Source of the DNA: Chiloscyllium plagiosum
Taxonomy: Eukaryota
Assembly: GCF_004010195.1 (NCBI RefSeq)
Contig: NC_057752.1
Span: 9,744,862-9,808,861, forward strand
DNA: 64,000 nucleotides
Direction of reading: 5' to 3'
The stretch's first letter is position 1. The number at the start of each line of letters is the position of its first letter. Below, in pieces: positions 1-64,000 of this stretch. Both the position numbers and the translations under genes were made by a program. The notes beneath the pieces are model-generated. The model ran no database searches and was not told the DNA's origin. It worked only from the letters and a program-made list of their open reading frames with translations.

Positions 1-987
1 ACGACAATCCAAAGTGAGCGGTGGTGCTGACATGTGATGCCTCCCCGTTTGGTATCAGGGTAGTGTTGGCTCACTGCTGGCCCAACAGAGAGGAACACCC
101 GATAGCATATGCTTCCCAGACTTTGGCTGATACAGAACGTAAATATGCCCAGATAGAGAAGGAAGGTTTGGCAGTCATCTTTGGTGTGATGGGAATTTGT
201 CATAGTGACAGATTACAAACCCTTGCTAGGGCTACTGAAGGAAGACAGGACAGTGCTGCCCATAACTTGCGTGAGAATTCAGAATCTGTCCAAACATTGG
301 AGGCAGACGTAAAGGAGCAGTCTACAGTATCACTTGATACCAAACTGTCCCAGTTCCTGTTCGATTATAGGACCATCCCACACACAACAACAGGGATAGC
401 TCTGGCAGAGTTGCTGATGGGGAGAAGACTCTGCGCCAGGTTCAACCTGGTGGGTGAAACAGCAGCAGGAATGCCAATGCTGGCTGTGTGCCACCTCTAA
501 GCGACAGAGACAATTTAATTTGGGGAGAAGGTTTTGTGCCGGAAACATGGAAGTGGCCCTGTATAGGTATGAGGCAAGGATGACGCGAGGTTGGGTCCTG
601 TGACTTACAAACTCAGATAGGTGATACAGTCCTGAACAAACATGTGGATCACCTAAAAGCTGTTACCTCACAAACGGGGCAGGAGCAAAACATACCTGAT
701 CCCTCAGAACAACCAGAAGGCCTGTCAGAAACCACGAGTTCTCCTCCTCTGTCGAGTGTTGAGCAAACCTCAGAGTCTGAGATGGATGTAGCCTCGATAC
801 TGCTACCACCAGAGGAAGACGAGGAAACTCTCCGAGACGCTCCAGATGCAAGAGATGGGCTACACTCCGGTACACGCTGCCCGTGTCGGAGTCTGAATCA
901 GAGGAACCGGACCCAGGGTGAAAATATCGCAGGATAAATGACAAGAGAAAGACCAGGCCTACCTCCCTGGACTTGTGTGGGAGGGTA
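1..987 (+). mobile_element. Gypsy/Ty3 LTR retrotransposon pol remnant, internally deleted
   Basis: RNase H-like motif VLTCDASPFG...HPIAYASQTLADTERKYAQIEKEGLAVIFGV joined to integrase C-terminal motif LSQFLFDYRTIPHTTTGIALAELLMGRRL; purine tract gggaggg just before TG at 988. Confidence 0.88.
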
Positions 988-1529
988 TGTCATGATTGGA
1001 ACCAGCGGGACTTTGTTGACTATGAGGTCATTGATTAGGGTTCTTTACCTGGGCCAATCAGGACAGCCCTGACTGACTAATATGACCAGGAGACTTAGAA
1101 TCCCCTCAGTTCGGGGGACTGGCTGGCTACACAGCCAGTGTATTACTGCTGGAGAACTGATTTCTGGGCTGCAGCCAGTGTGTACTGCTGTTTGTTGGAA
1201 CTGGTTCCTGAACTGGCTGGCTACAGCCAGTGGTACTGCTGGACAAACTTGAGTTCAGGATGACTTGGTAATGCGGCCTGACCTTGTGCTGTTGGCTTGT
1301 GGATTGTGCCTTTGCAGGTAGGCTGACCCTTGTGTGTTGATCATGCTTCTGTGTGTGGAACCTGTGCTTGTGAGTGAACCGTACCTGTATGTGTGGATCT
1401 GCTTCTGTGTGCGGACATGTGTTTGTGTGGGGTATCTGCTTTTGGGTGTGGACGCTACCTGGGTATGGGGTTTTTTTCTTGTATGTAGATTTTGTTATTG
1501 CCTGTAAATTCTGTTGTATGGGGGTCCTA

Positions 1530-1694
1530 TTAGATTCCCTACAGTGTGGAAACAGGCCCTTTGGCCCAACAAGTCCACACCGACCCTCCTAAGAGCAACC
1601 CACCCAAACCCATTTCCCTCTGCCCACAGTGTTAGGTGTATTAATCAATGTAGTTTGGCCAATTCACCTGACCTGCACATCTTTGGACTGTGGG
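1530..1694 (-). mobile_element. HE1-type SINE fragment
   Basis: Reverse complement of the SINE body and tail seen at 5088 and 10858. Confidence 0.8.
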
Positions 1695-1837
1695 TGTTCT
1701 TGTTTGTTGGTTGAAATATTTGGGTATGATTTTGTGTAGTAAGGTGACTGGGGGCCTGATGACTGTTGGCTGGCAAGAGGAATGGAAGGCAAGCTATGGG
1801 CCAGTTGGAGTGGCCAGAAGCTGGAGGGTGGACAGAC

Positions 1838-2080
1838 AACCTGGAAGGATGTGGGCCAGAGGGCTAGTCAGTATGGAGGATTGATGATCTGCCTGGAGGG
1901 ATATGGGCCAGAGAAGGGTCAGTCAGTATGTGGGGTGGCTGAGAGCTGAAGGGTTGATGATCTGCCTGGAGGGATATGGGCCAGAGAAAGGTCAGTTAGT
2001 ACACACAGTGACTGGAAGGCTGATGACTGTCCAGTAGGAAAGCTGGCCAAGGAAGGTCTGGTCAGTATGTGGGATGGACC
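1838..2080 (+). repeat. Degenerate tandem repeat, ~45-70 bp units
   Basis: Recurrent gatgatctgcctggagggatatgggccagagaa(g/a)ggtcagt(c/t)agta. Confidence 0.7.
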
Positions 2081-2699
2081 AGCACCAGGAGCTGTTGGGG
2101 ACCAGAAGGTGTGCAGAGTGACTGGGAGCTGGGTTATGTGTTGAGTGCTTTTCACTGTTGTATGCTGTTTTCGGTTATGCTGTGTTTTGTACACTGTCTT
2201 GTATTATGCCTGGTTGCAGGTGATGTGCGAAGTGTTTGCAACTGTATATAGTGGTCCTTTGCCTGTTTGACTCTGCTTTTAGGGGCTGTCATGGATTCTC
2301 TTATGTACTTTGGTCATTACGGTACTTTTTTGGGGAGGACAGAGACCTATGTAAGAACTTTGTATGGTATTGTGTGTTGTTGTTGTTGTTTCTGCTGAGA
2401 TTTGGGGTGCCTTGAGTTTGCAATCCTATTTCTCTGGTGTATTGTCTTTTATATAATCTTGAATTTAAAACAGGGGAGTTTGAATCACCTCAGTTCAGGG
2501 GACTGGCTGAGCTGGCTGGCCACAGCCAGTATACTGTGCACGAATAGGTTAAGGGTGACATGATGGGATACTGGCCTCTGCAATTATTCCATATATCAAG
2601 ATTAATCTTAAGCCTCTTGTAGAATCTGGACGATTCAATTACTAATTAAAGAGCATGCTTTGAAATGGAACCTTTTGTCAGCACATTAGGAAGCCCTCT

Positions 2700-2804
2700 T
2701 TCAAACAGAGACTTGAGGCTAGTGAAAGATAAGTGTTAGCGTCAGCTCACTCCTGCCTTTCAGTGCAGAAAGAAATTTAACGACCTAATTAGATCAGGCA
2801 AGGT
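2700..2804 (+). mobile_element. Harbinger-type Myb/SANT-like gene remnant
   Basis: 2761-2802 reads QCRKKFNDLIRSGK followed by gt, matching the last helix of Harbinger Myb/SANT-like proteins. Confidence 0.6.
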
Positions 2805-3379
2805 ACATGAGGAGCTGCACACTGAGACCCTTAATGTTACTGTACATTATGTGGCCACACATTCCCAAACCGCACTATACTAAGTATGTCTGCCACTGTC
2901 AATGATGTTCACCTCGTGTGAGTTGTAAATTGTGTACATTGGAATAGTTTTGGCAGGAAGCGTTAATGGAATTAACTTCACTAGGCTCAGTAAGGACCTC
3001 TTGTACAATCCACTTGGGTCAGTCAAAAGAAAATGATTCTGCTGTTCAAATTTTTCTCTGTTTAGGTTTTTACGTTCCTGTCCTCGAGGGACTGATCCTG
3101 ACTGGCGAAGACCTACAAGTGTTGGAAACTTGCCCAGGTGGATGTAAGGTCAGTGCAAGCTGCATTGTGGTATAATCCATGCCAGGAGACTTCTGCCAAC
3201 ATGAGGGTTTCTGGCAGGCCCCAGAATTGGAAATAGCTCTCATTGGAAGCTGAGATGGTTAACTGTGCACTGTTGCATAAATGCCTGCAGCACCTTTTAA
3301 AAAGGCCAGAAATTATTGGAAGATTGGGGGTGATCATGACAAATATCTGCCTCATTCAATGTCTGAAACCTCATCTACT

Positions 3380-3585
3380 GAGTCCTCAGTTTACGGAGGC
3401 AGGTTTAGAGACTCCTGCAGGAGATTTTGCCAGGGTGGGTGGGGGGGTGCTCTTTGAGCTGGAGAAACAGGGTGTCAAATGAGCACAACTGATGGTTACT
3501 GGAGGGGAGTGGCAAGGTCAGTCAGTGAATTCACACAACCTCCCAGTGCAGAAAGAGCTTTAATGACATTAGTTCAGGCTTGGTG
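3380..3585 (+). mobile_element. Harbinger-type Myb/SANT-like gene remnant
   Basis: SPQFTEAGLE...GVLF, then (frameshifted) YWRGVARSVS and QCRKSFND at 3544. Confidence 0.55.
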
Positions 3586-4062
3586 GGAGAAGCCAGCCAT
3601 ATGTGTGCTGCATTAAGCATGTCTGACTCACTGCAATATTCCTCTCTCATGGTGCTACACTGATTTGAATTGCTTTGACTTGCTTATCAGTGATCTTCAA
3701 AAGGAAAAACACTCCATTCCCCAGTTTCACATGAACATATTCATTCTTCTACCATGTTAAATGCATTCAACACATTTGCATGGAATATCGGGGTTCTTGG
3801 ATAGAGAAACTAAGCTGGATGATAGTCTTTCCCATAGTCATACAGCACGGAAACAGACCTTTCGGTCCAACCAGTCCATGCTGATCATAATCCCAAACTA
3901 AACTAGTCTGACCTGCCTGCTCCTGGCCCATTTCCCTCAATCTTTCATAGAATCCCTACTCTTACTTATCTAAGTGTCTCTGTAATAACGTTATGATCTT
4001 AAAAATTAATACATTTGTTTGCAAACCCACCACAGGCTGTATGTGGATACCCAGGTCTTCCC

Positions 4063-4405
4063 ATAGAGTCATAGAGATGTACAGCACAGAAAAAGACCCT
4101 TCGGTCCAACTTGTCCATGCCGACCAGATATCCCAACCCAATCTGGTCCCATTTGCCAGCACCCGGCATCGTTCTAAACCCTTCCTATTCATATATCCAT
4201 CCAGATGCTTTTTAAATTGTACCAACCTCCACCACTTCCTTTGGCAGCTCATTCCATACATGGCACCACTCCCTGGGTGAAAATGTTGTCCCTTAGGTTC
4301 CTTTTATGTTTCCCCCTCTCACCTTAAACCTATACCCTCTGGTTCTGGACTGCCTCCATCCCAGGGAAAGGACCTTGTCTATTCCATGCCCCTCATGATT
4401 TTAAT
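4063..4405 (-). mobile_element. CR1 LINE 3' fragment (another CR1 tail at ~3836-3940)
   Basis: FKKHLDGYMNRKG C-terminus and CR1 3' tail ending ctctatgactctat. Confidence 0.85.
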
Positions 4406-5087
4406 AAACCAGGTAAAAGCAATGAGTGATCAGCCACAAGAATTCGCATCTATCCCCTGCTCAGGTGGCTAATTCCCTATCAGGAGGAAGGCTTGCACAG
4501 CTTGGTGAATAGACCATCAGGTATGATGGGAGAAATGTGATTGCTGAAGCCTAGTCAGACCACACTGCTTTTATTTCTCCTTCATTAATTGTCACTGAAT
4601 GATATCCCAAAATCAACCCAAATGGTAAGGTAGCACTGCAGGCAACAAACTATGACTATGTTCATGGAGTCCAAGAGCTGCTGTAAATCACCTGCAATGT
4701 GTGCTGATCTGCTGCCTGAATTCTTGGAAACGAGCACAAACTGCCTATTGTAATCCTCTAAGTAGCTATGGGAAAATGTTGGTGTTGAAAGCTAGTCCCA
4801 AAACCTTTGCAGAATAAAACTCTCCACAACAGCATTTATCTGCCAATGCTACTGGCAGAGAAAAATAGTGGTCATCTGTCAACTCCTTTAGTCAAGGAAC
4901 CTCATGACACCATGTATAAATGCTGCCATTGAAAACCGCTTGAACCTCTGGCTCCTTGTTTTGTCATAGGTTCATGTGTTTCAGAGTGACCTTTTCTGTA
5001 TCATTTGCCATTTTTCTCACTTGCGTGAAATGATGGACAATCCTTTGAAGGCTGAAAAACCCACACTTCTCCAGCCTTTCCTCATGG

Positions 5088-5369
5088 GGTAGCACGGTGG
5101 CTCAGTGGTTAGCACTGTGCCTCACAGCACTAGGGACTTGGGTTTGAGTCCCATCTTGGGCGACTGTCTGTGTGGAGTTTGCACATTCTCCCTGTCTCTC
5201 TGTGGGTTTCCTCCCATAATCCAAAGATGTACAGGTTAGGTGAATTGCCCATAGTGTTAGTCAGGGGTAAATGTCGGGAAATGGGTCTGAGTGGGTTACA
5301 CTTTGGAAGGTTAGTGTGGACTTGTTGGGCCGAAGGGCCTGTTTCCATACTGTAGGTAATCTAATCTAG
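5088..5369 (+). mobile_element. HE1-type tRNA-derived SINE
   Basis: A box ggtggctcagtggttagc, B-box-like gggtttgagtccc, body gtggagtttgcacattctccc, tail aatctaatcta. Confidence 0.88.
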
Positions 5370-5889
5370 GTTTGTGGTCAAAGGGATGTGCTTTGACTTG
5401 TCTTTGTGGCAGTTCCAGGACTTGAAGAGCATGGTGTTATTTCGCTACTACTTTTGCAGTTAATCTTGTCTTTAATGGATTAAACAATTTCATCAACAGT
5501 ATAATTACATTGCTTTTGAATTGTGTGGAGATCATTCCAAGAATCTCTCAATTTTGGATTACTTTGAATTTTCCAGAAAAAGGAAGTCTCAGGAAATTGA
5601 ATCTCGTTTTGGTGAAGTACAAATTGCATTGAGTTTTTTTTTGGATGTTTCCTCACCGCAAGGCCTTTTAAAAATTCTCACCATTTCATACCAAATGCCA
5701 CCCCATTAATTACCTACCCCACCCCGACAGCAGCCCTCACATCAAATGCTATCTCCACCTTATCCATGCGTTTTTCCCACAACCTGCCACTCGCTGGGTA
5801 TCTGCTGAAAGACTGCCATCCCTGGTGCCTGTGCCATGTTTAAAAGTCCATTGTGCACTGGGACCAGTGTTGGGATTCTGAAGCTGGCT

Positions 5890-7500
5890 TGCTGTTGGCC
5901 ACAATTCTCCAGCAGGGACCTGGCGATCCTGGTGGCGGGAGGAGGCAATACAAAGCCGAGGGGCTCTCTTCCCCAAACCCTGGCAGTTTGGTCTGAGGTC
6001 ACCACCACCTCAATTGGTGCAATCTCCAGGAACAGCCAGCAGTCAGAATGGGTCAGTGACCCTCTCTGCTGCACCAGGGGAAGTGCCACACTCCTCTCTG
6101 CTATCTCACACTCCTCCTCCTCCTTTTTCTTTACTAGAGCATCCACCTTCCACGCAGGGTCATGCTCAGCCATTCTCTCTGTTGCCTGCAACATCTTCCC
6201 ACACTTGCTCTCATCCTCCAACCTCCCACACCATTAACCCCACATGCCCTCTGTACTGTCTACTCACTCGCCTGGGACACCTCAGCAGCTTTCACTCACC
6301 AGCACTAACAGCCATGCCACCCACTTATAACTTACTCAGTATCTTCCTTTATTTTTTTTCAACAGAAAACAGCTCCCAGAAGGGCAGAAAGACCCAGCTG
6401 GGTGGAGGGGTGCCAAGAGGATGCTGTCCCTTGGAGCTGAAGACTGGGACTGCTCCTGTTGGGATGCTGAGACATCTGTGTTCCCACTCTTCATCCACTG
6501 TGACTCTCTGACCACCTCCTACTGTCAGTGTCATTCATTGCACACCATTTCTGACTGTTGCTTGCAATGCCATTTCTCCCTTGTTTCCTGCAGGTGGGAT
6601 GTCCATTTCACCCAGCACTAGCTTCTCTTTGAATTCTGAAGAGGAAATACCTGAAACCTCAGCAAGTATCAGGGAGGCTGCTTGCTGCACCCACCTCCAG
6701 CTCCGACATGAACCTGTCGGTGGGAAATGCACACTTAACATTTGGGAGCACCTCACAGCAACAGTTCCACATCTGTCTGAGAAACAGCCCAGGGTCACTG
6801 GCACTGGAGACCAGGTACCTGCTTGGTCCCAAGCAGGAGAGGAGCTGGGGGGTGTCAGCAATCAGGGACTTTGTCTGCATGCACAGGGAGGAACAGGAGC
6901 GGCAGACAGGTATGTATGACATGGTCCTCCATGTCCAGAGACTGCAGCAGTGCAGTTGAGCTATGGGTAACCCAGCTGCCTGGAGCATGAGACTGTCCAG
7001 CTGGAGAGGTTGGTGGTTGCCATGGAGAGGCAGGTCGGGCAGCCCCAGGATCTGCTGGAGTGGGGCGCGCACCTACATTCCATTACCTTCACCATTGGTC
7101 CTCGGGACCGAAGACATGGTAGCAGGGGCTGGTGAATGTGACAAGGACTCCAGTTGCCCTTCCTCACCATGAGACCAGGTGGTGCCAGGAAGTACCCAGG
7201 TACAGGAGGAACCACAGGGCCAGGGCTTGCAGAAGTCTCCTCTCATGACACCCCAGGGGTGGCTGAGCCCACTATCTCCACCCTGACTGTGTCCCTCTGA
7301 CCATTTGGAAGTTCAAGCTGAGGAGGATCCACTTGCTTCTGGTAAGAAGACCCTCAGTTGTCAGGGACATCCAAATACAGATGCCTCTGGGATGATCCAA
7401 CTGATCCTCCAAGGCCAATGGGTTGCACTACCCAGGAAGCTCCCTCCGACCCAGCTGCAGACCTTGGGTGTACACTGACATGAAGTGGGAAGGAGAGGAG
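5890..7500 (+). mobile_element. Degenerate Harbinger-type Myb/SANT-like gene
   Basis: PQFSSRDLAILV...AVWSEVT...ISRNSQQ, then after an acceptor-like tttttttcaacag ENSSQKGRKTQLGGGVP, later coiled-coil-like QLERLVVAMERQV; many stops and frameshifts. Confidence 0.55.
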
Positions 7501-7729
7501 AAAGAAAGTGCCTTTGGAGGGCACTTTGGTGACAGTGCACTGCATATGAAGTATCACATTTGTATTAACATGCTTGTTGCTGTGTCCTATCTGTTTGTTT
7601 GAATCTGTGTAGCTCGGAATGCAACTGTACCAGCATCACATCTAACATCATGGCCACACTGGACAAATCAAGGACCACCTGTTGAGCATCCTGGAAACAA
7701 AATGCCGAGCTGGAGGGTTGGATCTGGGA

Positions 7730-10445
7730 TGAGGTGGGGCAAGGCAAGATGAGGAAACTGGTGAAATCAATTTTGATGCCATCGTCTCATGAGGAGGTTG
7801 AACAGTTCATCAACTTCACAAACACCTTCCACCGTGACCTCAAGTTCACGTGGACCATCTCAAACACCTCCCTCCCTCCACTATTCCTTACTCCCAATTC
7901 CTCTGCCTCTGCCGCATCTCTTCCACTCCAGAACATTCCAGATGGCCTCTTATTTCAAGAACCACAATTGACCCTCCAACATGGTCAACAATGCCCTCCA
8001 GGCATTTCCTCCACTTCCCGTACCTCTGCCCTCGAACACCACCCCTCCCAACCACAACAAGGACAGACCCCTCCCTCCCCGGGTCATCACCTTCCACCCC
8101 ACCAATCCAAAAGACTGAAGGATAGCAAATGTTGTCCCCTTGTTCAAGAAAGGGAGTAGAGACAACCCTGGTAATTATAGACCAATGAGCCTTATTTCAG
8201 TCATGGGTAAAGTGTTGGAAAGGATTATAAGAAATAGGATTTATAATCCTCTAGAGAGGAGTAAATTGATTATGGATAGTCAACACAGTTTTGTGAAGGG
8301 TAGGTTGTGCCTCACAAACCTTATTGAGCTCTTTGAGAAGGTGACCAACCAAGTGGATGAGGGTAACGTGGTTGATGTGGTGTATATGGATTTCAGTAAG
8401 GCATTTGATAAGGTTCCCCACGGTAGGCTATTGCATAAAATACAGAGGCATGGGATTGATGGTGATTTGGTGGTTTGGATCAGAAATTGGCTAGCTGAAA
8501 GAATACAGGGTGGTGGTTGATGGGAAATGTTCATCCTGAAGTTCAGTTACTTGTGGTGTACAGCAAGGATCTGTTTTGGGTCCACTACTGTTTGTCATTT
8601 TTATAGATGACCTAGATGAGGGCATAGAAGGATGGGTTAGTAACTTTGCAGGTGACAGTAAGGTCGGTGGAGTTGTGGATAGTGCTAAAGGATGTTGCAG
8701 GTTACAGAGGGACATAGATAAGCTGCAGACCTGGGCTGAGAGGTGGCAAATGGAGTTTAATGTGGAAAAGTGTGAGGTGATTCACTTTGGAAGGAGCAAC
8801 AGGAATAAAGAGTACTGGACTAATGATAAGATTCTTGGTAGTGTGGATGAGCAGAGAGATCTCGGCGTCCAGGTACATCAATACCTGAAAGTTGCCACCC
8901 AGGTTGATAGGGTTGTTAAGAAGGCATACAATGTGTTAGCTTTTGTTGGTAGAGGAATTGAGTTTCAGAGCGACTTGGTCATGTTGCAGCTGTACAAAAC
9001 TCTGGTGTGGCCGCACTTGGAGTATTGCGTACAGTTCTGGTCACCGCATTATAGGAAGAATGTGGAAGCTTTGGAAAGGGTTCAGAGGAGATTTACCAGT
9101 ATGTTGCCTGGTATGGAGGGAAGGTCTTATGAGGAAAGGCTGAGGGACTTGAGGCTGTTTTCATTAGAGAGAAGAAGGTTGTGAGGTGACTTAATTGAGA
9201 CATACAAGATAATCAGAGGGTTAGATAGGGTGGTGATGGCTAGCACGAGAGGGCATAGCTTTAAATTGGGGGGTGATAGATATAGGACAGCTGTCAGAGG
9301 TAGATTCTTTACTCAGAGTAGTAGGGGCATGGAACACCCTGCCTGCAATAGTACTAGACTCGCCAACTTTAAGGAGATTTAAATGGTCATCGGAGAAACA
9401 TATGGATGAAAAAGGAATAATGTAGGATAGATATGCTTCAGATTGGTTCCACAGGTCAGCGCAATATCAGGGGTTGAAGGGCCTGTACTGTGCTGTAATG
9501 TTCTATGTTCTATTTCTGGATACAGCACATCATCCTACGCCATTTCCACCACCCACAATCAGACCCCACCACCAGAGATATATTCCACCCCTCTCCACCC
9601 CTATCAGCATTCCGCAGAGACCATTCCCTGAGACTGCCTCGTTAGGTCAACAACCCCCACTAACCCACCTCCCACACCTGCCAGATTTTCCTACACAACC
9701 AAATACCTCATCTACTGTGTCCATTGCTCTGTCAGGTGAAAGTGAGTACTGCAGATTCTGGAGATTAGAGTCGAGACTGTGGTGCAAAAGCCCTTCATCA
9801 GGGACGTCGATTTTCCTGCTCCTTGGATGCTGCCTGACCTGCACCATACTCTCAACCCATTGCTCTCTGTGTCTCCCTTTACACTGGGGAGACAGGACAC
9901 CACCTCGTGGGACACATGCACCAAACAACCCCACTGCCCTATGGCTGACCACCTCAACTCTCCCTTCCACTCTGCCAAGGATATGCAAGTCCTGGGCTGC
10001 GTCCACCACCAAATCCAAGCCACCTGATGCCTGGAGGAGGAACGTCTTGTCTTCTGCCTTGGGACTCTCCAAACACACGGCATCAACATCGACATCACCA
10101 GTTTCCTCCTCTCTCCTTCACCCCCACCCCCCCGACCCTCAACTCATATCCAACCCTCGAACTCGGCATCACTCTATTGAACTGTCCTACCTGTTCATGC
10201 TCCTTCCTACCTATCCACTCTGACCTATCACCATCACCAACCCACCCAACGATGCATCTACCTATCACCTTCCCTTCCTATTTATCCTTCAGCCCCCTTC
10301 TCCCTCTCCTCACTTTCCTGATGAAGGGCCTATGCCCAAAACATCAATTCTCCTGCTTGTCTGATGCTGCCTGACCTACTGCGCTTTTCCAGTGCCACAC
10401 CTTTTTTTGTCAGATTTCCAGCATTTGCAGTCCTCACTTTCTCTT
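7730..10445 (+). mobile_element. Penelope-like element (RT C-terminus + GIY-YIG region), split by a CR1 insertion
   Basis: SHEEVEQFINFTNTFHRDLKFTWTIS, IPYSQFL, MADHLNSPFHSAKDMQVLG; terminal repeat with hammerhead-like motif at 10318. Confidence 0.8.
8109..9513 (+). mobile_element. CR1 LINE, 5'-truncated, RT domain
   Basis: [40 protein letters not shown] (FADD-like), [10 protein letters not shown]; tail gttctatgttctat. Confidence 0.93.
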
Positions 10446-10857
10446 CCTCTTTCTGTACTGTAACAATTCTGTGACCCTAAACATGCTGATTGTGAATGAT
10501 ATTGAAAGAAAACTCCATAGACACTTAGGGTAGTCAGCATAATAGTTTTATACGTACAAATACAAGATTGATCTCAACCTAAGGATCACAAGGTCTGGAA
10601 TTGCAAGCCTTGATCCTAATATGATTATATTAGCTCACCAATATACTGTTAGTAAGGAACTCGAAGATCCTTACCCAGCCTGGCCTTTATGCAACTCCAG
10701 AATCCATAGTTGACCCTTGTGTGCCCTCTGAAATTATCTAGCAAGCCACTTGGCTTGTATTCAATAAGGTGGTTCACCACCAGCTAGGCAATTAGAGATA
10801 GCAATTATAAATACCTGTACATGCCAGCCTAACCAGCTACATCCACATTTCCCATCA

Positions 10858-11195
10858 GGGCAGCACGGTGGCTCAGTGGTTAGCATTGCTACCTCACAGC
10901 ACCAGGGACCCAGGTTCGATTCCAGCTTTGGGCGACTGTGTGGAGTGTGCACATTCTCCCCGTGTCTGTGTGGGTTTCCTCCAGATGCCCCGGATACCTC
11001 CCCCAATCCAAAGATGCGCAGGTCAGGTGAATTGGTCATGCTAAATTGCCCTGTAGTGTTCAGGGATGTGGAGGTTAGGTGGATTAGTCAGGGATAAATG
11101 GAGGATTATAGGAATGGGTCTGGGTGGGTTACTGTTTGGAGCGGTCAGTGTGGACTTTTTGGGTCAAACTGTTTCCACACTGTAAGGTTCTATAA
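10858..11195 (+). mobile_element. HE1-type SINE, near full length
   Basis: gggcagcacggtggctcagtggttagc...ggttcgattcc (A/B boxes)...tttccacactgtaaggttcta. Confidence 0.9.
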
Positions 11196-11579
11196 TAATA
11201 AAACAAAACGAGTCTCAACATGCGTAATGAGAACTAGATTGATTTTCCTAACCAGCCAATCGCAAGGCCAATGAGGTGGAAAAATGGGCCAACCAAAGGT
11301 CAACTGTGGATTCTGCACCCATGTGACCACACTCTGCCTTCATTACGTTTCCCATACTGTGCTTTGAGTTACACACTCCCCTTCCTGTACCTGTGTTTCT
11401 ATATATGGTTTGACTCTATTCTGACACATACAATCCAGATTTTCCTTACTCCCTTATTTGTCCAAACATCTCTAACTTGTGCTCCTCCTTAATAACCCTA
11501 ATCAGTCAAGACAAAGCCATTTCCCACAGGTGTGCTCATCTAAGTCTGTGTCTACAAATTTCCACATTCTGAAGGGAAT

Positions 11580-12035
11580 ATTGCAGAAAAGATTTACAAG
11601 GATGTTGCCAGGGTTGGTGGTTTTGAGTTACAGGGAGAGGCTGAATAGGCTGGGGCTGTTTTCCCTGGAGCGTTGGAGGCTGAGGGGTGACCTTATGGAG
11701 GTTTACCAAGTTATGAGAGGCATGGATAGGGTAAATTGACAAGGTCTTTTCCCTGGGGTGGGGGAGTCCAGAACTAGAAGGCATAGTTTTAGGGTGGGAA
11801 GGGAAAAATTTAAAAGGGGCAACTTTTTCATGCAGAGGGTGGTGCGTGTATGGAATGAGCTGCCAGAGGAAGTGGTGGAGGCTGGTACAATTGCAACATT
11901 TAAAAAGCATCTGGATGGGTATATGGATAGGAAAGGGATATGGGCCAAATGCTGGCAAATGGGACTGGATTAGTTTAGGATATCTGGTTGGCGTGGACGA
12001 TTTGGACCAAAGGGTCTGTTTCCGTGCTGTACATC
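11580..12035 (+). mobile_element. CR1 LINE 3' fragment
   Basis: QKRFTRMLPGL...[15 protein letters not shown]...WNELPEEVVEAG plus tail. Confidence 0.9.
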
Positions 12036-13673
12036 TGCTTCTAATCACAGAGCAGTGCAGTGCAGGAGACCGCTCAGCCCATTAACTATGTAGTAGCTCT
12101 TTCAATGAACAATCTAAATAGTTCCATTGCCTTGTTCTTTCTCTGTAATCGCTGCAATGTTTTTTTCCAAGTATTTATCCAATTCCCTTGTGAAGGATAC
12201 AGTTGAATATGTATCCACCTACATTTTAATCATAGTCATTCAATGCATGAAAGGCTTTTCCTCATCACCTGATTCTTTCACCTTGAATTGGTGCATTCTG
12301 GCCATCAAACCCTTCAACCACTGGAAACCATTTAAGCCCTTTAGGATTTTAAGCACTCCAGTCTAATCTCCTCTTTGACATCTCTGCTCTTCAGGAGAAC
12401 ATACCCCCAGATTCTTCAGCCTATCCTCATGCCTGGAATCTCTCAACCTCAGCCACTCTCGTAAATCTCTTCTGTACTCTCTCTCCAAAGCCTTCACATT
12501 TCCTTCAAAGTGCGGCACCCAGAATGGGGCAGTATTCCGAATCCACAAAGGACCAAAGGCATCTTTCTGCATTAGAGAAAGACAATTGGTTAGATACCCC
12601 ACAAGCATGGGGCAAGGTGAGGAGGCAGGCTCTCTGTTTACTGCAACAAACACAGGGAATGCTGGAGAAACTCAGCAGGTCTGGTAGCATTTGTGGTTCT
12701 CAATGCATAAAAGTGAGGTGATCTCTTTTTGGGAAGAATGAGGAAAGACAACACAAATTAAGTGGTACAATTTTAAAAGAGAACCAAAGTTCTGAAGAGT
12801 CAAAACTTTACCTCATCCCTCTTTCCATGGGTGCTGCCAGACCTGTGTTTCTCCAGCCTTCTCTGCATTTCTTGAGTTCCAGCATCCACAGTATTTTGCC
12901 TTTGTTTCCTACTACAACCAGTACAGCGATTGAACACGTGCTGTCAGCTTTATTCCACTGGTTTACCAACTGAGCAAACAGACCCAACTGATTTTTTATA
13001 GGGTTTACTATCATTTCTGGCTTTTGAACTCTCTGCCCCGTTTGTCCTATATACTTTATGAACTGCTGTGTTAAGCAGCCTTGCCATCTTCAAACATTTG
13101 TGAATAAGCATTTCTTCCTTCACTGCTTTGAAAATTCTCCCGTTTAATTTGTGTTTTCTCTCCTCTCATTCTTCCTACCAAAATATGTCACCTCACACAT
13201 TTTCCTGCATTGTCTGTCATGTGTCCATTCATCTCACCAGCCTGTCTGTATCCTCTTGAAGATTATTCCTGTCTTTCTCACTGTTTACAATAGTTCCAAG
13301 TTTCATGACATCTGCAAATTTCAAACTCATGCACTGTAACAATAAGTGAAGCTCAGTAAATGTACATCACATATGTCCCAACACTATGTGCTATTATTTA
13401 TTAGTGTTTTCTTTCTAAGTAAATAACCTTTAATATTGTCTTTTGATTATCAGCGTTTAGGGTCATTTTATTTCTTTTAGGTCCTTTTTATTGCTTGCTT
13501 TAGTGGTCTATTTCTTTTTCAGTTTTTTTATTTAAATGTTATAACTTAACAGTTAAGTTTTGCCTTTGATCACAGATTTATTAATTTCTATTTCTTGTAT
13601 TAATCCTTTAGACAGATGTGAAAGAATAAGCACATAATTGAAGGCATTCTTCTTTCTCACCTGTTTCACTCTC

Positions 13674-13701
13674 CTGATGAAGGGCTTTTACCCGAAACGT
13701 C
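13674..13701 (+). ncRNA. Minimal hammerhead ribozyme motif, family 1
   Basis: CUGAUGA-A-GGGC uuuu ACCC-GAAA-CG-UC; one stem II mismatch. Confidence 0.62.
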
Positions 13702-13974
13702 GATTCTCCTGCTCCTCGAATGCTGCCTGACCTTTTCCAACAGCTCACTCTTGACTCACTCACCCAACTGCACCAAGTTCCCAGGCTCAGCAAAGTCCAA
13801 TTTAAAGTCTTCACTTTATCAGCTTATTCTGCTGTGCCCTCTGAGCTCTGATTTCTCAAGTATTTAACATTTAAATACAGTTACAATACAAATTTTTTTA
13901 AAAATGTTATGTTTCGGGAATGTCTGTAAAATTATGGTATAATGAGGGCTGATCTTTCTGGTCTGGTGCCTTAG

Positions 13975-14570
13975 GAGAAAGTGAGGACTGCAGATGCTGG
14001 AGATATGGGTCCGGAGTGGAGGCTGAATTGGAGGCTTGGGACTAGGATAATGTGGGGGGAGGGGAAATTAGGAAGCTGTTGAAATCCACATTATCCCATG
14101 TGGTTGCAGGGTTCCAAGGCGTTATTCCTCAAGGTGTCGGGTGGTAAGGGTTTGGCGGGTGGAGGAGGCCCAGGACCTGCATGTCCTTGACGGAGTGGGA
14201 GGGGGAGTTGAAGTGTTCAGCCTCTGGGCAGTGGGGTTGGTGGGTACAGGTGTCCCAGAGATGTTCTCTGAAACGATCTGCAAGAAGGCATCCTGTCTCC
14301 CCGATGTAGAGGAGACCACACCGGGTGCAACGGATGCAGTAGGTGACATTGGTGGAAGTACAGGTGAATTTCTGACAGATGGGGAAGGATCCCTTGGGGC
14401 TTTGGACGGAGGTGAGGGGAGTGGTGTGGGCGCAGGTTTTGCACTTCCTGCGGTGGCAGGGGAAGGTGCTGGGAGTGGGGTATGGGCTGGTGGGGGGACG
14501 TGGACCTGACAAAGGAGTTGCGGAGGGAATGGTCTCTGCGGAACGCTGATAGGGGTGGGGAGGGAAATAT
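13975..14570 (-). mobile_element. Penelope-like GIY-YIG endonuclease fragment
   Basis: TFPCHRRKCKTC...FTCTSTNVTYCIRCTRCGLLYIGETGCLLADRFREH...HFNSPSH. Confidence 0.88.
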
Positions 14571-16414
14571 ATTGTCTGGTGCCTTGATTGGTATAGGGAC
14601 TGTGACCTACAGATTGATTTACTGTAACAACTGTGCAAGATATTCACACCAGTAGACAATAGTAAGGTTATCTATGATGACTGTGTGGTCTATTAATCTG
14701 TGGTCTCATCAGGAGGGGTTAGGCATGTCATATACTTGCAAACAGTTAAATTTTAAATTATACTCATGGTGGAATAGAATTGGGGGCCTAGAAGACAGCT
14801 AATTAGCATTTCTACTTGGATATCAGGCCTATATGATTCACATTACCATGGGACAGGCTTAAGAAGGGGACAGTCCATCAGAATCTTTTGCAGAATCAGG
14901 TTAGAGGGCTTCTCAAGATATCACTAACACTCAGACCGGTCATTCTGTAAGAATCTGGACGCAGAGAAATCAGATGGAATCACAAGAGTCATAAAATTGT
15001 AAAGCAGAAAAACAGACCCCTTGGTCCAAATTGTTCATGCCAACCAGATATTCTAAATTACTCTAGCCCCATTTGCCAGCATTTTGTCCAGATCCCTCTA
15101 AACCCTTTCTATTGGCAATGAGTCTCTATTGTTCACCACGCAGAACGCAAGTGGGAACTTGCATTCCAATTGAAGAGGAGAATGTTTTGTGAAGACTTTA
15201 AAAAGACTGGAATGTTCACTTAGATTTGATTAGCTGGAGGGATCTTCAAGGTAAATCACACCATGAAAGCCAGTTTGGCAATTAGAGATTACCTAGCTGG
15301 AATAAAGGAAAAGGAAGCAAGTCATTGGAAGCTGAGAATAGCTGTGGACTCATTCCTTGGAGAATAAGGTGTCCACTTAAGGGACAAAGTAAGTATGACA
15401 TGTGATTCTCCTGGTTAGTTACTGGGAATTCAAATATCGTGTTTTTTTTTAAAAAATCAGTTTTTATGGGAATACCGTTGAGTCACTGTTCCAGTTGGAC
15501 AGTTAGTCCCTAGTCTCACACCAAAACAAAAGCAAAAATACTGTGGATATTGGAAGTCTGACATCAACAAAAAGAGCTCAGGAAACTCAGCAGGTCAGGC
15601 AGAATCTGTGGAAAGAAACAGTTAATGTCTCAAGAAGAGGATGTAAAGGAAGAGCTTTTAATGCAATGGAAGTGGGGAAGGAGCAGGAAGAACAAAGGAG
15701 TCACCCACTAATACCCAAACAGTGACCTATTTACAACTGACTAACAGTCAACTGCTACTTGACTGGCAATTTTTAAATTTGAAACTAAGTTCAAATTGCA
15801 GTTTCGTATTTAAAAATATACAATTTCCATACTACTTGCCACTAAATTGCCACTTTTATTAAATTTCCCAGTTTATTGATCCTGATTCAATACTGATGTA
15901 GTGGGAAAGCTGCTGAATGGTATTAATCTAGCCACCAAGTCCTTGGGTGTATCATCTGGGTTCCAGACCCAATTACTTGTCGGCCAGCACTGACAGCCCT
16001 TCGCACTTCGGTACCCAAAGTGTCTTTGGCAACCATCACAGTCAACATGCCAGAAGGTGGACCTGTCCTTTGGTTGTATGTTGGTGGCACCTCTGCTACA
16101 AGTCATTTTTAAAACTTGATGTGGTCGAGGGTGGAAATATATCCATCATGGTTCCACAACTGCAACAAACAAACATCTCTCACTGATCTACAGTATACTG
16201 CAGTGTCTGTCCACATGTTCAATGCTCTTCAAGCATCATGCTTTCAAGCACAAGACATCCAAGACTCTTGATGAAAGCCAGATGTTCATACTGAACTTCC
16301 ACTCAGCATGGCTAGCTCCTCCTCTTTCAATCTGCTTCTCCTAGACATTCAGGGTGTGGAACCCATTGTGCATGTTCCCTTCTGGCTTAATTACAGCTCT
16401 CTCTAGGAACATGT

Positions 16415-17350
16415 TTAGGACTTATACACTTAATGGTAAGGTCCTAGGGAGTGTTGCTGAACAAAGTGACCTTGGAATGCAGGTTCATAGCTCCTTGAAA
16501 GAGTCGCAGGTAAATAGGTTGGTGAAGAAGGCATTTGGTATGCTTTCCTTTATTGATCAGAGCATTGAGTACAGGAGTTGGGAGGTCATGTTGTGGCTGT
16601 ACAGGACATTGGTTAGGCCACTTTTAGAATATTGCATACAATTCTGGTCTCCTTCCTACTGGAAGGACGTTGTGAAACTTGAAAGGGTTTAGAAAAGGAT
16701 GTTGCCAGGGTTGGAGGGCTTGAGCTACAGGGAAAGGTTGAATAGTCTGGGGCTGTTTTCCCTGGAGCGTTGGAGGCAGCATCCATGGAGAGAGAGCAAG
16801 CTAATATTTTGAGTTGGAATGTTGCGTGCAATTCTGGTTTCCCTCCTATCAGAAGGATGTTGTGAAACTTGAAAGGGTTCAGAAAAGATTTACAAGGATG
16901 TTGCTAAGGTCAGAGGATTTGAGCTACAGGAAGAGACTGGGGCTGTTTTCCCTGGAGTGTCGGAGGCTGAGGGGTGACCATATAGAGATTTATAAAATCA
17001 TGAGGGGCAGAGATAAGGTAAACAGACAAAGTCTTTTCCCTGGGGTCGGGGAGTCCAGAACTAGACAGCATTGGTTTAGGGTGAGAGGGGCAAGGTATAA
17101 AAGGGACCTGAGGGACAACTCTTTCATACAGTGGGTGGTACGTGTATGGAATGAGCTGCCAGAGGAAGTGGTGGAGGCTAGTACAATTACAGCATTTAAA
17201 AGGCACCTGGATGGGTATATGAATAGGAAGGATTTAGAGGGATATGGGCCAAGTGCTGGTAAGTGGGACTAGATTGGGTTGGGATATCTGGTCAGCATGG
17301 ACAGGTTGGACCGAAGGGTTTGTTTCTGTACTGTACATCTCTATGACTCT
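16415..17350 (+). mobile_element. Two overlapping CR1 3' fragments in tandem
   Basis: CVQFWSPSY...VVKLERV occurs at ~16630 and again at ~16820; second copy runs to the tail. Confidence 0.88.
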
Positions 17351-18464
17351 GTTTCTGGGCTGGTGCTTGTCATGTGCAAAGAGATGCTGGCAACTTTTTC
17401 CTTGTTGTTGCTCTTTATCTGCTTGCTGCTATGGCAAAGGTATGAAGGCACAAAGAGAAAACCGTAACAAAAGGAGCTGAGCAATGCAATGGCGGTTCTC
17501 CTTCACCTTATATTGAAGGATCAACATAGTGTGCACCTCATGCTGGAAAGGTTAATACAGCCAGGGCATGCAGGATGAAATGGGAAATGTGAGTGGGTTA
17601 TTCCAATTTCAAACTGCCAATTGTATGTCCTGGTAAGATCACTCAATTTTTTTCTGCTCTTGAACACTTTGCTGTGTTGGGCGATAGTGCAGTTTGACTC
17701 AGTGTCCAACTTTTGATCCACCTCTCACAGTGAATGACCTTCTGCTTGGTGGCCCCTTCACTCAGCCCAGTTGAAATGGTAAATCTCATTGAGTTCACTT
17801 ACATCAGATTATTGTGCTATGTCACATCTTTGTCGTTTTGACAACTTTTGCTAGCAGAGGGTGTTCTAGCTATTTTTCTAAATGTTTCTTCTCAGGATTT
17901 TAAACTGTTCACTTCTTAATTTCTCCTTCACCCCCTCCATCCATTTCTCTCCTAAAGATGCTTCTATTGCTGAGTTTGTTCTGTGCCAGTGAAACTTGCT
18001 TCTGTGTCAGCCAAGTGGTGATTTTGCACCTATGTTTGGATAGTAAATACTGGAATGCTAAGATGGACTAACTTAACAAGCCATAGATCCTTTCATCTTC
18101 CTGGTTCAATTCCACACTGAGAATTCATTTACAAGCTGAGTTTCCATCTGTGCTGAGTTGCTAATCTCACATAAGCCATATAATTACTTGTGCAGTTGTA
18201 GTTGTAAATGACCCTGTTTGCTCAGGCACTGTCTCTCTCCCTTTTGAAATTACTGTTATTACTCCCATTACTGCTTCTTAAAAAAAAAGAAATGAAACTA
18301 TTCTTGTTGCAAACTAGCTCCAATTCCTTATTCCTCCCCAGTCCTTGGATGTGCTTTCATCTCCCAAACCCGGTGTTTCAATCAGTTCTTTGATACAACA
18401 GCACTGAAATTGCTCAACTCAAAATCATCCATGGCATTCTCTGTGCCTGTTAATATGATGCACA

Positions 18465-19035
18465 GTTAATGTTGTGGCTGTATAGGTCATTGGTTCGGAC
18501 ACTTTTAGAATATTGCGTGCAATTCTGGTCTCCTTCCTATTGGAAGGATGCTGTGAAACTTGAAAGGGTTCAGAAAAGGACGTTGCCAGGGTTGGAGGAT
18601 TTGAGCTTTAGGGAGAGGCTGAACAGGCTGGGGCTGTTTTCCCTGGAGCGTCGGAGGCTGAGGGGTGACCTTATAGAGGTTTATAAAATCATGAGGGGAA
18701 TGGATAGTAAATAGATAAGGTCTTTTCCCTGGGGTAGGGAATTCCAGAACCAGAGGGCATAGGATAAAGTGAGAGGGAAAGATTTAAAATGGACACAAGG
18801 GGCAATGTTTTCACTCAGAGGGTGGTTGGTGTATGGAATGAGCTGCCAGAGGAAGTGGTGGAGGCTGGTACAATTACAACATTTAAAAGGCATCTGGATG
18901 GGAATATGAATAGGAAGCATTTAGAGAGATATTGGCCAAATGCTGGCAAATGGGACTAGATTAGGTTAGGATATCTGGTCAGCACGGATGAGATGGACTG
19001 AAGGGACTACTTCTGTGCTGTACCACTTTATGACT
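18465..19035 (+). mobile_element. CR1 LINE 3' fragment
   Basis: [12 protein letters not shown]...[23 protein letters not shown] plus tail. Confidence 0.9.
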
Positions 19036-19814
19036 CAGTGGGGCCAACTTAGTAATTGGTGCTATTTGTGTTGAGTATTAATTCAGCCAGAAGATGGAGC
19101 TAATGCTGCAAGTCTACAGCCACTAACAAAATATTCCATTCAGCATTGGTAAACAGATTGTGACAAATGTTTTGTTGTTCTTTGGACAGAAACCGAAGTA
19201 TCAGATAGGAGAGAGAGAAAATCTAAGAAACTGAGTGAGTGATCTAAAATTAAAGATATGGAGCAGAGTTATCATGTCAGAGGAGGAACAGGATGAGGGC
19301 TTGCAATTCCAAACCTTGTGATCCTAAGGTTGAGATCAATCTTTGTATTTGTACATATAAAACTATTATGCTGACTTCCCAAGTGTCTACGGGTTTTTTC
19401 TTCCATATTATTTAGAGTTAGCATGTTTAGAATCACAGAATTGTTACAGTACAGAAAGAGACCACTTGGCCCATCGTGTCTGCAACAGCTCTCCGAAGGA
19501 GCAGCTCATTAATGAACTGGTTGGATCTGGCCTGAGTGCAGTCATGCATACCCATCCACTTTTCCAGTCCAGTTCCACAGGAATCAGTGACTCTCTGCCC
19601 ACCAGCTATACTTTTAACAGGTTCAAAAAGTGTCATCAAGCATGACAATGTCTTGCTTGCAAGACAAAGCTTTTCACTGTGCCTCGGTACACATGACAAT
19701 CAATTCAATTTATTCTTATTCGATTAAAATATATGATTTTAATGTTTACTTGCTATTGTTTGTGTTAGGTTAACTACTATTTTTGTTTCGATTTTTACTG
19801 ATATGATTGGTGGT

Positions 19815-19925
19815 CTACCCCAACCCAGTCTTTCCCATAGGCCCCATTATGTCTATTGCGCGATTTTCTATAACACAAGGTTGCACGAGAACACAACTAC
19901 TGCACTATAGCAGAACAGACTACCT
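19815..19925. mobile_element. Possible Tc1/pogo-type MITE end
   Basis: Terminal motif gcactatagcagaacagactacctta resembles MITE TIRs; partner end not identified. Confidence 0.3.
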
Positions 19926-19964
19926 TACAAATTACATGCAAACGTGTCAAAATCTTGGAATTAT

Positions 19965-20912
19965 CTTTGTCCTTTTTATATAAATGATTTGGATGTGAAC
20001 ACAGGAGGTATGGTTAGTAAGTTTGCAGATGACACCAAAATTGGAGGTGTAGTGGACAGCGAAGAAGGTTACTTCTGAGTACAATGGGATCTTGATCAGA
20101 TGGGCCAATGGGCTGAGGAGTGGCGGATGGAGTTTAATTTAGATAAATGTGAGGTGCTGCATTTTGGAAAGGCAAATCACCACTTATACACTTAATGCGC
20201 GGGTCCTGGGGAGAGTTACCAACCAAGTAAACCATGGGGGCAGATGCATAGCTTCTTGAAAATGGAGTCAATAAGTAGACAGGGTGGTGAAGAAGGCATT
20301 TGGTCCACTTGCCTTCGCTGGTCAGTGCATTGAGTATAGGAGTTACATGCCATGTTGCAGCTGTACAGGACATTGGTAAGTCTACATTTCGAATAGTGTA
20401 CAATTCTAATCACCCTTCTATAAGAAAGATGTTGTTAAACTTGAGAGGATACAGGAAAGATTTACAAGGATGTTACTGGAACTGGAGGGTTTGAGTTCTG
20501 GGAAAGGCTGGAACTTTTTTCCCTGGATCATCGGAGACTATGGGGTGACCTTCATAGTGTTTATAAAACCAGAGAGGCATGGAATAGGTGAATAGCCAAG
20601 GTCTTATTCCTAGGTGGGTGAGTCCAGAACTAGAGGGCATAGGTTCAAGGTGAGAGGGGAAAGATTTAAAAAGGACCTGAGGGATGTTTTTATGCAGAGA
20701 GTGGTGCGTGAATGGAATGAGCTACCAGATGAAGTGGTAGAGGCAGTTACAATTACAACATTTAAAAGGCATCTGGATGGGTATATGAATAGGAAAGCTT
20801 TAGAGGGATATGGACTACATGCTGGCAAATGGGACTAAGTCAGATTGGGATGCCTGGTTGGCATAGACGAGTTGGACTGGAGATTCTGTTCCCATGCTGT
20901 ATAATTCTGACT
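19965..20912 (+). mobile_element. CR1 LINE 3' fragment
   Basis: YINDLD...[13 protein letters not shown]...WNELPDEVVEA plus tail. Confidence 0.9.
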
Positions 20913-22867
20913 ATCCCAACACGAGTGTGTATCTCTGGATGAAAAAGAATGCAAAGGAAATGAAGGGTGAAATATTATAGGGGACTGAATGATGTGGGTT
21001 TGTGGTAGAATTGTACAAGATGTCCATCGAGGTCTAGCTTGACACTTGGAGCAACACACTACATCTTTTAATTCCAGTCATCAACATGAGATTTCTGTTC
21101 AGGAGCAGTAAGTTGCCTGGTAAGGGGGATTATTGTTTGTTAACAGCCTTATTAACTGCACATCTCACCTCATTCATACGCAGCTTCCTTTTGTATCACC
21201 CGCCACTACCGGTGAAAACTACAGACTGATAATTGCTTTAAATAATAAAGAATTTAATGCTTGCTCTTAGAAGGCTCACCAGTGGTATATCTTCCCATTA
21301 TTAAATATGTTGTCAACACATAGACAGTCTACACTCAAAGAATGGCAAGTTGGTCAAGGAAATAAGAGCTGCTAGTACTTAAGAAAGTGTCCTTCCCCAA
21401 GTGGTGAATGTCTACCAGCACTAGTAATAAGCCAGGCCTTTGTTTTTAAATAAAATCCACAGCTGGATACAGGAGGCTTATAACAACAAGTTGATTCTTA
21501 AAAGCCTATGCATTGTAAAGTTGTTACCAACTGCTCTGTTCCTGGCAAGATTGGCTATGATGTGACTTAAGAGCAACAGTGATATCTTCAGGCAAGCTGC
21601 CAGAGTTACATCAGGGCTACGTACTGTTCTTACCACCCCCATAAAAGAAATAAAAACACTGCCATCACATTCCATCCTATAGCTCCTGATGTGCCAGCTG
21701 GATCTCATTTGAGCTGCAGTTTCCTCCAGAGACAGACGTTTTCTAGATTCAGATCAACAAGCTGTCCTTTGGTACAGCTACACTCCCTCTTATTCTAACT
21801 CCCTGTTATAATAGTCCACTTTCTCTCAACACTCAGTATCCATGCTCATAGCAACAAAGCAGTTTCCACTGGCAGATCCACACTTCCTTTCAACCAAAGC
21901 TTGAAATCTTCTGCAGAGCATCCTGCAAGATTAGCAAGCATCCTTTTACGAAGATATTTCCAGTGAGATAATGCTAGAAAAGCTTGTGGACTTCATTTTA
22001 AAACAAATATCCAGGTGTAAAAATGAACACAGTACAACTCTGTTCATCTTAATACCCCTTCATAGTGAGGTCAATCACTCACAAGCTTCATTTATTTTCA
22101 CAAGCCAGAGGTATCTCTCAGACAACCTTGACCTGATTAGATTGTGTTTGTAGACGTGGCATAAGCACAAGTGTCATCTTCCATTGAACTGGCAGGATTA
22201 TTCAGATTGCATTATATATTCTGTATTGCTTCAAATTGTCTCCAAGGGAAAGATCAAGGTTTGAGCAGCAACTCAGCTGGAAACTCATATTACAAGAGCC
22301 TGGCGACAACTTCATATGAACAAGATATAACATAAAGAGATATATTTTACAACTTTAAAATTCTCACCCTTGTTTTCAAGTCTTTCCATGGCCTCGGTGC
22401 AATCTCCTCCAGACCCATTGCCCTCCAAGGTATCTGTACTTAACCTAATTTTGACCACCTACGGGAGGGGGCAGTACCTTCAAACGTCAAGGTCTCAAAC
22501 TCTGGAATGCGCTGTCAACACGTCTCCATCTCGCTTTCCTGCTTTTAAAAACCTACCTCCTTCATCAAGTCTTTGGTCATCTGTCTTAATATTGCCTTAT
22601 GTCAAATTTTGCTTTATAATACTCCTGTGAAACATCTGGGCCAGGTTATTACATTAAAGATGCTATATAAATACAAGTTGTTGTTTCTGTCAATCTTCTC
22701 TTTCTGAAAGCAATGATTTATAAGAGGGTACAATGCGTGGCCAGTCTTTGCATGTGAGCTTAGACAACACTTGATGGGAGCAATCACTGGATTGTGATTA
22801 AGAGTGAGAACCTTGGCTGATTTCTCCCTCCCTGCACTGACCCAGCTCTGTTCCAGCTGAACTTGCT

Positions 22868-23260
22868 CCTGATGCGGTCTCCTCTACATTGGGGAGACTA
22901 GACACCTTCTTGCAGAGCACTTTAGGGAACATCTCCAGGACACCCGCACCAACCAACCCCACCGCCCCGTGGCCCAACATTTCAACTCCCCCTCCCACAC
23001 TGCCAAGGACATGCAGGTCCTGGGCCTCCTCCATCGCCACTCCATCACCACCCGCGCCTGGAGGAAGAACGCCTTATCTTCTGCCTCGGAACACTTCAAC
23101 CCCAGGGCATCAATGTGGGCTCCCAGCCTAATTCCTGATGAAGGGCTCCAGCCCGAAATGTCGATTCTCCTGCTCCTTGGATGCTGCCTGACCTGCTGCG
23201 CTTTTCCAGAAACACACTCTCAACTCTGATCTCCAGCATCTGCAGACCTCACTGTCTTCC
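22868..23260 (+). mobile_element. Penelope-like GIY-YIG fragment with terminal repeat
   Basis: CGLLYIGET...AQHFNSPSHTAKDMQVLGL, then cctgatgaagggctccagcccgaaa terminal repeat. Confidence 0.85.
23135..23162 (+). ncRNA. Minimal hammerhead ribozyme motif, family 1
   Basis: CUGAUGA-A-GGGC ucca GCCC-GAAA-UG-UC; CpG decay in stem III. Confidence 0.58.
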
Positions 23261-26200
23261 AGCTGAAATCAGCTAAGTCAGTAAAGCCTGGGGCCTCAGA
23301 AGTGATAAACGTCTTGCTCTTTAAGGGTTGGTATTACAACATTTACCAAGCTAATGAGGGGCATCCGATATAACATGCTCGTTTTTTTATTTGCTGCACA
23401 TTTTCCCAGTTATTTTCTTGAAAAGAGTTGAAATGATCAAAAGCAGCAATTGTATTGCTAGATTCCTCTGGTGCCATGCATTCACTTTTCCTGTAGTTTT
23501 AATGTGAAGGGAAAAATTTGAAAGCTATCTTGAAAATGTTTATGCTGATACATTGTTGCTGTGGGAATCACTGACATTGCAGCTGAGTTATTGGAGCAGT
23601 GAGTTCAGAAAAATCGCAAGTTGGAGAGGGCAATGTGCTGCTGACACTGCAGAGGTCAGCGTGCTGAAAATCTGAGGCTCAAGTCTTTCCATGTATACAA
23701 CTGTTTTTATCTGGCTGAGTGGTCCAAAAGCAGAGGCACATTTTGCTCAGTATAGGGGAAGATCGAGCAGTGCAGAAAAACGCAGCAACAGGAATAAGCC
23801 ATTCAGTCCCTTGAGCCTGCTCTGTCAATCTGGATCAAATGCAGAGAATTCTCAAGAAACTTAGCAGGTCTGGCAGCATCGGTGGACAGAGAAACAGAGC
23901 TAGTGTTTTGAATCCAGTATGACTCTCCTTCAGGACAGTTCTGAAGAAGTCAAAATGTCAACTCTGTTTCTCTCTCACATGCAGCCAGACCTGCTGAGTT
24001 TCTCCAGCACTCTGTTTGTTTCAGGCTTCTTGCATCCGCAGTATTTTGCTTTGATGTGCTATTGTGAGTCACGGCTGATCATCTACCGTAACACAATTTT
24101 CCTCCAATATCACCATATCCCTTGATATCTTAAATATGTAGAAATCTAGTCATGATGCAACAACTTGCTGTGAAAGCATTGAATTGAAACGTTAACTCTG
24201 TTTCTCTCTCTGTAAATGCTGTCTTAACTAACACACAAAATGCTGGAGAACCTCAGTCTTGAACATACACAATGACTGAGCTTCCGCAGCTCTCTGGTCA
24301 TCCCCTCAGTGAAGAAACCCCTCTTCATTTCATCTGAAATGGCCTGCCCCTGATTCTGATGCAGGGCTCCCTGGCTCTAGACTCCCCAAGCCAGCCAGAG
24401 AAAGCATCCTCCTGGCCCCAATGCTGACACGCCCTGGGAGAGTTCTTGAAGCTTGTCCTAACATGGACATTGAAATAAAGAGAACATTTGTGGATCAAAT
24501 TGCTCCTGTTTCCAGTTATCGTGCTTTCAATCTACGCTCATTTAACTGGTTGTAAATTAAGCATTTTAATTAAGTAATTTTGTTTTGGTTCCCTTGATTT
24601 CATGGATAAACAGTGGTTCAACACAGCATCATGCCTTAAAAGGTCCTGAAATTAATCCCTAGTCTGGGCTGAATTGGCTGATTTCAGCAATAGCACTAGT
24701 CGAAATTCAGGAACTTGCTGTGAAAGCATTGAGGTGAAACACTAACTCCGTTTCTCTCTCTGAAAATGCTGTCTGAACTAATACACAAAATGCTGCAGAA
24801 ACTCAATCGGTCTGGCAGCATCAGAAGAACAGTCATGTCAGATTCAAAATGATAACTCTTTCTTTCTCCAGGGACGCTGCCAGAACTGTTGAATTTCTCC
24901 ATCTTCGGAGACAGAAACAGAGCTATCATTTTAAATCCGATATGAATCTTCTTCAGGAACTGCCAGACCTGCTGAGTTTCTGTGTTTCTCTGTGTTTGTT
25001 TCAGATTTCCAGCATCTATTGTATTTTGCTTTTGTTACTGCCTGACCTTCTGTATATTTCTCGCAGTTACTGTTCTTATTCCAAACTTCCAGTTCCATAG
25101 GATTTTACTTTTGTAAATTGCCCATGTGAGTAGACTAAAGAAATTGGCGGGGAACTTTAGCCTGGTTTCCTGCTCCTACATTCTATCCAGTAAACCCTCC
25201 AAGAAAGTCCATTGGGTAAGGATAGACTTGGACTCTGCTTTAACGCTCTCAACTTTCATGTATCTCGTTAGCTCTCACTGTTTGTATGGAAAAATAGACA
25301 CTTGGATGAAAGACCAGAGAAATACTGGTACCCCTGGAAACTACAAACTAGTGATGGTCATTCATAAGAGATGAGAGATCATCATTGGGCAGGGGAGAAG
25401 ATGAATGACTATTTGTACAAATTGCACATTTTCCTATTTACAGCCCAAATGACATTCACCTGTTGCTTAGACTCTGGTCATATGATGCCCTTGCTGATTG
25501 CAGGAATATTCAAGCCAGTTAGGAGCATACAGAGGCTCAGGAAACTCACCACAAGAAAGCAACTAGAAAATAGAAGAAAAAGACATGAATTATTAATTTT
25601 GACAGAAAGCTACGCCATAATCCACAGAAACGGGTTTTCACGATCATTGTTCTTTCAGCCAGTTCATTCAACAATTCCTCATTGGTTCAACTATTAACAA
25701 AAGGAGCAAAATACATTTTATTTCTGAATGTATTATCAATTATTCTCTCTATCAAAGCGCTGAGTTTTGCTGGGATCCCAACCCAATCTTCGATACCATC
25801 CAATATGTTGTGTAGCACTATCACTGTGTTAAATGGGACACACTTTGAACAAATTGAGCAACTCAAGACTGGGCATCCATGAGACACTGTGGGCCGTCAA
25901 CAGCAGCAGAATTGTACTCCAGCACAATCTGTAACCTCGTGGTCCAGCATATCGGTTTGGAGGGATATGGGCCGGGTGCTGGCAGGTGGGACTAGATTGG
26001 GTTGGGATATCTGGTTGGCATGGACGGGTTTGACCGAAGGGTCTGTTTCTGTGCTGTACATCTCTATGACTCTATATTCTTCATCAACCATTACCATTAA
26101 GTCAGGGGATCAGCCCTGGTTCAATGGAGAGTGCAGGAGCCAGGAGCAGCACAAAGCATACCTAAAAATAAAGTGTCAACCTGGTGAAGCTACCAAATAG

Positions 26201-26323
26201 GACTAGCTGCATGACAACAGCACAAGTGGCAAGTTAGATAGAGCTAAGTGATCCCACAACCAATGGATCAAATCTAAGCTCTGCAGTCACGCCACATCCA
26301 GTCATGAATGGTGGTGGACAATT

Positions 26324-27933
26324 TTTTTTTCCACAAGTTTACAAAAGAAAACCAAAAAAAAGACCCAAGTATAAACATTGATATACAGTTAAATCTTAAA
26401 TAAATGATAACCAAAATCTATCAAACAAGAAAACAGAAATACCAAGAGAAAAAAAATGACAAAACTCAACTAACTACTCATCTAACTTACAACTAACCAG
26501 AGTTAGTTAAACTTAACTAATCATTAAAATTCTTACATTATTCAAGGGAAAAAAAAATCCAACGGATAACACATAAATTGAGCAGTGATATACATGCTCG
26601 GAATGTGTTAANNNNNNNNNNAACATATATGACTATAAAATTACAGTCTCAGCAAATAATAATTCAATATATTAATACAAAATAACAGGGGAAAACAACC
26701 CCGCTCCCAAGGACAAAGATAAAATAAGATAAGGTAGCCACCTTCCCCCCATCAACATTAACTGGACCCGCTAGCCTATGTATATATTAAAAAAAAGGGG
26801 TGGAAAGGAAATCGCTAAGTAAAGGATGAATAAATAAGCCCTTCTTCCCACCCCCCGGAGATAATATTAAACAGTAAGATAATGAAAGGAAAAAAAAGGG
26901 GGGTAAACCGGGGTGGGGTAGGGCAAAACAACATCAATGAACTCTTATGATTTGTCTAAGAGAGTCCAAAAGTTCCTTGGCCATCTCCGGTGATCCGAAG
27001 TTAAACACGGACCCTTCATGGCTAAAGCATAGTATAGCTGGGTAGCGCAAGGAGTATTGAATGTTTAAATCCCTTAAACACATCTTTGCTTCATCAAACG
27101 CCTTCCTCTTTCAAACCAAAGCTAGGGAAAAGTCCTGAAATAACATAATCTTGGATCCTTTATGAGTCATGGCTTGTGGATCTTTCCCAAGATTTCTGGA
27201 GGTTTCCAAGAGCATCTGCCTCATCTTATAGCTCTGCAGGTGGAACAGGACCGGGAGGGAGCACTGATTCGAGCCGGGCCCGTGTATTGCGACCCGGTAG
27301 GCCCATTCTACCCTTACCTGGCCTGATCCAGCCTCCAGATTCAATAACTGTGGAAGCCACTGTTCAAGGAACCTTGTAAGCTGGCCGCCTTCTTCCCGTT
27401 TGGGAAGGCCCAGCAAATGAATATTTTTTCGACAACCTTGAGAATCGAGGTCCCGATCCACGGCCGATTCTGCAATGGCCTCGGAGGTCGCGGCCTTTAG
27501 CTCCGCCCCTCCGAATCGGCATTCAATTTCTTCGATGTCTCGGCCATGCTTTTGGAGCGCGGCCGAGAATGAATTCCACCGACTTCGGGATTCTTCAATA
27601 AAGGCATTGATCTTCGCATCGAGTTTAGAGATTATTTCCGCGAGGCTCACCACCGTCGATAAGTCCCCCGGGCGGCTGTGGACGCCTCTGCTGCAGCTGG
27701 GGAGGGTGGGGGAGGGGCTCCTGCCTGCTGAGAACTGCGGGCTCCTTTCCCCCTTGTAATTTTTACAGGAGACTGAACTGGACAAATTTAGTACTAAACC
27801 ACTAATTACATTAAGTAAAAACTATTTTTAATTGATTTGGTGAGTGTGATGGGGGAGGGTGGCCCACTTTGCCTAGGTCTTGGGAGGAGCATTATAGACT
27901 CAGACTTGCTGAGTCGCCGCCATCTTGGATCTC
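26324..27933 (-). mobile_element. L1-clade element: 5' UTR, ORF1, 3' UTR and poly(A), with TSD
   Basis: ORF 27111-27785 has L1 ORF1p motifs (coiled coil, RKNIHLLGLP, VEWAYRV, IMLFQDFS); 5' end ccaagatggcggc; T-run at 26322-26330; TSD ggtg(g/a)tggacaatt at 26310-26323 and 27934-27947. Confidence 0.85.
26612..26621. other. Assembly gap (10 N)
   Basis: Run of N. Confidence 1.
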
Positions 27934-28944
27934 GGTGATGGACAATTAAACAACTCACTGGAGGAGGAGGCTCCACAAATATCCCCATCCTCAACGATGG
28001 AAGAGTCCAACACATCAGTGCAAAGGATAAGGCTGAAGTGTTCGCAGCAGTCTCCATTCAGAAATGCCGCATGGATGATCCATCTCGGCCTCCTCCAGTG
28101 ATCTCCAGCATTATATATACCAGTCTCCAGCCAATTCGATTCACTTCACATGATATCAAGAAATGGTTGGAGATACTGAATACTACAAAGGCTATGGGCC
28201 CTGACAACATTCCAGCAATAGTACTGAAGACTTGTGCTCCAGAACCTGCTGCTCCCCAAGCCAAGCTGTTCCACTACAGTTACAACACTGGCATCTATCC
28301 AACAATGTGTAAAATTGGAGATCCATATTTGATTTTGCGACATGTGTTGAATTCATCCTGTACATAAAAAGCAGAACAAATCTAACCCAGCCAATTACCG
28401 CCCCTTCAGTCTACTCTTGATGGAAGGTGTCACCAACAGTGCTATCAAGCAGCACCTGCTCAGCTCCTGGCCTCATTACAGCCTTGGTTCAAACATGGAC
28501 AAAAGAGCTGAATTCCAGAGGGGAGGGGAGAGGGACAGCCCTTGACATCAAGGCTGCATTCGACCGAGTGTGACATTAAGGAGCCCTAAAAAAAACTGGA
28601 ATCAATGGGTATCGGGGGCAAACTCTCCGCTGGTTGGAGTCATACCTGACACAGGGGAAGATGGTTGTGGTTGTTAGCAAGAAGTCAGGTTAACTCCAGG
28701 ACATCTCTGCAGGAGTTCCTCAGGGTAGTGTCCTAGGCCCAACCATCTTCAGCTGCTTCATCAATGACCTTCCCTCCATAAGGTCAGAAGTGCGGATGAT
28801 TGCACAATGTTCAGCACCATTCACGACTCCTCAGATACTGAAGTAGTCCATGTCCAAATGCAACAAGGTCCAGTCAATATCTAGGCTTGGGCTGAAAAGT
28901 GGCAAGTAACATTTGTGCCACACAAGTGTCCGGCAATAACCATT

Positions 28945-30787
28945 AACTTGAAAAGTGTCCATGTTACAAAGGAGATGGTGCTGGACATCTTAAAACGTAT
29001 AAAGATGGATAAATCCTCAGGACCTGATCTGGTATATCCCAGAACTTTGTGGGAAGTTAGGGAAGTAACTGCTGAGAGACTTGTATCACCAATAGCACCA
29101 CTGGTGAGGTGCCAGAAGACTGGAGGTTGTCTAATGCGGTACGGTGGCTCAGTAATTAGTACTGCTGCCTCACAGTGCCAGGGACTTGGTTCAATTCCAG
29201 CCTCGGGCGACTATCTGTGTGGAGTTTGTAAATTTTCCTCGTGTCTGCATTGGTTTCCTCTGGGTGCTCCGGTTTCCTGCCACAGTCCAAAGATGTGCAG
29301 GTTAGGTGGATTGGCCATGCAAAATTGCACATAGTATTCAGGAATGCATAGGTTAGGTGCATTAGTTAGGGTGAAATGTAAGTAATAGGGTAGGGGAATG
29401 GGTCTGGGTGGGCTGCTGTTCAGAGGGTTGGTGGAGACATGTTGGCCGAATGGCCTGTTTCCACACTGTAGGAATTCTATGATTCAATAATTGTTTGAGA
29501 AAGGTGTAAGAAAAAGGCAGCAAACTATAGATTGGTGAGCCTGACGTCAGTGGTGAGTAAATTGTTGCAGGGGATTCTGAGGGACAGGATTGAGAAGTAT
29601 TTGGAATGGTGAGGATTGATTAGGGATAGTTAACATGGCTTTATCCATAGGAAATCACATCTCACTAAATTAATTGAGTTTTTTGAAAAAGTGACAAAGA
29701 AGATTGATGAAGGCAAAGCAGCAAGGCATTCGACAAGGTTCTGCATGGTAGACTGGTTAACAAGGTTAGATCACATGGAATACAGGGAGAGCTAGCCATT
29801 TGTATACAAAGTTGACTTGAAGTAGGAGACATAGGTGGTGGAGGGTTGTTTTTCGGACTGGAGGCCCGTGACCAGCGGTGTGCTGCAAGGATCAGTGCTG
29901 GGTCCATCGGTTTTTGTCATTTATATAAATGGATTGGATGTGAATATAGGAAGAATGGTTAGTGAGTTTGTAGATGACACTAAAATTGGTGGTATAGTTA
30001 TATCAGAGTACAAGGGGACCTTGATCAGATGGGCCGTTGGGTTGAGGAGCGGCAGATGGATTTTAATTTAGAGATATTGCATTTTGGTAAGAGAAATCAG
30101 GACAGGACTTATACACTTAATGGTAGAGTCCTGGGAAGTGTTTCCAAACAAAGAGACCTTGGGGTGCAGGCTCATAGTTCCATGAAGGTGAAGTCGCAGG
30201 TTGACAGGATAGTGAAGAAGGCCTTGGTACACTTGCCTTTATTGGTCAGTGCATTGAGTATAGGAGTCGGATGTCATGTTGCGGCTATTCAAGACATTGG
30301 TGAGGCCAATTTTGGAATACTGTGTTTAGTTCTGGTCTCCTTGCTATTGGAGACATGTTAAACTTGAAAGGGTGCAGAAAAGATTTACAAGGATGTTGCC
30401 GGAGTTGGAGGGTTTCAATTATAGAGAAAGGAAGAATAAGCTGGGGCTATTTTCCCTGGAGTATCAAGAGGGGAATGGATAGGATCCTTTCTCCTAGGGT
30501 AGGGGAGTCCAAAACTAGCGGGCATAGGTTTAAGGTGAGAGGGAAAAGATTTAAAAGGGACCTAAGGGATAACGTTTTCATGCAGAGTGTGGTGTGTGTA
30601 CGGAATGAGCTGCCAGAGGAAGTGGTGGAGGCTGGTACAATTACAGCATTCAAAAGATATTTGGATGGGTGTATGAATTGGGATTAGAGGGATATGGGCC
30701 AAATGCTGGCACATGTGACTAGATTAATTTAGGATATCTGGTCAGCATGGATGAGTTAGACTGAAAGGCTTGTTTCTGTGCTGTCTA
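28945..30787 (+). mobile_element. CR1 LINE, 5'-truncated, with nested HE1 SINE
   Basis: DKSSGPDLVYPRTLWE...GVLQGSVLG...FVDDTKIGG...tail. Confidence 0.88.
29138..29485 (+). mobile_element. HE1-type SINE nested in CR1
   Basis: ggtacggtggctcagtaattagt...ggttcaattcc...ccacactgtaggaattctatgattc. Confidence 0.88.
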
Positions 30788-33700
30788 TCTCCAACAAGAG
30801 ACAATCTAACCACTGCCCTTTTGACATTCAACAGTATTACCATCACTGAATCCCCCATTATTAACATCCTTGAGGTTACTATTGACCAGAAACTCAACTG
30901 GACTCGCCATATAATCACAGTGGCTACAAGAGCAGTGAATAACTCCCCTCCTGACTCCCCAAAGACTGTCCACCATCGACAAGACCCAAGTCAAGAGTGT
31001 GATGGAATACTCCCCACTTGCCCTGGATGGGTGCAGCTCCAACAACACTCAAGAAGCTTGACATCATCCAAGACAAAGCAGCCCATTTGATTGGCCCCAC
31101 ATCCACAAACATCCACTCCCTCCACCACCGACGCTCAGTAGCAGCAGTGTGTACCATCTACAAGATACACTGCAGAAGTTCACTAAAAGTCCTTAGATAG
31201 CACCTTCTTAACCCATGACCACTTCCATCTCGAAGGACAGGGCAGCAGATACATGGGCACACCACTACCCAGAAGTTCCCCTCCAAGACCCTCACCATCC
31301 TGACTTGGAAATATATCACCGTTCCTTCAGTGTCGCTGGGTCAAAATCCTGGAATTCCCTCCCTCAGGGCATTGTGGGTCTATTCACAGCACATGGACTG
31401 CAGCGGTTCAAGAAGGCAGCACCCCCACTTTCTCAATGGGGCAACTAGGGATGGGGCAATAAATGCTGGGTCCAGCCAGTGACACCTACTTCCCATGAAT
31501 GAATAATAAAAAAGTGTGGACCTCCAAACATAGTTTCAGTGGAAACCAAGATAAAAGGGAAAATTGCCATTTGCACTGTTGCTTTGGCTTCTACCAGAGT
31601 TACAGGGAAAACTGAAGAACATCAGTGGAAAATCTGAGTATTTCCGTGTTATGTGACCATGCGAAGATGGGTGAAGGGGTTTATCGGGGCTGAGCCCAAT
31701 ACAACAGAGGTCATCAGAGACTAGACAGGAAAAGGAATGCTGACTGATATCCCATTAGCCCAAGAGCACTGACAGCATTTACAGCTGTTCTGTTCCTGCT
31801 GCAATTGAGATCTCCAAATTCCAGAAGGAGTGAATATAGGAGAAGTTTTCCTCTTGAAACTTCAAGAAGCTGACATTGTACGCTGTTCCATCTCTGAGAG
31901 AGCTTACAAAATGAAGAAGATAAATTTACAAGTGAGATGGCCATTAACCTGGGATTCTGCAGTGTCAACAGTGTGATGACTTGTTTACAATAGCTACTAG
32001 AAGCCACAGTATCATAAATAAGTGATAGTTTCACTCTAATTTAAACAGATTAATGACTTATTAAAATATTCACCAATGCACTAAGAATAGCACACAGCCA
32101 AAAAATTAAATTCTCCTTTTTCCTATTTCAGATGAGCCAGCCAGTGCCTCTTTTGTTCCACTTAGTTCAAAGAAGCATTCTCTTCTTTTGGTTTCTCTCA
32201 TTATACATTGCCTTACTGAGAAAGCAGCAAGCCCATTCGTTCCTAGAGCCCATCCATCATAAATCACATTCTAATTGGTCACCAGAAGATATCCAAGAAG
32301 TGACCTAGGGCGCTCACCCAATCCGCACTTGGGAAACCACAAGCAAAAACCCCTGTCCTTGCCAACCCAGCATATCACTGAGCTGGCCAAATCGATACAT
32401 CCTAGTGACTTGGAGACAGTAAGGACAGATGGTGGAAGCCTCAGTCAATAGATGTGAAGATGGAAAAGCACAGCAGGTCAGTTAGCATCTGAGGAGCAGG
32501 AGAGTCAACTCTTGAGTCCTGACGAAGGGGTTTGGCCTGAAATGTTGACTTTCTTGCTTCTCGGATGTTGTCTGACTTGCTGTGCTTTTCCAGCTTCACA
32601 TCTATTGAGTTGGATACATCCTAGTTCTTGAGATACATCCTAATCCTGAGTACCCCCATTGTCTGATTGAACTATACGTATGAGGAAGATGCCAGGTTCA
32701 AACATTAGTTTGTGCAGAGTAGGCTGGTCTAGCCAAGGGTAGAGATAGTAAAGATATAAGAGGCTTTGGTATCCCATGGATACAAGAGGCCAAAGTTAGA
32801 GGTACCCAAAGCTTTTGGAGACTTGTAGGGCTGAAGCAAGGTTTCAAGATAGGGAGGTGCAAAACAGGCACCAGTTGAAGACAAAAATTGAGAACAGCTC
32901 TGATGTTGCTCTTCCAGTTGCATATCATCCTGAAGTTCACTCTCTGGCTTACTAATTAAAATGGGTGGCTAACCCACAATGTCCAGCAGAAACGTATTCC
33001 AGCAAGAATCTTTACCATGAAGTCAGGGAAGTGGGAATAAAGTGGACAAAATTGACGGAAAATACTTTTCCCATTTAAGATACAATGATTTAATACCAAA
33101 ATTCTAAAAATTTTAAAAATAGAATGTTGCACATAATCAGATCAATCTGTTCTAGGAAGTACTGAAATATCTTATAATTTAAGATTAGGAATAGTACATC
33201 ATATCTCATTGTTGATATAACTCTTATGAAAACACACTGTTGTGGTAAATTGTCAACACATGCATTTCTAGTGTTTATCATTGTAATCCTTGGGCCACAG
33301 CTTTAATTTATCAATACTCTGTGTTTCGATAGCAGGTGAGGACAAGAACAAGTTGATGTTGCACATGACAGAAGATTCACTGTATCTAGGCTCATACAAA
33401 GAAAGGACACTTGAGCAAGCTCTCATTCCTGATGTGCAGCTAAAATTGAAAGGTCCAAACTCTGTCCTCTGTACAACATTATGACATGTAGTATTTGTTT
33501 AGAAAGCTATTTATTCCTGTCACAATCCCAGAACACCAGAATCTTTGAAAATAGAGTTGTGCTTCAACATCGAGGGAAGATGAGAAGAAAGTTGGGCATG
33601 TATGGCAAAAAGCAAACTTCAGTTACTTAGTCCGAAAGCAAAATACTGCAGATGCTGGAAAACTGAAATATAAACGGGAAATCCTAGAAATATACAGCAG

Positions 33701-34965
33701 TTAAGGTGGCTTCTAAGGAGACAGAAACAGATTCAACATTTCAGGTCACAACCTATAATCAGAATTATTACAATAATCCAGTGCTTAGCACTCAGACTAA
33801 AACTAAATAGACAATACACATACAGAGGTCAATGGATTTTCACAGTGATTTTCCATTATCTTCGGAATATCCAGAGGGGTCACTATATAGAAAGGGGTGA
33901 AGAACAATGTGCAAATGAACGATATCTGATTAATTTCTCCACTGCCTTTTGGGCTATGAAAGAAAGCCTGACAAGTGCTGGGAATATACACATCTGTCGG
34001 AAAGAGTAAAAATGAAAGTGTAGACCCTTCAACACAACTGGAATTGGGAAAATAAATGAATCCCTTAATAGGACTGGGCAGAACTGAGAAGTGGTGCTTG
34101 GTCAGGGATATGGCCAATGTGTTTTGCCATTTCATGGCATTCTACTGGAAGGCGGATCCACCATGAGCACAATACTCTCGGAGACCTTTATGCTTCAATG
34201 TGTTTCCAAGTTGCTTTGAGGTGTTCAATACAACCAAGCCATCCCTTGGTACAACAATGTCTAGTATACACAATACCTCTGAGGGTCTCTTAAAGCATCG
34301 AGTCTGAAAGGTGTCTTTTAGCAAAGTCCAATAGTAGACATCCAGGCAGGTAATATTTCATATTAACATTCTCATTTTAGACTATAGGATTTGCAAACAA
34401 ATCAGATCTAGCTTTGTCCTACAAAAATAGCAAAGTGCACTGATTTATTTTGAATTAATGTGCTAAATCAATATCAGTGCCCTCAATATCACTGCCAGGT
34501 GGTCTGGAATTTATCATGACTGTCTAGCTATCCGTACGATCACCCAACATTTGAAACATTTTCTAATGGAATGTCAAACTGGCTGGAAGGTTTCTATGCA
34601 TCTCTGCTGGTATTCTTCAACCTTGGCTGAAGTTATTTGTCACCTGAGGACCATGGGGATCACCACTCTGTGAAAATGAAGAGGAGTAATAAAATCTGTG
34701 GAGCTATTGTGTGAAGGGTTTGGATGGTCTTAGCCAGTTCCAAATGAGCAGTGAACCTCAGCAGATACTGACCTGAATTTGGCACTGGTTTCCATCACTC
34801 TGAACAATGTCACAGAATGATATTGTGCAAAATAGAAACTAAAAAATACTGCACTGGTGAGAAGGATGGTGGGGCATTGTAGTGCTTAATCATAATACTG
34901 ACAGGATTATAAAGAGGGAATTTTATGTTATATCTAATCCCATGCTGTCCATGTCCTGGACGTAG

Positions 34966-35100
34966 GATGGCATGGTGGCTCAGTGGTTAGCACTGCTGCC
35001 TCACAGTGCCAGGGACCTGTCTTGGGCAACTGTGTCGACTTTGCATGTTCTCCCTGTGTCTGCGTGGGTTTCCTCCCACAATCCAAAGATGTGCAGGTCA
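34966..35100 (+). mobile_element. HE1-type SINE 5' half (3' half at ~38267-38420)
   Basis: A box and body up to gatgtgcaggtca; continues as ccatagtgttcaggg...ccacactgtgagattcta after the CR1. Confidence 0.82.
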
Positions 35101-38100
35101 TAGAGATGTACAGCATGGAAACAGACACTTTGGTCCAACTTGTCCATGCTGACCAGATATCCTAATCTAGTACCCTTCCTGTTCATGTACCCATCCAGAT
35201 GCCTTTTAAATGTTACGATTGTACTAGCTTCCGTCACTTCCCCTGGTAGCTCATTCCATACATGTACCATCTTCTGTGTGAAAAGGTTGCCCCTTAGGTC
35301 TCTTATATCTTTCCCCTCTCACCCTAAACCTATGCCCTCTAGTTCTGGACTCCCCGACCCCAGGGAAAAGACTTTGCCTATTTACCCTATCCATGCCCCT
35401 CATGATTTTATACACCTTGAAATGGTCACCCCTCAGCCTCCGACGCTCCAGGGAAAACAGCCCCAGCCTATTCAGCCTCTCCCTATACCTAAAATCCTCC
35501 AACCCTGACAAGATCCTTGTAAATCTTTCTGAACCCTTTCAAGTTTCACAACATTCTTCGGATAGGAAAGAGACCAGAATTGCACACAATATTCCAAAAG
35601 TGGCCTAACCAATGTTTTGTACAGCCGTAACATGACCTCCCAACTCCTGTACTCAATACTCTGACTAATAAAGGAAAGCTTACCAAACGCCTTCTTCACT
35701 ATCCTATCTACCTGTGACTCTACTTTCAAGGAGCTATGAACCTGCACCCCAAGGTCTCTTTGTTCAGCAACACTCCTGAGGATCTACCATTAAGTGTATA
35801 AGTCCTGCTAAGATTTGCTTTCCCAAAATGCAGCACCTCGCATTTATCTAAATTAAACTCCATCTGCCACTCCTCAGCCCATTGGCACATCTGATCAAGA
35901 TCCCGTTGTAATCCGAGGTAATCTTCTTCGCTATCTACTACATCTCCAATTTTGGTGTCATCTGAAAACTTACTAACTATACCTCCTATGCTCATATCCA
36001 AATAATTTATATAAATGATGAAAAGTAGTGGACCCAGCACCTATCCTTGTGGAACTCCACTGGGCACAGGCCTCCAGTCTGAAAAACAACCCTCCACACC
36101 ACCCTCTGTCTTCCACCTTTGAGCCAGTTCTGTATCCAAATGGCTAGTTCTCCCTGAATTCCATGAGGTCTAACCTTGCTAACCCGTGTCCCATGGGGAA
36201 CCTTGTCGAACGCCTTACTGAAGTCCATATAGATCTCATTCCTGAAGAAGGGCTTATGCCCGAAACGTCGATTCTCCTGTTCCCTGGATGCTGCCTGACC
36301 TGCTGCGCTTTTCCAGCAACACATTTTCAGCTCCATATAGACCAAGTCTACCGATCTGCCCTCATCAATCCTCTTTGTTACTTCTTCAAAAAATGCATGA
36401 GACATGATTTCCCACCCACAAAGCCATGTTGACTATCTCTAATCAGACCTTGACTTTCCAAATACATGTACATCCTGTACCTCAGGATTCCCTCCAACAA
36501 CTTGTCCACCACTGATGTCAGGCTCACCGGTCTATAGTTCCCTGGCTTGTCCTTATTACAATTCTTAAATAGCGACACCACGTTAGCCAACCTCCAGTCT
36601 TCCGGCACCTCACCTGTGACTATCGATGATACAAATATCTCAGCAAGGGGCCCAGCAATCACTGCCCTAGCTTCCCACAGAGTTCTAGGGTACCGCTGAT
36701 CAGGTCCTGGGGATTTATTCACTTTTATGTGTTTCAGGACGTCCAGCACTTCCTCCTCTGTAATATGGACATTTTGCAAGATGTCTATTTCCCTACATTC
36801 TATATCTTCCATGTCCTTCTCCACAGTAAACACTGATGCAAAATACTCGTTTAGTATCACCTCCATTTTCAGCGGCTCCACACAAAGGTCGCCTTGCTGA
36901 TCTTTGAGGGGCCCTATTCTCTCCCTCGTTACCCTTTTGTCCTTAATGTATTTGTGAAAACCCTTTGGATTCTCCTTAACACTATTTGCCAAAGCTATCT
37001 CATGTCCCCGTTTTGCCCTCCTGATTTCCCTCTTAAGTATATTCCTACTTCCTTTATACTCTTCTCAGGATTCACTCGATCTCTCCTGTCTATACCTTAC
37101 ATATGCTTCCTTCTTTTTCTTAACCAAACCCTCAATTTCTTTCGTCATCCAGCATTCCCTGTACCTACCAGCCTTTCCTTTCACTCTAACAGGAATATAC
37201 TGTCTCTGGACTCTTGTGACCGCGTTTCTGAAGGGTTCCCATTTTCCAGCTGTCCCTTTACCTGCGAATATCTGCCTCCAATCAGCTTTTGAAAGATCTT
37301 GCCTAATACCATCAAAATTAGCCTTCCTCCAATTTAGAACTTCAACTTTTAGATCTGGTCTATCCTTTCCCATCACTATTTTAATACTAACAGAATTATG
37401 GTCGCTAGCCCCAAAGTGCTCCCCCACTGACACCTCAGTCACCTGCCCTGCCTTACTTCCCACTCAGTAGGTCAGGTTTTGCCCTTTCTGTAATAGGTAC
37501 ATGCACATACTGAATCAGAAAATTTTCTTGTACACACTTAACAAATTCCTCTCCATCTAAACCCTTAATACAATGGCAGTCCCAGTCTGTTTGGAAAGGT
37601 AAAAACCCCTACCATAACCACCCTATTATTCTTACAGATAACTGAGATTTCCTTACAAGTTTGCTTCTCAATTTCCTGCTGGCTATTAGAGGATCTATAA
37701 TACAATCCCAATAAGGTGATCATCCCTTTCTTATTTCTCAGTTCCACGCAAATAACTTCCCCGAATGTATTTCCGGGAATATCCTCCCTCAGCACAGCTG
37801 CATTGCTATCCCTTATCAAAAATGACACTCCCCCTCCTCTCTTGCCTCCCTTTCTGTCCTTCCTGTAGCATTTGTATCCTGGAACATTAAGCTGCCAGTA
37901 CTGTCCACCCCTAAGCCATAATTGCTATGATATCCCAGTCCCATGTTCCTTACCATGCCCAGAGTTCATCTGCCTTCCCTGTTAGGCTTCTTGCATTGAA
38001 ATAATTGCAATTTATCAGTCCTACCTTGATCTCTGCTTTGTCCCTGCCTGCCCTGACTGTTTGACTCGCTTCTTTTATCAACTGTACCAGTCTCAGATTT

Positions 38101-38265
38101 ATCTCTTTCCTCACTATCTCCCTGGGTCCCACCCCCACCCTAATAGTTTAAATCCTCCTGAGCAGCTCTAGCAAATCTCCCTGCCAGTATGTTAGTCCCC
38201 TTCCAATTCAGGTGCAATCCATCCTTCCTGCACAGGTGACTTCTACCCCAGAGGAGATTCCAATG
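35098..38265 (-). mobile_element. Long CR1 LINE: ORF1 end plus disrupted ORF2 (APE endonuclease + RT)
   Basis: RKDGLHLNWKGTNILAGRF (ORF1 esterase-like end), YFNARSL, LGLYYR, HFGASDHN, KSPGPD, PGNYRPVSLTS, YMDFSKAFDKVPH, FSDDTK, 3' tail; multiple frameshifts. Confidence 0.93.
36242..36269 (+). ncRNA. Minimal hammerhead ribozyme motif, family 1
   Basis: CUGAAGA-A-GGGC uuau GCCC-GAAA-CG-UC; intact core, predicted GUC cleavage triplet. Confidence 0.7.
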
Positions 38266-38419
38266 ACCATAGTGTTCAGGGATGTCTGAGTTAGGTGCAC
38301 AGGTCAGGGGTAAATGTAGTTTAATAGGTTAGGGGAACGGGTCTGGATGGATTGCTCTTCGGAGGATCCGTGTGGACTTGTTGGACCTAATGGCCTGTTT
38401 CCACACTGTGAGATTCTAT

Positions 38420-38535
38420 TTGATGGGGACAGCGCAGAGAGGTTTACTCTATAACTAATCCTGTCCTGGGAGTGTTTGATGGGAACAGTGTAAAGGGAGC
38501 TATACTCTGTATCTAACCACCTGTCCTGGGAGGAA
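38420..38535 (+). repeat. Minisatellite-like ~55 bp unit (related piece at ~34910-34965)
   Basis: ctgtcctgggagtgtttgatggg(g/a)acagtgta(a)agggagct(t/a)tactctgtatctaac repeated about twice. Confidence 0.6.
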
Positions 38536-40297
38536 CCTGGTCTGAGCTTTCTTTGAACTTGGATCTTTAAGCTAAATTGGGGTACTATGCATACCTTAAA
38601 CTCGTAGCTTTAACATGGGAATGACTCTGGGAACAATAGGGCTCACGTTATGGCATGGGTCATAAGAGGCTGTGTAAATTGGGCCTATACAGTCTAGAGT
38701 TTAGAAGAATGAAAGGTAATTGCATTGATACATAAAGATTCTGAAGAGGCTTGATAGAGTTGATGCTCAAGGATTGTTTCTGTTAGTCAGGGTATCCAAA
38801 GCATGGGACCAGTGTCATGATATGGTGTTCATCATGAGGAAGACTTTTGTCTTTCAATAGGTTGTGAACCTTTGGAATTCTTTGCCCCAGAGAATTGTGG
38901 ATGCTCAATCATTGAGTAGATTCAGTCTCCCATTTCTTTTGCTTGGGGACTTCTTTCTTCTCATTCAGTGCTCTGAGATGTTCAAGGGAAACACTGTACA
39001 AATGAAAATTGCTGATGTGTGATGCATAATGTTTTTTAGTCAAAGCTGCTTTAAGGCAACGAACGCACAATTTTTCCAAAACCTAGATGACATAAAACAA
39101 CAAAAACAACAATCAAGAAGTAAAATGTTTAAAACAAAGTTATAAAACATCGAGTGGAAGTGAAATTTGAAGAAAGGACGGATGAGAGAGACTAGGGAGA
39201 ATGCGATGTTCCTTTTTATTTAAAATGATGTTCTTAGCAGTTATATCTTTCTCAACAGGTCAATGACACAGCTATAATACTGAATATTTTGAGTTTCGCA
39301 GTGCATGAACTGAAAACTAATAAAATCAGTCTAGGGAAGCAGAGGTCTCCAAAGATTTGCCAGCAGTCTAAAGTTCAATATTTTCTGTTTTTCTTATTAT
39401 TCATCCATAGAATACAACATTACCAAAATTTATTGATCTTTCCTAATTGGGCAGTTGAGAAGAAACCATAGAAAATAAAGATGAAAAAAAGCATTGTTGT
39501 AAATGTTATTTTATTCTTTTTCCAACTTGTACAGATCCCAGAATGTTTTTTTAAGATAAATGTTGGTTTAAAGTATGGTCGCAACACCACATAAAATTGC
39601 TTATTCAGTGTCACATTAAGTCTTATCTCACATTATTTCAAATGTGTTGGGCAATTATTGCAAGCTGCACAACATCTACATTTAAAAAAATTAAAAAACG
39701 AAAATTGGACATATGGAAAGTGAAAATTTAAAAAAAAATCCTTGTTTCATGCAAAAGACACTTTCTGAAATTATTTATTTCCAAAAAAAAAACTTTACTT
39801 TAAACATTGAACATCCGGATGACAGGCGACATTGTTTCAGGTACCTCTTTAAAATCAGTTGCAATCTACTAAGTCCATCCCTCACACTGTCAATGATCGG
39901 AGGCTGAAGCAAGCTGCTTGCAACCTTGGTGTTATACTTGACCCACAATAAGTTTCCAATGACATATGCATGCCATCAGGAATGATGGCCCTTATGCCCG
40001 AAACATCTACTCTCCTGCCCCTTGGACTTGCTGTGCTTTTCCAATGCCTCACATTTTGACACCACTCAGCTATTAGCCATGCTCACTGACCTACACTGAC
40101 AGCTGGTCAATTAACGCCTCGACTTTAAAATTCTCATCCCCGTTTTCAAGTTCCCCCATTGCCGTACACCTCGTTATTGATGTAATCTTCAGTCCATAAC
40201 CTTCATATCTCCAAGCCATTTTGCCCCCTCAATCTGATATAGGACTGTGGCGATCTGATTGTGGCCTCAACTCCACTGTCCTGCCTGCCACCTCAAA

Positions 40298-40632
40298 GTC
40301 ATAGATGTACAGCACAGAAACAGACCCTTTGGTCCAACTCGTCCGTGCCGACCAGATATTCTAAATTAATCTAAGCCCATTTGCCAGCATTTAGCCTACA
40401 TCCCTCTAAACCCTTCCTATTCATATACCCATCTAGATGCCTTTTAAATGTTGTAATTGTACCAGCCTCGTCCACTTCCTCTGGCAGCTCATTCTATACA
40501 CACACCACCCTCTACGTGAAAAAGTTGCCCCTTAGGTGCCTTTTAAATCTTACTCCTCTCATTCCTAAACCTATGCCCTCTAGTTTTGGACTCACCCCAG
40601 GGGAAAGACCTTGTCTATTTACCCTATCCATG
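40298..40632 (-). mobile_element. CR1 LINE 3' fragment
   Basis: Reverse complement of the CR1 tail and FKRHLDGYMNRKG. Confidence 0.88.
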
Positions 40633-41030
40633 ACTTTGACTCCCTTTTAGACCAAATATCCATCTAACTCAGGTTTAAAGAACAAGCCTTTTCTGCTCTG
40701 TGTGGTGAATTCCAAAGATAAATTACCTTCTTCAAAAACAAATTTCTTAAATGGTGGACCACTTATTCTGAAACTATGCTCCATACTAAATTAATTTTAT
40801 GCTTGCGACATCTCGCCTGCGAAGACCCCTCAGAATAGGATCACCTCTTGTCCTCTAAAGTGTCAATGAATATAGGACCAAACTGCTTAACTTTTTCTCA
40901 TCCCAAGAATCAACTTAGTGAAGCTTCTGTCAGCAGCTTCCAATACAAGGATATTCTTTCTTAAATAAGGAAACAAAAACTGTACAAAAAACTCCAGGTG
41001 TAATCTTTTCAGTATCCTGTATAGCTCAAA

Positions 41031-41689
41031 GTTTGTGCGAAGATTTGTAGCTCGGGTGCTCGTTGTTGTAGTTCTGTTCGCCGAGCTGGGAATTTGTGTT
41101 GCAAACGTTTCGTTACCTGTCTAGGTGACATCCTCAGTGCTTGGGAGCCTCCTGTGAAGCGCTTCTGTGATCTTTCCTCCGGCATTTGTAGTGGTTTGAA
41201 TCTGCTGCTTCCGGTTGTCAGTTCCAGCTGTTCGCTGCAGTGGCCGGTATATTGGGTCCAGGTCGATGTGCTTATCGACAACCGGAAGCGGCAGATTCAA
41301 ACCACTACAAATGCCGGAGGAAAGATCACAGAAGCGCTTCACAGGAGGCTCCCATCCTTAGTAGCCACACACGCAGATGACAAGCAACATGAATTCGACT
41401 GGGACACTACTACTATAGGACAAGTCAAACAGAGAACAGCCAGGGAATTCCTAGAGGCATAGCACTCATCCACTGATTCAATCAACAAGACCTGGACCCA
41501 ATATACCGGCCACTGCAGCAGACAGCTGGAACTGACAACCGGAAGCGGCAGGTACAAACCACTACAAATGCCGGAGGAAAGATCACAGAAGCGCTTCACA
41601 GGAGGCTCCCAAGCACTGAGGATGTCACCTAGACAGGGGACAAAACGTCTGCAACACACATTCCCAGCTCGGCGAACAGAACCACAACA
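41031..41689 (+). mobile_element. Penelope-like element fragment with inverted terminal repeat
   Basis: SLVATHADDKQHEFDWD...AREFLEA and DLDPIY (GIY-YIG C-terminal region); 41061-41263 is the reverse complement of ~41491-41689. Confidence 0.85.
41104..41137 (-). ncRNA. Minimal hammerhead ribozyme motif, family 3
   Basis: gca-CUGAGGA-U-GUCACCU agac AGGUAAC-GAAA-CG-UU-ugc; plus-strand partner at 41616-41649 has GUC but GAAA>AAAA. Confidence 0.62.
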
Positions 41690-42356
41690 TCCTATATAGC
41701 TGCTACAAGACTTCCTTTCTTTTGTACTCTAAGCCCCTTGCAGTTAAAGCCAATATTCCATTTGCCTTCCTAATTACTCGCTGTACCTGCATACTGACTT
41801 TGTGATCCCTGTACAGACACCCAAATCTCTTTCACAATATTCTGTAGTTTCTCTCTTTTTAAAATATTATGTTTTTTCTATTCTTTCTACAACAACAGTT
41901 AACTTCAAGTTTACACACGTGCTCCTCTATTTCTCACCACTCACCCAACCGATTTACGTCCCTTTGTAGATGTCGTATCCTCGTAACTTGCTTTCCCACC
42001 TTTATAGTCAGAAAATCTGACCACACTACCATTCACCCCATCATCCATATCACTATTATCGACTGCAAATATTTGAGATCCCAATCTGTGACATGTTACA
42101 GTTTGGCAATCTGACATGACCCATTTATTCCAAGACCATTTCTGTTAGCTAACCAATCTATGCTGATATGTTACCCACAACACCATGAGTTTTGCATTAA
42201 GCTTTGATCTTGCATCTTATCAAGTTCCATTTTGAAAGCCAAGCACACTACACAGACTAGTATCCTATTATTTACCCTGTTTGTTACATCTTCTGAGTAA
42301 TTCATTAAATAGTTTCCCAAGAATGTAGGAAATCTGTCCTATTGGTTTCCAAATAG

Positions 42357-42607
42357 GACAGCCTAATAGGGTGGCAGAGTGGCGCCTAACAGCCTTGGAC
42401 GACTGTCTGTTTGGAGTTTGCACATTCTCCCCGTGTTTGCGTGGGTTTCCTCCCACAATCCAAAGATGTACAGGTCAGGTGAATTGGCTATGCTAAATTG
42501 CTCATAGTATTAGGTGCATTAGTCAGAGGGAAATGGGTCTGGGTGGGTTACTCTTCAGACTTGTTAGGCCGAAGGGCCTGTTTCCACACTGTAGGGAATC
42601 TAATCTA
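42357..42607 (+). mobile_element. HE1-type SINE, degenerate 5' end
   Basis: gactgtctgtttggagtttgcacattctccccgtg...ccacactgtagggaatctaatcta. Confidence 0.85.
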
Positions 42608-42759
42608 TTTTTTTTACTCCTAGTTAAAACTTACTGCTATGACCGAGCTTGTTTGTATAAATCTCCTCTGAAGCGCAATGGGAAATTTGATTAAAGATGT
42701 TACATAAATATAAGCTGCTCAAAAAAAACTGGGAAATTGTGAAATGTTGCAAATGGTCT

Positions 42760-43300
42760 CAGGCCGTCGATATGAAACATTAATTGGTGCTCCGCAGATA
42801 CTTCCATGTTTGCTGAGGGTTTCTGGACTCCGCTATGATGCGGTTTGCAGTCAAATTGCCTACCAATACTCACCACTCGGCTCACAGACGAAGTCCGCCA
42901 ATTGGGTTGAGATACCCTCAGGCTTTTTTTGGATTTTATTCTAAGATAGTTTCAGAGAAAGGGGGGGGGGTGTTTAACGTTCGAGCATAACAAATCGAGG
43001 TTGATCGATTTATTAGCCCTCTCGGGAATAAGCTGAACTCTTGTTAAATACCTACATTAATATCTCCTTCAGCCTTCTCGTACAAGCTCCACCTCTCACG
43101 TTCAGCGTCGTCAACACCGTTGTATTTGACCTTCCCAACCTGTGATTGGCTGCTGGTTGTGAGGGGCAACGTAAGCTAGCTTTGTGATTGGGTTACTTTG
43201 CCGGGCTAGTCCTCCACTGATGGATTGTAAAACCCTACTTTTCAATACTACGTGATTGGATTGACCCAAGGTTTTTTCATTCTAGGACTGGCAGGAAGGG
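42760..43300. promoter_or_regulatory. Candidate promoter: CpG-enriched, clustered CCAAT boxes
   Basis: Visibly more CpG than the flanks; TGATTGG with ATTGG at 43145, 43187 and 43255; CCAATTGG at 42898; no recognisable repeat. Confidence 0.4.
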
Positions 43301-43829
43301 CTAATTGCAGCAACAACTAGGTTCAGTCTGAACAACAATTAAACGGTGATTTTCTTCTTTCTTTAATGTCCTGGCAGCCAAAGGTACAAAACTAAATTAT
43401 AATCAAGTACCGATTCAAATTGGCAGCACATTTAAAAACCAATGAGTATTAAATATAACCTGACAAAACTAGAATTCTTGACGCAAAGGAGAATTAAATG
43501 CAACCAACACGAGGAATCTGCCTGTTCAAGGGCTTCTGCCCAAAACTTCGATTTTCCTGCTCCTCGGATGCTGCCTGACCTGCTGTGCTTTTCCAGCACC
43601 ACTCTAATCTAAACTCTGGTTTCCAGCATCTGCAGTCCTCACATTTGCCGACGAGGAATGTACGTCAGCCTCCTTCTGCAAACTATTGTGAATGTTAACA
43701 CTGTTAGGCATTTTCACACAGCAAAGAGTAGAACATGCTGGGTGAGGAGAAATTGAATGTTGCTGTATCTTTAAGTAAAAATGCTTTGTAAAGTACTTGT
43801 ACAAATGTTATGAATAAACGGTTCACACT

Positions 43830-45020
43830 TTGTAAGGTCAAATGGCATGGTTGCTTCCTGAAGAAGGGCCTGTGCCCGAAACGTCGAATCTCCTGTTCCC
43901 TGGATGCTGCCTGACCTGCTGTGCTGTTCCAGCAATAAAGTTTCAACTTTGATCTCCAGCATCTGCAGACCTCACTTTCTCCTCAAATGGCATGGTTACC
44001 AAATTTGTTAAAGACACAAGGACAGGTAGGAAATTAAGTTGTGAAGAGGACACAAGGTTACAAAAAGTAGGTTAAGTGAGTGAGCAAAATGTGATAAATG
44101 GAGTACAAATAGGAAAATGTGAAATTGTCAATATTTTAAAAATAATTATCTAAATGAAGAGAGGGGGGAAATCTGGGTGTTGTAGTACATGCATTACTTA
44201 AGGTTAGTAAGCACAGGCAGTAAGTAATTAGGAAATATAATGTTTATAGTGAGGGGAATTTACAGAAGTGAGAAGCTTATGCTTCAGTTATACTGGGTAT
44301 CGGTGAAACCGCATCTGGAGTATTGCTTCAGTATTTAAAAGGATGTAAATACATTGCAAACTTTTCAGACCTGGAATGAGCAGGTTGCCTAAAGGAAAAG
44401 GTTGGACAGGCTAGGTTTGTATTTGCTGATTCTGGAAGGATTACTGGACCAGAAGTGTTAAACTCTTGCTTTAGAGTCATAGAGATAGATGTACGGCATG
44501 GAAACAGACCCTTCAGTCCAATCCATCCATGCCGACCAGATATCCCAACCCAATCTAGTCCCACCTGCCAGCATCCGGCCCATATCCCTCCAAACCCTTC
44601 CTCTTCATGTACCCATCCAAATGCCCCTTGAATGTTGCAATTGTACCAGCCTCTGCCACTTCCTCTGGCAGCTCATTCCATACACATACCACCCTCTGAA
44701 AAAGTTGCCCCTTGGGTCTCTCAGATAGTGCTAGACCGATTGAGATTTTCCAATAATTTGTTTTTGTATCTGCTGGAGTTTAAAATAAATTACTTGATTG
44801 AAACATAGAAGATCTGGAGACATTTTGACAGGATGTATGTGGTGAGAATGTTTCTTGCTCTTGAAGAATCAAAACTAGAGGTTACAGTTTTAAAATCAGG
44901 TTTCCCATTTAAAACTAAAATGAGGCAGTTTTCTCTGTTGGATCATGAATTTTTGGAACCCTTCCTGAAAAAGGTGGTGGTAGCAGAATCATTTAATATT
45001 TTTAAGACATTAGGATAAAT
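43830..45020 (+). mobile_element. Old degenerate CR1-like fragment with younger insertions (mini-element at 43853; minus-strand CR1 tail at ~44473-44720)
   Basis: GMVTKFVKDT (FADD-like), LVKPHLEYC-like segment ggtgaaaccgcatctggagtattgc. Confidence 0.6.
43858..43885 (+). ncRNA. Minimal hammerhead ribozyme motif, family 1
   Basis: uuc-CUGAAGA-A-GGGC cugu GCCC-GAAA-CG-UC-gaa; short stem I uuc/gaa. Confidence 0.72.
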
Positions 45021-45934
45021 TAAGCTATCAGACTGATTCTAGAAGTGATTTGGGAATATTTGACAGAATCAGCAGATAGGAGGTTGAGATAATGTTTCAA
45101 TATTATCAATTATACCTCCACTACTCTAACATTGAACCAACGTTCATTCCTCTTTATTGGAAAAGAACAATCCTTGAATTTTACACTTAGGGATACCAGA
45201 GCTGAAAATGTGATTAGCTATATTTTTAAGCAAACATTTATGCATTAGGCTAATTTAAAACACTACACAGTTTGGATAATTTAACAGAGCATTCTAGTTG
45301 CACTGAAAAAGGATTAATTAATGATGGTACAAGTGCAAACTATTAGAAGTTCAACTTAATGAAATTGTTTCATACTTTGTTATATTTTTATTCAGAAACC
45401 AACCACAGATGCTCTAATTTTCCAGGTTTTGAAATTGTGCAACTAGAGAGTGAGACTTACTCCACTTGAATTTACTGAAACTGCTACTTCAGTTTAAACT
45501 TAAAACACAAATACTTAACGCATCTAAAACAAATTAGATGAACAAATCGGAGGCCAGTTTTTAAAAGCAGTTTTTGGTGCAACTGACTATTCATGCTTTA
45601 GCCTGTATGAAGACATTATTGGCAAGGCCTATTAGGAGGTCTTGATTATCATAAAATAGTATGTTAATTCAAAAACAATTTAAAACCCAAAAGGTGCACT
45701 AAGCTTCTAAAATATACTGAATACAAGACTTCCAGGGTGATCTTCGTAAATAAAAGTGCAAAATTTGGACATTTACACATTGCTCTTTCCTCAGGTGCTA
45801 AAATTACGTGTTGCAGATTATACAGTCTACAACATGGGCATGAGCACCTAATCTTCTGTAGAGTGTGGATGACCTGTTTAACTTCAATATGGATGCTATA
45901 TGAACAGTTTTGCCCTAATGCAATGTTCAATATG

Positions 45935-47340
45935 AAGACTGGAGGTTGGCTAATGTGATGCCACTATTTAAGAAGGGTGGGAAGGAAAAGCCAGGTAACT
46001 ATAGACCAGTGAGCCTGACCTCAATGGTGGGCAAGCTGTTGGAGGGAATCCTGAGGGACAGGACGTACATTTATTTGGAAAGGCAAGGACTGATGAGGGA
46101 TCGTCAACATGGTTTTGTGCGTGGGAAATCATGTCTCACAAACTTGATTGAGTTTTTTGAGGAAGTAACAAAGAGGATTGATGAGGGCAGAGCTGTAGAT
46201 GTGATCTATATGGACTCAGTAAGGTGTTTGAGAAGGTTCCCCATGGGAGACTGGTTAGCAAGGTTAGATCTCTCAGAATACAGGGAGACCGAGCCAGTTG
46301 GATACAGAACTGGCTCAAAAGGTAGAAGACAGGGTGGTGGTGGAGGGTTGTTTTTCAGACTGGAGGTCTGTGACCAGTGGAGTGCCACAAGGATCGGTGT
46401 TGGGTCCTCTACTTTTTGTCATTTACATAAATGATTTGGACAGTTTGGTAGTTAGTAAGTTTGGCAGATGACACCAAAATTGGAGGTGTAATGGACAGCG
46501 AAGAGGGTTACCTCGGATTACAACAGGATCTTGATCAGATGGGCCAATGGGCTGAGAAGTGGCAGTTGGAGTTTAATTCAGATAAATGAGAGGTGTGCAT
46601 TTTGGGAAAGCAAATCTTAGCAGGACTTTACACTTAATGGTAAGGTGTTGCTGAACAGAGACCTTGGAGTGCAGGTTCATAGCTCCTTGAAAGTGAAGTT
46701 GCAGGTAGATAGGATAGTAAAGGCAGCGTGTGGTATGCTTTCTTTTATTGGTCAGAGCAGAGTACAGGAGTTGGGAGGTCATGTTGCGGCTGTACAGGAC
46801 ATTGGTTAGGCCTCTGTTAGAATATTGCATGCAATTCTGGTCTCCTTCCTATTGGAAAGATGTTGTGAAACGAAAGGGTTCAGAAAAGACTTACAAGGAT
46901 GTTGCCAGGGTTGGAGGATTTGAGCTATAGGGAGAGGCTGAATAGGCTGGGACTGTTTTCCCTAGAGTGTCAGAGGCTGAGGGGTGACCTTATAGAGGTT
47001 TACAAAATTATGAGGGGCAAGGGTAGGGTAAATAGGCAAAGTCTTTTCCCTGGGGTCAGGGAGTCCAGAACGAGAGGGCATAAGTTGAGGGTGAGAGGGG
47101 AAAGATATAAAAGAGACCTAAGAGGCAAGTTTTTTCTCAGAGGGTGGTACGTATATGGAATGAGCTGCCAGAGGAAGTGGTGGAGGCTGGTACAATTGCA
47201 ACATTTAAGAGGCATTTGGATGGGTACATGAATAGGATGGGTTTGGAGGTGGGACTAGATTGGGTTGTGATATCTGGTCGGCATGGACAGGTTGGACCAA
47301 AGGATCCGTTTCTGTGCTGTACATCTCTAGGACTCTTTGA
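45935..47340 (+). mobile_element. CR1 LINE, 5'-truncated
   Basis: ANVMPLFKKGGKEKPGNYRPVSLTS...QHGFVRGKSCLTNLIEFF...WNELPEEVVEAG plus tail. Confidence 0.92.
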
Positions 47341-49508
47341 CAAATCAAAGGTGACTATAATTTGATAACTATTAGAGGCAAGGTTGCAGAGTGATCAGGA
47401 CTTGAAATCATGTATCGGACATTCTGGAAAAATAAGCAAATAGTGGTTAGGCAGTGCTGTTAATAAAAGAAAGTATCGGTGCACTGATGAGTAGCGATAA
47501 CGATGCAATAGATCGTGATGTGGTATCAGTCTATAAATAAGGAATAGCAAGGGAAAGAAGTCACAGGTGAGAGTCATATATACACCCCATAGTTGCTTCA
47601 CTGTAGGACAAAGGATAAATCAGAAAATAATTGCAGTGTGCAAGGAGGGCACAACAATCATGGGCAATTTTAACCTGTACAAATCAAGTGGGCAAGAGTT
47701 ACATTAAAGATCAATGCGTAGAGCAGGAACAGGCTATTTTTAAAATATTAGCAACATGCAATGAAGATTAATCAAGGATCCTCAAAAGGATAGTGATCAC
47801 AACATGTACAATTTCAATTCAGTTTGAGGGAGAGCAACTCCAGCCTCAAACCAGTATTCTCAACATCAATACCTTTTTAAGGCCAAGATGCACAATTCTT
47901 GATCAGTCGGAATCAAGGGTTGTGGTAAAGGCAGGAACGTGGATGTTTGACTTCCATTTCTCCAGTTCAACAACTGATCAAGAACATTAATTGTCATTTC
48001 ACATCTTAATTAACATTAAAGTTTGAGGGCAAAGTCCCCAGAACAGTGTAAGAGATACCATACAGAATTTGGCATCATATTTTATGGGTGCATATTATAC
48101 AGGATATAGATTCCAGATCAGGATTTATTTTGCATAATGAACTGAATAGTTGCATTTTATCAGATAAATCCATTGAATGGTCACTTAACACTTGTACTTG
48201 CTGATCTCTATTGAATACACACCTCCCTCCACTCATGGTGTTAAAATACTCTCAGCCTCACTTTCCCCATATCCAAAACCTCAAGAACTCTGCATTTGTC
48301 CAAGTCTGCACGTATGCATTCCAAAGCCCACTGGGCAGTAGTACTTTCAGCCAGCTCAACCAGATGCTCAAAATTCCTTCTGGAAACCCACCACAATTTG
48401 CATTGAAATACTCTGGACCAGTTCTGGTCATTCCCAATAACTACTGAGAAGTATTCTTTAGGGTATTCTGTCCCTTTGACATGGATTTCACTTTCTTTTA
48501 TTTGTACTGATCAGATATAGAACTCTTTCAAATGCCAACTTACCAGTCTTAGTTCTCTACTACCATTTCGCACCTAACCGAAAAAGCTTACCATAACCCT
48601 TGCTGATTTATAATAGCCCCTCGACCAAAATTTAACATTCTCACCAGTCTACAAATTCCTCAACAGCCCATAGTCACGACTGCTAGAAACTTACTCGCAT
48701 CCACTTGCACCCTTGTTTCAGACTCCAGTCTCAAGTTAAATTCACTCCATATTCCACCTTTTGTAACAGACTCTCTCAATTCCTCCCAATCCACTTTATC
48801 CACTAAAGGCCTTCCCAAAAACCCATCTCTTTGGGGAAGCTTACCAGTCATATCTTTTAATTCTCCTCCCAACTCTGCAACCTATTCAACGTTTCCTGTG
48901 GGGATTTGGAACAATTCCTACACTAAAATGCTGCTGCACAAATACTAAAGTTTATTGGATTTAATCTTTCTGCATGGAAGATACAAGACGACATTAAATA
49001 AATATTGAAAAATCAATTTTTTGGCACCAGGCTGTTTAACCAAAAGGAGTTGTGGAAGCAGTTAGTTCAGATTGAACTAAGTTTTTTTTATTTCTGCACT
49101 AGACCAACGGAGCAATAAAAAGCAAAGATTCTGGTCAATCGCATTCTAAAATATTATGAGAAGGAACTTCCAGCCTATAAGTCAAATCTATACTTTGAAT
49201 ACTCAAACTGAAGTAACTGTCAAAAGTAGTTATGCCCAAGCAATCTCCGGTTGGGAACTGCCAATCATGCTGTCTAAAGGCCACACAAACACCTTCTGGT
49301 GTTTTTTTTGGGGGGAGGGGGAGCAGTAAAGAAAATGAAGTCTGCCATCAATGCAGGAATCGATGTGATGCATACTACTGAAAAGATTTGTTACATTTTA
49401 AATGTAATCTTATTAAGCACTTTAGACAAAGACTTTTCACATCCATAAGTCCCATCTCTTGCCTATTTTTGAAAAAAAAACACACACAACATGTTTAAGT
49501 GTTAACAG

Positions 49509-49514
49509 TTTATT
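49509..49514 (-). terminator. Candidate PTGES3 polyadenylation signal AATAAA
   Basis: About 700 nt after the stop codon, followed on the minus strand by a GT/T-rich tract (tgttgtgtgtgttttttttt). Alternative AATAAA at 49869-49874 and 48951-48956. Confidence 0.5.
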
Positions 49515-50217
49515 AGAAAGATATTGTAGGCTTAAAAAAAATTCCATTGCATTTGACATAAATTGAGGTTCAGCTTGTACTGAGCAGATTTCACAAAATA
49601 CATCCTAAAGATAGTGTATTAACATTTTCTTCAAACTTGCATTCATACTCAAGACAGTGCAAATACACTTGGTCGTCTAAATGTACAGCCACTTAAGATC
49701 CACAAGCGACAATGTACAGCTTTATCACTCTTCATACTAACAGATGTAGAAGCTCAAGGGTCAACCAATACCATTAACAGTTTTAACCAATTATTAGGGA
49801 TGAAGTCACTTGGGGAAAAAACCTTAAAACCTCAGCATCCTAACTGCTGCAGAATTAACTAAGGTGACTTTATTGATACTGAAGACATTTCAGTGCTAGG
49901 TTTATGGGAATTTCTGACTACAAGGTTTAGTATTAGTCAATACAAACTCCGATCACTATAAATAATTTTTTTTTGCAAAGTCCTGGAAAATTGGTATCTG
50001 TACATAATGGCAGATTATTGTACTGTACTGGTAAGCAATTTTGTCCAATACTCTGGTATGCATCGACCCCTAGAAAAGCCTTTAAAACAGGTTGAAAGTG
50101 GATTGAAAGATGCACCACTGCCCTCAACAGCTATCAACTTATAATTGTTTTGTTAAAAATTAACAGTTTAATGAATGCTTTTCTTCCAATTCCCTGAAGC
50201 CTTTTCCCCCAATTCAT

Positions 50218-50237
50218 TTACTCTAGATCTGGCATTT
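50218..50237 (-). CDS. PTGES3: PTGES3 exon 8, coding part
   Basis: poly-T tract cag|AA ATG CCA GAT CTA GAG TAA; (K)MPDLE*. Confidence 0.94.
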
Positions 50238-53200
50238 CTGAAAAAAAAAAGAGAAAAACAAACCTGAGTAACAGTAAAAGTTTAAACTGGTCTTTTCTAA
50301 AAGCAAAGGCCAAAATTCAACTTACTCTCATCATCGCTGTCCTGCGACCCATCCTAAAGAGCAAGGAAACAATTTTTAAAGCCATTTACTAAATAGGTTG
50401 GTACAGATACATTCATTCAACATTAAAGATGGGCAAGTACCATAATTTAATACAGACACATTGTCTCCAGGTATTATGACAAGAGAAACTACAAGAGCAA
50501 ATATTCTTTCCAATCACACCAACCCCATTATAAAACATTACTATGGCATTCCACAGCTACACAATCCAAGCTGAAAAACTTTCATTCGTTGAGAGGGGAA
50601 AAGAAATTGTAGGATTAACCTCACATGCCTTAGTTTATTTATCAAACTTGCGAGCTACACCAAGTATTTCTTTCAGTCATCACCAGAAATGTTAAGTGGA
50701 AATTGCAAACTTAAGAAACTGTTGGGTTGCTGAAGTGCTTATGATAAATTACCCTCAAGATAGTGGAAAAGACTAGATCAAGTATGGCTTACTTATGATT
50801 CAATTTGAACCACTGAATCTCTAAGTGTCCAACACTCAAAATGTCATGGCGAGTGTAATGCAGTCATCTTTTCCGATTGCCTTTTAAACTTAAACTGGAT
50901 CTAAGCCTCTAACTATGCGTATACTACACTAAGAATCGCAGCTGTGCATGCACCTGCCTGGCCTTGTGGCAAGGATAATCTTATGCATCACAAGAATATT
51001 CAACACAAGATTTCCAGGGAATCTAACCTCTATCCTAATATCTGAACTAGCCATAAGCTCACTACTTGGTTAAGTCACAAAAAGTCAGTGGCAAGTGCAG
51101 TACTGTGTGCTTTGCGAAATAATGCTCAACTGTGAAAATGTCCAACACAACCAGACAATCTTTTGACAAAAAGGCTCTTGTATTTATCCAGCACCTTTTA
51201 TCTTTTTAATCAGGAGAGTCACATGAAAATGGCATGGGTAGCAGAAGCTTGATGAAAGTAGAAATAGCAATTTCAAGGAGGGAACACGAGGACAAACTCT
51301 CTGCCAACCAATCAGGCAGCAACACAGGTGATTCAATTTCAAAGATTGGCAAAGACAAAATAAGTGCTTAACAGAACTGCTGAAATAGTATCAAAGTTCT
51401 GTTGTTCTTGAAGTCAACATCTTTAAATTTCTGCCTTGACCTTGTATCTGAAGAAATTAACACTTCTCTAGTATTACGACATTGAAGAAATTCAGTTTTC
51501 TTTTTCTTTAAAAGCACACAAGAACACAAGAGTAGCATAATGGGAATGTGGACAGGGCAATGTACTCTCAAAACACTACTTATTCCTACTCTAATGTCCT
51601 CTCACGTAATTTTTTTATTCCCCTCCACAACTAGGATGGCCTGGACCACAAACTAGTCTCTTACAAATAAAAGAAATAGGACTGGTTTAGTGAGATGTCT
51701 ATGCCCTCAGAAGCAACGTGGCTATATTACCACATGCAATGCACAAAGTTTATAGAAAAGTAACAAACTTTGAATGGCAGTTGGAACAGAGCACTTGAAC
51801 TCTTGAGAATCCAGTTACAACTTTTACAGTCACTAAATTGTCCCATAAATCAAATTTCCATTTGACAATTACTACTGAAAATACACAATTCAAAAAGCCA
51901 GCATCTTCATACTTACATCATCCATTCCATCTACGTCTGGGATGTCTCCATCATCATCTCCTCCCATATTGTTCATCATCTAAAAGAAGTTTTTTTTTGT
52001 GTAAGTTTTTAAAAAAAATATCAAGTTATTACTTCTATTGCAATACACTGAATGCACCGGTGCAGAGTTACAGACAATGACGACCCAGACCAATTCCTAA
52101 CCAGTACTGAATTGATCACAATTGGGGCATCATAATTTTTAGGGAATGAGCAAAAAGGGACTGAGGACAACATACAAGGATTTGGTGATCTAATCAGAAT
52201 GAACACTGATTCGGTTGAGTAGCAATGTCAGTCACATCTGCCATACCCTTAACAGTCAAACAGCTTACCAGCATTTGCTCTCACATGAGTAGCCATATTG
52301 ATTAAAGTTGAACTATAGGCAGCCACAGAACCATATTCAACACAAAATGTTCTTCAATCATACCAGTTCTGGTTTTACAAATTTTTAAAATGATCTTATT
52401 CATAGTATAACTATTGTTTACTGGTAAAATGTTTGCCTCTCAATATTAGATTCTCTCCTGTTGACCTCAGCAAATTCAAGATATGATTCATATCCAGTGC
52501 CATTGCGCAATAATTATAGTCTGGAATTAGTTTGCACACAGAACTTGTTAAAAAGTTTACAACTAGCATTACCACGTTACTGTATACGAATTTCCCTTGT
52601 ATGGATTAATGTTACTTGTAATTGCATGCTCTGGTGCATTACACACAGGAAGATGAACGAAAAAGGTGGACAGTAGAACCTATACAAAAGGAAGTGAATC
52701 ATAGAAGCAAGTTGGTTTAATATTATACCGGAGTAGACAGTGTGGTGGTGGAAAAGCACAGCAGGTCAGGCAGCATCCGAGGAGCAGGAGAATTGCCGTT
52801 TCGGGCATCAGCCCTTCATCAGGGATGGATGATGAAGGGCTTATGGATAATACTGGAGTACAGTTTGTGATTTCCAGAAGTTTGTTTCTTAGGACATCAA
52901 GCTCCTTTCTTCAGGTATTCAAATGAGTGCACCTATTTTGCCAAATTCGATAGCTTCAACATTTGAAAAGATGTCACGACAATCCCTTTTGATGTTGTGC
53001 AAATGGAACAACAAAGCTAACTCCTAATTCCAAAATCACAGGTGCTCCTACCTGTGAGAACTTTTCAAAGCTGGACAAATCTTCTTCTTCTGGATCATCA
53101 TCCCAATCTCTCCAGTTATTGAAATCGACTTTGAGCCAGTTTAACTGTACAAAAAAGTGATCATTGAAAAAAGTGATATGGTATCATGAAGAACAAATAC

Positions 53201-56200
53201 CGAGATTGTAAAAACCAAAACATGGTTAAAATTTGCAATAAAAACAATCTGCAAAGTGCTAGAAATATTTAGTAAGTCTTGTAGTGTCTGTGCAAAAAGA
53301 AACAAAGTTAAACTGAGTAGAGTAGGAACTATGCCTGTCACTATGTGTTGTCTGATTTGAACAGTTCCTGCACTTTGTTATTAAATACAGTGCTGCAATG
53401 ATCCCAGTTACCTTGGCTTTTTCTTTGGTTAACCGTGGCCATGCTTGACCAGATTCTCCTTTTCGTAAATAGCACAAGACAGATCTGTCTGTCCGCTTGT
53501 GTTTTGAATCCTAAGGAATATATTAAGAGAACAATATATACTAGTATTAAATAGATCTGTTCAATAATACTATTCCACCAGCTATATCTATTCCAGCAAA
53601 TTTAAAAACTGATCAGTTAATAGCATTACGTTAATTCTACGCTGAGAGGGAAAACAGGGATGGTGGAGAAGGGTTGCAAGTGAAGGGGGTTAGAAGGGAG
53701 GAGATAAAAAAAATAAAACAATCACAATGTGTTTCTAATAATTCAGCCTCAACAATGTAAAATTCATGCAATGAAACTTATAAATTATTTTTTCTTTTAA
53801 ACATTTGAGATATTTGGGGAATGTTTTTTTAAAGTTGGTGCCCCACTATTGTCTTTCTAACAATACAACAAACAACAGCACTGGCGGAGGTTGGGAATAA
53901 GTCTTCCCCTTTTGGCTAAGAATTGGCCCTGGGATTTTAGGGGGTGGGGATAAGAACACCAAAATATTGTTTTGGCTCATTTATGGTCAAGATCACCAAT
54001 ACTTACACTTGGGTCAATTGCATTATAAAGGTTAACTTCATTAAAATGCTTTACGCTCTCCGCTCCTCCAAGGCAGCTGCATAGAAAGAGAGACGCCACA
54101 CAAAAGTGAATTTTAATAGCTTGTTGTTGCACACATTACAGATCAGACAGGCAATAGGTTAAAAACATTAAACAGTATTTAGATAGTAAATTTGAACAAA
54201 CACTAACATTTTATGCTCAGTCCAAAACAATACCTTAAGAAATTTATGAAAGTCCAGACAACAGAATATGAAGCAATTTTACAGCAAACAGATGTTGCTT
54301 TACCCCAAATATTTTCAAAGTGTCAGGTTTCTTGGCTTGCTTCCTCATTCCCACTGATAAAGCATTAGCTTAGTCTATCATGTTGAAGCCAAACAAGCTC
54401 AAAGTGCAGCAACCCATCTTACTACAAGACATGTACAGTCCTCATGTCTTAATGTCCTAACACGAGAGTCAACATCAGACCTAAACTACAGCTTGTATTT
54501 TCATTGGACAATAGGAATGAGCAGCCATAGTGAACGTACGAAAATAAGTTTTAGTCCTCTCCCTAGTGCTGGCAGGATTTTTTATATCCTTGGTGTCAAC
54601 CAGTTGATTTCCCTCCCAACTACCAGACTCCTGAGCTAATACAACCTGCTCTTTGACTGGAAAGAAAAACAAAATGCTGGCGATCAGTGGGTCAGGCAAC
54701 ACCCATGGAAAGAAAGCAAGCTAACGTCCAGCCTAGAGGACTCTTCAAAGCTGATATGAAAGGTGGGGGTAGTATTTATGCAGTTGTGGGGTGGGGGTGC
54801 ACATGCATGCGCAAAGAGGAGAGCAGAAAGGATGTTGACAGTTCAGATTAATTGATTGGAATGTGAAAATGGCAGATTAGAGTATCGAGCTGCCAGACTA
54901 GAAAGAACAGACAGTCCTACTGGGGTGGTAGCTTTGTTAAGTTTTCATGTATTTTCCTCATTAGACTTACCGGTCAGCTTATTTCTTCTGCTTGTATCGA
55001 CCTGCCCGTTAACTCCCCTATAGTAATATGATGCATGCACTTTACCATTTCAATCAGCAATAGCTTTCAGTTCTGACAAAGTTTTATTCCAGAAAAATGA
55101 ACAAATTATGCTCTCTGGTGAGGAAACATCTGAACTTTGCATTTGTAAATTTTAAGCATCTGCAGTATTCACCTGGGACAATGTTAACACATGGAATGGA
55201 CAGTGGCATTGGGCAGTTACTTCAAAGTCCTTTGGCAGGTTTCCCCATCTTAACTAGAGGACATTTAGGTTAACTGCAGTGTTCAGTCAGCGCAGGTTAG
55301 AAAGTGAACCTCAAAAGTCTGTACAGTTCAATATCACAACAATGCATTTCCAAGCTGAGTCAATATACCTTCATCAGGGAATAACTGAAAGAAACTGCAG
55401 ATGCTGGAAGTCAGTCAATAGACGTGAAGCTGGAAAAGCACAGGTCAGACAGCATCAGAGGAGCAAAGTGAATGTTTTTGGCCAAAACCCTTCATCACAC
55501 AATTGGGAGGGAGGGAGAGGGGAGGGGAGTGAAAGAGAGAGTCCAGAAGTATTGAAGGAAGGGGGTGTGGAAGGAGAGGTGGGACGTTGATTGGTGAATG
55601 CAGGTAGGGGGTTATTGTGATTGGCCTTTGGGAAGGACGGAGCAGAGAGGTGAGCAGAAGATGGACAGGTTAGGTCAGGAAAGGGAGGAGGATGGGTGAG
55701 GCTGGACATGGGATAAGGCTGGGGATGGAGAGACTTTGAAACTGGTGAAGTCAATACAAAGTCCATTGGGCTGTAAACATCCCAGGTGAAATATCAGGTG
55801 TTCCTTCAGTTTCCGTTTGGTCTCACTTGGACAATGGAGGCAGCCAAGGACATGTTGCCAGGGGAGTGGGAAGTGGAATTAAAATAGATGGCAACTGGAG
55901 GGTCAGGTTGGTTGGTGTGTGCAGAGCGCAGATGCTCCACGAACCAGTTGCCGAGTCTGCTTTTGGTTTGAATGAGGCCAAGGAAAGAATTCACTTTCAA
56001 GCAAGGGTGGAAATAAAGCCTGAGCACATTATTTCAAGTTTTCACTTCCACACTGCCCTGTTCAATCTATATTTAAAACTTACATGAGTTATTATTACCA
56101 TATGTAGATTAAAATTGTTAAATTTGAAATAAATCCACTTCCAATAATTTGGACCTCCAGGAAATGAATAGAGGAAAATAACTTGCATTGTCAAGTACTT

Positions 56201-58676
56201 CTATATTATGCTAATGCTGTTGGACTCATCCAGGTCTCAAAGGCAACTGCAACATCAAAACCAAACTAAGCCTGCCACATTCACCAAGGGTCAGCACAAG
56301 AAAAAACTGGAACTGACTGAGAGAAAAATCTTTCCTATCAAATGCTGGAATGCAGAAGGGAAAATCAATCCAAAGATTGTGACTATTACACAAGTTCTAC
56401 AAAGGGAAAATCATGAGACACTCTGCACAAATTCCTTCCCATTTCATTCTGTCAAAGTTAAAATTGAAGTGACTCTCTTCAGAGCTCAACCTATTATCAA
56501 AATATATAAACACAAATCCTAGGTTTGATTCCCATTTTGTGCTGTTAGCATATCAGAGCCAGGATAGCAGTTGCTACTGCCTTCAGCATGTAGGATTGGG
56601 AAAGGCTTGCCAGCTTTTGCGCAAAGATGGTGCTTCATATTCATATGCAGCTCTAGGTATATACTGCTATTTAAACTATGCCATTATACTTACGATTAGA
56701 CCTCCATTTTCAGGAGCTCACTGCATCAATCACTTTCTTAATATGCACTGCAGTGCACAACAAAGCCAAAACAGAGTCTTCCGATAGGCACATTAATTTG
56801 AATAAGATACCAGAGGGCTCCAAAGGCCTGTTAAACACCTGAGATCAGGTCAGCAACTTGGTCAGATGAATTAGTGACATTTAAAGAAAACCTGACAAGT
56901 CAAATAATCTACCCATAGTAACAGTTACTCACATCTATTAAATATAGTGCGTGCACTGGTTTTAAGTGAAAACAGTCTCAGTTGGCTGGATGGCTGCTTT
57001 GCAATGCAGAATGATGTCAACAGCATAGGTTCAATTCCCACACCAGCTGAAGGTTACCATGAAGAACTCTCCTTCTCAACCTCTTTGCCTGAGGCTTGGT
57101 GACCCAGCGAGAGAGCAGCCCTAAATGTCTGATAAAACTATGGCAACTTTACAACTGTTTGCAGGGTTAAGAAGCTTTGAAAATTAACAATTGGTTGACA
57201 AGCATACAATTCAAATGTTAATACTCTAAGCCTCATGATTCCAACAGAACTGCATACTCAAAAGCAGAACGATTCTTTCAAAAGCATCATTCATTCTGTA
57301 GAAATATTAGCATGATGGTATTAACAATATAGTTTCCTGGTCTCATCCTAGGATAATTGGAGGCTAAAAGGAGGAAAGTCAAGTGAGCAAACATTTAACA
57401 GGAAGATAAGTGATGACCTGTCGAGAATCACCAGGCTTCTGAAAACAAATGAAAAAATAGCGACAAGAGTGTCTGGAGGCCCGGACACCCGCTACTTCAA
57501 GATAGTGGAGGACCGTAAATTAGAAAAAAAAAAATCTGGCAACTTCTGATAATTACCCCAACACAGAAGTGTATGTATTGGTGTTTATGTATTGCTCCAT
57601 GTAGCTGCACAGAATGCAGAAATTTAATATCAAAAATAAAATTTCCACCTAGAGTACATTAACATTCCCAAAATTTGACATTCTACTCTAGTTACAAACT
57701 CTGGACCAAAATTGAACAAAGGTGAAACAAAATCATACAGTGGAGATACTTTTCCTTTGTCTGCATGGCCATTGTGGTAGATGCACAAGCCATGTGAAGT
57801 TCCCAAGCTATAATTATTCCAGTTTGCAACATTTCAGCCTTTCTCCAGAAGTTGACAAATTTTGTTCAGCAATTCACGTGACAGCTTGTCCTTATGTTAC
57901 AGCCGTCTGATCATCTAATTTTGCGCTTATTACAGCAGGTTGCAGATTCAGATTCTCCACTGATTTGCCAGTCTCAAGCTATACCAAGCGATGTCCATGT
58001 GAATTCAAAGATGAGAAATATTTAAGGGAAATATCTCTAGGCCAGAAACACACATCCTCGGGCAGCCAGTGTAATAGCAGCTCTGGCATGCCCATTTAGC
58101 CAAGCAACAGTAGGTAGCAATTGAAAAAACAAAAAAGAGAGGATGACAGAAAGACACGCAAAATACAGTAGTGCTGATCAAATAAGTCTCTTGCGCAGTG
58201 CCATGGCATTCTTTTACAATGGATAAGTGTAATTCAATTTTTTCCATGGGCCACGAGTTTTAACAATTAATGTTCTAAAATGGAAAAGCATATATAAACT
58301 GAACTTCAAAATATTGTAAAAATCCAGCAGAGATTATACTAATAGTTTCTGGTGACAAATATTCAGGCATACAACATCTTTGCTGAGGTGGTCACTGAAA
58401 TTTTTAACAAAAATGCTACTTATTTGTGAACAGTGCTAATGAGAAACTATTACCAGACTAAGAGCCTAGATTTCTTTTCAAATGCATTTAAGTGAAATAA
58501 AGCTGTCCCTCCGTTTATGACAGACATTTTGACATAAATGGGATTGAATATCTACTACGTACCTGAATGTAAACTTCTCTTTTTCAAAATTTATTTCAAC
58601 ATCCTTACTGTCTTCTACACAAAATTCAACAAAGACGTAGTCTCTTCGGTCATACCACTTTGCAGAAGCTGGCTGC
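50218..58676 (-). CDS. PTGES3: Prostaglandin E synthase 3 / p23 HSP90 co-chaperone, spliced CDS exons 2-8 (exon 1 supplying 'AT' of the ATG not located)
   Basis: Seven GT-AG exons (114, 70, 99, 93, 63, 28, 20 nt) splice in frame to (M)QPASAKWYDRRDYVFVEFCVEDSKDVEINFEKEKFTFSCLGGAESVKHFNEVNLYNAIDPSDSKHKRTDRSVLCYLRKGESGQAWPRLTKEKAKLNWLKVDFNNWRDWDDDPEEEDLSSFEKFSQMMNNMGGDDDGDIPDVDGMDDDGSQDSDDEKMPDLE*, 162 aa. WYDRRDYV and C-terminal KMPDLE favour PTGES3 over PTGES3L. Confidence 0.96.
50326..50353 (-). CDS. PTGES3: PTGES3 exon 7
   Basis: ctttag|GAT GGG TCG CAG GAC AGC GAT GAT GAG A|gtaagt; DGSQDSDDE. Confidence 0.93.
51917..51979 (-). CDS. PTGES3: PTGES3 exon 6
   Basis: ttttag|ATG ATG AAC...GAT GAT|gtaagt; MMNNMGGDDDGDIPDVDGMDD. 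Confidence 0.95.
53052..53144 (-). CDS. PTGES3: PTGES3 exon 5
   Basis: tacag|TTA AAC TGG...TCA CAG|gtagga; LNWLKVDFNNWRDWDDDPEEEDLSSFEKFSQ. Confidence 0.95.
53412..53510 (-). CDS. PTGES3: PTGES3 exon 4
   Basis: ttag|GAT TCA...GCC AAG|gtaact; DSKHKRTDRSVLCYLRKGESGQAWPRLTKEKAK. Confidence 0.96.
54007..54076 (-). CDS. PTGES3: PTGES3 exon 3
   Basis: gcag|C TGC CTT GGA...CCA AGT|gtaagt; CLGGAESVKHFNEVNLYNAIDPS. Confidence 0.95.
55390..55960 (-). mobile_element. Penelope-like 3' fragment in PTGES3 intron 2
   Basis: WFVEHLRSAHTNQPDPPVAIYFNSTSHSPGNMS; terminal repeat at ~55390-55497. Confidence 0.75.
56975..57150 (+). mobile_element. tRNA-derived SINE-like fragment (not HE1)
   Basis: ctcagttggctgg (A-box-like) ... 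ggttcaattccc (B-box-like). Confidence 0.45.
58563..58676 (-). CDS. PTGES3: PTGES3 exon 2
   Basis: ttag|G CAG CCA GCT...TTC AG|gtacgt; QPASAKWYDRRDYVFVEFCVEDSKDVEINFEKEKFTF. Confidence 0.95.
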
Positions 58677-60295
58677 CTAAAAGTATTATGGGAGTGAAAA
58701 CAATCACAAGGTTTGTGTGGAAAAAGACTGCAAGTTCTCAAAGCCACATGCAAAAAAGTATTTACATTCCAACAGAGTGACTTCAATACAATTCAGTCTC
58801 TGGGTTCTGCTGCTGCTAATAAAACAAAATTTGAAAGTAGCCAGGGTATCCAAATTTTGGGCCAAAAAGACAGGGCAAGAAAAAAAAAGCAGAGCAAATG
58901 AACAGCCACTGACATGGCTGCAAAGCCAACGGGTTCATCATGGAGCAATCTCAACAAAGATGTTTGATTTGTTGCTAATTTCTATAAGTGGCCTTTGGAC
59001 CAAGCTGCAAGAACAATTGAACTGATGGGGAGATCCAGCGTCTGATTCAAGAGGTCATGGATTCAAGCATCTATGTTGAGATCATCCCACAATGCACTTC
59101 CTCTGGCTATGCAATTAGCTTCAATTAAAATTAAAGCAATTTGTAATATCTTCCAATTATTACATGAAAAACAAAATATCTTGAAGCAGTTAGCTCTGAG
59201 GCATGCAATCCCTACATGACTGATAAGCAGGGGGAGCATTTTTAACCACCCAAGTTATTTTTGCCATTTTTAGGCATCTTAAATAGATTCTTTGGGAAAA
59301 ATAATTAAAGGAAAACCATTTGAATGGGGTGTGAATCTCTATGGGCATATGCATCAAAATGCCAGAGATCCTCTGAGATAAGCAATCAGAACCAGAGATC
59401 TAAATGCAATTTCACAACCCATTGCAAATACCCTACAGAATTTAAACATACCACTTAAGTATAAAGCAAATTCTCTTTAGCTTGTATATAGCACCTAGGC
59501 TCCATGCCCATGAGTGATATACCAAAATCCCTCAAATCAAAAGCAGGATTGCATAAAAGCAAAATAAAATTGTTACATATGGGGCAATGCAAGACAGAAC
59601 AGTATTACCATTAACTTAACCTGAAGAACCCAACCATCACTACAACTTTGGTGCTACAAGTGGCAAATCAAATGATATGGGAGATAACTTAAGTGGAACA
59701 TTACATTCCATACAGGAAAACTATGGAAGATTAAGCACAATTTTCCAGGCTCAGTTCCACCAGAATCCTTCCCCCCCCCCCCAACCACACCACACCACAC
59801 ACTTTCCTGAGTGGGACAAGTGCCAGTGTTTCAGCCTAGGTAACATATAGCCTGGGGTTCTGCTGGTCAACTATCCTGGTTTTCCTTGCATCAATGCTTA
59901 GCACAAAAATATATCAAACTACTTTGAGATGGTTACAGCACAAAATTAATATTCTCGTAATCTAAAATTTCTCAGTTGCTAGTCTGAAGTGCAGCTGTGA
60001 TATTAAACCAATACAGATGTTAAGCCAAGGCTGATTAGAATTCTCCCACTTCCCAACGCTGGTTGTGTTTAACACTAACCCTTGTTTTCCTTAGGAATAA
60101 CAGAACTTCCCTCAAAAGCCATCTGCAATACAAAGTTCAACAACCAAGTCACAGGGCTAATGTTCTCCCTTAGTTATGGAATGCATATATCACAGAAAGT
60201 TAAACATCTGCATGAAACTACAAGGTGTTACAGGAATTGAAAAGGTCCACATCATTGTTAACAGCTAACCCAAGAATGCAACTTTTTAAAAAAAG

Positions 60296-60568
60296 GTTGT
60301 GAGATTTACACATGAAAGAAGTGAAACCAACACTGTATTCCAACAGATGAAAGGCATAACAGAATCAAATTTTCAATGTATAATTTCAGTTACATCACAC
60401 TAAATTTTTGCTATAAATTCTGTGTTACGATTGAGCCCTCCACTATCACCTGATGAAGGAGCGTTGCTCTGAAAGCTAGTGTGCTTCCAATTAAACCTGT
60501 TGGACTATAACCTGGTGGTGAGATTTTTAACTTTGTATACCCAGTCCAACATCGGCATCTCCAAACCA
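60296..60568 (+). mobile_element. Penelope-like terminal repeat of a second family, upstream of PTGES3 exon 2
   Basis: cacctgatgaaggagcgttgctctgaaagctagtg...aaacctgttggactataacctgg...ccagtccaacatcggcatctcca. Confidence 0.65.
60450..60478 (+). ncRNA. Minimal hammerhead ribozyme motif, family 2
   Basis: cac-CUGAUGA-A-GGAGC guu GCUCU-GAAA-GC-UA-gug; palindromic AGCU stem III, stem I cac/gug. Confidence 0.62.
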
Positions 60569-61539
60569 CAGCATTTGACTGGGATTTTTACATTATTTAA
60601 CAATTGGGGTGACATTAGAAGAGGAAGAGCACCAAAGGTATGAGATAACCTCCAGAATAATTGTCTCTCTCAGATTCACCCTTGCCAATTCAAAATCTGA
60701 ACATTTACATTTCTAACATATTCCATATTTGGAAGCTTCCTCAATGGCCACATTCAGAAGCACCAAGTCTCTACACTTGATCATTGTCCAATGATGAAAA
60801 AATATACTGTACAAACCATCTACATAAACATATCTTTTGCAATGAAGTACATTAAAACAAAAATCAACATCAAGCTGAATGGGCTATGCCACACCTTTAA
60901 GCTCACTTGTGAACAATGGCCACCTAGATGATCAAATGTCACCCACTGATACACTGGGGTATACAGTTCCACTGATATATCCAGAATACACTTCAGAGAA
61001 ATTAATGGCTTTTAGAAAAAAGGAATTAGATGACAAATTTGATAAGTCAACTTTTATTTTTTGGAAAACTATTAAAAACATCCTAATGGCACTGTGGGCC
61101 TACTTCAACTACACTGACTACAGTGGATCCAAGAAAGCAGTTCACCACATTCAAGGTGAATCAGGGATGGGTAATTGCTGAATTAATCATCATTCTATGA
61201 ATGAAACACTCATCCAATGAATGAAGAGAGAAAAAAAAAAAATCAAAGGAACATAGAACAACCAGACTGCAGCGGATTTGGTCTACCAGTGTCCACGTAC
61301 CTTGTCCTCAACAGGCAACTACTCAACTTCAGCAACTTCCATATTCACAAACCTATATTAATTCAGGACTATCAATCCAAAAATGTAGTTTAGCACATCC
61401 ATAGTGCCAATGTAGTGTGGTAGCATGTAAGTATGTGACATAACAGAATTACAAATCTATATCCAAATTCTTTGTCTTTGGTACATGGGAAAAATAGTCT
61501 TGTTCTGTTCATTAGCACATTTTTATTGAAAGCACATAA

Positions 61540-63850
61540 GTGCGGGCGTGTGCCTCAAACCAATTCTCATTTTACAGAGACTGTCAGGCCTTATTGACAG
61601 AGAGGAAAGGACAGAGTGTACTGCTGGAGTTTGGTGAGAGTCTCAAGTGGTAGGTTTTAAGGAATAGTTAAGTTTAACAGGCAATTTCAAAGTCTAGTGG
61701 TTCTATAAAACTAGCAACTTACTAAAAGTTCTCTTTGAATTGGGTGAAGTTTAATTGTAGCTTTAAACCAAGAGTTTATAGGCTTTCAGCTGAAGCCAAT
61801 TAATTAGACAACTGGTTTAATGCTGTTTCAAAAGGCTTTAAAATAGGGGCCATAAAAGGAGAGCACTTTCAGTGCTTGCAGTAGAGTGCAGTTAGAATTT
61901 GGTACAACTAGGAGAAAAAAAGGAGGGTGATCACTTATTCTTTAAAGTATGTGGAAATTGGAACTTTTAACTCAGAGCACTGGGGGTCAGAACAAATCAA
62001 AGCTTCTGATTGGGTCAGTAGAGATGGTGATTACTTACTATTACTGCTTTAACTTAAATCTTATTTTGTGGTTCATAAGTTCTGTATTAATAAAGGGAAG
62101 AAAGGTCCTAAAGTAACATTTTTGATTGGATTAAATTTTTTAAGAAACAGAAGTAGTCAGTCATTCTAGGAGAGCTCAGTCATGGTTTGCCCCTCTGGCT
62201 CTATGGAAAGACAGCTACGTTTCCCGTGTCAGCATGTTTGCAGGAGCTATCTCAAACTGAACATTTAGAGAGAAAAGTAGTCACACTACAGGCAGAAAAA
62301 GAATGGGTGACCACCAGGCATAGTAAGAGGATGAGACCAGTAGTTCAAGAATCCCTAATGCTTTGGAGACTGTTCAGGGAATGGGGTCTCTGAAAAGCCA
62401 CAACAGCCAAATTTGTTGTACCATGGTTGCCATGCTGCACCGAGGGAGTTGAAAGTGCAAGTAGAATACTTGAGGGATTTAATAAAGTGTTTGTGTGGCT
62501 GCAAGTGGAGCTCCAGGGTGGTATGCTCCCTCTAGTTTTGGTGTCAAGGATGCCTTAGAACAGTTACACGACCTGGAGGAGGAGGGTAACAAGCCAGTGC
62601 TTGTGGTACACTTTACTACTGATGCCACAGGCTTTTCAAAGGTCCTAAATGGGAGCTAGGAAGTAAGTTTGAAAAATAGGACCTCAAAGATATTAACAAA
62701 TACAAATCAGAAGACCACAAGCTTCAAATTTCTGGAACATTGGACTGGCTCTAGGGGGAGTGGACCAGTGTAATGAACCAGTTACACTGGGCAGGATCAG
62801 TGTATATTCTGGGATGAACATTTGCTAGTATGGTTGGGACATTTAGTTTAAACTAGAATGACAAAGGGGATGGGAACCTAAGCAAGGGTGATGAGGGAGA
62901 GAAATGAGGCTCGTAAATTGCAAAAGTAGATAGGTTAATTCAGGGCAATTTTTTTTTTTTTAAAAACACTGACCTGGAGTAGAAAGGCAAGCCTAAAAGC
63001 TTAGCTTTATGCACAAAGCATTCAATAAAGTACATGAACTGATGACACCAATAGTTTATGGCCAATGAAATTTATATCCATTTGAGGGGTTCAAGACCAA
63101 AGCTGGGAACATTGACATTCCACCTTTCAGAACGACAAGGTGGTGGGCCATCACTTGAGGACAGTTGCCAGACCAAGCTTTGACTTGGTCCATTTGAATG
63201 GAGACTTAGGTCTACTGTTTGATTATTATTAGATACCCAATGTAGGAAATAAAAGGTGCATCTAAAAACTACAAGTTATGGTGACTTTAATCATCTTTGG
63301 ATTAAAGTTCAAAAGAGTAGCTTCCAAGAGCAATGTCATCAAATCAACCAGACCAGTCATCTTTGACCTGGTAATGGTAATTAGACTTTTAAGGCAAAAC
63401 ATCACCTACAAAGTAGTGATCAAAACATGATAGAATGTAATGCTCAATAGAGAAACTTGGAGTGGAAACAATTGCAACTGATAAAGGGAATTACAATGAA
63501 ATGGGGATAGAGTTGGCTAAAGGGGACAGTTTTTTTTAAAACGAGAGACAGAAGCAAGCAGTGGTGAACCGAGAATTCATGACTCAGTAGAAATATCCCA
63601 GGATGGAGGGAGATTGAATGGGATAAACAAACCAAGGCTGGATAGTCAAGGACAGGATAAAGTTCTAGAAAAAAAAAATCAAGAGTCAGTGATAGCCTTG
63701 AAGACTAAGATAAATGCAGGATCCAAAGGATGGCTGAAGAGAAATAAACAATGGCAAATTAAAGACTATAACTGACAAGACTATATATAGTTAAGATGGC
63801 AAACTGTTCATTCACCCTTTAGAAAATGGATCAGGGAGATAATTTTTTGA
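61540..63850 (+). mobile_element. Highly decayed CR1 5' region (ORF1 esterase-like and endonuclease remnants)
   Basis: EWVTTR, SRVVCSL and PVLVVH-like ORF1 traces; MVTLI/MGDFN-like atggtgactttaat; SDQNMIE. Confidence 0.5.
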
Positions 63851-64000
63851 TTCTGGCAGTTTTCCAATCCACCAGCATTTTCAACATGACCTCCTACTCA
63901 AAAGGAGGCAGACAAAACGCATGTGACCTAACATCTATTGTTGCTATAAAATAGCAGCACACTAAGGGGGAAATCTATTCAAGCAGTTAGCATTTCTTTA

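Follow-up and report, generated by a model that had tools for sequence, protein, structure and literature searches.

Hammerhead motifs of three Penelope-like element families in Chiloscyllium plagiosum, and a possible capped RNA start just upstream of the ribozyme

A stretch of 64,000 nucleotides from Chiloscyllium plagiosum (NC_057752.1; hereafter the window, to which all coordinates refer) carries hammerhead-like motifs at 13 cited sites. To what kind of element do these motifs belong, and where did the ribozyme lie in the RNAs from which the copies were made? A preliminary description had proposed three separate families of Penelope origin at very high density, and this much is backed by both coding context and genome-wide pattern counts. 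Judged from their sequences, these are almost certainly hammerhead motifs of the minimal type I kind, carried by the pseudo-LTRs (pLTRs) of three Penelope-like element (PLE) families. Hammerheads are ordinary for PLEs, where their role has been stated as unclear (PMC8557442), and they are notable here only for their number.

We took C3UGANGA9 ... G12AAA15.1 ... U16.1 H17 as the core that defines a minimal type I hammerhead. Read by eye, the 11 invariant core bases are complete at seven sites (13674, 23135, 32519, 36242, 43858, 60450 and 41104(−)) and defective at six (10318, 41616, 43522, 52795, 55470 and 9795). A strict descriptor (CUGANGA, an optional extra base, stem II of at least 4 bp, GAAA, a palindromic spacer, UH, and stem I of at least 2 bp) matched four places in the window (36242+, 43858+, 60450+ and 41137−). 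Motifs are thus present where first described, although only 7 of 13 retain the whole core. Chance origin was rejected, as the strict descriptor found nothing in any of 100 dinucleotide shuffles and reversed-pattern genome controls also gave 0.

In all three families, stem II has G10.1–C11.1 (G–U in the 60450 copy), an extra base follows A9, and a palindrome at 15.1–16.1 replaces helix III: ACGU in family 1, AGCU in family 2 and ACGU in family 3. Helix I is short, with 2–3 contiguous bp at the strict-descriptor sites; family 1 has a stem II of 4 bp and a stem I of 2–4 bp. Because the families cannot be aligned to each other, their agreement is one of shared architecture, not covariation. Some details of the preliminary description need correction. 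The GGGC/GCCC stem said to be kept in family 1 is GGGC/ACCC at 13674 and is not kept at 32519 either, the ACGU palindrome reads AUGU at 23135, and 41616, given without remark on decay, lacks the catalytic G12 (G12>A). Variation in the family 1 loop is subfamily-diagnostic differences plus decay. The suggested comparison of core and flank conservation does favour the core (0.92, versus 0.81 for flank and 0.74 for loop), but this mirrors the subfamily masters rather than selection on copies. That standard annotation misses the motifs holds for Rfam, a search of the window returning no match at E ≤ 1. Minimum-energy folds of four natural copies, as monomers and dimers, formed stem II, and the active conformer was not obtained.

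Two family 1 stubs have intact hammerheads and target duplications. The stub at 36237–36333 (+), with a 10-bp duplication, interrupts a CR1-type reverse transcriptase (RT) frame and carries its minimal hammerhead at 36242–36269 and a short tail; that at 43855–43985 (+), with a 15-bp duplication and a long tail, carries a hammerhead at 43858–43885 of the subfamily with a 3-bp stem I. A third stub (13672–13757, +) has an intact core and a C–A mismatch in stem II. At 22873–23262 (+), a GIY-YIG-type endonuclease end precedes a hammerhead with intact core (23135–23162) and a tail; on its own, this piece has no Pfam match. Decay is evident in an old 3' end (9901–10443, +) that includes 421 nt of upstream sequence, a hammerhead at 10318 bearing G12>A, and a tail, in head-to-head fragments at 9734–9842, where the 9795(−) motif is a 5' half only, and in a head-to-head pair at 32409–32594, whose hammerhead 32519(+) keeps its core with a weak stem II. 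The stub at 43522–43645 (+) has a broken core (5' half lost, G12>A), and that at 52741–52827 (−) has U16.1>G. Also from family 1 are a decayed 3' end (55413–55807, −) and a zinc-linker plus GIY-YIG endonuclease fragment (14022–14572, −; a PF01541 hit at E 0.004, short of the curated threshold) with 121,476 candidates genome-wide. Beyond the cited sites, two more partial copies were seen at ~39990(+), where the core lacks its 5' half (39991–40033), and at 55377(−), a half motif adjoining the decayed 3' end. Family 2 is represented by a 3' end at 60250–60537 (+) with 205 nt upstream, a hammerhead at 60450–60478 (intact core, 3-bp stem I, AGCU palindrome) and a tail. Family 3 forms an inverted complex at 41023–41687, with an intact hammerhead at 41104–41137(−), a G12>A copy at 41616–41649(+) and an endonuclease C-terminus in between. 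Together, PLE pieces occupy at least 6.4% of the window.

The order in family 1 is endonuclease end, 3' UTR, hammerhead, tail and then, in a minority of copies, element body. At one locus elsewhere in the genome (L158), a single frame that is broken by an assembly gap carries RT motifs together with a C-X4-C-X2-C linker and GIY-YIG, 5' of a family 1 hammerhead; family 1 thus has the RT and C-terminal GIY-YIG in one ORF that define an EN+ PLE. At another (L057), PF01541 scores above cut-off. Families 2 and 3 show only GIY-YIG-type endonuclease ends upstream of the hammerhead. Body sequence follows the tail in 2 of 175 copies, with 3,466 candidates in the genome, and is common to copies for up to ~1 kb; the ATG of the ORF N-terminus lies 162 nt downstream of C3. 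The pLTR hammerhead of family 1 therefore occurs on both sides of the ORF, after its end and before its start, in different copies. No unbroken full-length element was recovered, and the longest open frames among the candidates were assembly gaps. By resemblance, family 2 may be Neptune-like and family 3 Poseidon-like. A CX2-5CxxC linker before the endonuclease, a Neptune/Nematis feature (Craig et al. 2021, PMC8557442), is present in family 1 only, family 2 being unreadable there. The Neptune and Penelope/Poseidon clades as described in that paper also share the C-terminal GIY-YIG, inverted 5'-truncated copies and a tail.

Exact patterns matched 80,312 copies of family 1, 19,840 of family 2 and 7,900 of family 3 in the 3.56-Gb genome, at least 108,052 exact-pattern motifs together, with reversed-pattern controls at 0. 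By a different counting method, ~9,000 were reported for Xenopus and ~4,000 for the coelacanth (Cervera and De la Pena 2014, PMC4209133). The arrangement itself, including the mass of solo motifs, is already published there: the metazoan PLE motifs described agree in the type I core, in the base added after A9, in the G10.1–C11.1 pair and in the palindrome (15.2–16.2), and genomes there likewise hold several families, mainly as solo copies, along with opposite-strand pairs. The Schistosoma motifs have longer stems than family 1 (stem II 7–8 bp, stem I 4–5 bp). The supplements of that paper that were searched list no shark, and titles and abstracts in the literature yielded nothing on shark PLE hammerheads, although Lunse et al. 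or bioRxiv supplements may list cartilaginous fish.

Where the copies end bears on the second question. The 3' ends of family 1 copies fall into two clusters, +81 to 98 and +121 to 130, reflecting an optional tail of 30–40 nt. The 5' ends heap 0–8 nt before C3: 80 of the 152 copies reaching C3 end in 0 to −8 (0.059/nt), compared to 11 of 72 in −9 to −30 (0.007/nt), and with pattern-selected copies left out the figure is 39 of 66. By contrast, only 9 of 198 end at the cleavage site (+24 to +30), which argues against cutting of the RNA templates at that position. Family 3 has no such pile-up, as 29 of 41 copies reach >60 nt upstream. Other sources for these ends were considered and rejected. Cleavage would leave a C17 peak, which is absent; helix III pairing is not open to the CUC that precedes A(−4), and an NUH is missing, as the sequence reads, from the corresponding position of family 2. 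RT stalling at the ribozyme fold predicts a stop on its 3' side (+28 to 33), where there is no peak. A spliced upstream exon is disfavoured by the lack of an AG directly before A(−4) and of common upstream sequence in short copies. Neither starts nor ends piled up among RNA reads (2,163, from a single-cell poly(A) library, and hence a weak test), which weighs slightly against an RNA start at the heaped 5' ends, and no read ends fell at the cleavage site.

Thousands of copies also carry an extra G at the joint. In families 1 and 2, G is enriched at one single position, just 5' of the A in a C|A step, and is often untemplated. Hand counts on the first 100 listed places per family (contigs C1-C2, not a random sample) gave G at −5 in 56 for family 1, compared to 15 at −4 and 27 at −6, and at −9 in 71 for family 2, compared to 25 at −8 and 14 at −10 (binomial P = 6e-9 and 1e-18 against 28%). 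In contigs from an independent run, six of seven displayed joints landing on A(−4) had inserted letters ending in G. The excess corresponds to an estimated ~7% of copies in each family; the other ends in the pile-up would have to come from trimming or microhomology. The extra G is absent from the copies in the window itself. In LINE-1, such an extra G is read as the copied mRNA cap. Untemplated G has been treated as a possible cap mark (PMC9341517), and by title or abstract the literature held nothing on cap-derived G in PLEs. One caveat here is that an identical G would result if the RT added a C at RNA ends regardless of a cap.

These data suggest that in families 1 and 2 many stubs probably arose by internal RT start on the element RNA and run-off at its defined 5' end. 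That this end is a capped transcription start is, from the sequence pattern, slightly favoured. Transcription would begin 4–8 nt before the ribozyme, at A(−4) in family 1 and A(−8) in family 2, each at a pyrimidine-purine initiator, and the extra G would reflect the cap, which the RT had copied as C. Like the anole protein in vitro, the protein of the element would attach to the 5' portion of the RNA and start synthesis at the tail sites, so that reverse transcription of capped, uncleaved RNA would run off after 90–130 nt, leaving stubs like the 90–130-base ones that are scattered alongside longer end-pieces. The ribozyme would then occupy the first 32–37 nt of the RNA, mostly uncut when copied. 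If the ribozyme cuts, in dimeric form or aided by protein as has been published for relatives, the result would be loss of the capped leader and not liberation of the element from a longer transcript.

The main competitor, which we consider unlikely but worth weighing, starts from the 3' pLTR and invokes 5' truncation of the ordinary kind. Ends would heap up because copies join by snap-back or microhomology, both at AT-rich target ends and at the leading edge of the ribozyme, which is self-complementary; the G would be taken from the partner and mark no RNA end. It draws on the frequency of tight head-to-head pairs (76 of 208 copies), on target duplications that often overlap the stub start by 1–5 nt, and on the preference of the anole endonuclease for ATT (PMC11167929). 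An arm or target templates the G in ~18 of 50 G junctions (the inverted arm supplies it in 9 of 18 junctions, the target duplication in 9 of 20), unresolved junctions have it in only 3 of 14, and the older CUGAUGA/UUUU subfamily, with just 1,839 copies, gives a weak signal (at −5, G 25, A 21, C 54). However, where a linker separates the stub from the target duplication or inverted arm, the excess persists, with G in 29 of 40 junctions and, once possibly templated cases are removed by eye, in ~19 of 29 (P = 3e-5). Moreover, the G is limited to one position in two unrelated families with different flanks, family 2 having no ATT there, and the targets of copies truncated elsewhere share no end motif in the few cases seen. 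Exact target duplications of at least 9 nt flank 40 of 244 copies.

If the extra G does mark a capped start, the ribozyme would sit 4–8 nt from the 5' terminus of the RNA and would have stayed uncut in the templates that were copied, which would argue against precursor release in families 1 and 2 and account for the mass of solo motifs. We tentatively raise the possibility, somewhat short of even, that the ribozyme is the first structure of the capped PLE transcript in two Neptune-like families, a decapping or translation switch removing a 32–37-nt leader rather than a device for precursor excision, with thousands of stubs recording the start base by cap-derived G. A capped start marked by the G would also allow exact RNA constructs and sequence-only mapping of PLE start sites in other genomes. 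Viral 5'-UTR hammerheads offer a lead for a translation role (PMC13725137).

Several components have precedents. The Anolis Poseidon element PAc (Frangieh et al. 2024, PMC11167929) provides one, in vitro, for internal priming on an uncut template: it likewise has two internal RT start sites, which define a 30–40-nt tail, and uncut RNA as main template, with no reads ending at the cleavage site. It differs in that its ORF begins inside the ribozyme, whereas in family 1 the ATG is 162 nt past C3, and the sections of that paper drawn on here mention neither a start site nor an extra G or a pile-up at the 5' side. For a promoter within the pLTR, the precedent is Drosophila virilis Penelope (Schostak et al. 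2008, PMC2377424), described as having an internal TATA-less promoter with an initiator and the ribozyme in the 5' leader, as inferred here; there, 46 nt and a 75-nt intron separate start and ribozyme, compared to 4–8 nt.

That the stubs are a separate non-autonomous retrozyme or SINE spreading via hammerhead cleavage and circular RNA seems very improbable. In its favour, copy number is very high, the 90- and 130-nt units are discrete and have target duplications, some same-strand pairs lie ~290–450 nt apart, and one chondrichthyan is reported to have non-LTR retrozymes (10.64898/2026.07.22.740005), which like the stubs are vertebrate units with a type I hammerhead derived from PLEs. Those retrozymes, however, form tandem arrays as described, whereas here the stubs are dispersed with ends off the cleavage site, the window has no tandem arrays of the unit, and stubs are colinear with PLE 3' UTR upstream and ORF downstream.

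Once inserted, copies are passive and decay neutrally. The core is broken in roughly half of those in the window and retained in 35 of 69 diverged copies, and the catalytic G12, which lies within a CpG, is kept at 0.75, the same decay as at other CpG sites. Selection of dispersed copies as self-cleaving elements in host transcripts is thus scarcely credible, even though RNA reads show copies transcribed as passengers and several sit inside a PTGES3 gene, where each of the three gene-sense copies nearby is broken and 60450, which is intact, runs antisense.

The hammerhead motifs cited in the preliminary description are present in the sequence of the window. As judged by eye, all 11 invariant core bases are intact at 7 of the 13 cited sites, and the core is incomplete at 10318, 41616, 43522, 52795, 55470 and 9795. 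A strict minimal-hammerhead descriptor returned four sites (36242, 43858 and 60450 on the plus strand, 41137 on the minus strand), compared to none in 100 dinucleotide shuffles of the window, and an Rfam search of the window gave no matches to the motifs. Exact patterns for the three families of Penelope-like elements (PLEs) occur 80,312 (family 1), 19,840 (family 2) and 7,900 (family 3) times in the species' own 3.56-Gb genome; control patterns gave zero occurrences. Within the window, PLE pieces occupy 4,108 of 64,000 bases. A fourth hammerhead family, related to family 3 (CUGAUGA U, 6-bp stem II, CCA/UGG stem I), was seen twice among sampled loci L021–L080. Minimal hammerheads in PLE pseudo-LTRs (pLTRs), along with thousands of scattered solo motifs, are already described in a published study (PMC4209133). 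Our literature search, judged mostly from titles and abstracts, found nothing on shark PLE hammerheads or cap-derived G in PLEs. The copies described here stand out by their unusually large number, and they offer one mechanistic lead that can be tested.

At locus L158, the frame upstream of the family 1 hammerhead combines RT motifs with a C-X4-C-X2-C linker and GIY-YIG and is interrupted by an assembly gap; at L057, the upstream sequence matches PF01541 (E 8e-5). GIY-YIG-type ends also precede the hammerheads of families 2 and 3, which we take to be Neptune-like and Poseidon-like, respectively. Beyond the tail, the short 3' piece after the hammerhead, 2 of 175 family 1 copies examined continue into shared sequence; this downstream sequence has 3,466 candidates in the genome, 40 of which were scored. 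The shared sequence is up to ∼1 kb long and contains a frame beginning at an ATG 162 nt after C3 (the first core base of CUGANGA), presumably the ORF N-terminus given its motif resemblance. The family 1 ribozyme thus lies both after the ORF end and before the ORF start, and therefore in a pLTR. No unbroken full-length element was found. At six loci (L394, L399, L403, L407, L408, L418), same-strand family 1 ends lie ∼290–450 nt apart with element body between them; such pairs are natural candidates for dimer cleavage.

The tail at L416 (+112 to +128 from C3) and the family 2 tail (60520–60545 in the window) both end in a pyrimidine tract plus AG, resembling a splice acceptor, with an ATG shortly downstream. 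No clear donor was seen for these tail ends, and TAG is missing from some family 1 copies. In two subfamilies, a similar tract plus AG lies in the pLTR just 5' of the ribozyme (∼17 nt upstream of C3 at L029 and L025, ∼25 nt at L158).

Family 1 copies, 208 in all, were mapped across the window and sixty further 10-kb stretches, 55 of which had been picked around exact matches. Counting from C3, 5' ends fall within 0 to −8 in 80 of the 152 copies reaching C3, compared to 11/72 within −9 to −30 and 9/198 around the cleavage site. With pattern-selected copies left out, these values are 39/66, 4/27 and 9/112. Family 2 shows the same pile-up in a small sample (13/32 at −1 to −13); it was not seen in family 3. 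The 3' ends of family 1 form two clusters, +81 to +98 and +121 to +130, a pattern like that of an anole element with two RT start sites and a tail (PMC11167929). Tight head-to-head pairs account for 76 of the 208 copies. Exact target duplications were found for 40 of the 244 copies that have at least 88% identity, in a set that includes one self-match and two duplicate loci and is enriched for junctions specifically searched for. Among diverged copies, the whole core is intact in 35 of 69, and retention of the catalytic base G12 (0.75) is comparable to that of other CpG sites; inserted copies thus decay passively.

Genome-wide copies departing from the template at the 5' edge numbered 10,084, 10,053 and 4,676 at −4, −5 and −6 for the CUGAAGA subfamily of family 1, and 1,436, 2,427 and 1,844 at −8, −9 and −10 for family 2. 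In hand counts of the first 100 listed at each position, G was found in 15, 56 and 27 copies and in 25, 71 and 14 copies, respectively, exceeding the expected 28% only at −5 (p 6e-9) and −9 (p 1e-18). Each of these positions directly precedes the A of a C|A step. In an older family 1 subfamily, the counts (G 25, A 21, C 54) speak against a G signature. The main rival explanation, that ends are joined through microhomology or snap-back with no RNA end involved, seems to us rather unlikely. At 92 family 1 junctions, G was present in 9/18 with the position inside an inverted arm, 9/20 with it inside a target duplication, 29/40 with a linker in between (∼19/29 after removing possibly templated cases by eye) and 3/14 unresolved junctions. 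For family 2, 21 of 30 loci have G, ∼10 of these without contiguity to arm or target by eye. Among the matches listed (12 of 45) for contigs of run X15, inserted letters end in G in 6 of 7 joints reaching A(−4), where loose ends of these contigs also cluster. Also against the signature, starts did not pile up in the RNA reads, which came from a library ill-suited to showing this.

We infer that A(−4) in family 1, or A(−8) in family 2, may be the transcription start. The PLE protein would prime at the tail, 90–130 nt downstream, and reverse transcription would run off the RNA 5' end with addition of a C; the cDNA end would then be joined to the target or to a second cDNA, often via the added C. 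For full-length copies, the priming site would have to be the downstream pLTR. In copied templates the ribozyme would be uncut, and cleavage would take off the capped leader. For relatives, published work has established an initiator-bearing promoter within the pLTR (PMC2377424), uncut RNA as template for internal priming, protein-assisted cleavage (PMC11167929), and weak dimer cleavage (PMC4209133; PMC6765202). In LINE-1, an untemplated 5' G at a pyrimidine-purine start is interpreted as a possibly copied cap (PMC9341517).

The window also holds other repeats. A Gypsy-type RT/RNase H fragment lies at 18–500 on the plus strand (PF17919), and SINE-like copies, which we take to resemble the shark HE1 SINE, lie at 5155, 10770, 29221, 35017 and 42394. 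Many LINE fragments, presumably CR1-type, occupy 8100–9200, 16300–21000, 29500–30800, 35000–37900 and 45900–47300, with RVT_1 matches in two pieces. A minus-strand frame at 27111–27821, presumably L1 ORF1-like, has no Pfam support. Exons of the host gene PTGES3 (p23) lie on the minus strand at 58563–58678, ∼54075 and ∼53430–53500 (PDB match, E 3e-18), which marks the genome as a vertebrate's; its repeat content looks shark-like. The hammerheads in sense orientation to PTGES3 (55497, 55377, 52822) are all broken; the intact copy at 60450 is antisense.
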